A stretch of 64,000 nt of DNA from an uncultured Gemmatimonadales bacterium (lineage in GTDB: Bacteria; Gemmatimonadota; Gemmatimonadetes; Longimicrobiales; RSA9). This document shows, piece by piece, positions 1 through 64,000 of this stretch. The position numbers and the translations under genes were made by a program. Numbering within the stretch: the stretch's first letter is position 1; every line of letters begins with the position of its first letter. The stretch covers positions 4,832,001 through 4,896,000 of the forward strand of contig OY970192.1 of assembly GCA_963708135.1 (NCBI GenBank). The letters are read 5' to 3'. The notes beneath the pieces were generated by a model. That model saw only the letters and a list, made by a program, of their open reading frames with translations, was not told the DNA's origin and did no database searches.

Positions 1-1131
1 CACCGCCAGCCCCACCTCGAACCCCGAGAGCGAGTCCATGACGACACGCGTGGCGCCCAGCTTGAGGACGGACTCCTGCAGCTCCTGCAGCACCTCATCC
101 ACGGAAAGGTCCAGGGGACGGAGTCGCAGGAGGCGGAGCCGCCCTTGCGCGATCATCGCCTCGAGATCGACGCCGAGCATCCGGGCGCGCAGCAGGTACT
201 CTTCGGGGTACTCCTCGAACATGGCGATCACGCCCGATTCGCCGCGCTGCAGCCCGTCGATCATGAACTGCATGCCGACGAGCGTCTTGCCCGAGCCCGC
301 CGGGCCCGTCACCAGCACGGCATCGCCGGCGGGAATCCCGCCGCCCATCATCTCGTCCAGGCCCCGGATGCCCGTGGACAGCCGCTCCGAGCTTTGCCTC
401 GCCTCGGGTCGGACCGGCACCTCGCCGATACGCGGGAAGACGCGCACGCCATCTCCGCTGATGCGGAACGGGTGCAGCCCGGGAATGGACGCCCGACCCC
501 GCATCTTGACCGCCTGCAGCTTGCGCACGCTGGCGTTGCCCTCCGCCTTCTGGAACATCCAGATGATGCCGTCGGCGACGGTGAAGATGGGGTTGTCGTG
601 CACCTCGGCTTCCGAGTACTCCCCCACCAGGAAGGACGTGACCTGACGATTCGTGAGCTGGATGGCCAGCCGCTGGAGGAAGCTCTGCGGGTCCGGCTCG
701 GCACTGGCACCCCGCCCGGCGGCTCGCAACACGGTGCGGAAGGAGTCTACCACCACCAGGCTGGGCTCCGTCATCTCGACCTCCTGCACGATGCGCTCGA
801 GCACCTGTCGCAGGTTCTGCTCGAGGGCCAGGTCGCTGAGGTTCACCAGGCGGATCGCCTTGCCTACCGCCTCCACGTCGAAGAAGGAGAACTGCTGCTG
901 GTAGCGCAGCATCTTGAGCGTCGGCTCGCCCAGCACCGTGAAGTAGAGCGCGGGCCGCTCCGGCGTGGCGTTGGCGAACAGGATCTGCTGCACCAGCGTG
1001 GTCTTGCCCGTGCCCGGCTCGCCCGCGATGAGATTGAACGAGTACTCGGGAATCCCGCCGCCCAGGACCTGGTCCAGGCCTGGCACGCCGGTGGCGAGTC
1101 CACGGATGGACACACCGGTCTTTTCGGTCAT
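1..1131 (-). CDS. KaiC/RAD55-like double-domain P-loop ATPase, 3' end outside window
   Basis: Manual translation from ATG 1131 (GGAG RBS): MTEKTGVSIRGLATGVPGLDQVLGGGIPEYSFNLIAGEPGTGKTT; second Walker A (GPAGSGKT) near 280-310. Absent from ORF track because there is no stop in the window. Confidence 0.88.
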   Translation of the reverse strand, partial: MTEKTGVSIRGLATGVPGLDQVLGGGIPEYSFNLIAGEPGTGKTTLVQQILFANATPERPALYFTVLGEPTLKMLRYQQQFSFFDVEAVGKAIRLVNLSDLALEQNLRQVLERIVQEVEMTEPSLVVVDSFRTVLRAAGRGASAEPDPQSFLQRLAIQLTNRQVTSFLVGEYSEAEVHDNPIFTVADGIIWMFQKAEGNASVRKLQAVKMRGRASIPGLHPFRISGDGVRVFPRIGEVPVRPEARQSSERLSTGIRGLDEMMGGGIPAGDAVLVTGPAGSGKTLVGMQFMIDGLQRGESGVIAMFEEYPEEYLLRARMLGVDLEAMIAQGRLRLLRLRPLDLSVDEVLQELQESVLKLGATRVVMDSLSGFEVGLAV

Positions 1132-1568
1132 CCTGTCTCCCTCTCGCGAGCTGCCGGGTCATCACCCGGGAGATCGGGCCGCGCCGGTTGGATGAGCTGC
1201 GTGGTCAGGGGCTCGCCCAGGAACGTGAAGAGGAGCCCGATCAGCTGGGCGCATACCGCGTGGAGCGCCTCGCCGGCTTCGCGCGCCTCGCGCCCGGCGA
1301 GCGCCGCGCGGGCGTCGTCCAGCGAACGCGGGCGGCTCGCGCCGTCCGCGAGGAACGCGAAGCGTCGGCCGGCCAGGTCCAGGGCGCGCGCCTCGAGGGC
1401 CGCGAACCCCTCGTCACCGAGCACGCGCGACAGGTCATGGCGCAGCCGCTGCAGCACGCGCTCGGTCGCGGGCAGGAGGTCCGCGACCGCGAGGCGGTCG
1501 TTGGCCTCGTGCTCGATCAGGCGACGAGCCAGCCCGTTCGCAGCGGGGGGAGGATCGGGCGACTCCAC
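1128..1568 (-). CDS. Hypothetical protein coupled to the KaiC-like ATPase
   Basis: GTG with GGAGGG RBS; helical sequence ending IGLLFTFLGEPLTTQLI; stop overlaps the ATPase ATG. Confidence 0.7.
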   Translation of the reverse strand: MESPDPPPAANGLARRLIEHEANDRLAVADLLPATERVLQRLRHDLSRVLGDEGFAALEARALDLAGRRFAFLADGASRPRSLDDARAALAGREAREAGEALHAVCAQLIGLLFTFLGEPLTTQLIQPARPDLPGDDPAARERETG

Positions 1569-1600
1569 GGCCCTCCGCTCGGGTCCTGCCCACCCGCTCC

Positions 1601-3366
1601 TCACGGCGGGCTCCCGTCCGCGGGAACCGCGGACACCCGCCCCGCCGGCGCCGGGTGCTCGAGCTGTTGCTGTCGTTGCGGCTCGATCTGCAGGTCGCGG
1701 CCGTACACATCGTGCAGGAAGCGCACGGTGCCGTCCTCGTCGACCCAGACGGTGAAGTAGAGGATGTAGACCGGAACGCCCTCGCGGAACTTGATCGGGG
1801 TTTCCACACCCGTCGCCAGGATGGCCTCGAGCTGCTCCGGGGGCGTGCCCGTGACGCGCTCCATGAGCAGCCGCGCCAGCTCCTTCGGCTTCTCCAGCCG
1901 GATGCAGCCGTGGCTGAAGGCGCGGTCGGTGAGCGAGAAGAGCTGGCCCGCCGGCGTGTCGTGCAGGTAGATGTTGTCGTTGTTCGGCAGCATGAACTTG
2001 AGCTGGCCCAGCGCGTTGTCGGGTCCCGGCCGCTGCCGGAAGCGGTAGGCGCCCGGCCTGGTGAGGTCCACCGAGGAGGCGTCTACCACGCGCTCCCGCT
2101 TCACCACGTCCATGTGGTGGGCGACGAGGTAGCCGGGATCGCGCCGGATTCCCGGCACCACCTCGTCCGCCGCGATCGACGGCGGCACGTTCCACGAGGG
2201 GTTCACGATCAGCGAGGTCATGGTGTCGGCGAAGAGCGGCGTCTTCCACCCCTGCTTGCCGACGACGACGTGCATGACCTCACTGGGATGGCCGCCCTCG
2301 ATCATCTCGAGCTGGAAGCCCGCCACGTTGACGACGATGTAGCGCTCGCCCAGGTCACGCGGCAGCCAGCGCCAGCGGTCCAGGTTCAGCCGCAGGTCGG
2401 CGATCCGGTCGGCCACGGTGTAATTGAGTTCCCGCAGCGTGAGCGCACCCAACGCGCCGTCCTCGTCGATGCCGTTGCGGCTCTGGAAGTGCACGAGCGC
2501 GGCGCGCAGGCTGTCGTCGAAGACGTCGGGACGCGCCACGCCGAGGCGCGCCAGACGGGATTCGCCGCTGTCCGCCGGGACCAGCAGGCGCTGGCGCAGC
2601 GCCACGATCGTGGCGCCGCCGTGCTGGCCGGCCCGCGGCCGGCGCGCGGGCGGCGGAACCTGCGGCCAGCCGCCGCTCGCCTCCAGAACGCGGTAGCGCG
2701 CCAGCGCCTGCACCAGCCGGCCGTAGTAGGGCGCCACGGGCCGCAGCCGCGCCAGCAGCGAATCGACCGGCTCGGTGCGCACGGCCTTGAGGACGTCCAG
2801 CTCGAGCGTCGTGTCGCGCGGGATGCGCCAGCTCAGCCCGGTCTTCTGCGGGTCCACGGTCCCCTGGATCAGGTCGCGGGCGTAGCGGCCGAAGCCTTCC
2901 GTGAGCACGAGGTCCAGCTGCCCCAGCAGCGCGGCCCGCGCCGCGGAACTCAGCTTCGTCGAATCCAGGCGCACGACCATCGCATGGGCATGTCCAGCCC
3001 GTACGAGCGCGGGTCCAGGCCGTCCTCGGCCGCCCGCCCGATCGCGGCGTAGATCTCCTGTCCCTTCGGCAGCAACACCTCGCCGTCGGTCCAGGCGCTC
3101 CGGTACAGGCGCCAGCGGTAGAAATGTCGTGTGGGCTCGCTGATATGGAGCGTGTCCGCGGCCGAGAAGCGGACCATCGACTCCCGCGGCACGCTCGCGA
3201 GCAGCGCTGTCACCCGCCGCAGGAGCCCGCCGCTCCCCTGCTCCTCGACCGAGCGCGCCGCGGCTCTCGTCCGCGCCTGGTCGGCACACCCGGAGAGCCC
3301 CGGTATCAGCGTGAGCAGCAGGGCCGCGACCACGAGCCCGCACCGTCTACCGTTCTGCCGCTTCAA
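1601..3366 (-). pseudogene. YcbB/YkuD-type murein L,D-transpeptidase lipoprotein, frameshifted near 2980
   Basis: N-terminal frame has a lipobox (GLSGC) and scaffold motifs FY..AW..DGLDPRSY; C-terminal frame has PG-binding FQSRNGIDEDGALG and YkuD motif IYLHDTP...FSHGCIRL. The two halves are in different frames. Confidence 0.8.
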
Positions 3367-3476
3367 TCGCTTCCCCTTCCCCTGTGATGTCAGCATCCAG
3401 CTATTCGTGCAGGCTGCGATCGGTATGGAAACGGGTCGAAGACCTCGTGCACGCCCCGGATCCGGCCGCTCGAGGC

Positions 3477-4340
3477 TCATCCCCGGGCGTCTACCCGGAA
3501 GTGCAGCGTGTCTCGAAGGTTCTGCAGCGTCCTGTAGTAGTAGAGCGGCGTCGGACGCCGGCCATCGAACTTCAACCCTTTCAGGAATCGCACCTCCTCC
3601 TCCGTCACGCTGGCGCTGAGGCCGGGATCGGTGAGGAACTCCTTCAGCCCCTCCTCCAGCACCACCTCCTCCGGCTCCCGCTCCACGAACCCGAACTGCT
3701 TCACGTGACCGGGGCTGACCGGATGGTTCAGCACTATCGTCAGGTCGAACGTCGCCAGGTCGATGTCCCACGAGTCGATCAGCGGCTCCAGGAACCAGAG
3801 GCACTCGTCCACGGAGAGCCGGAAGATGTCCGTCTCCAGGAAGGCCACCACCACACCCCGCATCTCCTCCTGCGTCCGCCCGCTCTCCCGAGCCACCATG
3901 CGCAGCCAGTACGCATTGTCGATCTCCTCCCGCGCTACCCACTTCGCGACATCCAGCAGCTTCTGCGTGACCAGCCGCTCCAGCTCCCCGAACGGCTGCT
4001 TCTCGAAGATCGACCGCACGGCGTGCACCCGGTTCCGGTTGCACTTGCGCAGGATCAGCTCGCGCACCTCCTCGAAGAGCGGCGCCGGGCCCTCGCCCAG
4101 CGCGCGCCTCAACTCTTCCTTGCGCTGCAGGTCCGCCAGCCGCGCCAGGTCGCCCGCCGGCAGCTTGAGGAACGCCTCCATCTTCCCATAGATGTCCGTC
4201 CGCGCCGGCACCGGCGGCGCCTTGCGCCGGGTCAGCAACTGAGACACATAGGACTCGGTCACCTCCGCCGCCCGGGCGAGGTCCTTCTGTTCCAGCCCCA
4301 GCTCCTTCAGTTGACGCCGGATGAGCAGCGACACGTCCAC
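3477..4340 (-). CDS. XRE-like helix-turn-helix transcriptional regulator
   Basis: N-terminal LEQKDLARAAEVTESYVSQLL HTH; coherent 287-aa ORF. Confidence 0.75.
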   Translation of the reverse strand: MDVSLLIRRQLKELGLEQKDLARAAEVTESYVSQLLTRRKAPPVPARTDIYGKMEAFLKLPAGDLARLADLQRKEELRRALGEGPAPLFEEVRELILRKCNRNRVHAVRSIFEKQPFGELERLVTQKLLDVAKWVAREEIDNAYWLRMVARESGRTQEEMRGVVVAFLETDIFRLSVDECLWFLEPLIDSWDIDLATFDLTIVLNHPVSPGHVKQFGFVEREPEEVVLEEGLKEFLTDPGLSASVTEEEVRFLKGLKFDGRRPTPLYYYRTLQNLRDTLHFRVDARG

Positions 4341-4370
4341 TTCAGCCGTTCGGCAAAGGGGGAGGCTCGC

Positions 4371-4441
4371 TTAACTCAGCCAAGTTAACCATACCCGGCC
4401 CGAAGGGCAATGGCTTCGGTTCACTTGACAAGTAAAGTGAA
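4371..4441. promoter_or_regulatory. Divergent promoter region with inverted repeats
   Basis: AT-rich island: TTAACT-N6-AGTTAA (4371-4388) and TTCACTT-N8-AAGTGAA (4420-4441) containing TTGACA (4425-4430). Confidence 0.6.
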
Positions 4442-4460
4442 ATGCACTAACTCAATTCCT

Positions 4461-5768
4461 ATGCGCAAGCCTACGTCGTCGGTCGAGCTGCCGGGCAGTC
4501 CCACGCCGCCGGCCGGGCAGGTGTCCGTGCCGCCCGCGGGGCCGCCGGCGCGCGGGCCGGCGGTGGCCGGACCCCGCGGGTTGGCGGGTCCGCCGGCGGA
4601 GGGGGAGCGTCGCGGCCGGGTGCTGGGGTGGCGGAGCCGCGATGTGCTGCGCGCGACGGCGCTGGTGAGCGGTTTCCTGCTGGCGTTGGTGGTACTGTGG
4701 GTGGCGCGGGAGATCTTCCTGACGGCGTTCCTGGGGATCCTCCTGGGGCTGGCGGTGGGCGCGGGCGCGACGCAGCTCGCGCGGTTGCGCATCCCGCGGG
4801 GGGTGGGTGCCCCGCTGGTGGTGTTCAGCTTCCTGGCGGCGCTCTACGGGGTGGGGGCAGCGATCGCGCCCACGCTGCAGGAGCAGGGGGTGCTGCTGCG
4901 GACGCAGGTTCCGGAAGCGGTGGATCGCATCCAGGGCTGGCTGAACGCCCGCCCGAGCTTCGCCGCGCTGCTGCTGCCGGACCGGCCGGGCGGGGAGCCG
5001 CGCGCCGCCGCGGCGGAGGCGGGCGCCGCGCCGCCCCCGTCCAGCCCGGCCGGGCCGGCTGGGCCTACGGTGGGCGAGCGGGTGATGTCACAGTTTCGGG
5101 GCGCGCTGCACTACCTCTTCCCCTTCCTGTCTTCGGCGGTCTCGGTGGCCGTGGGAGTGTTCCTGATCGTGGTGCTGGCGATCTACGTCGGGGCCGATCC
5201 CGGGCTGTACCACACCGGCCTGATGCACCTCTTTCCGCACCGGGCGCGGGAGCAGGGGGGCGAGGTGCTCACGCGGATCGCGACGGTGCTGCGCAGGTGG
5301 CTCGTGACTCAGCTTCTGGCGATGCTGGTGATCGGGGTGGTGAGCACGATCGCCCTCTCCATGCTGCAGGTGAAGGCGGCCGTCGCACTGGGTGTGATCG
5401 CGGGGCTGCTCGAGTTCGTGCCGACGGTGGGGCCGATCATGGCGGCCGTCCCCGCGGTGGCCATGGGCTTTCTCGATTCGCCCGAGAAGGCGCTCTCCGT
5501 GGCACTGGCGTACCTGATCATTCAGCAGCTCGAGGGGCACCTGCTCATCCCCATGCTGATGAAGGAAGGGATGGACCTGCCGCCGGCGCTCACGATCGTG
5601 ACGCAGGGGGTCATGGCGTTGCTGTTCGGGTTCCTGGGGTTGATGGTCGCCGTCCCGCTGCTGGCGACGGTGATCGTGCCGATCAAGCTGCTGTACGTGC
5701 AGGGCGTGGTGGGCGACGCCGTATACGAAGATGAAGAGGAGCAGGCGATCGGACTGGCCGGCGCCTGA
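4461..5768 (+). CDS. AI-2E (PerM) family transporter
   Basis: Multiple TM helices; motifs GLLEFVPTVGP and IQQLEGHLLIP...GFLGLMVAVP. Start could be 4410 or 4461. Confidence 0.9.
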   Translation: MRKPTSSVELPGSPTPPAGQVSVPPAGPPARGPAVAGPRGLAGPPAEGERRGRVLGWRSRDVLRATALVSGFLLALVVLWVAREIFLTAFLGILLGLAVGAGATQLARLRIPRGVGAPLVVFSFLAALYGVGAAIAPTLQEQGVLLRTQVPEAVDRIQGWLNARPSFAALLLPDRPGGEPRAAAAEAGAAPPPSSPAGPAGPTVGERVMSQFRGALHYLFPFLSSAVSVAVGVFLIVVLAIYVGADPGLYHTGLMHLFPHRAREQGGEVLTRIATVLRRWLVTQLLAMLVIGVVSTIALSMLQVKAAVALGVIAGLLEFVPTVGPIMAAVPAVAMGFLDSPEKALSVALAYLIIQQLEGHLLIPMLMKEGMDLPPALTIVTQGVMALLFGFLGLMVAVPLLATVIVPIKLLYVQGVVGDAVYEDEEEQAIGLAGA

Positions 5769-5914
5769 CGACACGCTGCGTCTGCCCCGGCGGCCGGGGT
5801 CGGAGACCGGCTCTCGCCGGGATCAGTATCGCGGCCGCGTTCCATCGGTTGCGTGCCATGCAGGTCCACGGTGGCAGGTTCCGGGCCTGGAGAGCGGCGA
5901 CCGCGCGGGGTCCG

Positions 5915-6288
5915 CTACGGCCTGCCGTGACAGAGCTTGAACTTCCTGCCGCCGCCGCACGGGCAGGGCTCGTTGCGGCCGATGTCGTCCGCCTGGAAAC
6001 TGGCGTCCTCCGCGGCGAGCAGCTGCATGATCTCGGTCGGCGCGCGAAGTGGTCGCGCGCGTAGACGTCGCCGTTGTGATCGGGCGCCAGCGCGTTGCCG
6101 CAGGTCTCGGCGAGGATGCAGCGGCGGCGGCGACGACCGCGACCACCCGCGCCGTCTGCGCGTGCATCCGGGTCTCGCCGGATCTCCGCGTAGACCGAGA
6201 TATCGAACCGGAGCACGCGCAGCATCCGCTGCCAGACGACTCCTGAGCCAGTGCGCGCTCCCGATGTGCTCACCGCGGGCGATCGCAT
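5915..6288 (-). pseudogene. Degraded chimeric remnant: Yip1-like N-terminus joined to anaerobic sulfatase maturase-like fragments and a SEC-C motif
   Basis: Fragments in different frames: MLRVLRFDISVYAEIRRDPDA; CILAETCGNALAPDHNGDVYARDHF; MQLLAAEDASFQADDIGRNEPCPCGGGRKFKLCHGRP* (5915-6028). Confidence 0.55.
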
Positions 6289-6326
6289 GTCTCCGCCGTC
6301 CGCCCGCGGTCCGCCGCCCGGGCGGC

Positions 6327-7916
6327 TTATTGCGCCGCCGGCCGGTTGCTGCCGTCGAGGACGATGAAGCGCGGGTTGAGCATCTTTGTCGGCTCCGGCC
6401 CCGCGGTCGAGCCGGGATTCACGTAGTTGCGCTGGATGACCTTGATGATGTCTCCCGTGGGCACCAGCTTCCGTGGGACCTCGGTACAATGCTCGAGGCC
6501 GGTGCAGTCCCGCGCGATGTAGTAGACATAGAAGTAGCGGGCGTCGTGCTGGAGTGCGCCCGCGAACGGCGCGGCCGTCCCGTCGAGAGCATTGTCGGAA
6601 ATGTTCTTGACGCCGACGAGCTGGGGGAACCAGTTGACGGAGAGGCTCACGTAGGTGGCGTTCCCCGTCTCCTTCGCCAGCGTCCCGACCAGAGCGATGA
6701 CCTGACCGTCGTCGATCCGCATCGACGGGCTGATCTGGTAGTCCGCGTCCTGCGTGTCACCCAGGCAGTCCATCGGGCCGCGCGCGGGGTCCGGGTAGCC
6801 CAGGCAGTGCTGGCCCACGAGGTCGAGGTACCTGTATGCGCTGAAGAAAGGGACCGTGTCCGCCTGGGGCTGGTTCCAGTGCGCCCGCACCGCATCGAGG
6901 AGCGCGTTCAGGTCACCCGCCAGCGTGGTCTCGTCGAAGTTCCAGCTCCTCGTCTCGTAGGCGGGGATGGGGAAGCCGCTCGCCGGGTGCGACGGGTTGG
7001 TGTCCCGCACGCGGAGCACCGTGAGCGGAAGCTGCTTGCGCCACTGTTCGCCCGCCGCGTCGTCCGTCGGCATGGCGTAGCGGATGTAGGTGATGAGGTC
7101 ATCGGCGCCGCGGCCCAGTCCCACGCGCACCAGGGAGGGGGAGACCGGCTCGGTGAACACATTGTCGGACGTGGGGACTCCCGCGCGCAGCAACGCCGCC
7201 GTCATTGCGTCCGACATCGCGGCATCGGGCGTGATCACGAAGTAGCGCTGCTGTCCCCAGACGCTGCCGCTCTGCCGCTGGATGATGACGTTGTTGGTGC
7301 TGTTGCCGATGCTCGAGATCATCATCCTGCGCGCCGGGTCCGGCGAGGCGCCGAAGAGAATGCCCTTCAGCAGCGGATCGGCGGCAACCCTCGGAAGGAT
7401 CGGATCGCTCTCGTTGAGGCCTGCCTCGCGGCTGAAGACGTTGGTCCCCATCCCGAAGTACCTCGCCTCGGGCGGGAGGTCTGCCAGGACCACCAGCGCC
7501 TCACGGGCGTCGAGCCGGTAGGTGGCGGACATGCCCCGCTGCGCCTGGGTCAGCACGTGCTGCATGCGCGGATCCACGAACTCCTCCTGCCACTGCGGAA
7601 CCACGGCGAGCGCGTAGGGCGCGGTCGGGTTGTTGCCGTAGCAGTAGCCGAGCGTCTGAAGCGGATACCTGCACTGCTCGATCCCCCACAGCGTCCAGTA
7701 GCCCTGCGCGACCTCGTAGCCCCGGGCTTCGAGATCCGCCTTCAACGCGTCGGCCTTCTGCTGGATGGACGCCGGCAGGTGCATGGCGGTGCCGACATCG
7801 GCGGCAACGGTGCCAGGCGCCTGCTGGGTCGGCGTGAGAGTGGAGTCGTCGGCGCACGCCGCAATGGCGGCGGCGAGAAGGACGGCGGACAGGGTGCCGA
7901 ACAGCCGCGATTTCAT
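6327..7916 (-). CDS. Uncharacterised lipoprotein (~529 aa)
   Basis: ATG 7916 with GGAGG RBS; signal peptide with lipobox IAAC; globular sequence with several Cys. Confidence 0.8.
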   Translation of the reverse strand: MKSRLFGTLSAVLLAAAIAACADDSTLTPTQQAPGTVAADVGTAMHLPASIQQKADALKADLEARGYEVAQGYWTLWGIEQCRYPLQTLGYCYGNNPTAPYALAVVPQWQEEFVDPRMQHVLTQAQRGMSATYRLDAREALVVLADLPPEARYFGMGTNVFSREAGLNESDPILPRVAADPLLKGILFGASPDPARRMMISSIGNSTNNVIIQRQSGSVWGQQRYFVITPDAAMSDAMTAALLRAGVPTSDNVFTEPVSPSLVRVGLGRGADDLITYIRYAMPTDDAAGEQWRKQLPLTVLRVRDTNPSHPASGFPIPAYETRSWNFDETTLAGDLNALLDAVRAHWNQPQADTVPFFSAYRYLDLVGQHCLGYPDPARGPMDCLGDTQDADYQISPSMRIDDGQVIALVGTLAKETGNATYVSLSVNWFPQLVGVKNISDNALDGTAAPFAGALQHDARYFYVYYIARDCTGLEHCTEVPRKLVPTGDIIKVIQRNYVNPGSTAGPEPTKMLNPRFIVLDGSNRPAAQ

Positions 7917-8409
7917 GACAGGCCTCCTCGAGGACGAATACCGGCTACGAGTCTCCTCGTTCGGCAGCCGGTCGGTCTCCGGGAGGGAGATTCCTGGCGT
8001 TGCGGACCGGCCTTGCAGCCGGGGTGCCCGTTCGGGGGAGCAGTGCAGCGTCGCGTCGGTGGGGCTGGCAGCAATCGAGCCCCACGGCCTGGCGCGAGGC
8101 AACCGTGCCCCGCGCCGCGAGTTGCGTCGGCGGGGCACGGCTCGGCGGTGTGCTGGAAGGGGCAATCTGCGACGGCTGCCGCGCCTCCGCCCGCGCCAAG
8201 GTGCGACCGCGGCCGCCTCCGACGCGCCGGTCCGGGGGCGCGGTGGACGACCCGCCCGAGGAGGCGCTGCCGGTGCTGCAGGGCAGGCGCCGGCCGCGCG
8301 CCGGGTGCGCAACTCGCTGCTCGCCGCCCCGCGTGCGGCGCGGGTGTGGAGATCGCGAGCGGATCCACCTACCTTCGAGGATGGACGACGCGACATCGAG
8401 GAGGTGAGC

Positions 8410-8952
8410 GTGGAGAGCCTGAAGGGGAAGCTCCTCCTCTCCGGGGGCGGCCTGTTCGACCCGAACTTTCGGCAGACGGTGGTGCTGCTCGGGGAGCATG
8501 ACGAGACGGGCGCGGTGGGGGTCGTGCTCAACCGCCCCCTGGAGGTCAGTGTGGAGGAGGCGGTTCCGGCGCTGGCCGGCGTGGCCGGTCCGGGCGCGCG
8601 GCTCTTCGGCGGCGGCCCGGTGGAGCCGGAGCAGGCCGTGCTGCTGGTGGAGGTGGCGGACCCCGCCGTCCTGGACGTGCCGGTGCTCGCCTCGATCGGC
8701 TTCGTTACCGGCGAGGTGCCGTGGGACGTGCGATCGTCCGTGCGCCAGGCGCGGGTCTACGTGGGCCACGCGGGCTGGGGCCCCGGGCAGCTCGACGCCG
8801 AGATGGCGAGCGGCGCATGGATCGTGGAGGACGCCACGGCCGAGGACATCTTCGCGGCTGAGCCCGCGGCGTTGTGGCGTCGCATACTGGAGCGGAAGGG
8901 CCCCCGCTACGCCAGGCTCGCCCGCATCCCGTTCGATCCCACGATGAACTGA
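8410..8952 (+). CDS. yqgE: YqgE/AlgH family protein
   Basis: DPNFRQTVVLL..H...GAVGVVLNRP, FGGGPV, GHAGWGPGQLDAE; GTG with GAGG RBS. Confidence 0.92.
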   Translation: MESLKGKLLLSGGGLFDPNFRQTVVLLGEHDETGAVGVVLNRPLEVSVEEAVPALAGVAGPGARLFGGGPVEPEQAVLLVEVADPAVLDVPVLASIGFVTGEVPWDVRSSVRQARVYVGHAGWGPGQLDAEMASGAWIVEDATAEDIFAAEPAALWRRILERKGPRYARLARIPFDPTMN

Positions 8953-9044
8953 TCGGGCGGCAGGCGGCCCGGTGCGCCGACGGCCGGCGCGATCGACTCA
9001 AGCCGGCGCGCCCCGGCCGGCGCGCGGCACGGATGCGCTCGTCG

Positions 9045-9924
9045 TCACAGCACGGCGAAGATCCCCTTCATGGCCCGCTCCAGCGCGCGCCGCAGGCCGT
9101 CGGCCTTCGCCCCGAGATGGAACGCCGCCACGGCGACGGGGCGCAGCAGCCCCTCCAGCTCCTCGTCCCGCGCCGCGGCCTGGGCGTCGCCGGGCACGTC
9201 CGCCACGCGCGTCCCCTGCGCGCCCGCCGTGACCACCACTCCTCGCCCGCTCGAGCTCGCCGTACGCCCGCGCCACAGTGCCCGGGGCAATGTCGAGGTC
9301 GTCCGCCAGACGGCGCACGGTCGGCAGCCGGTCCCCGGGCGAGAGCCGCTTCGTCGCCACCGCCTCCTGCACCTGCGCCACGATCTGCTCGTAGATCGAC
9401 GCGCTCGACGAATCATCGATCGCGATGCGGAACCCCGCCTCGGCACCTCGTGCGGGGGCCGCGCTTCGCTCCGCCGCCGTCCCGGATCCGTCGCCGAGAA
9501 CCTCCACCACGGCGGCGCGCGCCGCCTCCAGCGTGACGCCGGCCTCCCGGAGCACACCCGGAACCGTCCGCCCGAGCGCGAGAATCCCGAGAAACAGGTG
9601 CTCCGTCCCCACGTACTCGTGGTTCAGCCGCTTCGCCTCGGCCATGGCCCGCTCGAGCGCGCGCTTCGCCTCGCCCGTGTACGGCAACTCCCCGCCCTGG
9701 CGCGCGGCGCCCCGGTCGCCGCGGAGCTCGACCTCGAGCCGCTCCCCCAGGCCGCGCCCGTCGGCCCCCAGCCGCTCCAGCACCACCATGGCGAGTCCGC
9801 CGCCCTCCCTCAGCAGCCCCATCAGCAGGTGTTCCGGGGCTACCCGGGCATCTCCGTGCTCTGCCGCAACGTCCCGCGCCTCTGCCAGCGCGCGGCGGAC
9901 CCGGTCCGTGAAGTTGTATCGCAT
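9045..9924 (-). CDS. Clp N-terminal repeat domain fused to GntR (YtrA-type) regulator; frameshift near 9245
   Basis: MRYNFTDRVRRAL..PEHLLMGLL..EAKRLNHEYVGTEHLFLGIL followed by IYEQIVAQVQEAVATKRLSPGDRLPTVRRLADDLDIAPGTVARAYGELE; GVVVTAGAQGTRV continues in another frame to stop 9045. Confidence 0.8.
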
Positions 9925-9945
9925 CCGCTCCGCTCCCGACGGGGT

Positions 9946-9968
9946 TTGTACCAATCCGACAGATACAA
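9946..9968. promoter_or_regulatory. YtrA-type operator TTGTA-N13-TACAA
   Basis: TTGTACCAATCCGACAGATACAA about 21 bp upstream of the Clp-N/GntR start; fits the TGTA-N13-TACA YtrA-subfamily pattern. Confidence 0.7.
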
Positions 9969-10136
9969 TGGCACGGCGGCGTTCTTGTGTCAATGGAGAT
10001 GGCACAAAGCCCGCACGGTGCGGGTCGGCGGCGGCTTCCTTGACGCGGATCCCGTCCGCGCTCTATGCTCGGACGTGCGCGAACGCGCGCATCAGCCCTG
10101 CACCCTCATCTCCCATAGCCAGGCGACGGGCCCGTG

Positions 10137-11057
10137 ATGGCGGAGCTTCCTGCAGCGCCTCGAGCATCACAGCGTGCCACGGCGGAAGGGGGCCCGGTGA
10201 GCGGTCCCGCGTCGCCGCAGTTCTCCAACATCGACGCATGGGGGGTCACGCACACCGGCAACATCCGTCCGGACAACCAGGACCACTTCTTCCTGGGGGC
10301 GCTGGCGCGTGGGGTGACGGTGGACTGCTCGAGCACCGGCGAGGCTGGCGGGGGGGTGGTGCACGCGGAGCGTCTCGCGTCGCTGGCGGTGGTGGCGGAT
10401 GGCGTCGGCTCGTCGGGCGGCGGGGAGCAGGCCGCGCGGCGGGCGGTGGAGGGGCTCGTCGCCTCGGTGTCGCGGTTCTTCCACGATGCGGCCGTCCGGG
10501 AGCCGCAGGACCCGGAGGTGTTCTCGCGCCTGCTGCACGACGCGGCGCTGGCGGTCCACGGCAGCCTGCTGGCGGAGGCGGAGCGGGAGGGCGGGCGGCG
10601 CACGTTCGCGACGACGCTCACGCTCTTCCTCGGTCTCTGGCCGCACGCCTACCTGCTCCAGCTGGGCGACTCCCGCTGCTACATCTACCGCGACGGCGTG
10701 CTCACGCAGATCACGCGCGACCAGACGATGGCGCAGGAGCTGATCGACAGCGGCGTGCTGACGCGGACGGTGGCGCAGCGGAGCCGCTGGGCGCACGTCC
10801 TGTCGAGCGCCATGGGCGCGCAGCAGGCGGAGCCGGTGGTGACGCGGGTGGTCCGGGACTGGGGGACGGTCGTGCTGCTGTGCAGCGACGGCCTCACCAA
10901 GCACGTGCCGGACGAGCAGATCCGGGAGCGACTCGCCACCATGACCAGCGCCCGCCAGGTGGTCGAGCAGCTGCTCCAGGACGCCCTCGACGCCGGCGGC
11001 ACGGACAACATCACCCTCATTGTGGGGCGGACCGTGAAGCCCGAGGCGCGCGAGTGA
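10137..11057 (+). CDS. PP2C/PPM family Ser/Thr protein phosphatase
   Basis: THTGNIRPDNQD, VVADGVG, TTLT, LGDSRCY, LLCSDGL, GGTDNIT motifs. Confidence 0.95.
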   Translation: MAELPAAPRASQRATAEGGPVSGPASPQFSNIDAWGVTHTGNIRPDNQDHFFLGALARGVTVDCSSTGEAGGGVVHAERLASLAVVADGVGSSGGGEQAARRAVEGLVASVSRFFHDAAVREPQDPEVFSRLLHDAALAVHGSLLAEAEREGGRRTFATTLTLFLGLWPHAYLLQLGDSRCYIYRDGVLTQITRDQTMAQELIDSGVLTRTVAQRSRWAHVLSSAMGAQQAEPVVTRVVRDWGTVVLLCSDGLTKHVPDEQIRERLATMTSARQVVEQLLQDALDAGGTDNITLIVGRTVKPEARE

Positions 11058-11100
11058 AGCCGTGGGTGCGCGCGTTCCGCCAGCCAGGAGACCAGTCGAG

Positions 11101-12645
11101 ATGAAGCAATGGATCGCGGTGAGCGCGACGTGCGCGCTGCTCGGTGCGCCCGTCGCGGCGCAGGCGCCCGCGCCACCGAAGGGGTTCGATGCCTACGTCC
11201 AGCGCGTCATGACACAGTGGCAGGTGCCGGGGCTGGCCGTCGCCATCGTGAAGGATGGCAAGGTGGTGCTGGCGCGGGGCTACGGCGTGCGCGAGCTGGG
11301 CAAGCCGGAGCGGGTGGACAGCGCCACGATCTTCGACATCGGCTCCAACACCAAGGCGTTCACGGCGGCCGCGCTGGGCACGCTGGTCTCCTCGGGGAAG
11401 CTCTCCTGGGACGACCACGTCGTGGACTACGTGAGGCCGTTCCGGCTGAGCAGCCCCTACATCACGGCGGAGATCACGCTGCGCGACCTGCTCACGCACG
11501 ACAGCGGGTACTGCGATCCGGGCATGTGGTACACGTCGGACGACACGGCGGTGATCGAGCGGCTGCGCTATCAGAAGCCGGACTACCCGTTCCGGACGAC
11601 GTTCTGCTACAACAACATGCTCTACCTGACGGCGAGCCGGTTCATCCCCGCGGTGACCGGGGAGCCGTGGGACCGCTACATCGCGGAGCACGTGTTCGCG
11701 CCGCTGGACATGCGCAGCACGGTGACGATGGAGGCGCAGGTCGCGGCGGCGCCCAATGTCGCCATGCCGCACGGCATGGTGGACGGCAAGGTCGTGCCGA
11801 TCCACCGCTACTGGCCGCACGACATGGACATCATCTCGCCGGTGGGCGGCATCTACTCGAGCGCCGAGGACATGAGCCACTGGCTGCTCATGCTGCTCGC
11901 TGATGGGCAGTACGAGGGCAGGACGGTGCTGGACTCCTCGGTCGTCAGGGAGATGGAGACGCCGCAGATCGTGATCAAGCCGTCGGGCGTCGGCGAGGAG
12001 ATCCGGTTCTGGATGCCCGGCGGCAGCTTCTACACCTATGGCCTCGGCCTCTTCGTCCAGGACCTGGCGGGTCACACGGTGGTCTGGCACGCGGGCGACA
12101 TCGACGGCATGGCGTCCAACCTGGCCATCGTGCCGGACGCACATCTGGGCGTGGCCGTGCTCTCCAACATGAACGGGAGCGACGCGCGCTTCGGCATCCT
12201 GCACTACGTGCTGCGCTCCTATCTCGGCCTGCCGCCCGGCAACTTCTCCGACTCTCTCTATGCGACGACGCAGCGCCTGCGCCAGCGCGGGGAGGCCGCG
12301 CGGGCCCGGCTCGCCGCCACGCGCAACCCCGAGGGCCAGCCCCCGGCGCCGCTCGCCAGCTACGTGGGGACCTACAGCGACCCGTACGCCGGAACCGCCC
12401 GCGTCACGCTCGAGGATGGCCACCTCGTCCTGCGGCTCGAGAACCCCGACTTCGCCGGCGACCTCGAGTACTGGAACGACGACACCTTCCAGGTGCGCTA
12501 CCGCTACCGCTACCGCGGCACGGCGTACGTGACCTTCGCGACCGACGTGGCGGGCAAGCCTCAGAGCCTCTCCATGGGCCGGGGCGGGCTGCACTACGAG
12601 CGGGTGAAGGGCACGGGCAACGGCGGGGCGAAGCCGTCGCCGTGA
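11101..12645 (+). CDS. Secreted beta-lactamase-family serine hydrolase with C-terminal DUF3471-like domain
   Basis: Signal peptide; SxxK (SNTK), YxN (YNN), HAG motifs; C-terminal LASYVGTYSDPYAG. Confidence 0.92.
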   Translation: MKQWIAVSATCALLGAPVAAQAPAPPKGFDAYVQRVMTQWQVPGLAVAIVKDGKVVLARGYGVRELGKPERVDSATIFDIGSNTKAFTAAALGTLVSSGKLSWDDHVVDYVRPFRLSSPYITAEITLRDLLTHDSGYCDPGMWYTSDDTAVIERLRYQKPDYPFRTTFCYNNMLYLTASRFIPAVTGEPWDRYIAEHVFAPLDMRSTVTMEAQVAAAPNVAMPHGMVDGKVVPIHRYWPHDMDIISPVGGIYSSAEDMSHWLLMLLADGQYEGRTVLDSSVVREMETPQIVIKPSGVGEEIRFWMPGGSFYTYGLGLFVQDLAGHTVVWHAGDIDGMASNLAIVPDAHLGVAVLSNMNGSDARFGILHYVLRSYLGLPPGNFSDSLYATTQRLRQRGEAARARLAATRNPEGQPPAPLASYVGTYSDPYAGTARVTLEDGHLVLRLENPDFAGDLEYWNDDTFQVRYRYRYRGTAYVTFATDVAGKPQSLSMGRGGLHYERVKGTGNGGAKPSP

Positions 12646-12687
12646 GGCGATGAAAGGCCGCACCGTCAACACCCTCGCGCTCGAGCC

Positions 12688-15360
12688 ATGACCGCGATCC
12701 CGGAGCGCCTCGCCTCGGCCCTCGCCGACCGCTACCGCGTCGAGCGCGAGCTCGGCGAGGGCGGGATGGCCACGGTCTATCTGGCGGAGGACCTGAAGCA
12801 CCACCGGCAGGTGGCGCTCAAGGTGCTCAAGCCGGAGCTCGCGGCCACGCTGGGCGCCGACCGGTTCCTGCGCGAGATCGACGTCGCGGCCAGTCTGCAG
12901 CACCCGCACATCCTGCCGCTGTTCGACTCGGGCGAGGCGGGCGGCTTCCTGTTCTACGTGATGCCGTATATCCAGGGCGAGTCGCTGCGCGCGAGGCTGG
13001 CGCGTGGCGGCGAGCTGCCGGTGCCCGAGGCCGCGAAGATCCTGCGCGACGTGCTGGACGCCCTCGCCCACGCACACCAGCACGGCGTGGTGCACCGCGA
13101 CATCAAGCCGGACAACGTGCTGCTCTCGGGGCGGCACGCGCTCGTGACGGACTTCGGCGTCGCGAAGGCTGTGAGCGAGGCGACGGGGCGCCAGTCGCTC
13201 ACGACGGTTGGCGTCGCCCTCGGCACGCCATCCTACATGGCCCCGGAGCAGGCAACCGCAGATCCCAACGTGGATTTCCGCGCCGACCTGTACGCCGTCG
13301 GGGCCATGGCGTACGAGATGCTCACCGGCAACCCGCCGTTCAGCGGGGCGAGCCCGCAGGCCATCCTGGCGGCGCAGGTGACGGAGCCCGCCAGGCCGAT
13401 CACGGCCGTCCGCCCCTCCGTGCCGGCACTGCTCGGCCAGCTGGTCATGCAGTGCCTCGAGAAGCGCCCCGCGGACCGGCCCACGAGCGCCGACGCGCTG
13501 CTGCCCACGCTGGAGGCACTGGCGACGCCGAGCGGCGGCGTGACACCGGCCGCGACGGCGCCCTTCGCGGCCGCGCACGCTCACCCGCGGCGGGGCCCGA
13601 TCCCGCGGATGGCGGCGATTGCGCTGGGCGTCGTCGCCTTCGGTGGCGCCGCGTACGGCGGCTATCGGCTGCTCCGGCCGGCGGCCCGCGCCAGCGCGCA
13701 CTCGCTGGCGGTGCTCCCCTTCGAGAACGCGGGAGGGGACACCACCAACCAGGTGTTCACCAATGGCGTACAGGACGAGATCCTGACGGACCTCACGCGC
13801 ATCGGGGCGCTGCAGGTCACATCGCGCACCTCGGTCCAGGAGTACCGCCACACCACGAAGAGCGTGAAGCAGATCGGCGCGGAGCTCGGCGTGGCGACGG
13901 TGCTCGAGGGGCAGGTGCAGCGCGCGGGCAGCCAGGTGCACGTCACCGTGCAGCTCGTGGATGCCACGCGCGACCGGCAGATCTGGGCCAGCTCGTACGA
14001 CCGCAAGCTGACGGCGGAGAACATCTTCGCCATCCAGGGCGACATCGCGCAGAACGTGGCGCACGCGCTCCAGGCGAGCCTCACCGCCTCTCAGGAGAGC
14101 GCGATGGAGACGTCACCGACCGCCGACCTCGAGGCGCTGGACTGGTACCACCGCGGCAAGGAGCTGTTCGACAACCGGAGCGGCGTCAACGACACGGCCA
14201 TCAGCGCGGCGTTCGGCCGCGCGGTTGCGCGCGACTCGAGCTTCGCGGGGGCGTGGGCGTGGCTGGCCGCGGCGCGGAGCTGGGAGGTGCGCGACGGCTG
14301 GACGACGGATACCGTTCCCGCCCGGACCGCGCTCGACCGCGCGCTCGCGCTCGCGCCATCCGCGCCCGAGACGGAGCTCGCGCAGGCCTTCTTCACCTAC
14401 TACGCGAAGGCCGATTACAATGACGCGCTGCGCCATTTTCGGGCGCTGGCGGACAAGCGCCCGGGCGACGTGGACGCGATCCAGGGCATCGGCTACATCG
14501 CGCGCCGGCAGGGGCGCTGGGACGACGCCCTCGAGCACGAGCGGAAGGTCATCACGCTCAGCCCGCGCGAGCCGAGCGCGCTCTACGATCTGGGCGAGAG
14601 CTATATGATGCTCCGCCGGTTCGACGAGGCCGACAAGCAGATCCGCCGCGCGCTCATCCTCGACCCGCGCAACGAGCGCACCATCGCAGACCTGAGCTTC
14701 TGTCTCCTCGCCCGCGGGGATACGGCCGCCGCGCGAAGGGTGGCCAGCGGGATGGCCGCCAGCCATGAATTCGGCGCCCTCACGGCTGCCCCCTGGCTGA
14801 TCGACCGCTGGGCAGGGCGCTACGCCGCCGCGAGTACACGCGTCGATTCCCTTCTCGAGATGCGCCCCGTGTACCGGCCCGGCAAGGCGGTCGAGCACGC
14901 GCTCGACGACCTTGCCGCCGGCGATACCGGCCGTGCCCGGCTACACTCGGACTCCGCCGCCCACCTCGCCCGATCCGCGATCGCCCACTACGGCCCGACC
15001 GACGTGTTCGGCAACCTCGCCGATCTCCACATGGTGCTGGGGCTGGCCGAGGCGATCGAGGGAAAGGCGAGCGACGCCGCGGCCGACGTACGCCGCGCCA
15101 TCGCGCTGAACCCGCGTGCCCGGGACGCCATCGAGGCGAGTCGGGCCGAGGAGACCCTGGTCCTCGTCCACGTGATCCTCGGTCACCGGGACGAGGCGAT
15201 CCGGCTGATCCGGGAGCAGGCGCACCGACCCCTGGCTTTCTCGAGTATCCTGCCATTGTCCCGGGCCACGATCCGCATGGATCCGCTGTTCGCCGGGATC
15301 CGCCCGGACCCCCGGCTGAGGGCGCTGCTCGCGGATGACGCCGCCTGGGTGGTCCGATGA
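12688..15360 (+). CDS. Ser/Thr kinase K1: kinase-TM-TolB_N-like-TPR
   Basis: VALK, HRDIKPDN, DFG, GTPSYMAPE; TM; SLAVLPFEN..VTSRTS..LEGQVQR domain; TPR-like helices. Confidence 0.95.
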   Translation: MTAIPERLASALADRYRVERELGEGGMATVYLAEDLKHHRQVALKVLKPELAATLGADRFLREIDVAASLQHPHILPLFDSGEAGGFLFYVMPYIQGESLRARLARGGELPVPEAAKILRDVLDALAHAHQHGVVHRDIKPDNVLLSGRHALVTDFGVAKAVSEATGRQSLTTVGVALGTPSYMAPEQATADPNVDFRADLYAVGAMAYEMLTGNPPFSGASPQAILAAQVTEPARPITAVRPSVPALLGQLVMQCLEKRPADRPTSADALLPTLEALATPSGGVTPAATAPFAAAHAHPRRGPIPRMAAIALGVVAFGGAAYGGYRLLRPAARASAHSLAVLPFENAGGDTTNQVFTNGVQDEILTDLTRIGALQVTSRTSVQEYRHTTKSVKQIGAELGVATVLEGQVQRAGSQVHVTVQLVDATRDRQIWASSYDRKLTAENIFAIQGDIAQNVAHALQASLTASQESAMETSPTADLEALDWYHRGKELFDNRSGVNDTAISAAFGRAVARDSSFAGAWAWLAAARSWEVRDGWTTDTVPARTALDRALALAPSAPETELAQAFFTYYAKADYNDALRHFRALADKRPGDVDAIQGIGYIARRQGRWDDALEHERKVITLSPREPSALYDLGESYMMLRRFDEADKQIRRALILDPRNERTIADLSFCLLARGDTAAARRVASGMAASHEFGALTAAPWLIDRWAGRYAAASTRVDSLLEMRPVYRPGKAVEHALDDLAAGDTGRARLHSDSAAHLARSAIAHYGPTDVFGNLADLHMVLGLAEAIEGKASDAAADVRRAIALNPRARDAIEASRAEETLVLVHVILGHRDEAIRLIREQAHRPLAFSSILPLSRATIRMDPLFAGIRPDPRLRALLADDAAWVVR

Positions 15361-15380
15361 GCCGCACAGGTGGCGCCGAA

Positions 15381-15794
15381 TCAGTCGAGCAGGAGCACGA
15401 ACCCGGCAATGCGGAAGTGGGAATCCGTCGTGATCGCCTCGCGGATGCGCCGCTCGCGCATGATCACGACGCTCGTGCAGTCGGTGAACAAGAACGCCTG
15501 GTCGTGGTACTTGCGGAACTGGCCTTCCGCCGCCTCGAAGCGCTCGGAGCCCACCCACTCCAGGTCGAGAGCGGCCGTCTCGTGGATCAGGTCCAGAAGC
15601 CGGAATGCCATGCTCGTTCCGGCGCGGGCCCGCGCCAGCGTGCACGACTCGTCCAGCACGTAGTCCGTCGTGACCAGCCGCGCACCACCCCGGACCAGCT
15701 CTGCCACGAGCTCCGCCGTCCGCGCGTGCGCCGCATCGTTGCGATCGATCAGCGCGTACCAGCCGGACGTGTCCACGAAGACGCTTCTCGCCAT
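15381..15794 (-). CDS. vapC: PIN-domain (VapC) toxin
   Basis: VFVDTSGWYAL, VLDE, FTDCTS, TTDSHF. Confidence 0.92.
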   Translation of the reverse strand: MARSVFVDTSGWYALIDRNDAAHARTAELVAELVRGGARLVTTDYVLDESCTLARARAGTSMAFRLLDLIHETAALDLEWVGSERFEAAEGQFRKYHDQAFLFTDCTSVVIMRERRIREAITTDSHFRIAGFVLLLD

Positions 15795-15803
15795 GACGGC
15801 GGC

Positions 15804-16055
15804 TCAACGCTCGTAGATGAGCCGATCGATCTCCTCCCCCGTGAGGACGCCTCCCGGCCCGTCCACGGCGAAGTCCTCGATGTGGAGGAGGGGATCGTCC
15901 TCCGGAACGGTGCTCCCCCCATCGCCGACCGGCTCGAGGCGCGCCACCGCCTTCCCCCGGTAGGTGAGCAGGAGCCGCTCCCCCCGTCGGAGCGCGTCCA
16001 GCGCGCGCCGGGCGTTGCGCCGGAACTCGAGCATCGTGATCTCTCTCATGGACAT
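15804..16055 (-). CDS. Phd/YefM-family antitoxin
   Basis: MREITMLEFRRNARRALDALRRGERLLLTYRGKAVARLEP directly upstream of the PIN gene; start 16049 or 16055. Confidence 0.88.
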   Translation of the reverse strand: MSMREITMLEFRRNARRALDALRRGERLLLTYRGKAVARLEPVGDGGSTVPEDDPLLHIEDFAVDGPGGVLTGEEIDRLIYER

Positions 16056-16103
16056 CAAGTTAACCTTCAAGTTGAAGTCGAGGAAGCTCCGTAATGGGGA
16101 CCG

Positions 16104-16487
16104 TCAGCTCTCCAGCTCACCCACGAGCAGGCGGTGTGACGCACGGACGCGGCGGTCCAGCGTGCAGAGCGGCACCCGCCGCGCCTCGCTGTGCGCGGCC
16201 AGGAATCGGTCGAATGGATCGCGCGTCCACGAGAGCGGCAGCGCCTTCTCCACGAGGGCCACCAGGGGCACCTCGTCCACCACGAACCGGGGATCCGCGG
16301 CCACGGCGCGCGTGAACGCGGGCTGCCGAACCTCCAGACGGCCGACCTCGGCCAGGAACTGGATCTCCAGGAAGGACACGGGAGAGATGCCCCACGGGCG
16401 GTATCCGTCTAGCCACGGAAACTCCTTCAGGCGCTCGGCCCCGAGGACCGTCCAGAGGAGGAAGTGCGTGTCCAGCAGGATCTTCAC
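16104..16487 (-). CDS. vapC: PIN-domain (VapC) toxin
   Basis: GTG start; KILLDTHFLLW, SPVSFLEI, RDPFDRFLAA, TLD. Confidence 0.92.
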   Translation of the reverse strand: MKILLDTHFLLWTVLGAERLKEFPWLDGYRPWGISPVSFLEIQFLAEVGRLEVRQPAFTRAVAADPRFVVDEVPLVALVEKALPLSWTRDPFDRFLAAHSEARRVPLCTLDRRVRASHRLLVGELES

Positions 16488-16732
16488 CCCTCCGGCTCCA
16501 GGTCCTCGGCGTCCTCGGACCACGTCCAGCCCCACCGATCCGCCTCCTCCAGCCCGGGCACGCGCAGGAGCGAAGCGTAGTCCGGGAGGTCGCCCGCCTC
16601 TCTCGCGTCCGGCTCCCGCCGCAGCACGATGCGACGTCCCCCACGCTCGATGCACACCACCGCTCCCGCGGCCACCTCGTCGAGCAGCCGGAACCAGTTC
16701 CTGCGGGCCTCGCTGGCCGTCACGCGTTTCAT
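16484..16732 (-). CDS. Phd/YefM-family antitoxin
   Basis: MKRVTASEARRNWFRLLDEVAAGAVVCIERGG; stop overlaps the toxin start (GTGA). Confidence 0.88.
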   Translation of the reverse strand: MKRVTASEARRNWFRLLDEVAAGAVVCIERGGRRIVLRREPDAREAGDLPDYASLLRVPGLEEADRWGWTWSEDAEDLEPEG

Positions 16733-16733
16733 G

Positions 16734-16746
16734 TGTACAATGTACA
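16734..16746. promoter_or_regulatory. Probable TA operator, tandem TGTACA palindromes
   Basis: TGTACA-A-TGTACA next to the antitoxin start codon. Confidence 0.6.
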
Positions 16747-16990
16747 ACTGGACCGCGGCCGCGGCAAGACCCCCGATCACCGTCGCCGCGGGTTCGAGCC
16801 ATTCCGAGCCCCGCCGGTGCGTCTGCACCCCGGGCTTCGTATCCATGGCGGTCATCCGGCGCGCTCCTCGTTGGTCAGGTACACTCTCGTACGATGCTTG
16901 GCGATGGCTGTAAGGCGGACAATGTCGGCGGCATCCGCGGGCGGAGCGATAGCGGAATCGGCCACCCAGCGGCGACGCGGGGGCTTTTGG

Positions 16991-18451
16991 ATGCCTGAAC
17001 CGGGAAGGCCTCGCGGCGCGGCGGAGGTCGCCGCCGTCGCCTCGCACGGCGCGGGGCTCAGGCGGGAGCTCGGGCTGTGGGATCTCGTGCTGACGCAGGT
17101 GATGTTCATCGTGGGCGCGCAGTGGGTGGGCACGGCGGCCATACTGGGCCACTCGCAGGTCGTCTACTGGCTTCTCGCCATGGCGGCGTTCTACGTGCCG
17201 CAGGCGGCGGTGGTGATCTTCCTGAACCGGCAGATGCCGCTCGAGGGCGGGCTGTATCAGTGGGCGAGGATCGGGTTCAACGACGGGATCGGGTTCATGG
17301 TCGCGTGGAACCTGTGGGTGTTCGGGGTCATCCTCCTCTCGTCCTACGGGGTCGTGATCGCCGAGACGTTCGGCTACGTGCTGGGTCCGAGCGCGCACTG
17401 GCTGACCGGCACGAAGTGGTACGACGGCGCGGTCACCGGCTTCGTGGTGGCGATGATCATCCTGGTCTCGTTGTACGGCCTGCGCATCGGCAAGTGGGTG
17501 CACGACGCGGGCGGGCTGGCGCACCTGCTGACGTTCGCCGCGCTGCTGCTGATGCCGATCTTCGCGTTCGCGCATCACACGGTGGCCGACCACCACCCGT
17601 TCGCGGTGGCAATGCCCGGGGCGACGCTTCTGTCGGTCAACATCTTCAGCAAGATGGCGCTCGGCGCGCTGACCGGCTTCGAGTTCGTGGCGATCCTCGC
17701 CGGGGAGACGCGCGATCCCGCTCGGGCGATCGGCCGGTCCGTGCTCATCGCCACGCCGGTGATCGCGCTCATGTTCATCCTGGGCACGAGCGCCGTGCTG
17801 GCGGCCACGCCGGCGGGGAAGATCGACCTTATCGCACCCATCCCGCAGGCGCTCACGTACGGGCTGCGCTCCTTCGGCTGGGCGGTCTACATCGTCCCGG
17901 TGCTCACGATGCTGCTGCTCATGCGGCACATCGCGAACGTGAACCTGCTCTTCGCGGCCAACGCACGCCTGCCGATGGTGGCCGGCTGGGACGGCCTGCT
18001 GCCGGGCTGGTTCACGCGGCTGCACCCGCGCTACAGGACGCCGCTCAACTCGATCCTGTTCCTCGGCGCCGTAACGCTCGCGTTCGGCGCGCTGAGCCTC
18101 GTCGGCGTCGGGCTGCAGGAGACCTTCCAGCTGCTGGACAACGCGGCCGGCGTGCTGTACGCCGTCTGTTACCTCGCCATGTTCGCGCTGCCGCTGGTGG
18201 GTATGCGGGGATTCCAGCGCGCGCCGCTGTGGCTGCGCCTGGCGGCGGTGTCCGGCTTCGCGGTCACGCTGCTCTACATCGTGCTGTCGGTGTTCCCGAT
18301 CATCGACGTGAAGAGCTGGGCGAGCTTCGCCGCCAAGATCATCGTGGTGGTCGTCGCCGCGAACCTGGTCGGCGTGGCCATCTATCGCGCGGAGAAACGG
18401 CGGCAGGCGGCGCGCGAGGCCGCGATGGCGGGCGTGGCCGGCGCGGCATAG
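16991..18451 (+). CDS. APC family amino acid permease
   Basis: LRRELGLWDLV..IVGAQW, PLEGGLYQW, GFE..AGE, RLHPRYRTP; about 12 TM segments. Confidence 0.92.
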   Translation: MPEPGRPRGAAEVAAVASHGAGLRRELGLWDLVLTQVMFIVGAQWVGTAAILGHSQVVYWLLAMAAFYVPQAAVVIFLNRQMPLEGGLYQWARIGFNDGIGFMVAWNLWVFGVILLSSYGVVIAETFGYVLGPSAHWLTGTKWYDGAVTGFVVAMIILVSLYGLRIGKWVHDAGGLAHLLTFAALLLMPIFAFAHHTVADHHPFAVAMPGATLLSVNIFSKMALGALTGFEFVAILAGETRDPARAIGRSVLIATPVIALMFILGTSAVLAATPAGKIDLIAPIPQALTYGLRSFGWAVYIVPVLTMLLLMRHIANVNLLFAANARLPMVAGWDGLLPGWFTRLHPRYRTPLNSILFLGAVTLAFGALSLVGVGLQETFQLLDNAAGVLYAVCYLAMFALPLVGMRGFQRAPLWLRLAAVSGFAVTLLYIVLSVFPIIDVKSWASFAAKIIVVVVAANLVGVAIYRAEKRRQAAREAAMAGVAGAA

Positions 18452-18751
18452 CCACCTCGCGCGAGAGTTCCAACGCAGGCCGGGCACGGACCACCGGCCG
18501 GGCACGGGTCACGGGCACCGGCACGGAAGACGGGCAGAACGAGGCACCGGGGCAGGGGTAGGGGAACGTGGACGTGCACGTGCACGTTGTAGCGGAACGG
18601 AGGAGACCCGGCCGCACCGAGCACCGTGGCGACCCCGCCGGCGCGGCCGGCGCGGCCGGCGCGGCGATCCGCTGGCCCGTACCGCGGCTGCGGTCTAGAT
18701 TTGTCATTGTCTCACCACTCAGCTCCCCCATTTCGTCGCACCCCGAGGCTG

Positions 18752-21460
18752 ATGAGCCTTCCAATGGAGCGCCTGGCCGCATCCCTGGCCGACCGCTACC
18801 GCATCGAGCGCGAGCTCGGCGCCGGCGGGATGGCCACGGTCTACCTGGCCGAGGACCTCAAGCACCACCGCAAGGTAGCCATCAAGGTGCTCAAGCCCGA
18901 GCTCGCCGCCGTGCTCGGCGCAGAGCGGTTCATTCAGGAGATCACCACCACCGCCCAGCTCCAGCACCCGAACATCCTGCCGCTCCACGACTCGGGCGAG
19001 GCCGACGGCCTGCTTTACTACGTGATGCCGTACATCGAGGGTGAGACGCTGCGGAACCGGCTCGACCGCGAGACGCAACTCGGCGTGGATGAGGCGGTGG
19101 AGCTCGCGGAGGAGGTGGCCGGGGCGCTGGACTATGCTCACCGGCACGGCGTCGTGCACCGCGACATCAAGCCCGAGAACATCCTGTTGCACGATGGGCG
19201 GCCCATGGTGGCCGATTTCGGGATCGCGCTGGCGGTGAGCGCCGCGGCCGGCGGGCGGATGACCGAGACGGGGCTGTCCCTCGGCACGCCGCACTACATG
19301 AGCCCGGAGCAGGCGACGGGGGAGCATACCATCACCGGCCGCTCCGACATCTACTCGCTGGGCGCGGTCTTGTATGAGATGCTCGCCGGCGACCCGCCGC
19401 ACACCGGCAGAACGGCCCAGCAGATCATCGCGAAGATCGTGACGGAGGAGCCGACACCGGTCGCGCGGCTTCGAAAGAGCGTGCCGGCGAACGTGGCGGC
19501 GGCGGTGGCGACGTCGCTCGAGAAGCTGCCGGCGGACCGGTTCGAGAGCGCCCGCGCCTTCGCGGAGGCCCTCGCCAATCCGGCGTACCGCCATGGAGTC
19601 ATCGAGGCCTCGAGCGGAGCGAGCGCGGCCGCCGTCCGCGGCTGGAAGCGGCTCTCGCTCGCGCTCGCCGGCGCGCTGGTCCTGGCCCTCGCCGGGGCGG
19701 CCTGGGGGTGGCTTCGCCCGCAGCCGGCGGCGCCGCTGGTCCGGTATCGGCTGGGACTCCCCGACGATGCCGCATTCGACGCCGCATTCGACCTTCCGGC
19801 GCCGGCTCCGGACGGCTCCTTCCTCGTATATCCCGGCCCCGACGCGAGCGGGAGCGGCGTACGCCTGTGGCTCAAACGACGCGACAGCGACACGCCGACA
19901 CCGATCGCCGGGACCGACGGCGCACAGAGCTTCGCCATCTCGCCCGACGGCGCCTGGATCGCATTCACCGGCCCCACGTCGGGGCGGCTGCAGCGGGTGC
20001 CGGTGAGCGGCGGCGCACCGGTGGCGATCGCCGACGACGGCGTCGCCCCGGGTGCCGGCGTCGCCTGGCTGGATGACCATACCCTCGTCGCTCTCGACCG
20101 CAGCGCCACGAGCCTGGAGAGCATTCCGGCGACCGGCGGAGCGCCACGCGTCGTCTATCACACCGACTCGGCGCAGGTCTTCCAGCCGGTTGCTCTTCCG
20201 GGCGCCCGCGGCCTGCTGTTCGGGCGCTGCTACTCGTATTGCGCCATCGGGGAGTTGTGGGCGCTCGACCTGCACAGCGGCAAGGCACACCGGATCCTGG
20301 CCGGCGTCAGCGGTTCGTCCGCGTACCTGGCTCCCGGATACGTGGCGTACGATACCCGGGCGGGCGGGCTGTTCGCGGTGCCGTTCGATCTCGGCCGCCT
20401 GCAGGTGCACGGGTCACCCATCCCCATCGCCGACAGCCTGCGCGAGAGCTTCAACGTGGCAAGCAAACCCTTCCACGTCTCACGGTCGGGCACGCTCGTC
20501 ATGGGGCTCGTGTCGGGCCCACGCCCGCGCAACGAGCTGGTGTGGGTGGACCCTGACGGCCGCACCACTCCCGTCGATACGAGCTGGACGTTCGAGCGCA
20601 CGCAGTCGGCAGGCAATCCGGGCTGGGCGCTCTCGCCCGATGGGAAGAGGCTGGCCATCGGCGTGCATACCCCGTCGGGCGACGCCATCTGGGTCAAGCA
20701 GCTCCGGCTGGGGGCGGCGCAGCCGATCAGCAACGACTCCGTCCCCGCCTACCGTCCGCGCTGGACGCGCGACGGCCGCTACATCACCTTCGTGGGAGGC
20801 GACCGCGAGCCGGGGTTCTTCGCGCATCGCGCCGACGGCCTGGGCGCCGACTCGCTGCTCCTGCGCGGATTCTTCAATGAGGGCGCCATCGCACCGGGCG
20901 GCACGCAGTACGTGCTGCGCACCGGCCACCTCGGATCCGGGGCCGGTGGACGCCAGATCATGCGATTCCGCACCGGCGTCAACTCCGTCCCCGTTCCGTT
21001 GATCGATGCCGGCTCCGGGCACGACGCGGAGGCCGCGGCCGTCTCGCCCGACGCGAGGTGGATCGCCTACCAGTCGGACGAGACGGGGCGGCTGGAGGTC
21101 TTCCTCCGTCCGTTCCCCGACGTGAGCGCGGGGAAGTGGCAGGTCTCGCGCTCGGGAGGTGCCGGACCGCTCTGGTCCCGCGACGGCCGCCGCCTCTTCT
21201 ACCTCCGCGACGATGCCACCATGATGGCCGTGCAGGTCGCCGGAAACGCTTCGCCGCAGCTCGGCGACCCCGTGCCCCTGTTCCGCGTGCCCGACAGCCT
21301 GCTACGTGTTGCGCCGCCCGCCAACTACACGCCCTGGGACGTCGCGCCCGACGGCCGTTTCATCATGGTGCGGAACCTGGCCGCCGGCCGCGCCGTGCGT
21401 TCCGAGATCGTCGTGGTCGAGAACTGGCTGCAGCACTGGCGGCGCGGGGTGGAGCGGTGA
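18752..21460 (+). CDS. Ser/Thr kinase K2: kinase-TM-TolB-like (PD40) beta-propeller
   Basis: Full kinase motifs; hydrophobic segment; repeated SPDG/W(S/T)RDG blades. Confidence 0.95.
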   Translation: MSLPMERLAASLADRYRIERELGAGGMATVYLAEDLKHHRKVAIKVLKPELAAVLGAERFIQEITTTAQLQHPNILPLHDSGEADGLLYYVMPYIEGETLRNRLDRETQLGVDEAVELAEEVAGALDYAHRHGVVHRDIKPENILLHDGRPMVADFGIALAVSAAAGGRMTETGLSLGTPHYMSPEQATGEHTITGRSDIYSLGAVLYEMLAGDPPHTGRTAQQIIAKIVTEEPTPVARLRKSVPANVAAAVATSLEKLPADRFESARAFAEALANPAYRHGVIEASSGASAAAVRGWKRLSLALAGALVLALAGAAWGWLRPQPAAPLVRYRLGLPDDAAFDAAFDLPAPAPDGSFLVYPGPDASGSGVRLWLKRRDSDTPTPIAGTDGAQSFAISPDGAWIAFTGPTSGRLQRVPVSGGAPVAIADDGVAPGAGVAWLDDHTLVALDRSATSLESIPATGGAPRVVYHTDSAQVFQPVALPGARGLLFGRCYSYCAIGELWALDLHSGKAHRILAGVSGSSAYLAPGYVAYDTRAGGLFAVPFDLGRLQVHGSPIPIADSLRESFNVASKPFHVSRSGTLVMGLVSGPRPRNELVWVDPDGRTTPVDTSWTFERTQSAGNPGWALSPDGKRLAIGVHTPSGDAIWVKQLRLGAAQPISNDSVPAYRPRWTRDGRYITFVGGDREPGFFAHRADGLGADSLLLRGFFNEGAIAPGGTQYVLRTGHLGSGAGGRQIMRFRTGVNSVPVPLIDAGSGHDAEAAAVSPDARWIAYQSDETGRLEVFLRPFPDVSAGKWQVSRSGGAGPLWSRDGRRLFYLRDDATMMAVQVAGNASPQLGDPVPLFRVPDSLLRVAPPANYTPWDVAPDGRFIMVRNLAAGRAVRSEIVVVENWLQHWRRGVER

Positions 21461-21545
21461 GCGCCGAGCGTCTGGCCGCCGCCCTGTGGCCGACCGCTAC
21501 GGCATCGAGCGCGAGCCGGGCGAAGGCGGGATGGCGACCGTGTAT
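21457..21545 (+). pseudogene. Kinase 5' stub (first ~29 codons)
   Basis: GTGA-coupled to K2; VSAERLAAAL/(2-nt insertion)/ADRYGIEREPGEGGMATVY, then homology ends. Confidence 0.85.
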
Positions 21546-21598
21546 CGGAACGCCAGGCGGCGCTGGCGCGCGTACCGTAAGCCGCTTATGATAGATCC

Positions 21599-21862
21599 AT
21601 GAGCGACATCAAGCGATATCTTGCGGAGATCGGGGCCCGCGGCGGCCGCAAGAGTCGGCGAGTCCTGGACCCGGAGACCGCGCGGGCGATGGTCCGGGTG
21701 CGCGAGGCGCGGCGCGCGTTCCGGCGGTTCCGCGCCACGTGTTTCTGGTCGTACCGGCCGGATCTGGTGATCGGGATCGAGGACGTGCCGTGGGTGGTCG
21801 AGCAGCTGCGGAAGCACGGGAACCGGGAGGCCTGGCGCGTGGCGGCGAGGCTATGCCGCTGA
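21599..21862 (+). CDS. Small basic protein, putative antitoxin partner of the nucleotidyltransferase
   Basis: 87 aa with CFWSYRPDL..VVEQLRKHGNREAW; overlaps the downstream NTase-like gene. Confidence 0.65.
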   Translation: MSDIKRYLAEIGARGGRKSRRVLDPETARAMVRVREARRAFRRFRATCFWSYRPDLVIGIEDVPWVVEQLRKHGNREAWRVAARLCR

Positions 21863-22480
21863 CGGAGTTTCAGCGCCGGCTGCTGGCGGAGCTGGCGTCG
21901 CCACCGAACGACGAGCGCTATCTGGCGGGCGGCGCGGGGATGCACTTCGCGCCGAACTCGGCCCGCTACAGCGATGACCTCGATTTCTTCCACGATTCCG
22001 AAGCCCGCGTTTCGCATCCGCCTTCGCCGCGGATCGCGATCATCTCGAGCGCGCTGGCTACACGGTGGAAGTCGAGCAGAGTCTTCCCGGGATTCGTCCG
22101 GGCGGGTGCTAGCGCTGGCGGCTCTGTGCTGGGCGGCGGTGGGCAAGGATCCTGGCTTCACGCCGCTTTCGCTGCTGGAGCTGCTGAAGCGGCGGGGCCG
22201 CTACCGGCCGGAGGATTTCGCCCGCCTCCACCTCGCCGAGCCGTTCGAGGTCACGGACGCGAAGCGGACCTGGCTGGCGGCGCTTGCGGAGACGGAGTCG
22301 TTCGTGCGCGAGCGGCCGCCGGAGGAGAGCGGCTGCCTCTACTATTCGACTGAACGCCAGCAGTTCGTGGTGCCGCGAAGCGATGCCAGTTTGGCCGCGC
22401 AACGGGTCGTGCCGCACTTCGGCGCGCCAGGCGGCATGCTGCCCCGGATGGCCGATTCCCGAGTCGAAGGAGCGTCGTGA
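21853..22480 (+). pseudogene. AbiEii-like nucleotidyltransferase toxin, frameshifted and probably internally deleted
   Basis: MPLTEFQRRLL..YLAGGAG..RYSDDLDFFHD (NTase GG/DxD motif); coding continues in two other frames (..YTVEVEQSLPGFVRA; ALCWAAVGKDPGFTP..). Confidence 0.7.
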
Positions 22481-25137
22481 TCTCTGCCGCCGAGCGTCTC
22501 TCGGCCGCCCTCGCGGACCGCTACCGCATCGAGCGCGAGCTCGGCGAGGGCGGCATGGCGACCGTGTATCTCGCGCGCGACCTGAAGCACGAGCGCGACG
22601 TCGCCCTCAAGGTGCTTCGGCCGGAGCTCGCCGCGGTCATCGGCGCCGAGCGCTTCCTCGCCGAGATCAGGACCACGGCCAACCTGCAGCACCCGCACAT
22701 CCTGCCGCTCTTCGACTCGGGCGAGGCGAGCTCCTTCCTGTTCTACGTGATGCCGTACGTCGAGGGCGAGTCGCTGCGCGACCGGCTGAATCGGGAGAAG
22801 CAGCTGCCCATCGCGGACGCGCTGCGCATCGCGCTGGGGGTTGCCTCGGCGCTGGACTACGCGCACCGCCACGACGTCGTCCACCGCGACATCAAGCCGG
22901 AGAACATCCTGCTGCACGACGGTCAGCCGCTGGTGGCCGACTTCGGCATCGCGCTGGCGCTGAGCACGGCCGGCGGCACGCGCATGACGGAGACGGGGAT
23001 GAGCGTGGGCACGCCCACGTACATGAGCCCCGAGCAGGCCATGGGCGAGCGCGCCATCGATGCCCGGGCCGACATCTACTCCCTCGGCTGCGTCGTCTAC
23101 GAGATGCTGACGGGTGACCCGCCGTTCACGGGCTCGACCGCACAGGCGATTGCGGCACGCGTGCTCACGGAGCCGCCGCGATCACTGACGAAGCAGCGGC
23201 ACACCGTCCCCGCGCATGTCGAGGCGGCGGTGCTGACGGCGCTGGAGAAGCTGCCGGCGGATCGGTTCGCCACGGCGCAGGCCTTCGCCGATGCGCTCGA
23301 GGGCAAGGCGGGCGCCACGGCGGCCGCGGTGCGCGGGATCGCCGGTGCCGCGCGCCGCTCTGGATGGCGGGGGACGCTGCGGAACCCGGCGGTGTGGGTG
23401 CTGGGCCTCGTCGCCATCGGCTTGTCGGTGGTAGCCTTTCGTGAGCGGACCGCCAACCGGACCGCTGGTGCCGACAGTGTGGTGCGCTTCACCGTGGACC
23501 TCCCCCCTGGCTACGAGCCGGCCATGTACGACGCCGGAGGGCCCGACCTGGCGATCTCTCCGGACGGATCCACGCTGGCCTTCCCCGTGATCGATCCGCG
23601 CGGCGGCCAGCAGTTGTTCGTGCGACGCCTGGCCGAGGCGACCGCCCGGGTGCTCCCGGGCACCGACGGTGGATTCGGGCCGACGTTCTCGGCGGATGGA
23701 GCCCACGTCCTGTTCTATACGGCCGGCCGGCTCGAGAAGGTGGCGCTCAGTGGCGGCGCTCCTCAGCTGGTGGCGAGCAAGCTCCCGGGGGGTGGGCAGA
23801 CCTGGATACCTCACGGGGACATCGTCTTTTCCACCCCCGCATTCCCCGTTCTCATGCGTGTCTCCGCCGCGGGGGGCGAGCCACGCCCCGCGGCAGCCCT
23901 GGACACAGCGCGGGCAGAAAGGGGCCAGTTCTTCCCGCACGCCCTGTCCGATGGTCGCCACGTGCTCTACACGAGTTGGGGCCGCGGATCGACGGAAGAC
24001 GCCCGTATAGGCATCCTGGACCTCTCCACCGGCCGCGCGCGCCGGCTCGACGTGTCCGGCACGTTCCCTCTGGGGATGCTGGACGGGCGGCTCATCTACA
24101 CCGACCAGACCGGCACCGTGCTGGCGGTGCCGCTCGATGTCGCCTCCGGCCGCGTAAGCGGTCAGTCGGTTCCGCTGCTCACCGGTGTGGCGACGTCGGC
24201 CCGCGGCTCGGCCGTGGCCGCGCTCTCGCCAACGGGTACCCTGGCGTACGAGGGAGGCAGTCGGGAGTCGACCCTGGTGCTTGCGAACGCGGCCGGGGCG
24301 ACGCCGCTCCTTCCCGAGGCCCGGCCTTACTCGATGCCGCGCTTTTCCCCGGATGGTAAACGGGTGGCCGTCAGCATTGCGTCGGGCACCTCGTCGGACA
24401 TCTGGCTGGAGGACGTGGTATCCGGGAGCCTGACGCGACTCACCAGCGGCGGCACGGTCAACGAGCGACCCGAGTGGTCGCCCGACGGGACCCGGGTGAT
24501 CTTCCGCACCGTGCGGGGCGGACGCTCGGCCATCTGGTGGCAGCCCGCCAACGGCAGCGGGCCCGCGTCCCCCCTCCTCGCCGACAGTGATGCGGACTAT
24601 TTCGAGGGGGTCATGACGCCCGACGGCCGCAGTCTGGTCTACCAGGTGGACACGGGCGAGTCCGACGTCATGATCCGGCGGCTGGACGGAGGCGACACGG
24701 ACCGCGTCATCGCCGCCACCCCGGCCACCGAATCCCGTCCGCGCGTCTCGCCCGATGGCCGCTGGGTGGCGTACATGACCGATGACGGCGGTGGGCCGCA
24801 GGTGGTCGTTCAGCCGATCTCCGGCTCGGGTGCCAGGGTCCAGGTCTCGGTCCGCGGAGGCAACGAGCCGGTCTGGGCGCCTGACGGCCGCCACCTCTTC
24901 TACCGGAACGACGGCAAGTTCATTGTAGCCGAGGTTTCGGGCACGCCGACATTCCACGTCCTCTCCCGATCCGACTTCATGAACGACACCTACCTGCCGT
25001 CGGCCGTGCCCCACGCGAACTACGACGTCTCGCCGGACGGGAAGAAGCTGCTCGTAGTCGAGGGCGAGCGGCAGCAGCTCATGGTGGTGCACGACTGGGC
25101 CGCGGAGGAGAGGGCGAAGCTGAAGGAGGTCAACTGA
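22477..25137 (+). CDS. Ser/Thr kinase K3: kinase-TM-TolB-like propeller
   Basis: Full kinase motifs, TM, PD40 blades; close paralogue of 50921-53587. Confidence 0.95.
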   Translation: MISAAERLSAALADRYRIERELGEGGMATVYLARDLKHERDVALKVLRPELAAVIGAERFLAEIRTTANLQHPHILPLFDSGEASSFLFYVMPYVEGESLRDRLNREKQLPIADALRIALGVASALDYAHRHDVVHRDIKPENILLHDGQPLVADFGIALALSTAGGTRMTETGMSVGTPTYMSPEQAMGERAIDARADIYSLGCVVYEMLTGDPPFTGSTAQAIAARVLTEPPRSLTKQRHTVPAHVEAAVLTALEKLPADRFATAQAFADALEGKAGATAAAVRGIAGAARRSGWRGTLRNPAVWVLGLVAIGLSVVAFRERTANRTAGADSVVRFTVDLPPGYEPAMYDAGGPDLAISPDGSTLAFPVIDPRGGQQLFVRRLAEATARVLPGTDGGFGPTFSADGAHVLFYTAGRLEKVALSGGAPQLVASKLPGGGQTWIPHGDIVFSTPAFPVLMRVSAAGGEPRPAAALDTARAERGQFFPHALSDGRHVLYTSWGRGSTEDARIGILDLSTGRARRLDVSGTFPLGMLDGRLIYTDQTGTVLAVPLDVASGRVSGQSVPLLTGVATSARGSAVAALSPTGTLAYEGGSRESTLVLANAAGATPLLPEARPYSMPRFSPDGKRVAVSIASGTSSDIWLEDVVSGSLTRLTSGGTVNERPEWSPDGTRVIFRTVRGGRSAIWWQPANGSGPASPLLADSDADYFEGVMTPDGRSLVYQVDTGESDVMIRRLDGGDTDRVIAATPATESRPRVSPDGRWVAYMTDDGGGPQVVVQPISGSGARVQVSVRGGNEPVWAPDGRHLFYRNDGKFIVAEVSGTPTFHVLSRSDFMNDTYLPSAVPHANYDVSPDGKKLLVVEGERQQLMVVHDWAAEERAKLKEVN

Positions 25138-25140
25138 ATC

Positions 25141-26115
25141 ATGCCACCGGACGCCGTTCGACCGATCACCCTGGACGAGATCCGTGAAGCGCGCGCGCGC
25201 ATCGCGGACGTCGTCGTGCGCACGCCGCTGATCCGGCTGGAGCTCGGCCCCGACCAGCCCGACATCCGGCTGAAGCTCGAGAACCTCCAGCCGATCAACG
25301 CCTACAAGCTGCGCGGCGCGGTCAACGCCGTGGCCATGCTCCCCGAGGCGGCGCGCGCGCGCGGCGTGTGGACGATCAGCGCGGGCAACGCGGGACAGGG
25401 CGTCGCGTACGCGGCGAGGAGCGCCGGCGTGCCGTGCACCGTGGTGGCCATCGAGACGGCACCCACGTCGAAGATGGAGCGGATGCGGGCGCTCGGAGCG
25501 CGCATCGTCCCGGTGCCATACGACGTCGCCTGGAAGGCGCTCGAGGCCCGCGAGTACCCGGGGATCGACGGCACCTTCGTGCACCCGTTCGACGACCACG
25601 ACTTCATTGCCGGCCATGCGACGATGGGCCTGGAGATCCTGGAGGATGCGCCGGACACGGCCGCCGTCGTCGCCGCGATCGGCGGAGGCGGGCTCGTCAC
25701 GGCGCTCGGGAGCGCGCTCAAGGCGCTCCAGCCGGGCATCGAGGTGTGGGGTGCCGAGCCGGAGACGGCCGCTCCCGCGGCACGCTCGTTCGCCGTGGGA
25801 TCGCCCCAGGTGTTCGACGCGTGGGAGCCATCGTTCGTGGACGGTGCCGGTGGCCAGAGCGTGTTCCCCCGCATGTGGGAGCGCATGCGCCCTGTGGTGG
25901 ACGGCTCGATCGTGGTCACGCTGGAGGAGACGCGCCGCGCCATGCGACTGATGGCGGAGAAGGCACGCATCATCTCGGAGGGCGCGGGCGCGTTGCCCCT
26001 TGCCGCCGCCCTGACCGGGAAGGCGGGCCCCGGCCCGATCGTGGCGGTCGTCTCGGGTGGCAACATCGACCTCGGGAAGTTCTGCGAGCTCATCCGGGAC
26101 GCCTCCGCCCCGTGA
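25141..26115 (+). CDS. PLP-dependent threonine/serine dehydratase family enzyme
   Basis: LKLENLQPINAYKLRGA, SAGNAGQG, HPFDD, IGGGGL, VSGGNID. Confidence 0.92.
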   Translation: MPPDAVRPITLDEIREARARIADVVVRTPLIRLELGPDQPDIRLKLENLQPINAYKLRGAVNAVAMLPEAARARGVWTISAGNAGQGVAYAARSAGVPCTVVAIETAPTSKMERMRALGARIVPVPYDVAWKALEAREYPGIDGTFVHPFDDHDFIAGHATMGLEILEDAPDTAAVVAAIGGGGLVTALGSALKALQPGIEVWGAEPETAAPAARSFAVGSPQVFDAWEPSFVDGAGGQSVFPRMWERMRPVVDGSIVVTLEETRRAMRLMAEKARIISEGAGALPLAAALTGKAGPGPIVAVVSGGNIDLGKFCELIRDASAP

Positions 26116-26167
26116 GCGGCCCCGACCGAGCTCCCGCCCGCACACCGGAGTGTCCATCCTGGCCGAC

Positions 26168-27748
26168 ATGTCCCCCTCCGTAGCCCGGCTCCGCGCGGCC
26201 GCGTGCGTGGCCCTGCTCTGCTGCGTCGCCCGGCCCCTCTCCGCCCAATCGGCGCGGCCCATGACGATTCCGGCGCTGGGCACCATCACGTTCCCCACCT
26301 CCACGCGCACCGCGGCGGCGGAGAGCACCTTCGTGCGCGGCGTGCTGCTGCTGCACGTCTTCGAGTACGCCGACGCCGCCGCGGCTTTCCGCGCCGCACA
26401 GAAGCTCGACCCCCACATGGCAATGGCCTCCTGGGGCGAGGCCATGACCCACGACCACCCGGTGTGGGACGAGGAGGATCCGGCCGCCGCGCGCGCGGCG
26501 CTCGCGAAGTACGCCCCGACGGCCGCCGCCCGCGAGGCCAGGGCGCCGACTGCTCGCGAGCGTGCCTACCTCCACGCGGTGGACCTCCTGTTCGGCACGG
26601 GAGCCAAGGCGGAGCGGGATACGGTCTACTCGCGGGCGATGAAAGCGGTACTCGATGCCTATCCAGGCGACGACGAGGCCCGCGCCTTCTACGCGCTCTC
26701 CCTCCTCGGGCTGAGCCAGGGCGTGCGCAATGTGCCGACCTATCTCCGCGCCGCGGCGATCGCTGAGAGCGTGTTCGTGCGCAACCCGCACCACCCCGGC
26801 GCCGCGCACTATTGGATCCACGGCATGGACGACCCCGAGCACGCCGCGGCGGCGCTGCCCGCGGCGCGGGCGCTCTCCCGGATCGCCCCCGACGCCGCGC
26901 ACGCGCAGCACATGACTTCCCACATCTTCATGGCCCTCGGGATGTGGGATGACGTCGTGCGCGCGAACGAGAACGCCACGCGCGTCGTGGACGAGGGTCT
27001 TGCCGCGCGCGGGCGCGGCGCTTCATTCTGCGGCCACTACAACTTCTGGCTCGAGTACGGCTACCTGCAGCTGGAGCGCACCGGCGATGCGCGGACGCTG
27101 ATGCAGAAGTGCAGGGCCCAGGCCACGCCTGCCATGCGCGACGAGCGCGACCCCGACAACTCGACGATCGGCTCGGCCGTCCAGATGTGGTCCCGCTACC
27201 TCATCGACACCGGGGACTGGTCCGGGCAGGACGCGCGCTGGACGCCCGAGTTCGGCAAGGCGGAGTCGGCGCGCAACGAATGGGAGTTCGCGCGCGGCTT
27301 CGCCGCGGCCAGACGCGGTGACCTCGCGACCCTGCGCGACGCCATGGCGGGCTTCCGGGCCGGCCGCGCGCACCTGCTCTCGGAGATCGCGGCCAAGCCG
27401 AAGCCCGATCCGGACGACGTGGAGTACCGTTCCCGGCTCGAGGTGCTCAGCCTGGAGCTCGAGGCCGCGGCCCGCCTGGCGGCAACGCCGGCGGAGGTTG
27501 ACTCGGCCGTCGTGCTGCTGCGCCGCGCTACGCGCGTCGAGGACTCGATGGCGTTCGCCTTCGGCCCGCCCACCGTGGACGAGCCGTCGCACGAGATGCT
27601 CGGCGACGTGCTGCTCCGCATGCGCCGGTTTTCCGAGGCCACGCGCGAGTTCGAGGACGCGCTCCGGCGCGCGCCGGGACGCGCGAGCGCCCGACGCGGC
27701 CTCCAGCAGGCGCGGGCGGGGATGAAGCGCGGCGACGCGTCGCCTTAG
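26168..27748 (+). CDS. Secreted TPR-like helical protein
   Basis: Signal peptide; GTITFPTS..FVRGVLLLHVFEY, HPGAAHYWIH, HAQHMTSHIF, TPR-like C-terminus. Confidence 0.82.
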   Translation: MSPSVARLRAAACVALLCCVARPLSAQSARPMTIPALGTITFPTSTRTAAAESTFVRGVLLLHVFEYADAAAAFRAAQKLDPHMAMASWGEAMTHDHPVWDEEDPAAARAALAKYAPTAAAREARAPTARERAYLHAVDLLFGTGAKAERDTVYSRAMKAVLDAYPGDDEARAFYALSLLGLSQGVRNVPTYLRAAAIAESVFVRNPHHPGAAHYWIHGMDDPEHAAAALPAARALSRIAPDAAHAQHMTSHIFMALGMWDDVVRANENATRVVDEGLAARGRGASFCGHYNFWLEYGYLQLERTGDARTLMQKCRAQATPAMRDERDPDNSTIGSAVQMWSRYLIDTGDWSGQDARWTPEFGKAESARNEWEFARGFAAARRGDLATLRDAMAGFRAGRAHLLSEIAAKPKPDPDDVEYRSRLEVLSLELEAAARLAATPAEVDSAVVLLRRATRVEDSMAFAFGPPTVDEPSHEMLGDVLLRMRRFSEATREFEDALRRAPGRASARRGLQQARAGMKRGDASP

Positions 27749-27776
27749 AGATCTTTCACCTTCGAATTGGAGTCCC

Positions 27777-28715
27777 ATGAACCAGTCCGATCACGCTCCC
27801 CTGGTCGCCATCGCAATGCTCGCCGCCCGGGCGGATGGCCAGACCGACTCCGCAGAGCAGGCGGCCATCCACGACGTCGTCGAGCGGATCGGTGCCGCGG
27901 ACGTCAGCCAGCTCGCCGCGCAGGTGAGCGCCGGAACGCTTCGGGTCACCGACCTGGCCGGCCGACTCTCAGACGACGGAGCACGGCGCGCGGCGTACAC
28001 GACGGCGCTGGCCGTCTGCCACGCGGATGGCTCGGCCAATCCCGACGAGCGAAAGTTCCTCGATGAGCTGCGCGACGCGCTCGGACTGGACGCGGTCGCC
28101 GCCGCGGAGCTGGACCGGACCGCCGGCGGGCTGTCCGCCGCCCCGAGCATGGAAACGGACGGCGCGGCCGCAAAGGCGGGCGCGTCGGACACGGGCGGCG
28201 CCGGGCTCGAGGATTTCATCCTCGACCAGGCGATTCTCACCGGCGCCCTCGAGGTGCTCCCGGACCACCTGGCGAACATCGCGATCCTGCCGCTTCAGAT
28301 GCGCATGGTCTATCAGATCGGTCAGCGCCATGGTCAGCAGCTGGACCTGAGCCAGGCGAAGGACCTCGCGGCCACCCTCGGGCTCGGCGCCGCCGCCCAG
28401 GCGGTAGAGGGCGTCGCGATCAAGCTGCTGGGCGGCCTCGCCGGCGGACTGCTCGGCGGACTCATCGGCGGGGCGACGAGGGTCGCGACCGGAGCGGCGA
28501 TCACCTTTGCCGCGACGTACGCGCTCGGTCACGTCGCCGATCGGTACTACGCGCAGGGGCGTAAGCTCAGCGCCGCGGACCTCCAAGCCCAGTTCGCGAA
28601 CTTCAAGGACGAGGCCCACACGATCTATCCACGGGTCGAGCAGGAAATCCGCGCGCGCTCGAAGACGCTCGATCTCGGGAGCCTGACGCGGTCTCTGGGC
28701 GGCAGGCCATCCTGA
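27777..28715 (+). CDS. TerB-like N-domain plus DUF697/YcjF-like membrane domain protein
   Basis: AARADG..E, VCHADG..ERKFLDEL, LPLQMRMVYQIG, Gly-rich TM hairpin, ATYALG. Confidence 0.8.
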   Translation: MNQSDHAPLVAIAMLAARADGQTDSAEQAAIHDVVERIGAADVSQLAAQVSAGTLRVTDLAGRLSDDGARRAAYTTALAVCHADGSANPDERKFLDELRDALGLDAVAAAELDRTAGGLSAAPSMETDGAAAKAGASDTGGAGLEDFILDQAILTGALEVLPDHLANIAILPLQMRMVYQIGQRHGQQLDLSQAKDLAATLGLGAAAQAVEGVAIKLLGGLAGGLLGGLIGGATRVATGAAITFAATYALGHVADRYYAQGRKLSAADLQAQFANFKDEAHTIYPRVEQEIRARSKTLDLGSLTRSLGGRPS

Positions 28716-28724
28716 CCGCGAAAA

Positions 28725-28775
28725 GCCGTGGCGCGGAGCGACGTCACTCTGGCCGCGCAGCGGGTCGTGGTGCCC
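28725..28775 (+). pseudogene. Relic of the NTase-toxin 3' end
   Basis: VARSDVTLAAQRVV resembles VPRSDASLAAQRVV at ~22370-22411, at both DNA and protein level. Confidence 0.55.
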
Positions 28776-28945
28776 GCTCTCGCCAGCGAGGAGAAGCGTC
28801 GATCGGGGCGCCCGACTGCCGCCCTTAGCGCGGCAGGGGCGGGGCCTGCATATTGGCATACCCCCTTTTCAGGACTTGTGGAGCGGGAGATCCGCTCATC
28901 GCGGCTCACCCTCGACCGGGAGCGTCCAATGGCGCGGAGTCGGTC

Positions 28946-31630
28946 GTGACCCCTGGCGCGGACCGGCTATCGGCCGCCCTCGCCGACCGCTACCGCATCG
29001 AGCGCGAGCTCGGCGCGGGCGGCATGGCCACGGTCTACCTCGCCGAGGACCTGAGGCATCACCGCCAGGTGGCCATCAAGGTGCTCAAGCCCGAGCTCGC
29101 CGCCGTGCTCGGCGCCGATCGCTTCGTCCAGGAGATCACCACCACCGCCCAGCTGCAGCACCCGCACATCCTGCCGCTCTTCGACTCCGGCACTGCCGAC
29201 GGCTTCCTCTTCTACGTCATGCCCTACGTCGAGGGCGAGACGCTGCGGGACAAGCTGAACCGCGAGACGCAGCTCGGCGTGGACGAAGCCGTGCGGATCA
29301 CGACCGAGGTGGCCGACGCGCTGGACTACGCGCACCGGCACGGCGTGGTGCACCGCGACATCAAGCCGGAGAACATCCTGCTCCACGACGGCCGCCCGAT
29401 GGTGGCGGACTTCGGCATCGCGCTGGCGGTCAGTGCGGCGGCGGGCGGGCGCATGACGGAGACCGGGCTGAGCCTCGGCACGCCGCACTACATGAGTCCC
29501 GAGCAGGCGACGGCGGAGAAGGACCTCACCGGGCGCAGCGACGTCTACTCGCTGGCGAGCGTTCTCTACGAGATGCTGACCGGCGACCCGCCGCACGTCG
29601 GCTCCTCCGCGCAGCAGATCATCATGAAGATCGTGACGGAGGAGGCGGCGCCGGTCACGAAGCTGCGCCGCTCCGTGCCGCCGAACGTGGCGGCGGCGGT
29701 GGCCAAGGCGCTGGAGAAGCTGCCGGCCGACCGGTTCGAGAGCGCGAAGGCCTTCGCGGACGCCTTGAACGATCCTGGTTTCGCGACTCAGGCCACCGCC
29801 GCGCGATCGTTCGCCGCCGTGCCCGCCGGCCGACCGCTCGTCGTGCTCGCCGTGGCCGCCACCGCCGTGGTCGTGGCGCTGGCGGCCGGATGGATGATCG
29901 GCGGGCGCGGTGGCGATCCCGGCAGCGTCGCCCCCTCGGACGTCGTGCACGCCACCCTGGGGCTGGGGGACAGCGTCACCGTCCCCCAGATCCTGACGCT
30001 GCGGCTGGCGATCTCACGATCGGGACGGCGCCTCGCGTTCATCGGCCAGAAGGGCGGCGTCGTGCAGCTATGGGTCCGCGAGCTCGGCGAGGACGCGGCG
30101 CACCCGGTGGCGGGCACCGAGGGGGCCGGCGATCCCTTCTTCTCCCCGGACGGAGAATCGATCGGGTTCTTCACGGGCAGTGGAGCGCGCGCGCAGCTCC
30201 GCGTGGTGCGCTTCAGTGGCGGTGCGGTTCGCACGGTCGTCCAGGATTCGCTCCAGGACTACGGCGGCGGTTCGTGGGGGGACGACGGTCGGATCTACTT
30301 CGTATACGGCGACGGCCTCGCCTCCGTGGGCGCGACGGGGGGGCCTGTGACGAGCATCGCGCGGCCGGACTCGGGATCGGGCGCCTTCCAGTACGGCTTT
30401 CCGGAGGTGCTCCCGGGAAGCCAGAAGGTTCTGATCATGGTCTACCGGGGATCGCTCGGCGCGTCACGGATCGGCGTGGTCGATGTGGCGACGAGGGGCG
30501 TCACCGAGCTCACTCCCGGTACCGTCGCGCGCTACGTGGCGCCGGGATATCTGGCGATCGGGCTGCCCGACGGCCGCATCCTCGCCGCGCGCTTCGACGC
30601 CGCGGCGGCCCGTCTCACGAGCCCCCCGATCCCCGTTCTGCAGGGCGTTCAGACCGATAACACGAACGGCTCGGTGCAGTTCTCGGTGTCGTCAACCGGT
30701 ATCCTGGTCTACGAGCGCCAGTCCGGCGGCATCGGCGGACCCGTCTGGGTGGATCGGGCCGGCGCAATCACGCCGGTGGACACGAACCTGACCGGCGCGT
30801 ACCAGGATCCGGCGCTGTCCCCGGACGGCAGCCAGTTCGTCGTGGTCCGGCAGGAGGCCGGGGCGACGCAGCTGTGGGTGAAGCAGCTCCCGACGGGCGC
30901 CTTCACCCGACTCACCTCGGATCCGGAAAGCGCGGATCGCCCGGAATGGTCGCCGGACGGGCGACGAGTGGCATACCTCGCCACGGTGAACGGGGTGCGC
31001 AGAGCCTTCATCCGACGGGCCGACGGAAGCGGCGACGAGCGTCCTGTCATGCCGAATCTGCCCGAGCTGGACGAAGTCGCGCTAGACCCCCGCGGGCGCT
31101 TTCTGCTCTTCCGTACCTTCGGTGCCGGAATCGACAGCCGCCATCTACTCGTCGCGGAGGCCGGCAGGGACACGGTACCGCGGGTGCTCCTCCCCTCGCG
31201 CCTCGATCACTACGCGATGAGACTCTCACCCGACGGACGCTGGCTCGCGTACGTCTCGGAGGAATCCGGGGTCGCCGAGGTTTATGTCCGCCCCTTCCCC
31301 AACGTCGATTCGGCGCGGATCGCGATATCGGTGGGAGGCGGCGTCGAGCCGCTCTGGGGCCGCGACGGCACCGAGCTCTTCTTCCGCGGCCGGCGCGGCG
31401 AGATGTTCGCGACGCCCGTGACCCTCGGCGCGCGCTTCACGCAGGGGACGCCGACCCTGTTGTTCAGGCTCCCCGGCCTCGTGCAGGATCCCTACCATCG
31501 CGCCTACGACGTGAGCCCGGATGGCACGCGGTTCCTGATGGTTACGAGCGCCGGCGACGACGCGTCCGACCTGAACGTGATCGTCAACTGGCGCGTCGAG
31601 GTCGAGCGGGCGATGGAGAACGGGAAGTGA
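28946..31630 (+). CDS. Ser/Thr kinase K4: kinase-TM-TolB-like propeller
   Basis: GTG start chosen by alignment with paralogues; full kinase motifs; PD40 blades. Confidence 0.95.
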   Translation: MTPGADRLSAALADRYRIERELGAGGMATVYLAEDLRHHRQVAIKVLKPELAAVLGADRFVQEITTTAQLQHPHILPLFDSGTADGFLFYVMPYVEGETLRDKLNRETQLGVDEAVRITTEVADALDYAHRHGVVHRDIKPENILLHDGRPMVADFGIALAVSAAAGGRMTETGLSLGTPHYMSPEQATAEKDLTGRSDVYSLASVLYEMLTGDPPHVGSSAQQIIMKIVTEEAAPVTKLRRSVPPNVAAAVAKALEKLPADRFESAKAFADALNDPGFATQATAARSFAAVPAGRPLVVLAVAATAVVVALAAGWMIGGRGGDPGSVAPSDVVHATLGLGDSVTVPQILTLRLAISRSGRRLAFIGQKGGVVQLWVRELGEDAAHPVAGTEGAGDPFFSPDGESIGFFTGSGARAQLRVVRFSGGAVRTVVQDSLQDYGGGSWGDDGRIYFVYGDGLASVGATGGPVTSIARPDSGSGAFQYGFPEVLPGSQKVLIMVYRGSLGASRIGVVDVATRGVTELTPGTVARYVAPGYLAIGLPDGRILAARFDAAAARLTSPPIPVLQGVQTDNTNGSVQFSVSSTGILVYERQSGGIGGPVWVDRAGAITPVDTNLTGAYQDPALSPDGSQFVVVRQEAGATQLWVKQLPTGAFTRLTSDPESADRPEWSPDGRRVAYLATVNGVRRAFIRRADGSGDERPVMPNLPELDEVALDPRGRFLLFRTFGAGIDSRHLLVAEAGRDTVPRVLLPSRLDHYAMRLSPDGRWLAYVSEESGVAEVYVRPFPNVDSARIAISVGGGVEPLWGRDGTELFFRGRRGEMFATPVTLGARFTQGTPTLLFRLPGLVQDPYHRAYDVSPDGTRFLMVTSAGDDASDLNVIVNWRVEVERAMENGK

Positions 31631-34293
31631 CGGGAGCTCCCCACCGTCTCGCCGCGGCCCTCGCCGACCGTTACCGCATCGAGCGCGAGCTCGGCGCGGG
31701 CGGCATGGCGACGGTCTACCTGGCCGGGGACCTGCGCCACCACCGCGAGGTGGCCATCAAGGTGTTGAAGCCTGAGCTGGCCGCCGTACTGGGTGCCGAC
31801 CGCTTCGTCCAGGAGATCACCACCACCGCGCAGCTCCAGCACCCCCACATCCTCCCCCTCTTCGACTCCGGCACCGCCGACGGCTTCCTCTTCTACGTGA
31901 TGCCATACGTGGAAGGGGAGACACTGCGGGACAGGCTGAACCGGGAGACGCAACTCGGCGTCGAGGAGGCGGTGCGCATCACGCGGGAGGTGGCCGACGC
32001 GCTGGACTACGCGCACCGCCACGGCGTGGTCCACCGGGACATCAAGCCCGAGAACATCCTGCTGCACGACGGCCGGCCGATGGTGGCGGACTTCGGCATC
32101 GCGCTGGCGGTCTCGGCGGCGGCCGGCGGCCGCATGACCGAGACCGGGCTGAGCCTCGGCACGCCGCACTACATGAGCCCGGAGCAGGCGACGGCGGAGA
32201 AGGACCTCACCGGGCGAAGCGACGTCTACTCGCTCGCCAGTGTGCTGTACGAGATGCTGACGGGCGATCCGCCGCACACGGGCAGCTCGGCGCAGCAGAT
32301 CATCATGAAGATCGTGACGGAGGAGGCAGCGCCGGTCACGAAGCTGCGCAGGTCGGTGCCGCCGAACGTTGCCGCGGCGGTGGCGAAGGCGCTGGAGAAG
32401 CTGCCGGCGGACCGCTTCGAGAGCGCGAAGGCGTTCGCGGACGCGCTGGCGGACCCCCACTTCTCCACCGGGGCGGCGACGGGCTCGCACGCGGCCGGTG
32501 GCGTTACCGTCCGGGGATTGGCACGTCACCCCCTCGTGCTCGGACTCGCGGCGGCGCTGGTCGCTACGGCCGGGATCGCGGTGTGGCAGTGGCGGGCCGC
32601 GCACCGTGACGCCCCACGTCCCGTTGTGCGGGTTCAGATCGGGTTGCCTTCGACGATGCTCGTCACCAATGGGGGCCTCGGCACGAACGCAGCCGCCTCC
32701 CCGGACGGAAGCGCCGCCGTCTACGCGCTTCCCGATTCGACAGGCACATCGCGGCTGTACCTTCGACCGCTCCGTCAGGGCGAGTCCCAGGTGATCACCG
32801 GCACGGCCGGGGCCCAGCAGCCCTGCTTTTCGCCCGATGGCCGGTGGATCGCATACACCGTCGGTGCCACGGTCTGGAAGGTTCAGGCTTCGGGGGGCAC
32901 GCCGGTGCGGATCGGCGATGCCGGGGCCGGTTCGATCGGAATCTCGTGGAGCCCTTCCGGTGTGATCATCGTAGCTGCCGCGTCAGGCCTCCTTGCGTTT
33001 CCGGAGAATGGCGGCGCGCCGCGGCTGCTTGCCAGAGGGGACTCCACCGCGGGTGAAACCTACAGGCAGCCGCTCGCGCTGCCGGACGGCAGGACGGCTC
33101 TCTTCACGATTGTCCCCGCAGAGGGTCTGGCCGAGACCCGCCTGGCCGAGGTGACGTTGGAGACAGGGTCGGTCCGGCGGCTCGACATGAGGCTTCTGGA
33201 CGTGCTCGGGTATCGTGATGGAAACCTCGTCTACGTCCTGCCCTCCGGTGCCCTGATGGGAGTCCCCTTCGATCTCGACGAGGGGAGGGCGACCGGCACG
33301 CCGGTGGCGCTCGGCCCTCCGGTCGCCACGTCCCTCGCCGGAGCCGCCCTGGCGGACCTGTCATCGGACGGGACGCTGGTGTACGTGCCGGCAAGCCGGA
33401 AAGGGGCGCTGGGGTGGGTCGGGCTGCAGGGCCAGTTCACGCCGGTTCTCTCCGACCCGGAAGCCTACGGCTATCCTCGTCTCTCTCCGGACGGGAAGCG
33501 CATCGCGGTGGCGGTGGGAACCGAAGCTCGCTCGGATGTCCTGGTCTACGACCTGGCGTCCGGCACCCCGACGCGGATCACCAACTCCGGCACACAGAAC
33601 GATCGACCGGAGTGGACCCCCGACGGACGTCGCGTGCTCTATCGGTCGGATCGCGGCGGCCCGACGGCGATCTGGTGGCAGCCCGTGGACCAGAGCGCGC
33701 CGGCGACGCCGTTGCAGGCGGCGGCATTGCACACGTTCTTCGAGGGGGTGATCACACCGGACGGCAAGACGCTCGTCTACCAGGTGGACGACGGGGGCGC
33801 GACCCAGGCCGACGTCATGTACCGGGCGCTCGAGGGCGACACGTCATCCCATCCCGTTGCGGCGACACGATTCGTGGAGGCGCAGGCGCGCGTTTCCCCC
33901 GACGGGCATTGGGTCGCCCTCGTGACCGACCAGTCCGGAGCGCAGCAGGTCGTGGTTCAACCCTTCCCCGACCCCGGCGGCCAGGTGCAGATCTCGGTCT
34001 CGGGCGGCACCGAGCCCGTGTGGTCTCGGGACGGGAAGCGCATCTTCTACCGCGACGGTCGCCACGTCGTTGCCGCGTCGGTGAGCACGGCCGGAGGATT
34101 CGCCGTGACGGGGCGCACGAATCTCTTTGCCGACACCTACGCCTTCGCCACCACCCCACACGCCAACTACGACGTGTCGCCCAATGGCACACGGCTGCTG
34201 ATGATCCGCAGCACCCAGATGCCGGAATACGACGTCGTCTACGGCTGGAGCAGCGAGCTGGCGGCCCGCATGCGCGGATCCGGCGCTCAATGA
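31627..34293 (+). CDS. Ser/Thr kinase K5: kinase-TM-TolB-like propeller
   Basis: GTGA overlap with K4; full motifs. Confidence 0.95.
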   Translation: MTGAPHRLAAALADRYRIERELGAGGMATVYLAGDLRHHREVAIKVLKPELAAVLGADRFVQEITTTAQLQHPHILPLFDSGTADGFLFYVMPYVEGETLRDRLNRETQLGVEEAVRITREVADALDYAHRHGVVHRDIKPENILLHDGRPMVADFGIALAVSAAAGGRMTETGLSLGTPHYMSPEQATAEKDLTGRSDVYSLASVLYEMLTGDPPHTGSSAQQIIMKIVTEEAAPVTKLRRSVPPNVAAAVAKALEKLPADRFESAKAFADALADPHFSTGAATGSHAAGGVTVRGLARHPLVLGLAAALVATAGIAVWQWRAAHRDAPRPVVRVQIGLPSTMLVTNGGLGTNAAASPDGSAAVYALPDSTGTSRLYLRPLRQGESQVITGTAGAQQPCFSPDGRWIAYTVGATVWKVQASGGTPVRIGDAGAGSIGISWSPSGVIIVAAASGLLAFPENGGAPRLLARGDSTAGETYRQPLALPDGRTALFTIVPAEGLAETRLAEVTLETGSVRRLDMRLLDVLGYRDGNLVYVLPSGALMGVPFDLDEGRATGTPVALGPPVATSLAGAALADLSSDGTLVYVPASRKGALGWVGLQGQFTPVLSDPEAYGYPRLSPDGKRIAVAVGTEARSDVLVYDLASGTPTRITNSGTQNDRPEWTPDGRRVLYRSDRGGPTAIWWQPVDQSAPATPLQAAALHTFFEGVITPDGKTLVYQVDDGGATQADVMYRALEGDTSSHPVAATRFVEAQARVSPDGHWVALVTDQSGAQQVVVQPFPDPGGQVQISVSGGTEPVWSRDGKRIFYRDGRHVVAASVSTAGGFAVTGRTNLFADTYAFATTPHANYDVSPNGTRLLMIRSTQMPEYDVVYGWSSELAARMRGSGAQ

Positions 34294-34357
34294 GAGGAGC
34301 CCCGATGGACCAGCTCGAGACCTGCGAGACTGCAGCGCGTCCCTGCCGAGAACCGTC

Positions 34358-37033
34358 ATGAGCGACGTCGCCCCGCGCCTGTCCGCCGCCCTGGCCGACC
34401 GCTACCGCATCGAGCACGAGCTCGGCGCAGGCGGCATGGCCACGGTCTACCTCGCTGAGGACCTGCGCCACCAGCGGCAGGTCGCCATCAAGGTCCTCAA
34501 GCCCGAGCTGGCCGCGGTGCTGGGCGCCGAGCGCTTCGTCCAGGAGATCACCACCACCGCCCAGCTCCAGCACCCGCACATCCTGCCGCTCTTCGATTCC
34601 GGTACCGCGGACGGCTTCCTCTTCTACGTCATGCCGTACATCGAGGGCGAGACGCTGCGGGACCGGCTGAACCGCGAGACGCAGCTCGGGGTGGGTGAAG
34701 CGGTACGGATCACGCGGGAGGTAGCCGACGCGCTGGACTACGCACACCGCCACGGCGTCATCCACCGCGACATCAAGCCGGAGAACATCCTGCTGCACGA
34801 CGGCCGGCCGATGGTGGCCGATTTCGGTATCGCGCTGGCCGTTTCAGCCGCGGCCGGTGGCCGCATGACGGAGACGGGGCTCAGCCTCGGCACGCCGCAC
34901 TACATGAGCCCGGAGCAGGCGACGGCGGAGAAGGACCTCACCGGGCGCAGCGACGTCTACTCGCTCGCCAGTGTGCTGTACGAGATGCTGACGGGCGATC
35001 CGCCGCACACGGGCAGCTCGGCGCAGCAGATCATCATGAAGATCGTGACGGAGGAGGCAGCGCCGGTCACGAAGCTGCGCAGGTCGGTGCCGCCGAACGT
35101 CGCCGCGGCGGTGGCAAAGGCGCTGGAGAAGCTGCCGGCCGACCGGTTCGAGAGCGCGAAGGCGTTCGCGGACGCGCTGGCGGACCCGTCGTTCACGACC
35201 GCATCCGCCGCCATTGCCGCTCCTGCCTCCCTCGGCCGATCACGGATGACGATCTACGTGCTCGGCGCAGTCTGCCTCGTGCTCGCCGCCGCAACTGCCT
35301 ACTTCGCGTTCCGCCCGCCGCCAACGCCGCCGGCGAGCCGCCAGCGTGTCATCCTTTGGGACCGGGCGCCGGGGAGCGTTCTCGATCCGGGCAACACGCG
35401 CCTCCAGGCGAGCCAGGCCGCCATCTCGCCCGACGGTTCCGAGATCGTGTACAGCGAACCGACCGACAGTGGGTTCGTCCTGATGCGCAAGGACGGCGAT
35501 GAGGCGCTCGCGACGCCCCTCGCCGGCACCACGGGTGGGGTCGCGCCATTCTTTTCACCCGACGGCCGGTGGATCGGGTACCGCAGCGTGGACGGCAAGC
35601 TCAAGAAGGTTCCCGTCGTCGGCGGAGGCTCGGTGACTCTCGTCGACAACGTCGGTCTGGTGGTCAGCGCCGCGGCCACGTGGCTGGATGACGGAACGAT
35701 CGTGTACGGGGCGGGCGATGGACTCAGGCGCGTGAGTGCGTCCGGTGACAGCACCTGGGTCGTGAGGAAGTATTCAGGGTCGCAGGCGGGCGCCCGACTG
35801 CTCACGCTCTGGCCGCTCCCCAAGAGCCGGGGTGTGCTCTACACATACTGCTCGGGTAACTGCGCCGTGCGGTCGTCGGTGCGCGCGCTCGACCTGCGCA
35901 CCGGACAGGATCGTCTGCTCGTCTCCAACGCGGTCGGCGCGTGGTACGTCCCCGGCGGCTACCTGGTCTTCACCGATCGCGCGGGCGGGCTCTACGGCGT
36001 GGAACTCGATGTCGATCGACTGACGGTCACGTCCGGACGCGTTCCCCTGATTCCTGGCGTCGAACCGGGGAACTTCACGCTGTCGGCAAAGGGATCGGTG
36101 CTCTACGCCAGCCCAGGCGCCGGCGGCGGTGAAGCGTCGGAGCTCATGTGGGTCGCGCGCGACGGAGCGGCGGTTCCTCTCGACACGATGTGGAAGGCAG
36201 ACTTCAATTACCCCGCGATCTCGCCCGACGGCAAGACGCTGGCAGTGAGCGTCAGTGGCGAAACCACACAGCTCTGGCTCCGGCACGCCGATGGGGCGCG
36301 GGAACCGCTCACCCAGCAGGCCGCGGTCAACTGGCGGCCCGCGTGGACCGCTGACGGGCGATCCGTCGTGTTCCCCTCGAACCGGGGCGGGGACGTGGAC
36401 TCGACGTACTACGACCTCTACCGCATGGCAGTGAATCACAGCTCCCCCGCCCAGCGGCTCGTCCACTTCACGTATCCCGTGTGGGAAGGGGAGATCTCCG
36501 CTGACGGACAGTGGGTTGTGTTCCGGTCGGACGAAGAGCAGACCGTATCGCTCATTCACGCTCGGCGCATTCCCGGGGACACCGCGACCCGCCAGCTGCT
36601 CGGTGGAGATGGAGTATCCACCTTCAACTTCACGCTCTCACCCGACGGACGCTGGATCGCCTACGAGCTGTCCAAGCCCGGTGCTGACGATCAGATCTAC
36701 GTCGCGTCATTTCCAAACGTCACCGCGCCGAGGCAGGTCTCCCAGAGCGACGGATCCGAGCCCCGGTGGGCGCGCGGCGGCCGGGAGCTGTTCTACAAGA
36801 GCGGTGGAGAGCTGATGGCCGTTGACATCGAGCCGGAACCGACGCTCACGATCGGTTCGCCGCACGCTCTGTTCTCAGTGCTCCCGTACCGCTCCGCCAA
36901 CAATCGCCAGCAGTACGATGTGGCCCCGGACGGTCGCCACTTCGTCATGATCCGCAACGTCACGGAAGGACCCGAAACGGTCGTCTACATCGAGCACTGG
37001 TTCTCGGAGCTTCGAGCGAAGATGCATCAATGA
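34358..37033 (+). CDS. Ser/Thr kinase K6: kinase-TM-TolB-like propeller
   Basis: Full motifs; PD40 blades. Confidence 0.95.
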   Translation: MSDVAPRLSAALADRYRIEHELGAGGMATVYLAEDLRHQRQVAIKVLKPELAAVLGAERFVQEITTTAQLQHPHILPLFDSGTADGFLFYVMPYIEGETLRDRLNRETQLGVGEAVRITREVADALDYAHRHGVIHRDIKPENILLHDGRPMVADFGIALAVSAAAGGRMTETGLSLGTPHYMSPEQATAEKDLTGRSDVYSLASVLYEMLTGDPPHTGSSAQQIIMKIVTEEAAPVTKLRRSVPPNVAAAVAKALEKLPADRFESAKAFADALADPSFTTASAAIAAPASLGRSRMTIYVLGAVCLVLAAATAYFAFRPPPTPPASRQRVILWDRAPGSVLDPGNTRLQASQAAISPDGSEIVYSEPTDSGFVLMRKDGDEALATPLAGTTGGVAPFFSPDGRWIGYRSVDGKLKKVPVVGGGSVTLVDNVGLVVSAAATWLDDGTIVYGAGDGLRRVSASGDSTWVVRKYSGSQAGARLLTLWPLPKSRGVLYTYCSGNCAVRSSVRALDLRTGQDRLLVSNAVGAWYVPGGYLVFTDRAGGLYGVELDVDRLTVTSGRVPLIPGVEPGNFTLSAKGSVLYASPGAGGGEASELMWVARDGAAVPLDTMWKADFNYPAISPDGKTLAVSVSGETTQLWLRHADGAREPLTQQAAVNWRPAWTADGRSVVFPSNRGGDVDSTYYDLYRMAVNHSSPAQRLVHFTYPVWEGEISADGQWVVFRSDEEQTVSLIHARRIPGDTATRQLLGGDGVSTFNFTLSPDGRWIAYELSKPGADDQIYVASFPNVTAPRQVSQSDGSEPRWARGGRELFYKSGGELMAVDIEPEPTLTIGSPHALFSVLPYRSANNRQQYDVAPDGRHFVMIRNVTEGPETVVYIEHWFSELRAKMHQ

Positions 37034-39711
37034 GCGACGTCCCCGAGGGTCTCGCAGCGGCCCTGGCGGACCGCTACCGCATGGAGCGGGAGCTCGGCGC
37101 GGGCGGCATGGCTACGGTCTACCTCGCCGAGGACCTGCGCCACCAGCGCCAGGTCGCCATCAAAGTGCTCAAGCCCGAGCTCGCCGCCGTGCTCGGCGCC
37201 GACCGCTTCGTCCAGGAGATCACGACCACCGCCCAGCTCCAGCACCCGCACATCCTGCCCCTCTTCGACTCGGGGACGGCCGACGGCTTCCTCTTCTACG
37301 TCATGCCCTACGTCGAGGGCGAGACGCTGCGGGACAAGCTGAACCGGGAGACGCAGCTCGGCGTCGACGAGGCGGTGCGCATCACGCGGGAGGTGGCCGA
37401 CGCCCTGGACTACGCCCACCGGCACGGCGTAATTCACCGCGACATCAAGCCCGAGAACATCCTGCTGCACGACGGCCGACCCATGGTGGCCGATTTCGGC
37501 ATCGCGCTGGCGGTTTCGGCCGCGGCGGGCGGGCGCATGACGGAGACCGGGCTCAGTCTCGGCACGCCGCACTACATGAGCCCGGAGCAGGCGACGGGGG
37601 AGCGCGACCTCACCGGTCGCAGCGACGTCTACTCGCTCGCGAGCGTGCTCTACGAGATGCTGACCGGCGACCCGCCGCACGTCGGCTCCTCGGCGCAGCA
37701 GATCATCATGAAGATCGTGACCGAGGAGGCCGCGCCGGTCACGAAGCTGCGCAAGAGCGTGCCGCCGAACGTGGCGGCGGCCGTCGCGAAGGCGCTGGAG
37801 AAGCTGCCGGCCGACCGGTTCGAGAGCGCGAAGGCGTTCGCCGAGGCGCTGGTGAATCCCGCGTACGGCATTGGACTGCAGGGTGCGGGCACGGCACCCG
37901 GCTCGTCGCGCCAGCGGCCTGCACGCTGGGCGATGGCCGCGGCGGCCGCGGTGGCGGTCCTGGCCGGAGCGGTGGGAGGCGTAATGCTCGGCAGGCGCGG
38001 GCTCGTCCGGCCCCTGGTGAGCCGCCAGCGGATCGAGCTGTGGCAGCAGCCGCCCGAGGCAGATGCGGTAGGCCGGGGCCTGGCCATCTCACCAGACGGC
38101 AACGTGATCGTGTTCAGGGATTCCGTGGGTGGCAGCTGGCAGCTCTGGTCCAAGGAGCGGGATCGACTCGAGGCGACCGTCCTGACCGGCACCACCGGTG
38201 CCCGGGCGCCGGTCTTCTCACCGGACGGGCAGTGGGTCGCGTTCGTCGCCGACGGCAAGCTCAAGAAGGTGCCGCGACTCGGCGGCTCCGCCGTGATCAT
38301 CGCGGACTCGGCCAACGAGGCACTTCCGGCCATTGCCTGGCTCGACAATGGAACGATCGCCTTCAACAACGCAGCGTATGGCCTGGTTCTCGTGGGGGAG
38401 GACGGCGGTGCCGTGCGTCGGCTCATTGGCACCGACAGCCTGAAGGGCGGTGTCGTAACGGCGACGCCATTCCCCGGGGGCACGGCCGTACTGCTGGGGC
38501 TTTGCGGGGCCGGTTGCTCCACCTCGCGTGTGGCGGCGCTCGACGTGCGCGGTGCCGCAGCGCCGAAGGAGCTTGCCGACGATGCCCTCAAGGCGTGGGC
38601 CGCTCCGGGTGGGGCGGTCGTGTTCATACGCCGCGATGGCGGCGTCTTCGTTGGAGCCTTCGACGGCGACCGGCTCGCGTTCACGGGAGCGCCGGTGCCG
38701 GTTCTGGACGGCGTGCAAGTCGACGCTCGTGGCGCCGACATGGCGCTGGGAAGGAACGGCACACTCATCTATGAGACCGGCGCTCCGCAGGGGGCCGTCC
38801 AGCCCGTCTGGGTCTCCCGCCAGGGCACCGTATCACCGGTGGATTCCGGATGGTCGTTCTCGCCGGGAGGCAGGGGCAGCTTCGCGCCCGGGCCCGCGCT
38901 CTCGCCGGACGGCCGGCGGGTGGCGGTCAGCGTGCAGTCCGGCAGCAGCGAGGACATCTGGATCAAGGAGCTGGGGGGCGGACGCCAGTTCACACGCCTC
39001 ACCTTCGGGGCGGGCCTCAAGTTCCGTCCGGCGTGGACGGCCGACGGCCGTAGCGTCGTCTATATCATCCGGCCTCCCGACGGCGAGACGAGCCTCATCG
39101 CGTCACGCCTTGCCGACGGCAGGGGCGGCGAGGTGACACTCTTCAAGACGCGTAACCTGAGCGAGGTCCAGCCGGCGCGCGACACGGCCCGACTCATCGT
39201 CCGCACCGGCTCCGTCCACCGGGCCATCCAGTTGTACACGCTTGGCGCCGACTCGCTGGTGCCGCTCCTGGCAGACCCCAACTACAATGATATGGGCCCG
39301 GCGCTTTCACCTGATGGACGATGGCTTGCGTACACCTCGGATGAAACGGGCCGGAGCGAGGTGTACGTCCGCCCCTTCCCGAAAGTGAGAGACGGGCGCT
39401 GGCCCGTATCGGCGAACGGGGGTTCGGAGCCCAAGTGGTCGCACTCCGGCCGCGAGCTGTTCTATCGCGCCGCGGACGGCGGATTCATCGCCACGGAGCT
39501 CAAGCCGGGTCCCACCTTCGCAAGCGCCACCCAGGAGCGGCTCTTCGACGCGAGCGAGTTCCAGTCCAGTAGCAAACACCACGCTTACGCCGTCGCACCT
39601 GGGGACGACCGGTTCCTCTTCTTCCGGCAGCAGAGTGGGTCGGCGTCACTGGTGATGGTGGAGCACTGGTTCGAGGAGCTGAAGGCGCGCGAGCAGGGGA
39701 AGAATCCGTAG
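37030..39711 (+). CDS. Ser/Thr kinase K7: kinase-TM-TolB-like propeller
   Basis: ATGA overlap with K6; full motifs. Confidence 0.95.
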   Translation: MSDVPEGLAAALADRYRMERELGAGGMATVYLAEDLRHQRQVAIKVLKPELAAVLGADRFVQEITTTAQLQHPHILPLFDSGTADGFLFYVMPYVEGETLRDKLNRETQLGVDEAVRITREVADALDYAHRHGVIHRDIKPENILLHDGRPMVADFGIALAVSAAAGGRMTETGLSLGTPHYMSPEQATGERDLTGRSDVYSLASVLYEMLTGDPPHVGSSAQQIIMKIVTEEAAPVTKLRKSVPPNVAAAVAKALEKLPADRFESAKAFAEALVNPAYGIGLQGAGTAPGSSRQRPARWAMAAAAAVAVLAGAVGGVMLGRRGLVRPLVSRQRIELWQQPPEADAVGRGLAISPDGNVIVFRDSVGGSWQLWSKERDRLEATVLTGTTGARAPVFSPDGQWVAFVADGKLKKVPRLGGSAVIIADSANEALPAIAWLDNGTIAFNNAAYGLVLVGEDGGAVRRLIGTDSLKGGVVTATPFPGGTAVLLGLCGAGCSTSRVAALDVRGAAAPKELADDALKAWAAPGGAVVFIRRDGGVFVGAFDGDRLAFTGAPVPVLDGVQVDARGADMALGRNGTLIYETGAPQGAVQPVWVSRQGTVSPVDSGWSFSPGGRGSFAPGPALSPDGRRVAVSVQSGSSEDIWIKELGGGRQFTRLTFGAGLKFRPAWTADGRSVVYIIRPPDGETSLIASRLADGRGGEVTLFKTRNLSEVQPARDTARLIVRTGSVHRAIQLYTLGADSLVPLLADPNYNDMGPALSPDGRWLAYTSDETGRSEVYVRPFPKVRDGRWPVSANGGSEPKWSHSGRELFYRAADGGFIATELKPGPTFASATQERLFDASEFQSSSKHHAYAVAPGDDRFLFFRQQSGSASLVMVEHWFEELKAREQGKNP

Positions 39712-42375
39712 ATGAGCGGACCTGTCGCCGATCGCCTCTCCACCGCGCTCGCCGACCGCTACCGCATCGAGCGGGAGCTCGGCGCAGGCGGCATGGCCAC
39801 GGTCTACCTGGCCGAGGACCTTCGCCACCAGCGCCCGGTCGCCATCAAGGTGCTCAAGCCGGAGCTCGCCGCCGTGCTCGGCGGCGAGCGCTTCGTCCAG
39901 GAGATCACCACCACCGCCCAGCTCCAGCACCCGCACATCCTGCCGCTCTTCGATTCCGGTACCGCGGACGGCTTCCTCTTCTACGTCATGCCGTACATCG
40001 AAGGCGAGACGCTGCGGGACCGGCTGAACCGGGAGACGCAGCTGGGCGTGGACGAGGCGGTGCGCATCACGCGGGAGGTGGCTGACGCGCTGGACTACGC
40101 GCACCGGCACGGCGTGATCCACCGCGACATCAAGCCCGAGAACATCCTGCTGCACGACGGCCGGCCGATGGTGGCCGATTTCGGTATCGCGCTGGCCGTT
40201 TCAGCCGCCGCCGGTGGCCGCATGACGGAGACGGGGCTCAGCCTCGGCACGCCGCACTACATGAGCCCGGAGCAGGCGACGGCGGAAAAGGACCTCACCG
40301 GGCGCAGTGACGTCTACTCGCTGGCGAGCGTCCTGTACGAGATGCTGACGGGTGACCCGCCGCACGTGGGCAGCTCGGCGCAGCAGATCATCATGAAGAT
40401 CGTGACGGAGGAGGCGACGCCGGTCACGAAGGTGCGCAAGTCGGTGCCGCCGAACGTGGCGGCGGCCGTTGCGAAGGCGCTGGAGAAGCTGCCCGCCGAC
40501 CGCTTCGAGAGCGCGAGGGCGTTCGCCGACGCGCTCGCGGATCCGGGGTTCCGGTTGGCCGGTTACGGGGCGGCGGGCGCGGGCGTGTCGGGGACCTCGT
40601 CGAACTGGCGGCGGGCGGCCTTCTGGCTGGTCGCGGTCGTGGCGGTCGTTGCCACTTCCGCGGCCGTGATCCTGGCGGTGCGGCGGCCGACCTCGACCCA
40701 GGGCCCCGTCGTCGTCTCGTCCCTGCGGCCACCGCCGGGCGAAGACTTCAGCGAGCGGGCCTCGTTCGGGGCGCTGTCGCCGGATGGCCGCACCTTCGCC
40801 TTCGTGGCCATCGCGGCGAACGGGGGACGAAGCCTCTGGCTGCGTGGGCTGGACAGCCTCGGTGCCCAGAGGGTTCCCGGTACCGACGGGGCGACGGCAC
40901 CGTTCTGGTCACCGGACAGGAAGTCCGTGGGGTATTTCGCGCACGATGCCCTGATGCGGGTGGACGTGCCATCAGGGGCCCCGCGAACGCTCTGTGCCGC
41001 GACGCCCGAGGGATCGGGAAGCTGGGGGACGTCCGGCGTCATCGTCCTGAGCACGCAGCGGGGCCTCGAGCGTGTCGACGCCGCGGGAGGCCCATGCAGG
41101 ATCGCGATCCCCCTGGACTCCAGCGCGGCGACCTATCGTCACCCGTCGCTCCTGCCGGGGGACACCAGGGTCCTGTTCGAGCGACTGGTCGGGATCCAGG
41201 CGACGGTGATGGTGGGTGACCTTTCGTCGGGTGACGCGACGGCGCTCATCCCGGGTGCGTCCTCGCCCACCTGGGTGCCGCCCGGATACGTCGTGTATGG
41301 GCGCTTCAACCAGGAAGGCAGCTCGAGTCTGTACGGCCAGCGGATCCGCGCGGATGGCTCTGCGGTCGAGGGGGACGCTACCCGACTCACGGGACCGGTA
41401 CGCACGTCCGGTCTCGTCTTTGCCTACACGGCGTCCGGGAGCGGCTCGCTCCTGTATCTCCCCGGGCTCGGCGATCGTGACAAGCTGGTCGTGGACAGGC
41501 GTGGGGAGGTCCTCGACACCGTGCGTGTCGAGAACACCTTCACGCACCGGTATGCGCACGGCCATCCCTGGGCCGTCCTGGGTGATGCGCAAACGATCTG
41601 GCTGTATGACCTCACCCGAGGTCTCGCCACCCCCCTCGTTCCGCGGAGTCAAGGGCTGGGCGCAGTCTCCGCATGGCCGATATGGGCGCCCTCCGATTCC
41701 GCGGTGGCCTTTGGATTGTGCCAGCTGTTCGCCGTACGGGTCGCGGACCTGTCCGTGCGGCCCATTGCCCGACAAGCGCCAGGATGCTTCGTCGCGACGG
41801 ATTGGTCGTCCGACGGACGGTATCTCGTCCTCTCCGGCACCCCGGGCCTGTCCGTGCCGAGCGGGCAGGATACCGCGACGACCTCGCAGGACCACGCCCG
41901 TGTGGCAGCCTTCGACCTGACGCAGGGACGTACCATGCGCTTCAACGTACCCGGGAACGCCAGCGAGGGGGTGCTCTCTCCCGACATGCGCTGGCTCGCC
42001 TACACGTCCGACGAGACCGGGAATCCCGAGGTGTACGTCCAACCGTTTCCCGCGGGAGGCCGGCCCGTGCGCGTGTCACGCCACGGGGGCAGGGCGCCCC
42101 GCTGGCGCGCCGATGCCCACGAGCTCTTCTTCGAAGCTCCGGACGGGGGCATCCTGGTCGCGGGCGTCACCCCGGGCGCCGACTTCCAGGTGGCGGCTCC
42201 ACAGCTTCTCTTCCACGCTCCCGGCTGGACACGGTCGCTGTTCTTCGACAGCGGTACCCCTTACGACGTGAGCCCTGACGGCCAACGGTTCATGGTCCGG
42301 CAGACCGCGTCGGCCACCAATGCGGTGCTCGTCCAGAACTGGCCCGCGAAGCTCGAGGCGAAGGGGGGCTCGTGA
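39712..42375 (+). CDS. Ser/Thr kinase K8: kinase-TM-TolB-like propeller
   Basis: Abuts the K7 stop (TAGATG); full motifs. Confidence 0.95.
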   Translation: MSGPVADRLSTALADRYRIERELGAGGMATVYLAEDLRHQRPVAIKVLKPELAAVLGGERFVQEITTTAQLQHPHILPLFDSGTADGFLFYVMPYIEGETLRDRLNRETQLGVDEAVRITREVADALDYAHRHGVIHRDIKPENILLHDGRPMVADFGIALAVSAAAGGRMTETGLSLGTPHYMSPEQATAEKDLTGRSDVYSLASVLYEMLTGDPPHVGSSAQQIIMKIVTEEATPVTKVRKSVPPNVAAAVAKALEKLPADRFESARAFADALADPGFRLAGYGAAGAGVSGTSSNWRRAAFWLVAVVAVVATSAAVILAVRRPTSTQGPVVVSSLRPPPGEDFSERASFGALSPDGRTFAFVAIAANGGRSLWLRGLDSLGAQRVPGTDGATAPFWSPDRKSVGYFAHDALMRVDVPSGAPRTLCAATPEGSGSWGTSGVIVLSTQRGLERVDAAGGPCRIAIPLDSSAATYRHPSLLPGDTRVLFERLVGIQATVMVGDLSSGDATALIPGASSPTWVPPGYVVYGRFNQEGSSSLYGQRIRADGSAVEGDATRLTGPVRTSGLVFAYTASGSGSLLYLPGLGDRDKLVVDRRGEVLDTVRVENTFTHRYAHGHPWAVLGDAQTIWLYDLTRGLATPLVPRSQGLGAVSAWPIWAPSDSAVAFGLCQLFAVRVADLSVRPIARQAPGCFVATDWSSDGRYLVLSGTPGLSVPSGQDTATTSQDHARVAAFDLTQGRTMRFNVPGNASEGVLSPDMRWLAYTSDETGNPEVYVQPFPAGGRPVRVSRHGGRAPRWRADAHELFFEAPDGGILVAGVTPGADFQVAAPQLLFHAPGWTRSLFFDSGTPYDVSPDGQRFMVRQTASATNAVLVQNWPAKLEAKGGS

Positions 42376-45068
42376 GCGACGCGTACGACCGCCTCACCGC
42401 CGCCCTCTCCGACCGCTACCGCATCGAGCGCGAGCTCGGCGCGGGCGGCATGGCGACGGTCTACCTGGCCGGGGACCTGAAGCACGACCGCAGGGTCGCG
42501 ATCAAGGTCCTGAAGCCCGAGCTGGCCGCCGTCCTGGGCGCCGACCGGTTCCTGGCCGAGATCAAGACCACGGCGTCGCTCCAGCACCCCAACATCCTGC
42601 CGCTGTTCGACTCGGGCACCGCCGACGGCTTCCTGTACTACGTGATGCCGTACGTGGAGGGGGAGTCGCTCCGGGATCGGCTGAACCGGGAGAAGCAGCT
42701 CCCCGTGCGGGAGGCGGTGGACCTCACCTCCGAAGTGGCCGACGCGCTCGAGTACGCGCACGAGCACGGGGTCGTGCACCGCGACATCAAGCCCGAGAAC
42801 ATCCTGCTGCACGCCGGGCGCCCCATGGTGGCGGACTTCGGGATCGCGCTGGCCGTGAGCGCGGCGGCGGGCGGGCGCATGACGGAGACGGGGCTGAGCC
42901 TGGGGACGCCGCACTACATGAGCCCCGAGCAGGCGACGGCGGAGCCCGACATCACGGGCCGGAGCGATGTCTATTCGCTGGCGAGCGTGCTGTACGAGAT
43001 GCTGACCGGGGACCCGCCGCACGTGGGCTCCTCGGCCCAGCAGATCATCATGAAGATCGTGACCGAGGAGGCGGCGCCGGTCACGAAGCTCCGCCGGTCG
43101 GTCCCCCCGAACGTCGCGGCCGCGGTGGCGAAGGGGCTGGAGAAGCTGCCGGCGGACCGCTTCGAGAGCGCCAGGGCGTTCGCGGACGCGCTGGCGGATC
43201 CGGGGTTCCGGCACGGGGCGGGGGCGGCCGGCGCCGGGCCGGGGGGCGGGAGGGCAACATGGAGGGAGCGCGCCGCGATCCCGTTGGCGGGCGCGGCGGT
43301 CGTCCTGCTCGGGGCGGCGCTCTGGGGATGGCTGCGGCCGGGTCCGCCGCCGGCTCCCGCCTCGCGCGAGACGGTCGTCCTGGGCCCGACGCTGCCCGGC
43401 ATGATCGCCGGGGGCACGGCGATCGCTCCGGACGGCTCGGCCATCGTGTACACGGACACGGTGGGCGGTCCGAAGCTGTGGATCAAGGAGCGCGGAGAGG
43501 CCGATCCGCGCCCCCTCGCCGAGCTGACGCACCAGGCCGGCGGCTTCGAGCCGACACCGTCGTTCTCGCCGGACGGGCGATGGATCGTCTACACCGACCT
43601 CAAGCTGATGCGGGTGGCACGCGGTGGGGGCGCGCCGGTCACGATGTCGGACTCCGCGGCGGGCTACGGCACGGCGTGGCTGGACGACGGCACCGTCGTC
43701 TTCGGGTATCGCTCCGCCACGCGGCTGTTCCGGACCTCCGCGGACGGTGGGGCGACGACGCTCCTGACCGACTCGCTGGGCGGTGTCCTCAACGGCAGAG
43801 GCATCGTGCCGGTGCCCGGATCCGACGCGGTGATCGTGGGAGTGAGCGCGGGAGCGCGAGGCACGAGCGAGGTCGTCGTCAACGTCGCCACCGGTGCCGT
43901 GCGCACGCTCGTCCAGGGGGCCACGGGAGCCTGGATCGTGCCCGGCGGGGACCTCGTCTACCACCGCACCGACGGAGGGCTCTACGCCGCCGCCTTCGAC
44001 CGGGGCGGGCTCCAGCTGGCCGGCCCGTCGGTGTCGGTCCTGGCCGGCATCGGCGAGGTCGCCCTCGGCCGGGACGGAACGATGCTGTACGTGCGGGGCG
44101 GGACGACGACAGGCGAGCCTTCCGAAGTGGTCTCCGTGTCCCGCGACGGGTCCGACGCGGTCCCGCTCGACAGTGGCTGGAGGGCGCAGGTGGCGCCGCC
44201 GGGCGGCCTCGCGCTCTCGCCCGACGGCTCGAAAATCGCCCTCAGCGTGCGGGACAGCACGACCGGCCGTACCGACCTCGTGGTTGTGCCGATGCGGCCC
44301 GGGCCCACGATGCGTCTCACCTCCGAGGGAGCGGGGGTCAACCTCCGGCCGGCCTGGTCACCCGACGGCCGCAGGGTGCTTTACGTCTCAGCCGAGGGAG
44401 GCGGCACGGGCCGCCTCTGGGAGCGCAGGGCGGACGGCGGGGGGCGGCCCGCGCCCGTGCCCATGGCGGAGAAGCGTGCCGCCTGGGAGGGGCTGTGGTC
44501 GCCCGACGGGCGGTGGATCGTCTACCGCACGACCGACGGAGCGGCCGGCAACGGGGACATCCTGGCCGTGCGCACGAGCGGGGACTCCACGCCGGTGCCG
44601 CTCGCGCACACGGACGCCCAGGAGTACGGCCCGGCCCTGTCGCCCGACGGCCACTGGCTCGCCTACACGTCCTCGTCCTCGGGGCGGATGGAGATCTACG
44701 TGTGTCCGTTCCCCGACGCGGGGGACGGGCTCTATCCGATCTCGAGCGACGGCGGCACGGAGGCCGAGTGGTCGCACGACGGGCGCCAGCTCTTCTACCG
44801 GAACGGCGCCGGGGAGATGATCGCCGTCGACGTGACCACCGGCTCCACCTTCTCCGCGGGGGCCCACCACAGGCTGTTCGACGCGCGCGGGTACCTGGCC
44901 AACTTCCAGAGCCACTTCTACGCGGTCGCGCCCGACGACCGTCGGTTCATCATTGTCCGCGCCGTCGCGTCCGAAGGGGCGAGGGCCGCGTCAGCGCCCA
45001 GGCTCGTGCTCGTGCGCAACTGGTTGCCGGAGCTGCGGGCGAAGCTGAAGGGGCAGGGGGGCCCGTGA
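42372..45068 (+). CDS. Ser/Thr kinase K9: kinase-TM-TolB-like propeller
   Basis: GTGA overlap with K8; full motifs. Confidence 0.95.
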   Translation: MSDAYDRLTAALSDRYRIERELGAGGMATVYLAGDLKHDRRVAIKVLKPELAAVLGADRFLAEIKTTASLQHPNILPLFDSGTADGFLYYVMPYVEGESLRDRLNREKQLPVREAVDLTSEVADALEYAHEHGVVHRDIKPENILLHAGRPMVADFGIALAVSAAAGGRMTETGLSLGTPHYMSPEQATAEPDITGRSDVYSLASVLYEMLTGDPPHVGSSAQQIIMKIVTEEAAPVTKLRRSVPPNVAAAVAKGLEKLPADRFESARAFADALADPGFRHGAGAAGAGPGGGRATWRERAAIPLAGAAVVLLGAALWGWLRPGPPPAPASRETVVLGPTLPGMIAGGTAIAPDGSAIVYTDTVGGPKLWIKERGEADPRPLAELTHQAGGFEPTPSFSPDGRWIVYTDLKLMRVARGGGAPVTMSDSAAGYGTAWLDDGTVVFGYRSATRLFRTSADGGATTLLTDSLGGVLNGRGIVPVPGSDAVIVGVSAGARGTSEVVVNVATGAVRTLVQGATGAWIVPGGDLVYHRTDGGLYAAAFDRGGLQLAGPSVSVLAGIGEVALGRDGTMLYVRGGTTTGEPSEVVSVSRDGSDAVPLDSGWRAQVAPPGGLALSPDGSKIALSVRDSTTGRTDLVVVPMRPGPTMRLTSEGAGVNLRPAWSPDGRRVLYVSAEGGGTGRLWERRADGGGRPAPVPMAEKRAAWEGLWSPDGRWIVYRTTDGAAGNGDILAVRTSGDSTPVPLAHTDAQEYGPALSPDGHWLAYTSSSSGRMEIYVCPFPDAGDGLYPISSDGGTEAEWSHDGRQLFYRNGAGEMIAVDVTTGSTFSAGAHHRLFDARGYLANFQSHFYAVAPDDRRFIIVRAVASEGARAASAPRLVLVRNWLPELRAKLKGQGGP

Positions 45069-47665
45069 GCGGGCCCGCGGAGCGCCTCGCCGCCGCCCTC
45101 GCCGACCGCTACCGGATCGAGCGGGAGCTGGGGCAGGGCGGCATGGCCACGGTCTACCTGGCCGAGGACCTGAAGCACGACCGCAGGGTCGCGATCAAGG
45201 TGCTCAAGCCCGAGCTGGCGGCCGTCCTGGGGGCCGAGCGCTTCCTGCAGGAGATCAAGACCACCGCGGCGCTCCAGCACCCTAACATCCTCCCCCTGTT
45301 CGACTCGGGCACGGCGGACGGGTTCCTGTACTACGTCATGCCCTTCGTCGAGGGCGAATCGCTGCGGGACCGGCTGAACCGCGAGAAGCAGCTCCCCGTG
45401 CGGGAGGCCGTGGACCTGACCTCGGAGGTGGCCGACGCGCTCCAGTACGCGCACGAGCACGGGGTCGTCCACCGGGACATCAAGCCTGAGAACATCCTCC
45501 TCCACGCGGGCCGCCCGATGGTGGCCGACTTCGGGATCGCGCTGGCGGTCTCGGCCGCGGCGGGCGGGCGCATGACGGAGACGGGGCTCTCCCTGGGCAC
45601 GCCGCACTACATGAGCCCGGAGCAGGCCACCGCGGAAAAGGACATCACGGGCCGCTCGGACGTCTACTCGCTGGCGAGCGTGCTGTACGAGATGCTGACC
45701 GGGGACCCGCCGCACACCGGTTCTTCGGCCCAGCAGATCATCATGAAGATCGTGACCGAGGAGGCGGCGCCGGTCACGAAGCTGCGGAAGTCGGTGCCGC
45801 CCAACGTGGCGGCGGCTCTCTCGAAGGGGCTGGAGAAGCTGCCGGCGGACCGGTTCGAGACGGCCACGGCATTCGCGGAGGCACTGCAGAATCCTGCGTT
45901 CCGGGTCACCGGGGGCGCGGTGGCCGGCGCGCCCGGTGCGCGTGGTTTCCGGGGGTGGATGCGCAGCCCCTGGTCGTGGGGGACGGTCACGGTAGCCGTG
46001 GCCGGGGTGGTGCTGTCGGTCCTCCTGATGCGTGGCGCGGCACCCGCCTCGCCGCCGTGGTTCACGGCCCGGACGTTCGACTCCCGTTCGATCTTCAACG
46101 CGCGCTTCATGCCCGACGGGCAGACGATCGTGTTCAGCGGCATGCCTGATGTCGGGATCGTGTCGCGCCTGTACGTCATCCGGCCCGACCACCCGGATCC
46201 CGTCCCGTTTGGCCCGGACTCGGCGCACCTGCTGGACGTTTCGAGCACGGGCCAGCTCGCCATCCTCACGCACGCGAGCTACCTCGGTGGCCATCGCCTG
46301 TTCTCGGGCACGCTGGCGACGGTCTCGCTCGGGGGCGAGGCGCCGCGCGAGGTGACAACGGGTGTGCGAGAGGCCGCCTGGGGCCCGGACGGAAAGACCA
46401 TGGCCGTGATCCGCGACAGCAGCGGAACGGACCTCCTCGAGTACCCGGTGGGGACGGTCCTCGTGCGCTCCCAGGGCTACCTCTCGGATCCCAGCGTCTC
46501 GCCCTCGGGCGACGCGATCGCGTACCTCGAGCACCCCGCGAAGTTCGACGATCGCGGCTCCGCCACCATCGCCGATCGCACGGGCCGCACACTGGCCAAG
46601 TCGGTGGACTTTCAGGGGACCGAGGGTGTCGCGTGGTGGCCGGACGGGAAGGGCATCTTCTACTCGGCCGCCGGGGGAGGAGGTACCGGGGTTGTCAGCT
46701 TCGCGTTGCGCGAGATGGACCGGTCTGGACGGGACGGATGGGCCCTTTCCGGTCCGGGCGACCTGACGGTCCAGGACGTCTCCCGCGAGGGTCGTGTTCT
46801 GCTGACCGACGATCGCCAGATAGAGCGTGTCGTCGGGCGCGGGCCGGGCGCCGCCGAGGAGACGGACATGGGCGTGCGCAATTGGTCGCAGAGGCCGGTG
46901 CTCAGCGGGAACGGCCGCTACCTGGCGTACAGCGATGCGGGCTCGATGGGCGGTACCGACTACTCCTTGCTGTGGCGGAAGTCAGACGGTTCTCCGCTGG
47001 TCCGCTTAGGCGCGGGGACTCCGATGGCCGTGGCCCGCGGCGACGGCCTCGTCCTGGCGGGCCTGCCCACCACTCCGGCAAAGCTCATGCTCTATCCCAC
47101 CGGTCCGGGCTCGGCGCGGCGGATCGACTCCGGCCAGTTCCAGACGTTGGACCTCGGGACGAGCGGGGACGTCCGGGTGGCCGGGCGTGACACCATCGTC
47201 TTCTTCTGCGGAACGGAGCCACAGCGATCCGAGCGTTGCTACGTCGATTCGCTGTCGCACGCCGCCCCGATCCCTGTGACTCCCCCTGGAACGTCTCAGG
47301 CAATCATCTCGCCGGACGGCCGGCGCGTGCTGGCCCGGGTCGGGGACAGCGTGGCCATCTACCCCCTGGACGGGGGCGCGCCCCGACGTGCGCTCGGAGT
47401 CCGTCCAGGCGATGTCCTGATCCGGTGGAGCCCGGAGGGACGCGAGGTGTGGGTGTGGACGAATAGGAGCTCCGCCTCGAGCCTGGACTTCGCTCGCGTC
47501 GATGCCGTCACCGGCGCGCGCGCGACGCTTCTGAGCGTCGTGCCCCGTGAGCTGGGTGGGGTGCGCGGCTTCGACCGGCCGACGCTGGCGGATGATCCCC
47601 ACGTGTACGCCTACAACCAGTTCCTGTACACGTCTCGGCTCTACACCGTGGACGGTTTGCGATGA
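45065..47665 (+). CDS. Ser/Thr kinase K10: kinase-TM-divergent propeller
   Basis: GTGA overlap with K9; full motifs; sensor begins FTARTFDSRSIFNARFMPDG. Confidence 0.95.
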   Translation: MSGPAERLAAALADRYRIERELGQGGMATVYLAEDLKHDRRVAIKVLKPELAAVLGAERFLQEIKTTAALQHPNILPLFDSGTADGFLYYVMPFVEGESLRDRLNREKQLPVREAVDLTSEVADALQYAHEHGVVHRDIKPENILLHAGRPMVADFGIALAVSAAAGGRMTETGLSLGTPHYMSPEQATAEKDITGRSDVYSLASVLYEMLTGDPPHTGSSAQQIIMKIVTEEAAPVTKLRKSVPPNVAAALSKGLEKLPADRFETATAFAEALQNPAFRVTGGAVAGAPGARGFRGWMRSPWSWGTVTVAVAGVVLSVLLMRGAAPASPPWFTARTFDSRSIFNARFMPDGQTIVFSGMPDVGIVSRLYVIRPDHPDPVPFGPDSAHLLDVSSTGQLAILTHASYLGGHRLFSGTLATVSLGGEAPREVTTGVREAAWGPDGKTMAVIRDSSGTDLLEYPVGTVLVRSQGYLSDPSVSPSGDAIAYLEHPAKFDDRGSATIADRTGRTLAKSVDFQGTEGVAWWPDGKGIFYSAAGGGGTGVVSFALREMDRSGRDGWALSGPGDLTVQDVSREGRVLLTDDRQIERVVGRGPGAAEETDMGVRNWSQRPVLSGNGRYLAYSDAGSMGGTDYSLLWRKSDGSPLVRLGAGTPMAVARGDGLVLAGLPTTPAKLMLYPTGPGSARRIDSGQFQTLDLGTSGDVRVAGRDTIVFFCGTEPQRSERCYVDSLSHAAPIPVTPPGTSQAIISPDGRRVLARVGDSVAIYPLDGGAPRRALGVRPGDVLIRWSPEGREVWVWTNRSSASSLDFARVDAVTGARATLLSVVPRELGGVRGFDRPTLADDPHVYAYNQFLYTSRLYTVDGLR

Positions 47666-50310
47666 GTGACGCCCCCGACCGCCTCGCCGCTGCCCTTGCC
47701 GACCGCTACCGCATCGAGCGCGAGCTCGGCCAGGGCGGCATGGCCACGGTCTACCTGGCCGAGGACCTGAAGCACCAGCGCCAGGTGGCGATCAAGGTCC
47801 TGAAGCCCGAGCTGGCCGCAGTCCTCGGCGCCGACCGCTTCGTGCAGGAGATCACCACCACCGCGCAGCTCCAGCACCCGCACATCCTGCCGCTCTTCGA
47901 CTCCGGCACCGCCGACGGCTTCCTCTTCTACGTCATGCCGCACGTCGAGGGCGAGACGCTGCGCGACCGACTGAACCGCGAGACGCAGCTCGGTGTGGGT
48001 GAAGCGGTACGGATCACGCGGGAGGTAGCCGACGCGCTGGACTACGCACACCGCCACGGCGTGATCCACCGCGACATCAAGCCCGAGAACATCCTGCTGC
48101 ACGACGGCCGGCCGATGGTGGCCGATTTCGGCATCGCGCTGGCCGTTTCGGCCGCGGCGGGCGGGCGCATGACCGAGACGGGGCTCAGCCTCGGCACGCC
48201 GCACTACATGAGCCCGGAGCAGGCGACGGCGGAGAAGGACCTCACCGGGCGATCCGACGTCTACTCGCTGGGCTCCGTCCTCTACGAGATGCTGACGGGC
48301 GACCCGCCACACACGGGGTCCTCCGCCCAGCAGATCATCATGAAGATCGTGACGGAGGAGGCGGCGCCGGTCACGAAGCTCAGGAGATCGGTGCCGCCCA
48401 ACGTGGCGGCCGCCGTCGCGAAGGCGCTCGAGAAGCTGCCCGCCGACCGCTTCGAGAGCGCGAAGGCGTTCGCCGACGCGCTGGAGGATCCCGCGTTCCG
48501 CCTCGCCGACGCCGCCCCCACGGGCCCCGTGGTCAGCTCCCGGAAGGCCTGGGCCGCCGCCGCGGCATCCCTGATCGTCGCGGCGCTCTCTCTGGCCGTC
48601 GCGGGCTGGGCCCTGATGCGGCGCCCGACCGGAGTTCGGGACATTGGAACGCCGCCGACGAGCGCGGTCAACGTCACCACCGAAGATCGGGCTTTCTCGG
48701 TAGCGCCCGACGGGTCGTTCGTGGTCTATACCGCGCAGAAGGGGGCTACCACCGAGCTGTGGTACATGAGCCTGAGGACGGGAGAGGGTCACCCCATTCC
48801 GGGCACGGTCGGGACATTCACCGCGCCGTGGATCTCCCCCGACGGCAAGCGCGTGGCGGTGGGCGTCCCCGCCGGCAGCGGTTATCAGCTGAAGGTGGTG
48901 GGGATCGACGGGGGGACCGTGTCGCCCGTCGCTTCCATCACGCTTCCATTCGGCGGGACCTGGACGGATGACGGGAGGATCTTCTTCAGCGACGACAACG
49001 GACGTCTGCTCCGCTGGGTGGACCCGCTGGGCGGCGACGCGCGTGAGATCACGGTTGGAGGATACTGCCTGAACCCCGTGCTCATCGGAACAGGCGGCCA
49101 AGTGCTCTGCGGAGGCGGCGCCGACAAGTTCGCCTCCAGCCGCGACCTGGCGGATCCGGGCCACATTCGGTACTGGCATCACGCGGCCGACGGGCCCGGC
49201 GGGAAGGCCGCGCTGCTGCGCGGCGCCGACTTCCGCGTGGTCGATGGCCGATACCTGGTCTACATGGGCGTCGACGGAACCATCATGGCCACGCGCATCG
49301 AGAGCGTCAACTCGCTCACGGTCGGCCGATCCGTCTCCCTGGTGCCCGGTGTACGCAATGGAGACTACAGTGGCACCGGGCAATTCGACCTGACCCGGGA
49401 CGGCACCCTCGTCTACCTGCCGGGAACCAATCCGGCCGTGGGCCGGCTCGTGCGCGTCGGCAGGGATGGGCCCATCGAGCCGCTGCCGGTGGAGCAGGCC
49501 GCCCACCTACGCTTCCGCGAAAGCCCCGATGGCCGGCGGTTGGCAACGGTTGTGGAAGGCCTCGAGCAGCAGGAGCTGCGCGTCTACGACCTGCAGGCGG
49601 GCACACACGAGACCGTGGCCGTCGGCTCGTTCATCGACGTTCCGGTCTTCAGCCCGAATGGCGACCGCATCGCTTACTCGATCAGCGAGGAACCGGGTCG
49701 AGAATCCCTCGTCTCCCGGCTGCTCGACTCCTCGACGAAGCCTAAGGTACTCGCCACGACCGCGCCCCCCACCACGTTTCGGCCATCCATGTATCTGGCC
49801 GCTGATTCTCTCCTCGTTGGATTTCCGGGAGGCGAATCCGCAATGATCGTGGGTTCCGAGGGTGGAGTCAACTCGCTCGGGCTTGCCACCGGCCAGTTCG
49901 TGTCGATCTCCCCGGGCGGTCACTGGATCGCGTACCAGGGGAATTCGTCCGGAGACCTGCGGGTCCAGCCGTGGCCGGCGCTCGATCGGCGCTATTTCGT
50001 AGATGCCCGGGGTATCGAGCCTCAGTGGGTCTCGGCGACGGAGCTGGACTATATCGCGCAGACGGACGAAGGGGATTGGGAGTTCCACAAAGCGGTGATC
50101 CAACCTGGCGCGAACCCGCCCGTAGGTCCGCCCGAGCTCGTCGCCGTCGCTCCGCAGTTCAGCCAGACTCCCGGCTGGTCCTGGGCCGTGGGCCATGACG
50201 GAGACCTCATCTACCTGCAGTCGCCGGCGGAGCGCGTCGAGCACTACTTCCGGGTTGTGCCGGGCTGGGTGAAGCGGATGGAGCGCGCCGTGGACGAGGC
50301 GAACCGATGA
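47662..50310 (+). CDS. Ser/Thr kinase K11: kinase-TM-TolB-like propeller
   Basis: ATGA overlap with K10; full motifs. Confidence 0.95.
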   Translation: MSDAPDRLAAALADRYRIERELGQGGMATVYLAEDLKHQRQVAIKVLKPELAAVLGADRFVQEITTTAQLQHPHILPLFDSGTADGFLFYVMPHVEGETLRDRLNRETQLGVGEAVRITREVADALDYAHRHGVIHRDIKPENILLHDGRPMVADFGIALAVSAAAGGRMTETGLSLGTPHYMSPEQATAEKDLTGRSDVYSLGSVLYEMLTGDPPHTGSSAQQIIMKIVTEEAAPVTKLRRSVPPNVAAAVAKALEKLPADRFESAKAFADALEDPAFRLADAAPTGPVVSSRKAWAAAAASLIVAALSLAVAGWALMRRPTGVRDIGTPPTSAVNVTTEDRAFSVAPDGSFVVYTAQKGATTELWYMSLRTGEGHPIPGTVGTFTAPWISPDGKRVAVGVPAGSGYQLKVVGIDGGTVSPVASITLPFGGTWTDDGRIFFSDDNGRLLRWVDPLGGDAREITVGGYCLNPVLIGTGGQVLCGGGADKFASSRDLADPGHIRYWHHAADGPGGKAALLRGADFRVVDGRYLVYMGVDGTIMATRIESVNSLTVGRSVSLVPGVRNGDYSGTGQFDLTRDGTLVYLPGTNPAVGRLVRVGRDGPIEPLPVEQAAHLRFRESPDGRRLATVVEGLEQQELRVYDLQAGTHETVAVGSFIDVPVFSPNGDRIAYSISEEPGRESLVSRLLDSSTKPKVLATTAPPTTFRPSMYLAADSLLVGFPGGESAMIVGSEGGVNSLGLATGQFVSISPGGHWIAYQGNSSGDLRVQPWPALDRRYFVDARGIEPQWVSATELDYIAQTDEGDWEFHKAVIQPGANPPVGPPELVAVAPQFSQTPGWSWAVGHDGDLIYLQSPAERVEHYFRVVPGWVKRMERAVDEANR

Positions 50311-50924
50311 CCGGTCCTTCCGAGCGCCTCGCCGCCGCCCTCGCCGACCGCTACCGCATCGAGCGCGAGCTCGGCGCGGGCGGCATGGCCACGGTCTACC
50401 TGGCCGAGGACCGGCGCCATCACCGGCAGGTGGCCATCAAGGTGCTCAAGCCCGAGCTCGCCGCCGTGCTCGGCGCCGATCGCTTCGTCCAGGAGATCAC
50501 CACCACCGCCCAGCTGCAGCACCCGCACATCCTGCCGCTCTTCGACTCCGGCACTGCCGACGGCTTCCTCTTCTACGTCATGTGGCAGGTCTCGTCCGGA
50601 GGCGGCGCGGCGCCGCGCTGGTCTCACGACGGCCGCGCCATCTTCTACATCGATCCTGCCAGGCGCATGAGAATGGCGGACGTTCGGACCTCGCCCACGT
50701 TCGCGCTCGTGGGCCAGCGGCTGCTCGGCTCGCAGCTGAGCGCCGCGGGGGCAGGTGGAGTGGCGTACGCATACTTCCCCACCTACGCCGTCACGCCCGA
50801 CGATCGACATTTCGTGATGCTGGCGCCTCCCGAGCACGGCTCGGCGCGTAGCGAGTTCGTTCCGGTGGTCGAGATCGAGCACTGGCGCCCCGGGACGCCG
50901 TTGAACCTGGGGCCGCGACGATGA
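50307..50924 (+). pseudogene. K12: internally deleted kinase (N-lobe fused in frame to the last propeller blades)
   Basis: ..GFLFYVM|WQVSSGGGAAPRWSHDG..; lacks HRD, DFG and TM; junction at 50582/50583. Confidence 0.9.
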
Positions 50925-53587
50925 CGGACGCGAGCCGCCTCGCCGCCGCCCTCTCCGACCGCTACCGCATCGAGCGCGAGCTCGGCGCGGGCGGCATGGC
51001 GACGGTGTATCTCGCGCGCGACCTGAGGCACGAGCGCGACGTCGCCCTCAAGGTGCTGCGTCCGGAGCTCGCCGCGATCATCGGCGCCGAGCGATTCCTG
51101 GCCGAGATCAGGACCACGGCCAACCTGCAGCACCCGCACATCCTGCCGCTCTTCGACTCGGGCGAGGCGGACTCGTTCCTGTTCTACGTGATGCCGTACG
51201 TGGCCGGGGAGTCGCTCCGGGACCGGCTGAATCGCGAGAAGCAGCTGCCCATCGCGGAGGCCCTGCGCATCGCCACGGGGGTGGCCTCCGCGCTGGACTA
51301 CGCCCACCGCAACGGCGTGGTCCACCGCGACATCAAGCCGGAGAACATCCTGCTCCACGACGGCCAGCCGCTGGTGGCCGACTTCGGCATCGCGCTGGCG
51401 CTGAGCAGCGCGGGCGGCACGCGCATGACGGAGACGGGCATGAGCGTGGGGACGCCCACGTACATGAGCCCCGAGCAGGCCATGGGCGAGCGGGACATCG
51501 ACGCGCGCGCCGACATCTACTCGCTGGGCTGCGTCGTCTACGAGATGCTGAGCGGGGACCCGCCGTTCACGGGCTCGACCGCGCAGGCCATCGCCGCGCG
51601 CGTGCTCACGGAGACGCCGCGGTCGCTGACAAAGCAGCGCCACACCATCCCGCCGCACGTCGAGGCGGCGGTGCTGACGGCGCTGGAGAAGCTGCCGGCG
51701 GACCGCTTCGCCACGGCGCAGGCCTTCGCCGACGCGCTCGAGGGCAAGGCGGGCGTGACGCCGGCCGCGGTGCGCGGGATGCGCCGCGCCGCGCCGGCCA
51801 GGGGCTGGCAGGCGAGGCTGCGCGATCCGGTGGTCTGGGCGCTGGCCGTCGCCGCCGTCGTCGCCTCGGGCGTGGCGTTCCTCCAGCGGACGGACAGCCG
51901 GAGCCTGGATGGCGGCAGCGTGGTGCGCTTCACCGTGAGCCTCCCCGCGGGCTACCGGCCGTCCCTGTCGAATACCAACGGGCCCGACCTGGACATCTCT
52001 CCGGATGGATCCACGGTGGTCTTCCCGGTGATCGACGCGCGCGGTGGCGATCGGCTGTACGTGCGACGCATGGACGAGGCGACGGCGCGCCCCCTTCCTG
52101 GGACCGACCGTGCGTATGTCCCGCGCTTTTCGGCGGATGGCGCCTCGGTCGAGTTCTTCGCGGCCGGCCGGTTCGAGAAGGTGGCGCTCAGTGGAGGCGC
52201 CCCCCTGGTCGTCACCGAAGTCGGCAGTCTGATCGTGGGAAGCACGTGGGCGCCGGATGGAGACATCTTCTTTGCCACTCCCGCCTCCCCCGTTCTCATG
52301 CGCGTTTCCGGCGCGGGCGGCCGGGCACGCGCAGCGGCCAGCCTGGACACGGCCAGGGGAGAAACGCTCCAACTCTTTCCCCGGGCACTGCCAGATGGGC
52401 GGCACGTGCTCTACCTCAGCTGGGGCCACGGGGGGACCGAAGACGCCCGCATCGGGCTCCTGAACCTGTCCACCGGGCGCACGCGCCGGCTCGACGTGGC
52501 CGGCACGTTCCCGCTGGGGATGCTGGACGGGAAGCTGATCTACGCCGACCAGACCGGCACCGTGCTGGCCGTACCGCTCGACATCGCGTCCGGAACCGTG
52601 AGCGGCCAGCCGGTCCCGCTGCTCACCGGGGTGGCGACCTCGGCCCGCGGCTCGGCCGTGGCCGCGCTCTCGCCGACGGGGACGCTGACGTACGACGGAG
52701 GCGGTCGGGACGCGACCCTCGAGCTGGCGAATGCGGCTGGCGCGACGCCGCTTCTCCCGGATGTCCGGGCCTACTCGACGCCGCGCTATTCCCCGGATGG
52801 GAAGACGGTGGCCGTCAGCGTCGCTTCCGGCACCTCGTCGGACATCTGGCTGGGAGACGTCGCATCGGGGAGCCTTACGCGACTCACCAGCGGCGCCGCA
52901 GTCAACGAGCGGCCCGAATGGTCTCCCGACGGGTCCCGGGTGATCTTCCGCACGGTCCACGGCGGACGTTCGGCCCTCTGGTGGCAGCCCGCCAATGGGA
53001 GCAGCCCCGCCTCACCGCTGCTCGCCGACAGCAACGCGGACTACTTCGAAGGGGTCATGACCCCGGATGGCCGCAGCCTGGTCTTCCAGGTGGACACGGG
53101 CCAGTCGGACATCATGGTCCGGAACCTCGAGGGACGCGGCCCGGACCGTCCTCTCGCCGCCACCCCGGCGCAGGAAGACCATCCGCGCGTCTCGCCGGAC
53201 GGCCGCTGGGTCGCGTACGTGAAGGACGACGGTAGTGGGCCGCAGGTGGTCGTCCAGTCCATATCGGGCGTTGGCGCTCGAGTCCAGGTTTCCGTGCGCG
53301 GAGGCGACGAGCCGGTCTGGTCACCGGACGGTCGCAGGATCTTCTACCGAAACGAAGGGAAGTTCATTGTCGCCGAGGTTGCGGCGACGCCGACCTTTCA
53401 CGTCGTCTCCCAGGCGGACTTCATGGACGACACCTACCTGCCTTCGCCAGTTCCGCACGCCAACTTCGACGTCTCACCGGACGGGAAGTCTCTGCTCGTG
53501 GTCAAGGGCGAGCCGGAGCAGTTCATGGTGGTCCACGACTGGGCTGCCGAGGTGAGGACGAAGCTCGCAGGGGCCGAGAAGCGCTGA
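50921..53587 (+). CDS. Ser/Thr kinase K13: kinase-TM-TolB-like propeller
   Basis: ATGA overlap with K12; full motifs; paralogue of K3. Confidence 0.95.
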   Translation: MTDASRLAAALSDRYRIERELGAGGMATVYLARDLRHERDVALKVLRPELAAIIGAERFLAEIRTTANLQHPHILPLFDSGEADSFLFYVMPYVAGESLRDRLNREKQLPIAEALRIATGVASALDYAHRNGVVHRDIKPENILLHDGQPLVADFGIALALSSAGGTRMTETGMSVGTPTYMSPEQAMGERDIDARADIYSLGCVVYEMLSGDPPFTGSTAQAIAARVLTETPRSLTKQRHTIPPHVEAAVLTALEKLPADRFATAQAFADALEGKAGVTPAAVRGMRRAAPARGWQARLRDPVVWALAVAAVVASGVAFLQRTDSRSLDGGSVVRFTVSLPAGYRPSLSNTNGPDLDISPDGSTVVFPVIDARGGDRLYVRRMDEATARPLPGTDRAYVPRFSADGASVEFFAAGRFEKVALSGGAPLVVTEVGSLIVGSTWAPDGDIFFATPASPVLMRVSGAGGRARAAASLDTARGETLQLFPRALPDGRHVLYLSWGHGGTEDARIGLLNLSTGRTRRLDVAGTFPLGMLDGKLIYADQTGTVLAVPLDIASGTVSGQPVPLLTGVATSARGSAVAALSPTGTLTYDGGGRDATLELANAAGATPLLPDVRAYSTPRYSPDGKTVAVSVASGTSSDIWLGDVASGSLTRLTSGAAVNERPEWSPDGSRVIFRTVHGGRSALWWQPANGSSPASPLLADSNADYFEGVMTPDGRSLVFQVDTGQSDIMVRNLEGRGPDRPLAATPAQEDHPRVSPDGRWVAYVKDDGSGPQVVVQSISGVGARVQVSVRGGDEPVWSPDGRRIFYRNEGKFIVAEVAATPTFHVVSQADFMDDTYLPSPVPHANFDVSPDGKSLLVVKGEPEQFMVVHDWAAEVRTKLAGAEKR

Positions 53588-53588
53588 G

Positions 53589-56258
53589 ATGATCCCCGAC
53601 CGCCTCGCCGCCGCCCTGGCCGACCGCTACCGCATCGAGCGCGAGCTCGGCGCGGGCGGCATGGCCACGGTCTACCTGGCCGAGGACCTCAGGCACGACC
53701 GCAAGGTGGCCATCAAGGTGCTCAAGCCCGAGCTGGCCGCCGTGCTCGGCGCCGAGCGCTTCGTGCAGGAGATCAAGACGACGGCGCAGCTGCAGCACCC
53801 GCACATTCTCCCCCTCTTCGACTCCGGCACCGCCGGCGGCTTCCTCTACTACGTCATGCCGTACCTCGAGGGCGAGACCGTTCGCGAGAAGCTCAACCGC
53901 GAGACGCAGCTCGGGGTGGCCGAGGCGGTGCGGATCACCACGGAGGTGGCGGACGCGCTCGATTACGCCCACCGCCACGGCGTGATCCACCGCGACATCA
54001 AGCCCGAGAACATCCTGCTGCACGACGGCCGGCCCATGGTCATGGACTTCGGCATCGCGCTGGCGGTCTCCGCCGCTGCGGGCGGGCGCATGACCGAGAC
54101 CGGGCTCTCACTCGGCACGCCGCATTACATGAGCCCGGAGCAGGCGACGGCGGACCGCGACATCACGGCGCGCTCCGACATCTACTCGCTGGCGAGCGTG
54201 CTGTACGAGATGCTCGCGGGCGAGCCGCCCCACATGGGCAACTCGGCGCAGCAGATCATCATGAAGATCGTGACGGAGGAGGCGGCGCCGGTCACGAGGC
54301 TGCGCAAGTCCGTGCCGCCGAACGTCGCGGCGGCGCTGTCGAAGGCGCTGGAGAAGCTCCCGGCCGATCGGTTCGACACCGCGAGGGAGTTCGGCGAGGC
54401 GCTCAAGGACCCGGCGTTCACTGGCCCGTCTGCCGCTCCCGCTGCCTCCGACAGGGTGCGGCGATCACCGGCGGTCACCTATCTCCTCATGGCCGCTTGC
54501 GTGGCGCTCGCAGCCCTCTCCGCCTGGTGCTGGCTCCGCTCGCGTCGCACGCCGGTAGCGTGGTTCATCATCGGCTTCCCCACGAATCAGGCGCCGAGCT
54601 ACTCGGCAGTCGGCACGCACGTGGCCCTCTCCCGTGACGGGGCGATGCTGGCGTACATCAGCGGGCCATCGGGCGACTCGAGGCTGTGGATCAAGCGACG
54701 CGATGCCCTGACGGCCGAGCCGATCCCCGGCACCGAGGGCGCGTACGATCCGTTCTTCTCGCCCGACGGGCGACAGCTCGGGTTCATCACCGATCGCAAC
54801 GGCCGCGCGATGAAGATCGTCAGTCTGGCCGGCGGTCCGCCCCACGCCGTCCCCGCCGCGGCGACCCGCGGGATGGGAACCGGCGGCGCCTGCTGGGCCA
54901 GCGACGGCTACATCTACTTCGACGCGGACCTCGGTGGGCTGCAGCGCGTGAAGCCCGACGGCACCGGCCTCGAGACCGTCGTGCCCCTCGATTCGGCGCG
55001 GAACGAGACGGGCGTCGCGTGGCCCGAAGTCCTGCCCGACAACAAGGTCGTGGTCTTCCGGCTCCGCCACGGCACCGACGCGCCGGGCGATTTTGCGATC
55101 GTCGCGCTTCGGATCGGCACGACGGAGCGCCGCGTCGTGGCGCGAGGCGTGAGCGCGCGTTACGCGTCCGGCCGGCTCCTCTGGGTCACCGCGGACGGCA
55201 CGCTGCAGGCGGCCCCGTTCGACGAACGGCACCTCGCGCTCACCGGTCCGGCGACCGGGGCCGGATATGGCGTGCGCGTCTATGGAGCCTATGCGGGCGC
55301 GGACCTCTCCATCACCGAGAGCGGGGATCTGTACTACGTCGCCGGAGCGGCGGGCGCCGCAACCACCCTCGACTGGGTCACGCGTGACGGCGTTACGCGG
55401 CCCGTGGATACGACGTGGAACGAGAGCAGCGAGATCCGGGGGCTCGCGCTCGCTCCGGACGGCAAGGAGGTGGCGCTCGATCTGGCCCGCCCGACGGGGA
55501 CCGACATCTGGATCAAGCACCTGCCCGCCGGCGCGCTCACGCGGCTGACGCTCGATTCCGCCGCGGACAGTCGGCCCCGGTGGTCCGGCGACGGGCGCGA
55601 CGTGCTCTTTCTCTCGGAGCGCGTGAAGCCGGCCGCGATCTTCCGGCGACGTGAAGACGGCACCGGCCATGCCGTCCTCGTCGCGCACGCGGACAGGAGC
55701 ATCACCGAGGCATCCGAGTCGCGGGATGGTCGCTGGCTCGTTGCGCGCACGTCGAGCTCGGAGCGGGGAAACGGCGACATTCTCGCGATGGAAGTCGGCC
55801 GGGATACGATGCTGCGACCGATCGTCGCGACCGCCGCGGCGGAGAGCAACCCGGATCTCTCGCCGGATGGCCGGTGGCTCCTGTACGTCTCCACCGCATC
55901 AGGACGACGCGAGGTGTACGTGCGTCCGTTCCCCGACGTGAACGGCGGCGTCTGGCAGATCTCCACCGAAGGCGGCGTGGAGCCGCGGTGGTCGCACGCC
56001 GGGAACGAGATCTTCTTCAGGGGCCTCGCCTCGCCCGACATGATGGCGGTCGACGTGCAGACGACGCCGGCGTTTCACGCGGGTGCGCCCCACGTGCTGT
56101 TTCACACGGACGCCGTAACCGGCCTGGACTACCCGCGCTACGACGTGGCACCCGACGATCGCCGCTTCCTCATGGTTGGACACGGCGGTGACACCGCCCC
56201 GCAACTGGTGCGCGTCGAGCACGTTCTCCAGGCTCTCGAGCGCAAGCCCGCACCGTGA
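53589..56258 (+). CDS. Ser/Thr kinase K14: kinase-TM-TolB-like propeller
   Basis: Starts 1 bp after the K13 stop; full motifs. Confidence 0.95.
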   Translation: MIPDRLAAALADRYRIERELGAGGMATVYLAEDLRHDRKVAIKVLKPELAAVLGAERFVQEIKTTAQLQHPHILPLFDSGTAGGFLYYVMPYLEGETVREKLNRETQLGVAEAVRITTEVADALDYAHRHGVIHRDIKPENILLHDGRPMVMDFGIALAVSAAAGGRMTETGLSLGTPHYMSPEQATADRDITARSDIYSLASVLYEMLAGEPPHMGNSAQQIIMKIVTEEAAPVTRLRKSVPPNVAAALSKALEKLPADRFDTAREFGEALKDPAFTGPSAAPAASDRVRRSPAVTYLLMAACVALAALSAWCWLRSRRTPVAWFIIGFPTNQAPSYSAVGTHVALSRDGAMLAYISGPSGDSRLWIKRRDALTAEPIPGTEGAYDPFFSPDGRQLGFITDRNGRAMKIVSLAGGPPHAVPAAATRGMGTGGACWASDGYIYFDADLGGLQRVKPDGTGLETVVPLDSARNETGVAWPEVLPDNKVVVFRLRHGTDAPGDFAIVALRIGTTERRVVARGVSARYASGRLLWVTADGTLQAAPFDERHLALTGPATGAGYGVRVYGAYAGADLSITESGDLYYVAGAAGAATTLDWVTRDGVTRPVDTTWNESSEIRGLALAPDGKEVALDLARPTGTDIWIKHLPAGALTRLTLDSAADSRPRWSGDGRDVLFLSERVKPAAIFRRREDGTGHAVLVAHADRSITEASESRDGRWLVARTSSSERGNGDILAMEVGRDTMLRPIVATAAAESNPDLSPDGRWLLYVSTASGRREVYVRPFPDVNGGVWQISTEGGVEPRWSHAGNEIFFRGLASPDMMAVDVQTTPAFHAGAPHVLFHTDAVTGLDYPRYDVAPDDRRFLMVGHGGDTAPQLVRVEHVLQALERKPAP

Positions 56259-56355
56259 CCGACGCGTTCGTCCGCCTCGCCGCCGCCCTCGCCGACCGCT
56301 ATCGCATCGAGCGCGAGCTCGGCGCGGGCGGCGTGGCCACGGTCGCGACCTGGCC
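56255..56355 (+). pseudogene. Kinase 5' stub (first ~30 codons)
   Basis: GTGA-coupled to K14; TDAFVRLAAALADRYRIERELGAGGVATV, then homology ends at the PIN gene. Confidence 0.88.
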
Positions 56356-56361
56356 CTTTCC

Positions 56362-56757
56362 CTATTCCGCCAGCGCCAGCCCCGCCTCCACCAGGCGCTC
56401 GAAGTCGCCGCCGTCCGATGTGGCGAGCTCGGCGCCGGAGACGATCGCCGTGCCCCCGATGATGCAGTCCGGGAAGCTGCCCCGCCTGCGACCGGCGTGG
56501 TTGAAGAGACGCGCCGCCTCGGTCACCTCGGCCGTGCCGACCGGCACATGCATGGGGGCGATGCGGGCCGCGATGGCTTCATCCGCTTCGGCGAGGGGGC
56601 CACACAGGAACTCGCCCCAGACGAACGCCGAAATGGCAACCGGACGGCGCGCTCCAAGCCAGCCGCGGAGTCGCGCCGACTCCGCCGAGCCCGGAACGAG
56701 CGCGCGGATGAGAAAGCTGGTATCGAGATGAATGGCCCGCGCCGCCGGCGCGATCAC
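56362..56757 (-). CDS. vapC: PIN-domain (VapC) toxin
   Basis: IHLDTSFLI, SAFVWGEF, FPDCIIGGTA, LATSD..DF. Confidence 0.9.
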   Translation of the reverse strand: MIAPAARAIHLDTSFLIRALVPGSAESARLRGWLGARRPVAISAFVWGEFLCGPLAEADEAIAARIAPMHVPVGTAEVTEAARLFNHAGRRRGSFPDCIIGGTAIVSGAELATSDGGDFERLVEAGLALAE

Positions 56758-57020
56758 CGCCCGCCGGCCTGCCGCTCCGCCCGGATCTCGCGGATCCAGG
56801 CCTCGGCCTTCTCTTCCGTCAGCCCCAGTCGCGCCTGCAGCTCGTCCAGCGCGGCAATGGCGTTGGAGGCGGCGTCCGCCTCTTCGATGATCGCGGCCGT
56901 GTTCACGATGCGCCGCACGACCTCGGACTTGGACACGCCCCAGCGCTCGGCGAGCTCATCGAGTGCCGCCACCGTCTCGGGGTCGAGCGCGAAGGTGGTC
57001 CGTATCGTCATCCTGGCCAT
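56754..57020 (-). CDS. CopG/ribbon-helix-helix antitoxin
   Basis: RTTFALDPETVAALDELAERWGVSKSEVVRR; stop overlaps the toxin start. Confidence 0.88.
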   Translation of the reverse strand: MARMTIRTTFALDPETVAALDELAERWGVSKSEVVRRIVNTAAIIEEADAASNAIAALDELQARLGLTEEKAEAWIREIRAERQAGGR

Positions 57021-57027
57021 GCCGAAA

Positions 57028-57041
57028 GTTATGGCCATAAC
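57028..57041. promoter_or_regulatory. Probable TA operator, perfect 14-bp palindrome
   Basis: GTTATGGCCATAAC just upstream of the antitoxin start. Confidence 0.65.
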
Positions 57042-57167
57042 AACCCCTCCGCAAGGAACGCGGTTCCGCCAGCGCAGAAGGATCGGGATACCGGCGGGGC
57101 GGGTCCATGGCGCAGTGGGACGGGACGAGCCGCCGGGCGGTAACATCAACCAAGTGGAGGACTGCAG

Positions 57168-59330
57168 ATGAGGAAGCGGATCGTGTGGACGGCGGGCCTA
57201 CCGGCCCAGGTGGCGCTGCTGACGGTGCCGGCAGCCATGCTGATCACCCTGACGGCCGCCGCGCCATTGACCGCGCAGCAGCATCCCAAGTCCCGGGCCG
57301 ATACGGCCGCCGCGGACACCGTCGTCGCCCCGCACACCGACTTCCGGCTCACCGATCTGCGCCGGCTCGTCCAGGTGGGGAGTCCCGAGATCAGCCCTGA
57401 CGGCAAGCGGATTGCCTACGTGGTCACGCGCCAGGACTGGAAGGACGACAAGGCGCGCCGCGAGCTCGACCTGGTGGACGTGGCCGACGGCGCCACGCGT
57501 CCCCTTACCTACCGGCGCGACGGCGTGGGCTCGCCGCGCTGGTCGCCCTCCGGCAGTCGGCTCGCCTTCGTGGCCCCGGACACAGCCACCAAGAAGGGGC
57601 AGATCTGGGTGCTCAGCATGGCCGGCGGCGACCCGGTCCGGCTCACCGACTCGAAGACCGGCATCTCGGCATACTCGTGGAGCCCGGACGGGCGCACCAT
57701 CGCCTACATCGCGCAGGACACGGTACCGGATCCCAAGGCCATCAAGCACCACGAGGACGCGTTCCAGATCACGCTGAACAACTACCAGATCCGCAAGGCC
57801 CCCCAGCCGTGGCACCTCTGGATCGTTCCGGCAGACGGCGGCAAGGCCAGGCGCCTGACCGCGGGGAGCTGGAGCCTCGAGACCGTCCCCGGCGGCGCGG
57901 CGCCGCCGGCGTGGAGCGCGGACGGGAAGTCGCTTGTCGTGGTGCGGCATCCGGGCGTATGGTTCGGAGACGCCTACCGTTCCACCCTCATCCGCGTGGA
58001 CACCGCCGCCGCCGCCGACTCCACGCCGGCCCTGGCCGTCGGCGCGCCCGACACTGCGGCTACGCGCGTTGGCACGACCGGCGACACCCTCTTCGCGGGC
58101 GAGGGCGCGGGCGATCCCCGCGTCGCACCGAAGGGCGCGGCCCTGGCCTTCCAGCGCGCCCGCGGCGGCGACATGAACAACGGGAACGCCGTCTATGTGG
58201 CGGAGGACGGCAAGGTGCGCGACGCAACCGCGGACATGGCACGCGACATCGGCGCCTTCGCCTGGCTCCCCGACGGCCGCTCGTTCCTGCTCACCGGCGC
58301 GCTCGGCGGCCGCTCGGTCCTGTGGCTGAAGCCGGAGGACGGCGCGGCCCGCGTGCTCGACCTGGGCGGCGTACAGCCGGCGGGCACGCCGAGCGTGGCC
58401 GAGAATGGCGCGGTGGCCTTCGTCGGCCGGGCGGCAGATCAGCCCGGGCAGCTGTACTACCTGGCGTCGCCTGACGCGAAGCCGAAGCAGCTCACGCACG
58501 TCAACGCGTTCCTCGACTCGATGCACCTGGCACGCGTCAACACCATCGCGTGGCGTGGGCCTGGCGGGTTCTCCGAGGACGGCGTGCTCAACTACCCGGC
58601 CGACTACGTGAAGGGGACGAGATTGCCGCTGGTGCTGGTCATCCACGGCGGGCCCGAGGGCGCCTCGACGGCGACGTTCTCGCCTCTTCCCCAGCTCCTG
58701 GCCGCGCACGGCTACCTTGTCTTCGAGCCCAACTACCGGGGAAGCATCAACCTGGGCGACGGCTATCAGCACGCCATCTACCGCAACACCGGCCAGGGTC
58801 CGGGCGAGGACGTCATGGCCGGGCTGGCCGCGGTCGAGAGGCTGGGCGTGGTGGACACCAGCCGCATCGCCGTCTCGGGCTGGTCCTACGGCGGCTACAT
58901 GACCACGTGGCTGACCGGCCACTACCATCCGTGGAAGGCGGCCGTGGCCGGCGCCGCGCTCACCGACTGGGTCATGGACTACACCATCGCCTTCTACCAG
59001 AAGGGCGACCTGTACTTCTTCGGCGGCTCGCCGTGGGCGAAGGAGTACTGGGACATCTGGCGCGAGCAGTCGCCCATCCAGTACGCGCGCAACGTGACCG
59101 CGCCCACCCTCGTCATGGGCGACGTCGGCGATCCCAACGTTCCCATCGTCAACAACCTCGAGTGGTACCACGCACTTCGCGACAACGGCGTCGAGACCGA
59201 GTTCTGGGCGTACCCCGCCGACTCCCATTTCCCCGGCGACATTGTGCGCCAGACCGATGTCTACCGCCGCTGGATCGACTGGATGGACCGACACCTGAAG
59301 GAACCGGTGAAGGCGGCACCGAAGCCGTGA
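57168..59330 (+). CDS. Secreted S9 (prolyl oligopeptidase/acylaminoacyl) peptidase
   Basis: Signal peptide, PD40 propeller, IHGGP, PNYRGS, GWSYGG, DPNVP, YPADSH. Confidence 0.95.
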   Translation: MRKRIVWTAGLPAQVALLTVPAAMLITLTAAAPLTAQQHPKSRADTAAADTVVAPHTDFRLTDLRRLVQVGSPEISPDGKRIAYVVTRQDWKDDKARRELDLVDVADGATRPLTYRRDGVGSPRWSPSGSRLAFVAPDTATKKGQIWVLSMAGGDPVRLTDSKTGISAYSWSPDGRTIAYIAQDTVPDPKAIKHHEDAFQITLNNYQIRKAPQPWHLWIVPADGGKARRLTAGSWSLETVPGGAAPPAWSADGKSLVVVRHPGVWFGDAYRSTLIRVDTAAAADSTPALAVGAPDTAATRVGTTGDTLFAGEGAGDPRVAPKGAALAFQRARGGDMNNGNAVYVAEDGKVRDATADMARDIGAFAWLPDGRSFLLTGALGGRSVLWLKPEDGAARVLDLGGVQPAGTPSVAENGAVAFVGRAADQPGQLYYLASPDAKPKQLTHVNAFLDSMHLARVNTIAWRGPGGFSEDGVLNYPADYVKGTRLPLVLVIHGGPEGASTATFSPLPQLLAAHGYLVFEPNYRGSINLGDGYQHAIYRNTGQGPGEDVMAGLAAVERLGVVDTSRIAVSGWSYGGYMTTWLTGHYHPWKAAVAGAALTDWVMDYTIAFYQKGDLYFFGGSPWAKEYWDIWREQSPIQYARNVTAPTLVMGDVGDPNVPIVNNLEWYHALRDNGVETEFWAYPADSHFPGDIVRQTDVYRRWIDWMDRHLKEPVKAAPKP

Positions 59331-59364
59331 GCTTCGATGCCGAGGTCTGTCGCAGGAGGAGGCG

Positions 59365-62013
59365 ATGGCTGATGCCAGTGGCCGCCTGAGCGCCGCCCTC
59401 TCGGGCCGCTACGGCATCGAGCGCGAGCTCGGTGAGGGCGGGATGGCCACGGTGTATCTGGCCGAAGACCTGAAGCACCGCCGGATGGTGGCGCTGAAGG
59501 TGCTCAAGCCGGAGCTGGCCGCGCTGGTGGGCGCGGACCGCTTCCTGACGGAGATCGAGACCACCGCCAACCTGCAGCACCCCCACATCCTGCCGCTCTT
59601 CGACTCGGGCGAGGCGGATGGATTCCTGTACTACGTGATGCCCTGGATCGAGGGCGAGTCGCTCCAGGGGCGACTCGACCGGGAGCACCAGCTTCCGATC
59701 GGTGAGGCGCTCGCGATCGCGGAGAAGGTGGCCGCGGCGCTGCAGTACGCGCACGAGCAGGGGGTGGTGCACCGGGACATCAAGCCGGATAACATCCTGC
59801 TCTCGCGGGGCGAGCCGCTCGTGGCCGACTTCGGCATTGCGCTGGCGGTGAGCCACGCCAGAGGCGGGCGCCTCACCGAGACCGGGCTCAGCGTGGGCAC
59901 GCCCCACTACATGAGCCCGGAGCAGGCCGCGGGCGAACGAGAGATCGATCCAAGATCGGACGTGTACTCACTGGCCTGCGTGCTGTACGAGATGCTCACC
60001 GGGCAGCCGCCCTTCGGCGGCACCACCGGCCAGGCGGTGCTCGCGCGCATCCTGACCGGAGAGCCCGATCGGCCCACCGCGCACCGACGCAGCGTCCCGG
60101 CCCACGTGGAGGCGGCGCTGCTCAAGGCGCTCGAGCGCCTTCCAGCCGACCGCTTCGCCAGCGCGGCGGCCTTCGCCGCGGCCCTCGAGAACCCGTCCTT
60201 CGGCGCGGACGCCCGCCGCCCCGCAGGAGCCGGCGCCGCCACCGCCGCGCCGCGGAGCTCGCCCGGGCGCCGGCTGCTTCCCTGGGCGATCGCGGTCCTC
60301 GCGGTGGCAGTCGCCGTGGCGTCAACCGTCTTCCGGCGCGGCGGTCCCGACCGCCATCCGCTCCGTGTCGATCTCATGCCGCCCGCGGGCACGGAGTTCT
60401 CCGAGTTCCGGTTTGCGGCTCTGTCTCCCGACGGGTCGAAGCTCGCGTTCGTCGGACTCCGTCCGGCCGGCGGGCGTGTGCTCTGGATCCGCGACCTCGA
60501 GAGCGGCCGCACGGATTCCCTTCACGCCGCCAGCGGCGCTCAGGCCCCGTTCTGGTCCCCCGACGGCAAGGCCATTGGCTACTTCGCCGCGGGGAACCTG
60601 CGGCGCATCCAGGCCGATGGCACCGCCGCGCAGTCGCTGTGCGACACTCCCGATGTCGGTGGCTCCTGGAGCAGCCGCGGCGCGATCGTATTCACCCGTC
60701 TCGGGCACCCCATGACCGTGGCTGCCGGCGGCGGCGCGTGCACGCCGGTGCGCGGCGCGTGGACGGACTCGTCGAAGACCGTCACTGAACCCGCCTGGCT
60801 CCCCGACGGCATCCACTTCGCCGCCACGGACGGGGGCATCAACATCGTGGTGAGCGACGTGGCCGGCGACGCGCCGCGGCTCATGATCGCCGATGCCGGT
60901 GACGTGCACTTCGTCGCGCCAGATCTCATCGTCTTCGCCAAGGGCAGCCCGGGGGGCGCCGATATCGTTGCCCAGCATTTCGAGCCCGGGACCCTCGCCC
61001 TCGTCGGCTCACCCACGACGCTCGCCCACGACGTCCGAGCGGCCAGCGGCGTCACCTCCTACGCCGTCACGGATAGCGCGCTGGTCTACCTGCATGCGAC
61101 CCGCACGGACCAGGGGCCGCTCGTCGTCGACGAGCGCGGGGTCATCGTGGACAGCATCGCCCAGCAGGGGTCCTGGACCTTGCGCCTGGCCAACGGCCAT
61201 CCCCTGCTGGCGCTGGCGGGCGACGGCGTCTGGGAGTACGACCTCGAGCGCCGCACCGCCGTTGTCGTGAGAGGCGCGAGCGCCATGTACGCATTCCCTG
61301 TGTGGAGCCCGGACGATACGATCCTCGCGGTCGCGCGCTGGAGCCCGCACTGCGCCGTGAGCCTGCTGCGGCTTCGATCCGGAACGGACACGATCATCGT
61401 CAACGAGCGGGAATCGCACCGCCGCCTGCTCTGTTCCTCCCCGAGCGACTGGACGCGGGACGGCCGCTTCCTCGTCCTGACGATGATTCCCGCAGGTTCT
61501 CCGGACCACGGAGAGATCTGGACCTACGAGCCGGCCACGGGGAAGCTCGACAAGCTCGTCGCCGTGGATGGGGCGGCCTCGGCAGGCGTGGTATCGCCCG
61601 ACGAGCGCTGGCTGGCCTACGTCTCCGACGAGACCGGTGAGCTGGAGGTATACGTGCGCCCCTTCCGCAGCGCGGGCGCCGCCGTGCGCGTGTCAACCCG
61701 CGGCGGCGGCAACCCGCGCTGGAGCGGCGACGGCCGCGCGCTCTTCTACATCGCGCCGGACGGATGGGTCGTGCGCGTGCCGGTCCCGGCGGGGCCCGAC
61801 CTGCGCCCGGGATCGCCGGAAGCCCTGTTTGCCGCCCCGCGGTGGAGCATCCGGCTGTTCGCGGATCAGGCTGGCGGACAGCAGCAGACGACCCCCTTCG
61901 ACGTGAGCGCCGATGGCAAGCGCTTCTTCGTGCGCCAGCGCAGCGAGACGACGCAGGCGGGCAACCTGGTCCTGGGCTGGCGTGCCCTGCTGGGCGAAAA
62001 GGCCGAGCCATGA
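59365..62013 (+). CDS. Ser/Thr kinase K15: kinase-TM-TolB-like propeller
   Basis: GGAGGAGG RBS; full motifs; PD40 blades. Confidence 0.95.
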   Translation: MADASGRLSAALSGRYGIERELGEGGMATVYLAEDLKHRRMVALKVLKPELAALVGADRFLTEIETTANLQHPHILPLFDSGEADGFLYYVMPWIEGESLQGRLDREHQLPIGEALAIAEKVAAALQYAHEQGVVHRDIKPDNILLSRGEPLVADFGIALAVSHARGGRLTETGLSVGTPHYMSPEQAAGEREIDPRSDVYSLACVLYEMLTGQPPFGGTTGQAVLARILTGEPDRPTAHRRSVPAHVEAALLKALERLPADRFASAAAFAAALENPSFGADARRPAGAGAATAAPRSSPGRRLLPWAIAVLAVAVAVASTVFRRGGPDRHPLRVDLMPPAGTEFSEFRFAALSPDGSKLAFVGLRPAGGRVLWIRDLESGRTDSLHAASGAQAPFWSPDGKAIGYFAAGNLRRIQADGTAAQSLCDTPDVGGSWSSRGAIVFTRLGHPMTVAAGGGACTPVRGAWTDSSKTVTEPAWLPDGIHFAATDGGINIVVSDVAGDAPRLMIADAGDVHFVAPDLIVFAKGSPGGADIVAQHFEPGTLALVGSPTTLAHDVRAASGVTSYAVTDSALVYLHATRTDQGPLVVDERGVIVDSIAQQGSWTLRLANGHPLLALAGDGVWEYDLERRTAVVVRGASAMYAFPVWSPDDTILAVARWSPHCAVSLLRLRSGTDTIIVNERESHRRLLCSSPSDWTRDGRFLVLTMIPAGSPDHGEIWTYEPATGKLDKLVAVDGAASAGVVSPDERWLAYVSDETGELEVYVRPFRSAGAAVRVSTRGGGNPRWSGDGRALFYIAPDGWVVRVPVPAGPDLRPGSPEALFAAPRWSIRLFADQAGGQQQTTPFDVSADGKRFFVRQRSETTQAGNLVLGWRALLGEKAEP

Positions 62014-62068
62014 CCCAACGACCGGCGGCCCACGGACGGGTGTCGTACACTTGCGCCGCGCTGGAGCG

Positions 62069-62602
62069 ATGAGCACTGCCGGCGACTGGCCGCGCCTCGT
62101 CCACCGCGCGCTCGCGGACGCCGGCATCACTCAGGTCGCCTACGTCCCCGACGCCGGCCACCGCCGCCTCATCGAGCTCTGCCACGCCGACCCCGCCATG
62201 CGGGCCGTGCCCCTCACCTCCGAGGAGGAGGGCGTGGGCCTCGCCGCCGGCGCCTGGCTCGGCGGCGCCCGCGCCGTCGTCCTCATGCAGTCCAGCGGCG
62301 TGGGCAACCTCCCCAACGCGCTCGCCATGGCGCAGGAGTGCGCCTTCCCCCTCGTCATCCTCGTCACCATGCGCGGCGAGGACGGCGAGACAAACCCATG
62401 GCAGGTGCCGATGGGCCGCGCCACCGGCCCGCTGCTCGAGGCCATGGGCGTCGAGGTCCGCCGCGTAACCGATCCAGGCGACGTCGCCGCCGCCGTCCGC
62501 CACGCGCTCGACCGCGCCTTCGCGGCCGAGAGTTCCCTGGCCGTCCTCATCGCCCAGCACATCATCGGCGTGAAGCAGTTCGCGGGCGAGGCGGCAAGGT
62601 GA
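62069..62602 (+). CDS. TPP-dependent sulfopyruvate/phosphonopyruvate decarboxylase-like alpha subunit
   Basis: YVPDAGH, LTSEEEGVG, LMQSSGVGN, VTMRGE..NPWQVPMG. Confidence 0.85.
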   Translation: MSTAGDWPRLVHRALADAGITQVAYVPDAGHRRLIELCHADPAMRAVPLTSEEEGVGLAAGAWLGGARAVVLMQSSGVGNLPNALAMAQECAFPLVILVTMRGEDGETNPWQVPMGRATGPLLEAMGVEVRRVTDPGDVAAAVRHALDRAFAAESSLAVLIAQHIIGVKQFAGEAAR

Positions 62603-63291
62603 GCCGGGACCTCGGGGCGACGGCAGCGGCAGCGGCGCCCGGCGGGGCAGGCGCGACGGCTGCAACCGCGCCCCCCGGCGAGGCAGGCCCCGGCAGCGTC
62701 ACCGCAGGCAGCGCGGCCATCCTCCAGCGCCGGGACGTCGTGGCCACGCTGCTCGCCGAGCGCGGGCCGCTCCTCGTCGTGGCCGGCCTTGGCGCCCCGG
62801 CCTGGGACGCGGCCGCCGCCGGCGATCACCCGCTCACCTTCCCGCTCTGGGGCGGGATGGGCCAGGCCGCCATGCTCGGCCTCGGCCTCGCCCTCGCCCG
62901 CCCCGACCGCCGCGTTCTCGTCCTCACCGGCGACGGCGAGATGCTCATGGGCCTCGGCGCCCTCGCCACCATCGCCGTGCAGCGCCCGCCGAACCTGGCG
63001 GTCGTCGTGCTCGACAACGAGCGCTATGGCGAGACCGGCATGCAGCCCACTCACACCGCCCACGGCGTGGACCTCGCCGCGGTCGCGACCGCGTGCGGGT
63101 TCGCGGCCGCGGCGACGGTGAGGAGCGCCGGGGAGGTCGCCGCGCTCCGCGTCGCCGTCCACGAGGCGGACGGGCCGATTCTCGCCGTGGTGAAGGTCGC
63201 CGCGGAGGCGTTGCCGCTGGTGCTGCCGCCCAGGGACGGCAGGCTGCTGAAGGAGCGCTTCCGGCGGGCGCTCGGGCCCGCATCGCGCTGA
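62599..63291 (+). CDS. TPP-dependent decarboxylase-like beta subunit
   Basis: TPP motif GDGEMLMG..VLDNERYGETG; GTGA overlap with the alpha subunit. Confidence 0.85.
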   Translation: MSRDLGATAAAAAPGGAGATAATAPPGEAGPGSVTAGSAAILQRRDVVATLLAERGPLLVVAGLGAPAWDAAAAGDHPLTFPLWGGMGQAAMLGLGLALARPDRRVLVLTGDGEMLMGLGALATIAVQRPPNLAVVVLDNERYGETGMQPTHTAHGVDLAAVATACGFAAAATVRSAGEVAALRVAVHEADGPILAVVKVAAEALPLVLPPRDGRLLKERFRRALGPASR

Positions 63292-63538
63292 GCCCGCCGG
63301 GGCGAAGTCGTGAACTGCACCCCGCCGTCCTTCGCGTGGCCACCGGGGCCAATTGACGGCTTGTGGCGCCGCCAAGTCAGTCCCGGCAGGCCCGCCGGAC
63401 CGCGCCGGGGTCAAATCCACTGGTCCCGCTCGTGCGAGGTTGCCCCAACTCCGGACGGAGTCGGCGTTGGGGAAGCGTTCACGTCGCCCCCGCCGCAGCG
63501 GGCCTGGAAGCTACGAGGCCCGGTCGGCCTCCGCCCCG

Positions 63539-63606
63539 CCGGGACGCTTCGAGGTCTCGTCGCCCGCCGGCCGACCGGGACGCTTCGAGGTCTCGTCGCC
63601 CGCCGG
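63539..63606. repeat. Two exact 32-bp direct repeats, 36-bp period
   Basis: CCGGGACGCTTCGAGGTCTCGTCGCCCGCCGG at 63539-63570 and 63575-63606. Confidence 0.9.
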
Positions 63607-63616
63607 GCGGTCGAGC

Positions 63617-64000
63617 CTACGGGACCAGGGCCTGCGCGAGCCGGGCCACCGTGGCCAAGCGCCCGTCGTTGAGGTCCGTCCAGGTGAAGCGCAGCACACG
63701 GTATCCCGCGGCCGTCAGCTCGGCGTCCCGCCGGCGGTCGTTGACGAAGGCGCGCCTCGAGGAGTGAAATGCATATCCATCCACCTCCGCCACGACGCGC
63801 GCGCTCCGCCATGCGAAATCCACCTCGTGGCCGAGCACCCTCACGTTGAGCTCCGGGCGGGGCAGGCTGGCGCTCCGCGTGATCTCGAGTAGCCTCTCCT
63901 CCGCTTCGGAGCGCGTGAAGGACAGGCGCCCTTCGACGTCCAGTAGCTGCCGCAGCAGTGGCGCCCCGCGATGCTTCGGGTGTCGCTCGACCATCAGCCG
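63617..64000 (-). CDS. DUF559/Vsr-like PD-(D/E)xK endonuclease domain protein, 5' end outside window
   Basis: TRSEAEERL..PELNVRV..EVDFAW..AEVDGYAFH..DRRRDAEL..GYRVLRFTW. Confidence 0.88.
   Translation of the reverse strand, partial: RLMVERHPKHRGAPLLRQLLDVEGRLSFTRSEAEERLLEITRSASLPRPELNVRVLGHEVDFAWRSARVVAEVDGYAFHSSRRAFVNDRRRDAELTAAGYRVLRFTWTDLNDGRLATVARLAQALVP

Follow-up and report, generated by a model that had tools for sequence, protein, structure and literature searches.

Tandem arrays of paralogous genes evolve by birth-and-death turnover, which leaves pseudogene remnants behind. Toxin-antitoxin (TA) pairs are described as stabilising arrays and as decaying on chromosomes (PMC7167474), and the length limits given for RecA are 23-27 and 44-90 bp (PMC12074656). 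A literature search covering papers without their supplements returned none on Gemmatimonadota kinase arrays with TA modules. The window analysed here is the whole 64,000-nucleotide stretch C1:4832001-4896000 of a genome assembled as one 5.4-Mb contig with 72% GC (G000), and its relatives are Gemmatimonadota. About 15 tandem Ser/Thr kinases lie in the window, most with a beta-propeller C-terminus, and many are coupled head-to-tail by overlapping stop and start codons, so that the first bases past the stop of one kinase are the 5' end of the next. Features are listed in Table 1; codon numbers follow kinase 53589 (G21, G23, G24, M25, V28, Y29).

Table 1. Features of the window around the two kinase stubs
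Feature	Coordinates	Strand	Details
Two tandem Phd-PIN pairs	15381..16855	-	No stub; directly after intact kinase-TPR gene 12688-15360 (internal control)
Intact Ser/Thr kinase	18752..21460	+	Precedes stub 1; has TM and PD40 beta-propeller
Stub 1	21457..21546	+	Kinase codons 1 to 29-30 (nucleotide homology); GTGA-coupled; 2-nt insertion near 21487
Degenerate palindrome and TATGAT -10 box copy	21575..21592	+	TTGAC -35 of homologues missing
87-aa protein gene	21599..21862	+	All-helical, putative antitoxin; 53 nt past stub 1
AbiEii-like nucleotidyltransferase pseudogene	21853..22480	+	Frameshifts and internal deletion; stop coupled to next kinase
Intact kinase	22477..25137	+	3' of TA module 1
Internally deleted kinase	50307..50924	+	Codon ~91 joined in frame to propeller C-terminal piece; coupled on both sides
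Intact kinase	53589..56258	+	Final full unit of main array; precedes stub 2
Stub 2	56255..56355	+	Kinase codons 1-28; Met25 codon is GTG; weak continuation to codon 31
VapC-like PIN toxin gene	56362..56757	-	PF01850, 45.8 bits, cut-off 23.6
RHH antitoxin gene	56754..57038	-	RHH_1, 40.6 bits; coupled to PIN gene, 4-nt overlap
S9 peptidase gene	57168..59330	+	

A preliminary description had read two short frames in this window as kinase stubs, each coupled to the kinase before it, broken at the same point and followed by a TA module. Both stubs are real: they are 5' kinase fragments coupled through GTGA to the preceding kinase, with homology lost at codon 28-30, and TA-type cargo does lie behind each, namely the 87-aa gene with an AbiEii-like gene (a pseudogene, a point missing from that description) and the antisense RHH-VapC pair. 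The GTG of stub 1 (21457-21459) overlaps the TGA (21458-21460) of kinase 18752-21460, and its match to the kinase 5' nucleotide profile (E 6e-11) ends at codon 29-30 (21546). Stub 2 has its GTG at 56255, overlapping the TGA of kinase 53589-56258, and its homology (E 3e-12 with the same kind of profile) reaches 56344 (V28), with a faint ACCTGGCC extension as far as 56355.

The AbiEii-like gene after stub 1 is split over three reading frames, has nothing matching residues 80-160 of the 272-aa orthologue in G009, and scores 17.6 bits against the Pfam AbiEii model, below the cut-off of 22.5, which the intact L232 orthologue passes with 33.2 bits. A contig from run X1, possibly the source sample, showed 0 differences from 21751-22545. 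The 87-aa partner of this gene matched no AbiEi-type antitoxin or other family in Pfam or NCBIfam and no PDB fold, and a fold search with a model of the protein found no match. Behind stub 2, the stop of the antisense PIN gene falls 17 nt past V28; the NCBIfam VapC model gives this PIN protein 26 against a cut-off of 80, which is below threshold. With its PIN domain and coupled upstream gene for a small DNA-binding protein, 56362-57038 fits a type II TA system (RHH-VapC) and is a predicted toxin-antitoxin pair.

Further remnants occur elsewhere in the genome. The third stub (C1:2831699-2831607, minus strand) breaks off at V28, and behind it come a 72-aa gene and a gene for a DUF6036 nucleotidyltransferase; stub and module together span C1:2831699-2830885 on the minus strand (L001 9700-8883), and immediately upstream there is a Phd-PIN pair that itself follows an intact kinase. 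The methyltransferase gene past this module is broken by an in-frame stop (C1:2830700-2830430, minus; L001 7919-9022). The fourth stub, near C1:4802117 (L002), ends at G21, runs into the C-terminal tail of a kinase and has no TA pair. Three of the four short G000 stubs end at codons 28-30, and apart from a TA promoter motif no repeat common to three stub junctions in this genome was found. A kinase at C1:1797567 (minus) lacks codons 1-30 and is joined to part of an unrelated small gene. Kinase arrays hold 4 of the 21 PIN genes in G000, and three of its Phd-PIN pairs adjoin intact kinases without a stub.

Array regions from about 40 other genomes were screened by a profile search combined with a junction-anchored matrix, of which a score of 20 was reached by 2 of 723 control junctions; 387 kinase starts were covered, those of G000 included. 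Left out before counting were four apparent truncations in G316 that are N-gaps, insertions at loop codons 82-85, frameshifted whole kinases, and loci L096, L121 and L157; the counts exclude unpublished genomes, loci of two of which were in the training set of the profile. Low-complexity insertions of 60-110 nt at loop codons 82-85 are themselves present in many kinases (L158-L160, L163, L165, L166 in G429, L108, L140). The 34 hand-curated 5' remnants outside G000 end at codons 10-16 (n=4), 17-20 (n=3), 21-27 (n=13), 28-31 (n=1), 32-60 (n=5) and 61-141 (n=8), so that 23 end by codon 39, chiefly at 21-27; the four shortest have matrix scores at or under the threshold and were called by eye. Tests of the distribution reject uniform spacing (p 6e-9) and a 1/x law (p 0.002; the drop past codon 31 is steeper than 1/x, p 0.007), but not erosion following 1/length^2 (p 0.43; edge p 0.16). 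In simulations with no mutation added, the profile search detected about 0 remnants up to codon 16 and 12-20 of 25 at codons 18-24, and the estimated ends showed no pile-up. Remnants in which a stub is combined with kinase C-terminal tails or internal pieces were seen at 50307 and in L002, L030, L041, L126, L127, L145, L151, L160, L287 and L289.

Two exact-pattern scans of 331 genomes gave 8 and 7 matches; nine of these were genuine stubs (codons 21-24, n=4; codons 28-31, n=5), and the others were intact, frameshifted, at contig ends or G000 itself. As the prefixes of the two patterns occur in 108 and 165 of 290 intact starts, the two intervals break at similar rates. A one-mismatch stub pattern yielded only intact kinases among the matches listed and served just to locate arrays. 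Rather than meeting at a single point, the breaks lie on a plateau that covers codons 21-31 (the G-loop), a little above the detection floor, and then drop off. The 5' hotspot for breakage or insertion proposed earlier survives as a pile-up at the G-loop in many genomes, but not as one site, the short ends spanning codons 11-39. Stubs 1 and 2 end 1-2 codons apart, and since two ends at most one codon apart are expected about 26% of the time on an 11-codon plateau (by arithmetic), this coincidence is within chance; three ends within three codons are expected about 13% of the time by the same kind of calculation. A stub ending at codons 29-32 also lies near a DUF6036 pair in L036.

No consensus fold was found for DNA or RNA in the stub region (z about -0.5 at best), and synonymous constraint there was nothing unusual. 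Target duplication is not supported, as the downstream kinase is the best match to the stub in only 2 of 12 informative cases and ranks 19th of 29 for stub 2; by similarity ranks, stubs resemble the upstream kinase more than the downstream one.

What follows most stubs is an ordinary gene, a further kinase or the C-terminal tail of a kinase. Among 23 short array stubs a kinase comes next in seven and a TA pair follows directly in four (L007, L104 twice, and L160 behind an 11-codon stub called by eye); in one further case, L193, the TA pair stands after a stub plus C-terminal tail. No recognisable TA pair stands behind any of the 13 pattern-found stubs (9 from the 331 genomes and 4 from a genome-contig scan). 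As a comparison group we took 129 intact kinases that are followed by a called gene other than a kinase on the same strand; about 20 of the 129 are estimated to be locus-edge miscalls, leaving about 109. Three full TA pairs and one orphan 87-aa gene follow them. Where the neighbour is not a kinase, TA genes thus stand behind 4 of 16 stubs and 4 of about 109 intact kinases (Fisher p 0.009), and pooling the pattern-found stubs gives 4 of 27 (p 0.049). The neighbour scan covered 148 of 243 candidates, mostly of 58-270 aa, at E 0.001, in genomes related to one another, and unnamed TA pairs would escape it in the stub and intact groups alike. TA genes after stubs are a weak enrichment and a minority cargo. 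The link between stubs and TA modules drawn earlier is partly borne out, by the third stub with its TA-like pair and by the first test, but it weakens to p ~0.05 on pooling and most stubs lack TA genes; likewise, tabulating breakpoints and cargo in relatives returned weak TA enrichment with ends scattered over codons 11-39. Non-TA neighbours are equally tight to their stubs (9-17 nt in L173, L183 and L186), and the median spacer past intact kinases is 74 nt. In a cargo-first search with the DUF6036 enzyme, kinase sequence lay within 1.5 kb at 5-6 of 29 other loci and an adjacent remnant at 2.

Two side observations concern these arrays. In L007 (12995-12100, G009) the stub frame has no stop for about 300 codons and runs antisense over the entire TA pair until a stop that overlaps the GTG of the next kinase; this is probably an antisense frame of high-GC DNA. 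REP-like GTCGCT.AAGCGAC hairpin repeats occur in the arrays of L110, L118, L147, L149, L155, L164 and L037, and near such repeats lie an IS200-like Y1 transposase gene (L147) and a PDDEXK_3 gene (L152).

The search for uninterrupted alleles was productive. Orthologues of the RHH-VapC pair, 82-92% identical, occur without a stub in G012, 73 nt past an intact kinase, and in G043, 22 nt past a DUF533 gene, where the S9 peptidase and a kinase still follow. The 87-aa gene family comprises 2053 clusters; at 80 metagenome loci of this gene the AbiEii-like partner is present in 77, kinase sequence in eight and a stub in one. This one, L232, comes from another organism and runs from a stub ending at V28 through an intact 87-aa/AbiEii pair to an intact kinase. 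In G009 a codon-12 stub with a tail precedes the 87-aa/AbiEii module, and another short stub lies on its far side. A sigma70-like promoter (TTGAC-17-TATGAT) with a palindrome over its -10 box is conserved in 41 homologous loci listed and is degenerate in the window copy; lying about 6-7 nt before the ATG, it makes leaderless transcripts likely in this family. Loci of the two-gene module are the window (21575-22480), L188, L193, L194 and L195-L274. That both window modules are found stub-free in relatives argues that the site is not needed for entry and that no lost unit was replaced, contrary to the earlier idea that TA modules substitute for array units. TA modules get into arrays without stubs, and stubs arise without TA modules.

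We favour, with a probability of roughly 0.6, the explanation that the stubs are the 5' ends of lost kinase genes, eroded up to a retained neighbour, which here is a TA passenger. The array would turn over fast, kinase units being lost often. A unit preceding another kinase could vanish seamlessly through homologous recombination, while one preceding a gene that is kept, such as a TA pair that resists loss, would be removed by illegitimate deletions and leave a stub, the debris shrinking by deletions to a spacer-sized piece beside the upstream stop. The TA pair would probably have been an array passenger before the kinase was lost. Long remnants may be short-lived, as their size exposes them to deletions and gives RecA direct repeats of sufficient length, and since stubs below about 55 nt are also hard to detect, visible remnants would cluster at 60-90 nt, at the G-loop. 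The drop past about 90 nt may stem from the RecA length need or from the G-rich G-loop, two causes not separable here. We propose that TA pairs are over-represented beside stubs because they resist loss and gather in permissive regions (PMC7167474). The observed coupling, remnants of every length, mosaics, excess of short pieces and stub-free TA alleles support erosion. Counting against it are the drop past codon 31, steeper than 1/x, the dead toxin gene after stub 1, which can be no barrier now, the ends of three of the four short G000 stubs at codons 28-30, the kinase without codons 1-30 at C1:1797567, the stub(V28)-87aa-AbiEii-kinase layout shared by L232, and the stub ending at 29-32 in L036. 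No lost kinase that could be the direct ancestor was identified at either window slot, and we infer the order of events from species-level relatives only.

It is unlikely, if deserving of serious thought, that the 5' 60-90 nt act as a landing pad, that is, a homology arm: recombination of an existing stub-cargo junction with any kinase 5' end would copy the cargo, TA pairs included, between slots and genomes without an integrase. The best sign of such active reuse comes from G419; there, two stubs that differ in their 5' parts have a common break (codon 17-18) and a common 148-bp terminal-inverted-repeat element, and an intact kinase follows each (L141 12228-12375 and 15085-15232). Stub 1 and L232 are also alike in cargo and break position, although their post-break spacers are dissimilar; codons 15-44 are the most conserved stretch across paralogues, and gene order differs among G000, G012 and G043. 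Copying would nevertheless account for the spread of junctions and not for their origin, the downstream kinase is not the best match of the stubs, and no stub is present at seven of the eight kinase-linked metagenome loci or at the three G000 PIN pairs. A broader, still speculative version would be an integrase-free cassette array, in which the G-rich 60-90 nt are both a fragile site and a minimal RecA arm, TA pairs and further small cargo would move from slot to slot on a stub and active TA pairs would keep the array from collapsing.

Rather doubtful is the proposal that G-loop codons, being G-rich, two-tier quadruplex-capable and rich in microhomology, are a fragile site at which deletions tend to begin whatever the cargo. 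A (G>=2)x4 motif lies on the sense strand of codons 15-31 in 100% of 290 kinases, as against no more than 26% for any of eight other windows; the abundance of 8-mers is highest at codons 23-25, the G fraction is 0.48, and ends fall mostly at codons 21-31. However, codons 50-52 nearly equal this abundance (10.3 vs 11.1) with no excess of breaks, the motif is a consequence of GxGG coding and its quadruplex only predicted, and erosion with a detection floor fits already.

We regard as very improbable a site-specific insertion of TA modules or small mobile repeats just past GxGG[MV]ATV, replacing the unit. It would suit the three G000 stubs that break at codon 28-30, each with a TA-like pair of a different kind, and REP-like, MITE-like or IS3 elements do follow some stubs elsewhere. 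Yet breaks right past [MVIL]ATV numbered four outside G000 in the genome-contig scan, none with a TA pair, and none of the five stubs at codons 28-31 in the 331 genomes has one. TA-linked stubs end at codons 11, 18, 21, 26 and 28-30, with TA genes in both orientations; these scattered ends largely refute the reading, and neither a recombinase among the 39 window ORFs (Pfam) nor a conserved structure was found. That the stubs are assembly chimeras at the most repeated part of kinase genes is scarcely credible: the G316 truncations did prove to be gaps, and X1 short-read contigs break at kinase repeats, with no bridge over either junction among the pieces listed (X1 joints being short-sided matches between paralogues), but G000 is one contig, substitutions and an indel unique to the stubs set them apart from the intact copies, and the layout recurs in L232, L007 and L104.

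In a common phylum that is little cultured, the locus shows how very large repertoires of receptor kinases turn over and that their arrays gather TA pairs, repeats and IS pieces. If the stubs are erosion debris, they call for caution in annotation, as they yield spurious ORFs running antisense through TA genes; if they were working recombination arms, a cassette system without a recombinase would be of greater importance. The 87-aa partner of the AbiEii-like enzyme, widespread and unnamed, is a TA candidate open to direct test.

Compared with known systems, the two modules resemble VapBC-like RHH-PIN and AbiE-like pairs (PF01850, PF01402, PF08843) in their coupled genes with the small partner first, the AbiEii domain of intact orthologues and the promoter palindrome, a putative autoregulatory site that is degenerate in the window. 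They differ from type IV AbiE in that the window toxin is a pseudogene and the 87-aa partner falls outside AbiEi and other families. As in the orphan cassettes of polymorphic toxins (PMC3482391), a short piece of the main gene stands before variable cargo; unlike in those cassettes, the cargo here is often antisense or unrelated and brings no in-frame alternative C-terminus with an immunity gene. The TA cassettes of the Vibrio cholerae superintegron (PMC7167474) are likewise TA pairs in a repeat-rich array, where they plausibly limit deletions. In contrast to the superintegron, the window has no integrase, attC-like hairpin or fixed junction and its units are 2.7-kb kinase genes; for an integron-like system, the 39 window ORFs include no recombinase, no structured site was found, and the junctions are spread over codons 11-39 instead of being nucleotide-precise. 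The locus looks like the usual debris of a birth-and-death array that carries TA passengers, and it shares with such arrays short, mosaic and internally deleted copies among intact units and the retention of 5' ends at the junction. It departs from them in that coupling leaves no intergenic DNA, so that the remnant is itself the spacer, and in that the ends cluster at a recognisable motif.

What the first reader, a model, noticed from the sequence alone, without database searches (positions are those of the whole stretch)
22477..62013. Kinase and sensor halves have discordant relationships (module swapping)
Seen: the K5 sensor resembles K3/K13 (N[DE]RPEW[TS]PDG, FEGV[IM]TPDG..LV[YF]QVD, PHAN[YF]DVSP), but its kinase is the QEITTTAQL type rather than the K3/K13 AEIRTTANL type. 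K8 and K15 share sensor motifs (PPxGx[DE]FSE..ALSPDG, FxAPxW..LF) but have different kinase types. K9 and K10 share a distinctive kinase (REKQLPVREAVDLTSEV..HAGRPM) but have dissimilar sensors. Inference: crossovers in the conserved kinase reassort sensors and outputs.
Basis: partly seen in the sequence, partly recalled or inferred. Interest (0 to 1): 0.75.

Follow-up and report, generated by a model that had tools for sequence, protein, structure and literature searches.

The report
Receptor kinase array exchanges its kinase halves
A Gemmatimonadota bacterium carries fifteen neighbouring receptor kinase genes whose very similar kinase halves have been exchanged among copies by recombination, while the outward-facing sensor halves have stayed separate, old lineages.

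Summary
The window holds 14 full Ser/Thr receptor kinase genes and one remnant, K12. Thirteen full genes are PknB-like kinase, one membrane helix and a TolB-like propeller sensor; K1 has a TPR sensor and a weaker hydrophobic peak. Every cited motif is present.

Separate trees conflict. K5 sensor groups with K3/K13 (100/99) and K8 with K15 (100/99). The kinase alignment rejects both groupings (p-AU 0.005 and 7e-5). The K9/K10 conflict is marginal within the window (p 0.043).

Recombination, not rate differences, explains the conflict. Synonymous divergence of kinase and sensor halves is uncoupled. K10 and its relative L003_14352 have dS 0.54 before codon 256 and 0.04 after. K12 and K4, 21 kb apart, differ at 5 of 249 kinase bases. 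K5 and K6 share an exact 152-nt run. PHI was reached by 0 of 1000 permutations.

Across 18 genomes, kinases cluster by genome and sensors by type.

The K5, K8 and K15 pairings recur in their closest sampled relatives, so those joins are old; the K9 type recurs in only one of four K9 relatives. Ten of the 14 kinases fall in one clade (81-96% identical; six at 93-96%), so exchange mostly keeps a shared output. It is a new variant of known processes.

The parts
12688..15360 (+). K1: Ser/Thr kinase with a C-terminal TPR region instead of a propeller. Used as the outgroup for kinase trees.
   Evidence: Pfam Pkinase 1.6e-50 plus TPR families. Kinase is 58-62% identical to the others. Its best 19-residue hydropathy peak (1.48, aa 305-323) stays below the 1.6 cut-off used.
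18752..21460 (+). K2: receptor kinase with the common (A-type) kinase.
   Evidence: Pkinase plus PD40. One hydrophobic segment at aa 300-321. In the A clade.
22477..25137 (+). K3: receptor kinase with the AEIRTTANL (B-type) kinase. Whole-gene paralog of K13.
   Evidence: K3/K13 are 93% identical in the kinase and 76% in the sensor. dS is 0.28 in the kinase and 0.53 in the sensor.
28946..31630 (+). K4: receptor kinase, A-type. First gene of the tightly packed run K4-K14.
   Evidence: Gaps between successive genes K4..K14 are -4, 64, -4, 0, -4, -4, -4, -4, -4 and 1 nt.
31627..34293 (+). K5: A-type kinase joined to a sensor of the K3/K13 lineage.
   Evidence: Sensor clade K5+(K3,K13) 100/99. Kinase AU test rejects K5+K3+K13, p 0.005. 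The sensor model is a tandem beta-propeller, pLDDT 87.8.
34358..37033 (+). K6: receptor kinase, A-type.
37030..39711 (+). K7: receptor kinase, A-type. Its sensor is sister to that of K9.
   Evidence: K7+K9 sensors 97/96.
39712..42375 (+). K8: A-type kinase joined to a sensor of the K15 lineage.
   Evidence: K8+K15 sensors 100/99. Kinase AU test rejects K8+K15, p 7e-5.
42372..45068 (+). K9: receptor kinase with the REKQLPVREAVDLTSEV/HAGRPM kinase subtype.
   Evidence: K9+K10 kinases 97/99. Kinases of the five K9-type sensor orthologs are rejected as one clade, dlnL 91, p 6.5e-5.
45065..47665 (+). K10: receptor kinase with the same kinase subtype as K9 and an unrelated, very divergent sensor.
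   Evidence: Kinase 92% and sensor 22% identical to K9.
45065..45828 (+). 5' module of K10. It has a different history from the rest of the gene. The best breakpoint is at about window 45829 (codon 256, the end of the kinase domain).
   Evidence: Against L003_14352, 144 of 764 nt differ to the left and 38 of 1834 to the right. Max chi-square is 233, reached by 0 of 200 permutations. dS is 0.54 against 0.041.
47662..50310 (+). K11: receptor kinase, A-type, with a divergent sensor.
50307..50924 (+). K12: remnant gene. Kinase residues 1-92 are fused in frame to the last ~113 residues of a propeller. HRD, DFG and the membrane segment are missing.
28973..29221 (+). K4 copy of the tract shared with K12 (partner copy at 50334-50582). 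An exact run of 156 nt lies at 29066-29221 and 50427-50582.
   Evidence: 5 differences in 249 nt. Over 234 nt of this tract the 12 other kinases compared (K1 not included) differ from K12 at 17-50 positions. The sensor remnant of K12 is not K4-like: its best matches are K9-type at 35-39%.
32218..32369 (+). K5 copy of an exact 152-nt run shared with its neighbour K6 (34949-35100), in the C-lobe of the kinase.
   Evidence: The run covers 95 consecutive matching polymorphic sites, reached by 0 of 1000 permutations. The median longest exact run among A-type pairs is 44 nt.
34528..34644 (+). K6 copy of an exact 117-nt run shared with K8 (39885-40001).
   Evidence: Permutation p 0.01, uncorrected for 78 pairs.
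50921..53587 (+). K13: receptor kinase, B-type. Paralog of K3.
53589..56258 (+). K14: receptor kinase, A-type but more divergent.
59365..62013 (+). K15: receptor kinase with its own long-branch kinase, grouped with B. Its sensor is sister to that of K8.
   Evidence: The nearest 4 database relatives of its sensor (63-75%) carry a K15-type kinase, 84-88% identical.

Best explanation
What it is. This is a tandem, operon-like array of single-pass receptor Ser/Thr kinases. Each has a cytoplasmic PknB-like kinase, one membrane helix and an extracytoplasmic TolB-like tandem beta-propeller.

How the discordance arises. The first 0.8-0.95 kb of every gene encodes the kinase. In the main clade it stays about 80-92% identical in DNA between copies (K3, K13 and K15 are 69-77% identical to that clade), so it serves as a stretch of homology. 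Homologous exchange between these stretches repeatedly replaces all or part of one gene's kinase half with that of another copy. The exchange may be gene conversion, with some unequal crossing-over that also reorders, duplicates and deletes cassettes. It usually ends where homology ends, at the kinase end or linker.

Consequence. The kinase halves behave as one slowly mixing pool that partly tracks the genome. The sensor halves are old, separate orthologous lineages shared between genomes. The K5, K8/K15 and K9/K10 discordances are older products of this process. K4/K12, K5/K6 and the K10 breakpoint are its recent traces.

Shown: discordant trees, breakpoints, uncoupled synonymous divergence and shared tracts. 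Inferred: the molecular route (conversion or crossover), and the functional reading that many sensors feed one shared kinase output.
For: 1. Window-only trees conflict and AU tests reject congruence for K5 and K8/K15.

2. With 18 genomes the conflict is larger.
- Kinases of the K3+K5 sensor clade (22 rows) are rejected as one clade (dlnL 465, p 8.6e-43).
- Kinases of the K9 sensor orthogroup (5 rows) are rejected (dlnL 91, p 6.5e-5).
- The A/B kinase split needs 9 changes on the sensor tree. One would do if the trees agreed.
- The 9 sensor orthogroups (45 rows) need 8 changes on the sensor tree but 24 on the kinase tree; shuffled labels give a mean of 27.6.
- The genome label needs 31 changes on the kinase tree (shuffled mean 40.6, 0 of 300 shuffles reach it) but 41 on the sensor tree (shuffled mean 40.7, 213 of 300).

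3. Synonymous divergence is uncoupled (NG86).
- K10/L003_14352: kinase 0.54, sensor 0.041.
- L003_8984/L005_8984: 0.35 and 0.036.
- K4/L003_3616: 0.47 and 0.12.
- Paralogs with saturated sensors (dS 1.0-1.4) have kinase dS of only 0.26-0.45.

4. Breakpoints lie at codon 256 and codon 320. In each case 0 of 200 permutations reach the statistic.

5. Inside the window there are shared tracts.
- K4/K12: 5 differences in 249 nt.
- K5/K6: exact 152-nt run; K6/K8: exact 117-nt run.
- PHI for the 10 A-type kinases is 0.489 against a permuted mean of 0.532, reached by 0 of 1000 permutations.

6. Adjacent genes with unrelated sensors share a kinase in other genomes: L006_8984+L006_11681 (SH-aLRT 100) and three L003 genes (98).

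7. The order of sensor types around K5 orthologs differs in every locus that holds neighbours. K12 is a deletion remnant.
Against: - No donor was found for the 5' part of K10. The best matches are 88-89% nt in the window and loci and 94-95% aa in the protein database.
- The protein AU test does not reject K10 and L003_14352 kinases as sisters (p 0.64; the constrained tree scored 8.5 lnL higher). That event may be allelic exchange with a diverged strain rather than exchange between paralogs.
- Window A-type kinases are not freshly homogenised (dS 0.26-0.45). In DNA they are no closer to each other than to kinases of L003, L005 and L007.
- The 62-row kinase tree is poorly resolved: 28 of 59 inner branches have support under 80. 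This inflates the count of 24 changes.
- Label shuffles ignore relatedness.
- The groups tested were defined from the sensor tree after I had seen it.
- NG86 dS is rough at about 95% G+C in four-fold sites.
- All comparison loci are metagenome-assembled genomes.
Confidence: 0.7

Rival explanations
1. Reciprocal or unequal crossovers inside the kinase create new sensor-output pairings, which are kept because they rewire signalling.
For: Gene order of sensor types differs between genomes. K12 is a fused remnant. Two clearly different kinase clades, A and B, occur on the same sensor orthogroups: K5, K2, K6, K14 and K10 types each carry both. Within the K5 sensor family at 55-59% sensor identity, 13 proteins carry A-like and 15 carry K3-like kinases.
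Against: Six of the 14 window kinases are 93-96% identical and ten fall in one clade, so most exchanges change little in the output. Kinases cluster by genome, which points to homogenisation. The three cited pairings are old or mostly shared with relatives. No reciprocal product was seen.
Confidence: 0.15
2. There is no recombination. The kinase is under very strong purifying selection and K3/K13/K15 evolved faster, so similarity among the other kinases is shared ancestral state and the tree conflict is a rate artefact.
For: Kinase dN/dS is low, for example 0.039/0.451 for K4/K5. The QEITTTAQL-type kinase is also near-identical in other genomes. K15 and K10 are long branches.
Against: Selection on protein cannot make dS differ 10- to 13-fold across a sharp breakpoint. 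It cannot give a 249-nt tract with 5 differences between genes whose sensor ends are unrelated. AU tests reject congruent trees under a site-heterogeneous model. PHI is significant.
Confidence: 0.04
3. The recent mosaics come from exchange between strains or species: homologous recombination importing a diverged allele, or transfer of sensor-bearing cassettes. They do not come from exchange between paralogs of one genome.
For: No within-data donor exists for either 5' half of K10 or L003_14352. Their kinases may still be sisters. Near-identical sensors (dS 0.036-0.041) occur in genomes whose other orthologs differ far more, with sensor dS 0.12-0.48.
Against: K4/K12, K5/K6 and K6/K8 are exchanges between copies within this one window. 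Same-genome neighbours share kinases. Kinases cluster by genome.
Confidence: 0.08
4. Assembly artefact: repeats of about 0.8 kb caused chimeric joins in the window or in the metagenome-assembled loci.
For: All loci are MAGs. L003 ends right after its K10-type gene. Some loci hold truncated kinase genes.
Against: The same pattern appears in several independent assemblies and inside the window. The window's proteins are listed on a contig of 5,445,952 nt. The reading frames are intact through every junction.
Confidence: 0.03

Closest known systems
PknB-like Hanks-type receptor Ser/Thr kinases with extracellular sensor domains (PknB; PknD with an NHL beta-propeller, recalled from memory)
   Same: Cytoplasmic Pkinase domain, one membrane helix and an extracytoplasmic sensor. 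The profile matches PknB chains at E 2e-73. Catalytic motifs are present in 14 of 15 genes.
   Different: The sensor is a tandem PD40/TolB-like propeller of about 550 residues, not PASTA or NHL. The genes stand 15 in a row rather than singly.
TolB periplasmic beta-propeller
   Same: PD40 repeats. phmmer matches TolB chains at E 5.7e-17 over sensor residues 273-354. TolB chains are among the fold matches.
   Different: Only some blades match. The model has about 45 strands, consistent with two propellers. No Tol-Pal genes were seen among the flanking ORFs scanned. The sensor is fused to a kinase.
Lineage-specific expansion with domain shuffling of bacterial histidine kinases (Alm, Huang and Arkin 2006, PMC1630713; abstract read)
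   Same: A signalling gene family expands within a lineage, and sensor and transmitter parts are recombined.
   Different: There, shuffling changes the domain architecture. Here the architecture is constant and homologous modules are exchanged. The family is Ser/Thr kinases, not histidine kinases.
Expanded membrane Ser/Thr kinases with periplasmic WD40/TPR arrays in Planctomycetota and Myxobacteria (PMC11032199; passages read; it cites Perez et al. 2008, which I did not read)
   Same: Many single-pass kinases with periplasmic repeat sensors. Species-specific clades in Pkinase trees are read there as 'duplication and/or recombination'.
   Different: That work did not separate duplication from recombination in the passages I saw. 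Here the sensor orthogroups shared between genomes show that the genome-wise clustering of kinases is exchange, not recent duplication.
Concerted evolution of bacterial multigene families by gene conversion (for example duplicated tuf genes and rRNA operons; recalled from memory)
   Same: Non-reciprocal exchange keeps copies alike. Tracts are mosaic and bounded by homology.
   Different: Only one half of each gene takes part. Homogenisation is loose (dS 0.26-0.55), not near-identity.

Membership tests
Hanks-type (PknB-like) Ser/Thr protein kinase | Pkinase domain above the curated threshold | tested here: met
   PF00069 at 160.7-173.4 bits (cut-off 31.7) in 14 full genes. K12 scores 38.3 bits over residues 16-92 only.
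Hanks-type (PknB-like) Ser/Thr protein kinase | Catalytic motifs: VAIK lysine, HRD, DFG and SPEQ (the APE equivalent) | tested here: met
   All four are present in 14 of 15 genes. K12 keeps only VAIK.
Hanks-type (PknB-like) Ser/Thr protein kinase | Phosphotransfer activity | not testable with these tools
   Needs an enzyme assay.
TolB-like / PD40 beta-propeller | PD40 repeats and a propeller fold | tested here: met
   PF07676 is found in 13 of 13 propeller-type genes. TolB chains match at E 5.7e-17. The model is all-beta with pLDDT 87.8 and pTM 0.82. The best fold matches are double-propeller proteins and TolB, E 1e-16 to 1e-12, but TM-scores are only 0.30-0.36.
TolB-like / PD40 beta-propeller | TolB N-terminal domain and Pal/TolA partnership | not tested
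   No Tol-Pal genes were among the window ORFs scanned. Binding was not examined.
Concerted evolution by gene conversion | The exchanged region clusters by genome while flanking parts cluster by orthology | tested here: met
   Genome label: 31 changes on the kinase tree (0 of 300 shuffles as low) against 41 on the sensor tree (213 of 300). The effect is moderate, and the window's own kinases are not closer to each other in DNA than to those of L003, L005 and L007.
Concerted evolution by gene conversion | Mosaic tracts and a significant recombination statistic | tested here: met
   PHI reached by 0 of 1000 permutations. K5/K6 run reached by 0 of 1000. Exact runs of 152, 117 and 156 nt.
Concerted evolution by gene conversion | Identified donor and recipient, and non-reciprocity | tested here: inconclusive
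   The K4/K12 partners are identified but the direction is unknown. No donor was found for K10. Reciprocity cannot be judged from one genome.
Unequal crossing-over in a tandem array | Copy-number and order differences between relatives, and fused remnants | tested here: met
   Neighbours of K5 orthologs differ in every locus that holds neighbours, and L003 has two K4-type genes. K12 is an in-frame kinase-propeller fusion remnant. The junction of K12 is not between homologous positions, so that deletion itself is not a homologous crossover.
Domain shuffling in the sense of new domain architectures | Change of domain composition among recent paralogs | tested here: not met
   All 13 propeller-type genes have the same Pkinase-TM-PD40 architecture. 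Only K1 differs, with TPR, and it is the distant outgroup.

The most novel reading that the evidence does not exclude
The array is a bacterial 'variable ectodomain, constant kinase' receptor repertoire. Old and diverse propeller sensors are kept as separate specificities. Recombination among the kinase-coding halves is the mechanism, and possibly the selected one, that keeps all receptors wired to one shared output and able to pair with each other. This would resemble clustered receptor gene families of eukaryotes.
Probability: 0.3. Interest if true: 0.75.

Novelty: new variant of a known kind. Interest (0 to 1): 0.55.

Why it matters
Large families of bacterial receptor Ser/Thr kinases are usually explained by recent duplication, because kinase-domain trees show genome-specific clades. 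Here the sensor halves show that the genes are old, and that the kinase halves look young only because they are exchanged.

This has three consequences.
- Kinase-domain trees alone can mislead about the age and orthology of such genes.
- It suggests a design in which many inputs share one output.
- It gives testable cases with mapped breakpoints for studying how recombination is confined to one module of a gene.

The organisms are uncultured environmental Gemmatimonadota, and none of these proteins has a tested function.

Tried and rejected
- Fresh homogenisation by gene conversion was my first idea. It was rejected: four-fold-site identity among the near-identical kinases is only 63-75%, against 46% expected from composition, and dS is 0.26-0.45.
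- Pure purifying selection was rejected because of the breakpoints and the dS contrast.
- The search for the donor of the K10 5' half failed in the window and loci and in the protein database.
- The cluster look-up for K10 variants could not be made.
- The first treekit calls failed for technical reasons.
- The profile search of solved structures with A1 returned kinases, because the aligned rows were full length. I repeated it with the sensor alone.
- The repeat finder only confirmed 15 copies of the 5' repeat and added nothing on tracts.
- Literature searches:
  - 'Gemmatimonadetes' + 'threonine kinase' + 'propeller' gave 2 papers, neither relevant.
  - 'gene conversion' + 'concerted evolution' + 'kinase domain' + 'bacteria' + 'paralogs' gave 3 papers, none relevant.
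  - One four-term search gave no papers.
  I therefore found no prior description in the held library.
- Complex prediction and the search of protein representatives were not used. No binding claim is made.


Full report
WHAT IS THERE

The window has about 70% G+C. It holds 15 copies of a kinase 5' repeat on the + strand, spaced about 2.6-2.7 kb apart in the packed part. I defined 14 full genes and one remnant; the coordinates are under 'parts'.

Thirteen full genes have the same architecture:
- a Pkinase domain at residues ~16-270, scoring 160.7-173.4 bits;
- one strongly hydrophobic segment at residues ~295-325;
- about 550 residues with PD40 repeats.

K1 has TPR repeats instead of the propeller. 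Its hydropathy peak at residues 305-323 (1.48) is weaker and falls below the cut-off used. VAIK, HRD, DFG and SPEQ are present in 14 of 15 genes. A profile that includes the kinase matches PknB chains at E 2e-73.

The K5 sensor alone matches TolB chains at E 5.7e-17. Its AlphaFold model, built from 44 aligned rows, has pLDDT 87.8 and pTM 0.82. It is all-beta with about 45 strands. Its best fold matches are double-propeller proteins and TolB (E 1e-16 to 1e-12), though TM-scores are only 0.30-0.36.

From K4 to K14, successive genes overlap by 4 nt or lie 0-64 nt apart, so they look co-transcribed. The scanned flanking ORFs with a Pfam match are ordinary: an L,D-transpeptidase, transporters, a beta-lactamase-fold protein, a PLP enzyme, a TPR protein and a TerB-like protein, plus an S9 peptidase. 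Eight scanned ORFs had no match. Database relatives are named Gemmatimonadota.

The identity matrix gives:

| Pair | Kinase identity | Sensor identity |
|---|---|---|
| K5 with K3 and K13 | 72-73% | 42% (at most 32% to any other) |
| K5 with K4, K6, K7, K8, K11 | 93-96% | 25-31% |
| K8 with K15 | 68% | 37% |
| K9 with K10 | 92% | 22% |
| K4-K8 and K11 among themselves | 93-96% | 22-35% |

Careful window-only trees give, for sensors, K5+(K3,K13) 100/99, K8+K15 100/99 and K7+K9 97/96. For kinases they give K3+K13 97/98, K9+K10 97/99 and a clade of K2, K4-K11 and K14 at 92/86.

AU tests:

| Alignment | Grouping tested | dlnL | p-AU |
|---|---|---|---|
| Kinases | K5+K3+K13 | 28.3 | 0.005 |
| Kinases | K8+K15 | 32.1 | 7e-5 |
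| Sensors | K3+K13+K15 | 117.7 | 6e-130 |
| Sensors | K9+K10 | 5.6 | 0.043 |

The last result is weak because the K10 sensor is a very long branch.

IS IT RECOMBINATION OR ONLY DIFFERENT RATES?

My first idea, recent homogenisation, is wrong. Four-fold-site identity among the near-identical kinases is 63-75%, against 46% expected from composition and 46-60% for K1 against the others. Their dS is 0.26-0.45.

I then fetched relatives. The K5 sensor has thousands of homologs. One genome scan gave 22 loci, 18 of which contributed genes to the trees.

The sensor tree (56 rows) resolves well-supported orthogroups shared between genomes. They include:
- K5 type: 16 rows, support 100;
- K3 type: 5 rows, 99;
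- K3 and K5 types together: 22 rows, 100;
- K8 type with K15: 99;
- K9 type: 5 rows, 100.

The kinase tree (62 rows) splits into two clades. Clade A has 39 rows (99) and clade B has 15 rows (98). They cut across the sensor groups: the K5, K2, K6, K14 and K10 sensor types each carry both kinase clades.

Formal tests and counts:
- Kinases of the K3+K5 sensor clade are rejected as one clade (dlnL 465, p 8.6e-43).
- Kinases of the five K9-type orthologs are rejected (dlnL 91, p 6.5e-5).
- The A/B split needs 9 changes on the sensor tree. One would do if the trees agreed.
- The 9 sensor orthogroups (45 rows) need 8 changes on the sensor tree and 24 on the kinase tree; shuffled labels give a mean of 27.6 and a range of 23-29.
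- The genome label needs 31 changes on the kinase tree (shuffled mean 40.6, minimum 36, 0 of 300 shuffles as low) but 41 on the sensor tree (shuffled mean 40.7, 213 of 300).

So kinases lean towards clustering by genome and sensors do not. Neighbours with unrelated sensors share a kinase in L006 (support 100) and L003 (98).

SYNONYMOUS SITES SETTLE THE POINT (NG86)

| Pair | Kinase dS | Sensor dS |
|---|---|---|
| K10 / L003_14352 | 0.54 | 0.041 |
| L003_8984 / L005_8984 | 0.35 | 0.036 |
| K4 / L003_3616 | 0.47 | 0.12 |
| K9 / L001_14458 | 0.55 | 0.25 |
| K9 / L003_6294 | 0.36 | 0.29 |
| K5 / L003_8984 | 0.38 | 0.45 |
| K4/K5, K6/K8, K4/K7 (paralogs) | 0.26-0.45 | 1.0-1.4 |

Kinase dS stays within 0.26-0.55 for the A-type pairs (up to 0.80 for the A/B pairs K5/K3 and K8/K15), whatever the sensor dS. 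Selection on protein cannot produce this.

Maximum chi-square places the K10/L003_14352 breakpoint at K10 codon 256 (window ~45829). To the left 144 of 764 nt differ; to the right 38 of 1834 differ. For L003_8984/L005_8984 it lies at codon 320, with 108 of 956 against 40 of 1708. In each case 0 of 200 permutations reach the statistic. Both breakpoints are at the end of the kinase or in the linker.

TRACES INSIDE THE WINDOW

- K12 is a remnant. Kinase residues 1-92 are fused in frame to the last ~113 residues of a propeller.
- Its kinase piece differs from K4, 21 kb away, at 5 of 249 nt, with an exact run of 156 nt. The 12 other kinases compared (K1 was not included) differ from K12 at 17-50 of 234 positions.
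- The propeller piece of K12 is not K4-like. Its best matches are K9-type at 35-39%.
- K5 and K6 share an exact 152-nt run and K6 and K8 a 117-nt run. The median longest run among A-type pairs is 44 nt.
- The K5/K6 run was reached by 0 of 1000 permutations. PHI for the 10 A-type kinases was reached by 0 of 1000, and for all 13 by 1 of 1000.
- Several shorter runs near alignment nt 651-710 recur in many pairs. They may reflect a conserved stretch rather than exchange.

- The K5-type sensor carries an A-type kinase in 15 of 15 database relatives with at least 70% sensor identity. At 55-59% identity, 13 carry A-like and 15 carry K3-like kinases.
- In the loci, 13 of 16 K5-type genes are A and 3 are B; the 3 B genes are among the four deepest branches. 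The A kinase on the K5 lineage therefore predates the split of these genomes. Parsimony suggests a K3-like kinase came first, but the direction is not secure.
- K8-type orthologs carry A kinases in 2 of 2 foreign genes. The 4 nearest K15 relatives carry K15-type kinases (84-88%). More distant K15 relatives (51-56% sensor identity) carry A-like or other types.
- The K9/K10 subtype is shared with L003_6294 (a K9-type sensor) and L001_17154 (a K11-like sensor). K9-type orthologs in L001, L005 and L007 carry ordinary A kinases.

RESULTS AGAINST MY READING

- No donor was found for the K10 5' half.
- The protein AU test does not reject K10 and L003_14352 kinases as sisters (p 0.64), so that event may be allelic import.
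- Window kinases are no closer in DNA to each other than to those of L003, L005 and L007.
- The large kinase tree is poorly resolved: 28 of 59 inner branches have support under 80.
- Shuffles ignore relatedness.
- The groups tested were named after I had seen the sensor tree.
- All comparison loci are metagenome assemblies.
- I dropped rows before building the trees: genes under 780 residues, three partial or odd genes (L018_1, L019_8918, L022_7422), and the TPR-type genes from the sensor tree.

CONCLUSION

The kinase-coding halves act as shared homology, through which copies exchange all or part of the kinase module. The sensors persist as old, separate lineages.

However, the cited pairings are old, and the net effect is loose concerted evolution of a common output rather than frequent rewiring. 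Conversion and crossover cannot be separated here, although the reordered arrays and the remnant show that rearrangement also occurs.

COMPARISON WITH WHAT IS KNOWN

Domain shuffling after family expansion is described for histidine kinases (PMC1630713, abstract). Genome-specific Pkinase clades have been read as 'duplication and/or recombination' (PMC11032199, passages). My searches found no description of this case.

Noticed in passing
window 50307-50924: K12 is a 205-aa remnant. Kinase residues 1-92 are joined in frame to the last ~113 residues of a propeller. It still overlaps both neighbours by 4 nt. The junction (..FYVM|WQVS..) is not between homologous positions.
   Followed up: yes
window 57168-59330: An S9 family peptidase with its own PD40/DPPIV-type propeller sits between K14 and K15. 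I did not examine whether its propeller is related to the kinase sensors.
   Followed up: no
window 42397-42460 and 50943-51006: K9 (clade A) and K13 (clade B) share an exact 64-nt run at gene nt 26-89, reached by 0 of 1000 permutations. It could be a short exchange between the two kinase clades, or only the most conserved N-terminal motif.
   Followed up: partly
window 22477-25137 and 50921-53587: For the paralogs K3 and K13, kinase dS (0.28) is about half the sensor dS (0.53). Pairs judged concordant have ratios near 1. This hints at a later kinase exchange between the two.
   Followed up: partly
L005 17066-18394; L010 8982-10301, 11675-13801, 14273-15553; L009 2176-2439: Other arrays also hold shortened kinase genes of 87-708 aa. 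They may be remnants like K12, or frameshifts in the assemblies.
   Followed up: no
window 6327-8531 (-), 56176-57171 (+), 21739-22353 (+), 62140-63420 (-): These are long ORFs without any Pfam match. In DNA of 70% G+C, some may not be genes.
   Followed up: no
proteins: The database lists Pfam families PF26549 and PF26550 on nearly all these sensors. The local Pfam scan of the window proteins did not report them, so I did not see the curated names of these sensor domains.
   Followed up: no
L003 3616-6297 and 11680-14355: One locus carries two K4-type genes (sensors 90-91% identical to K4) separated by K9-type and K5-type genes. This shows cassette duplication within an array.
   Followed up: partly
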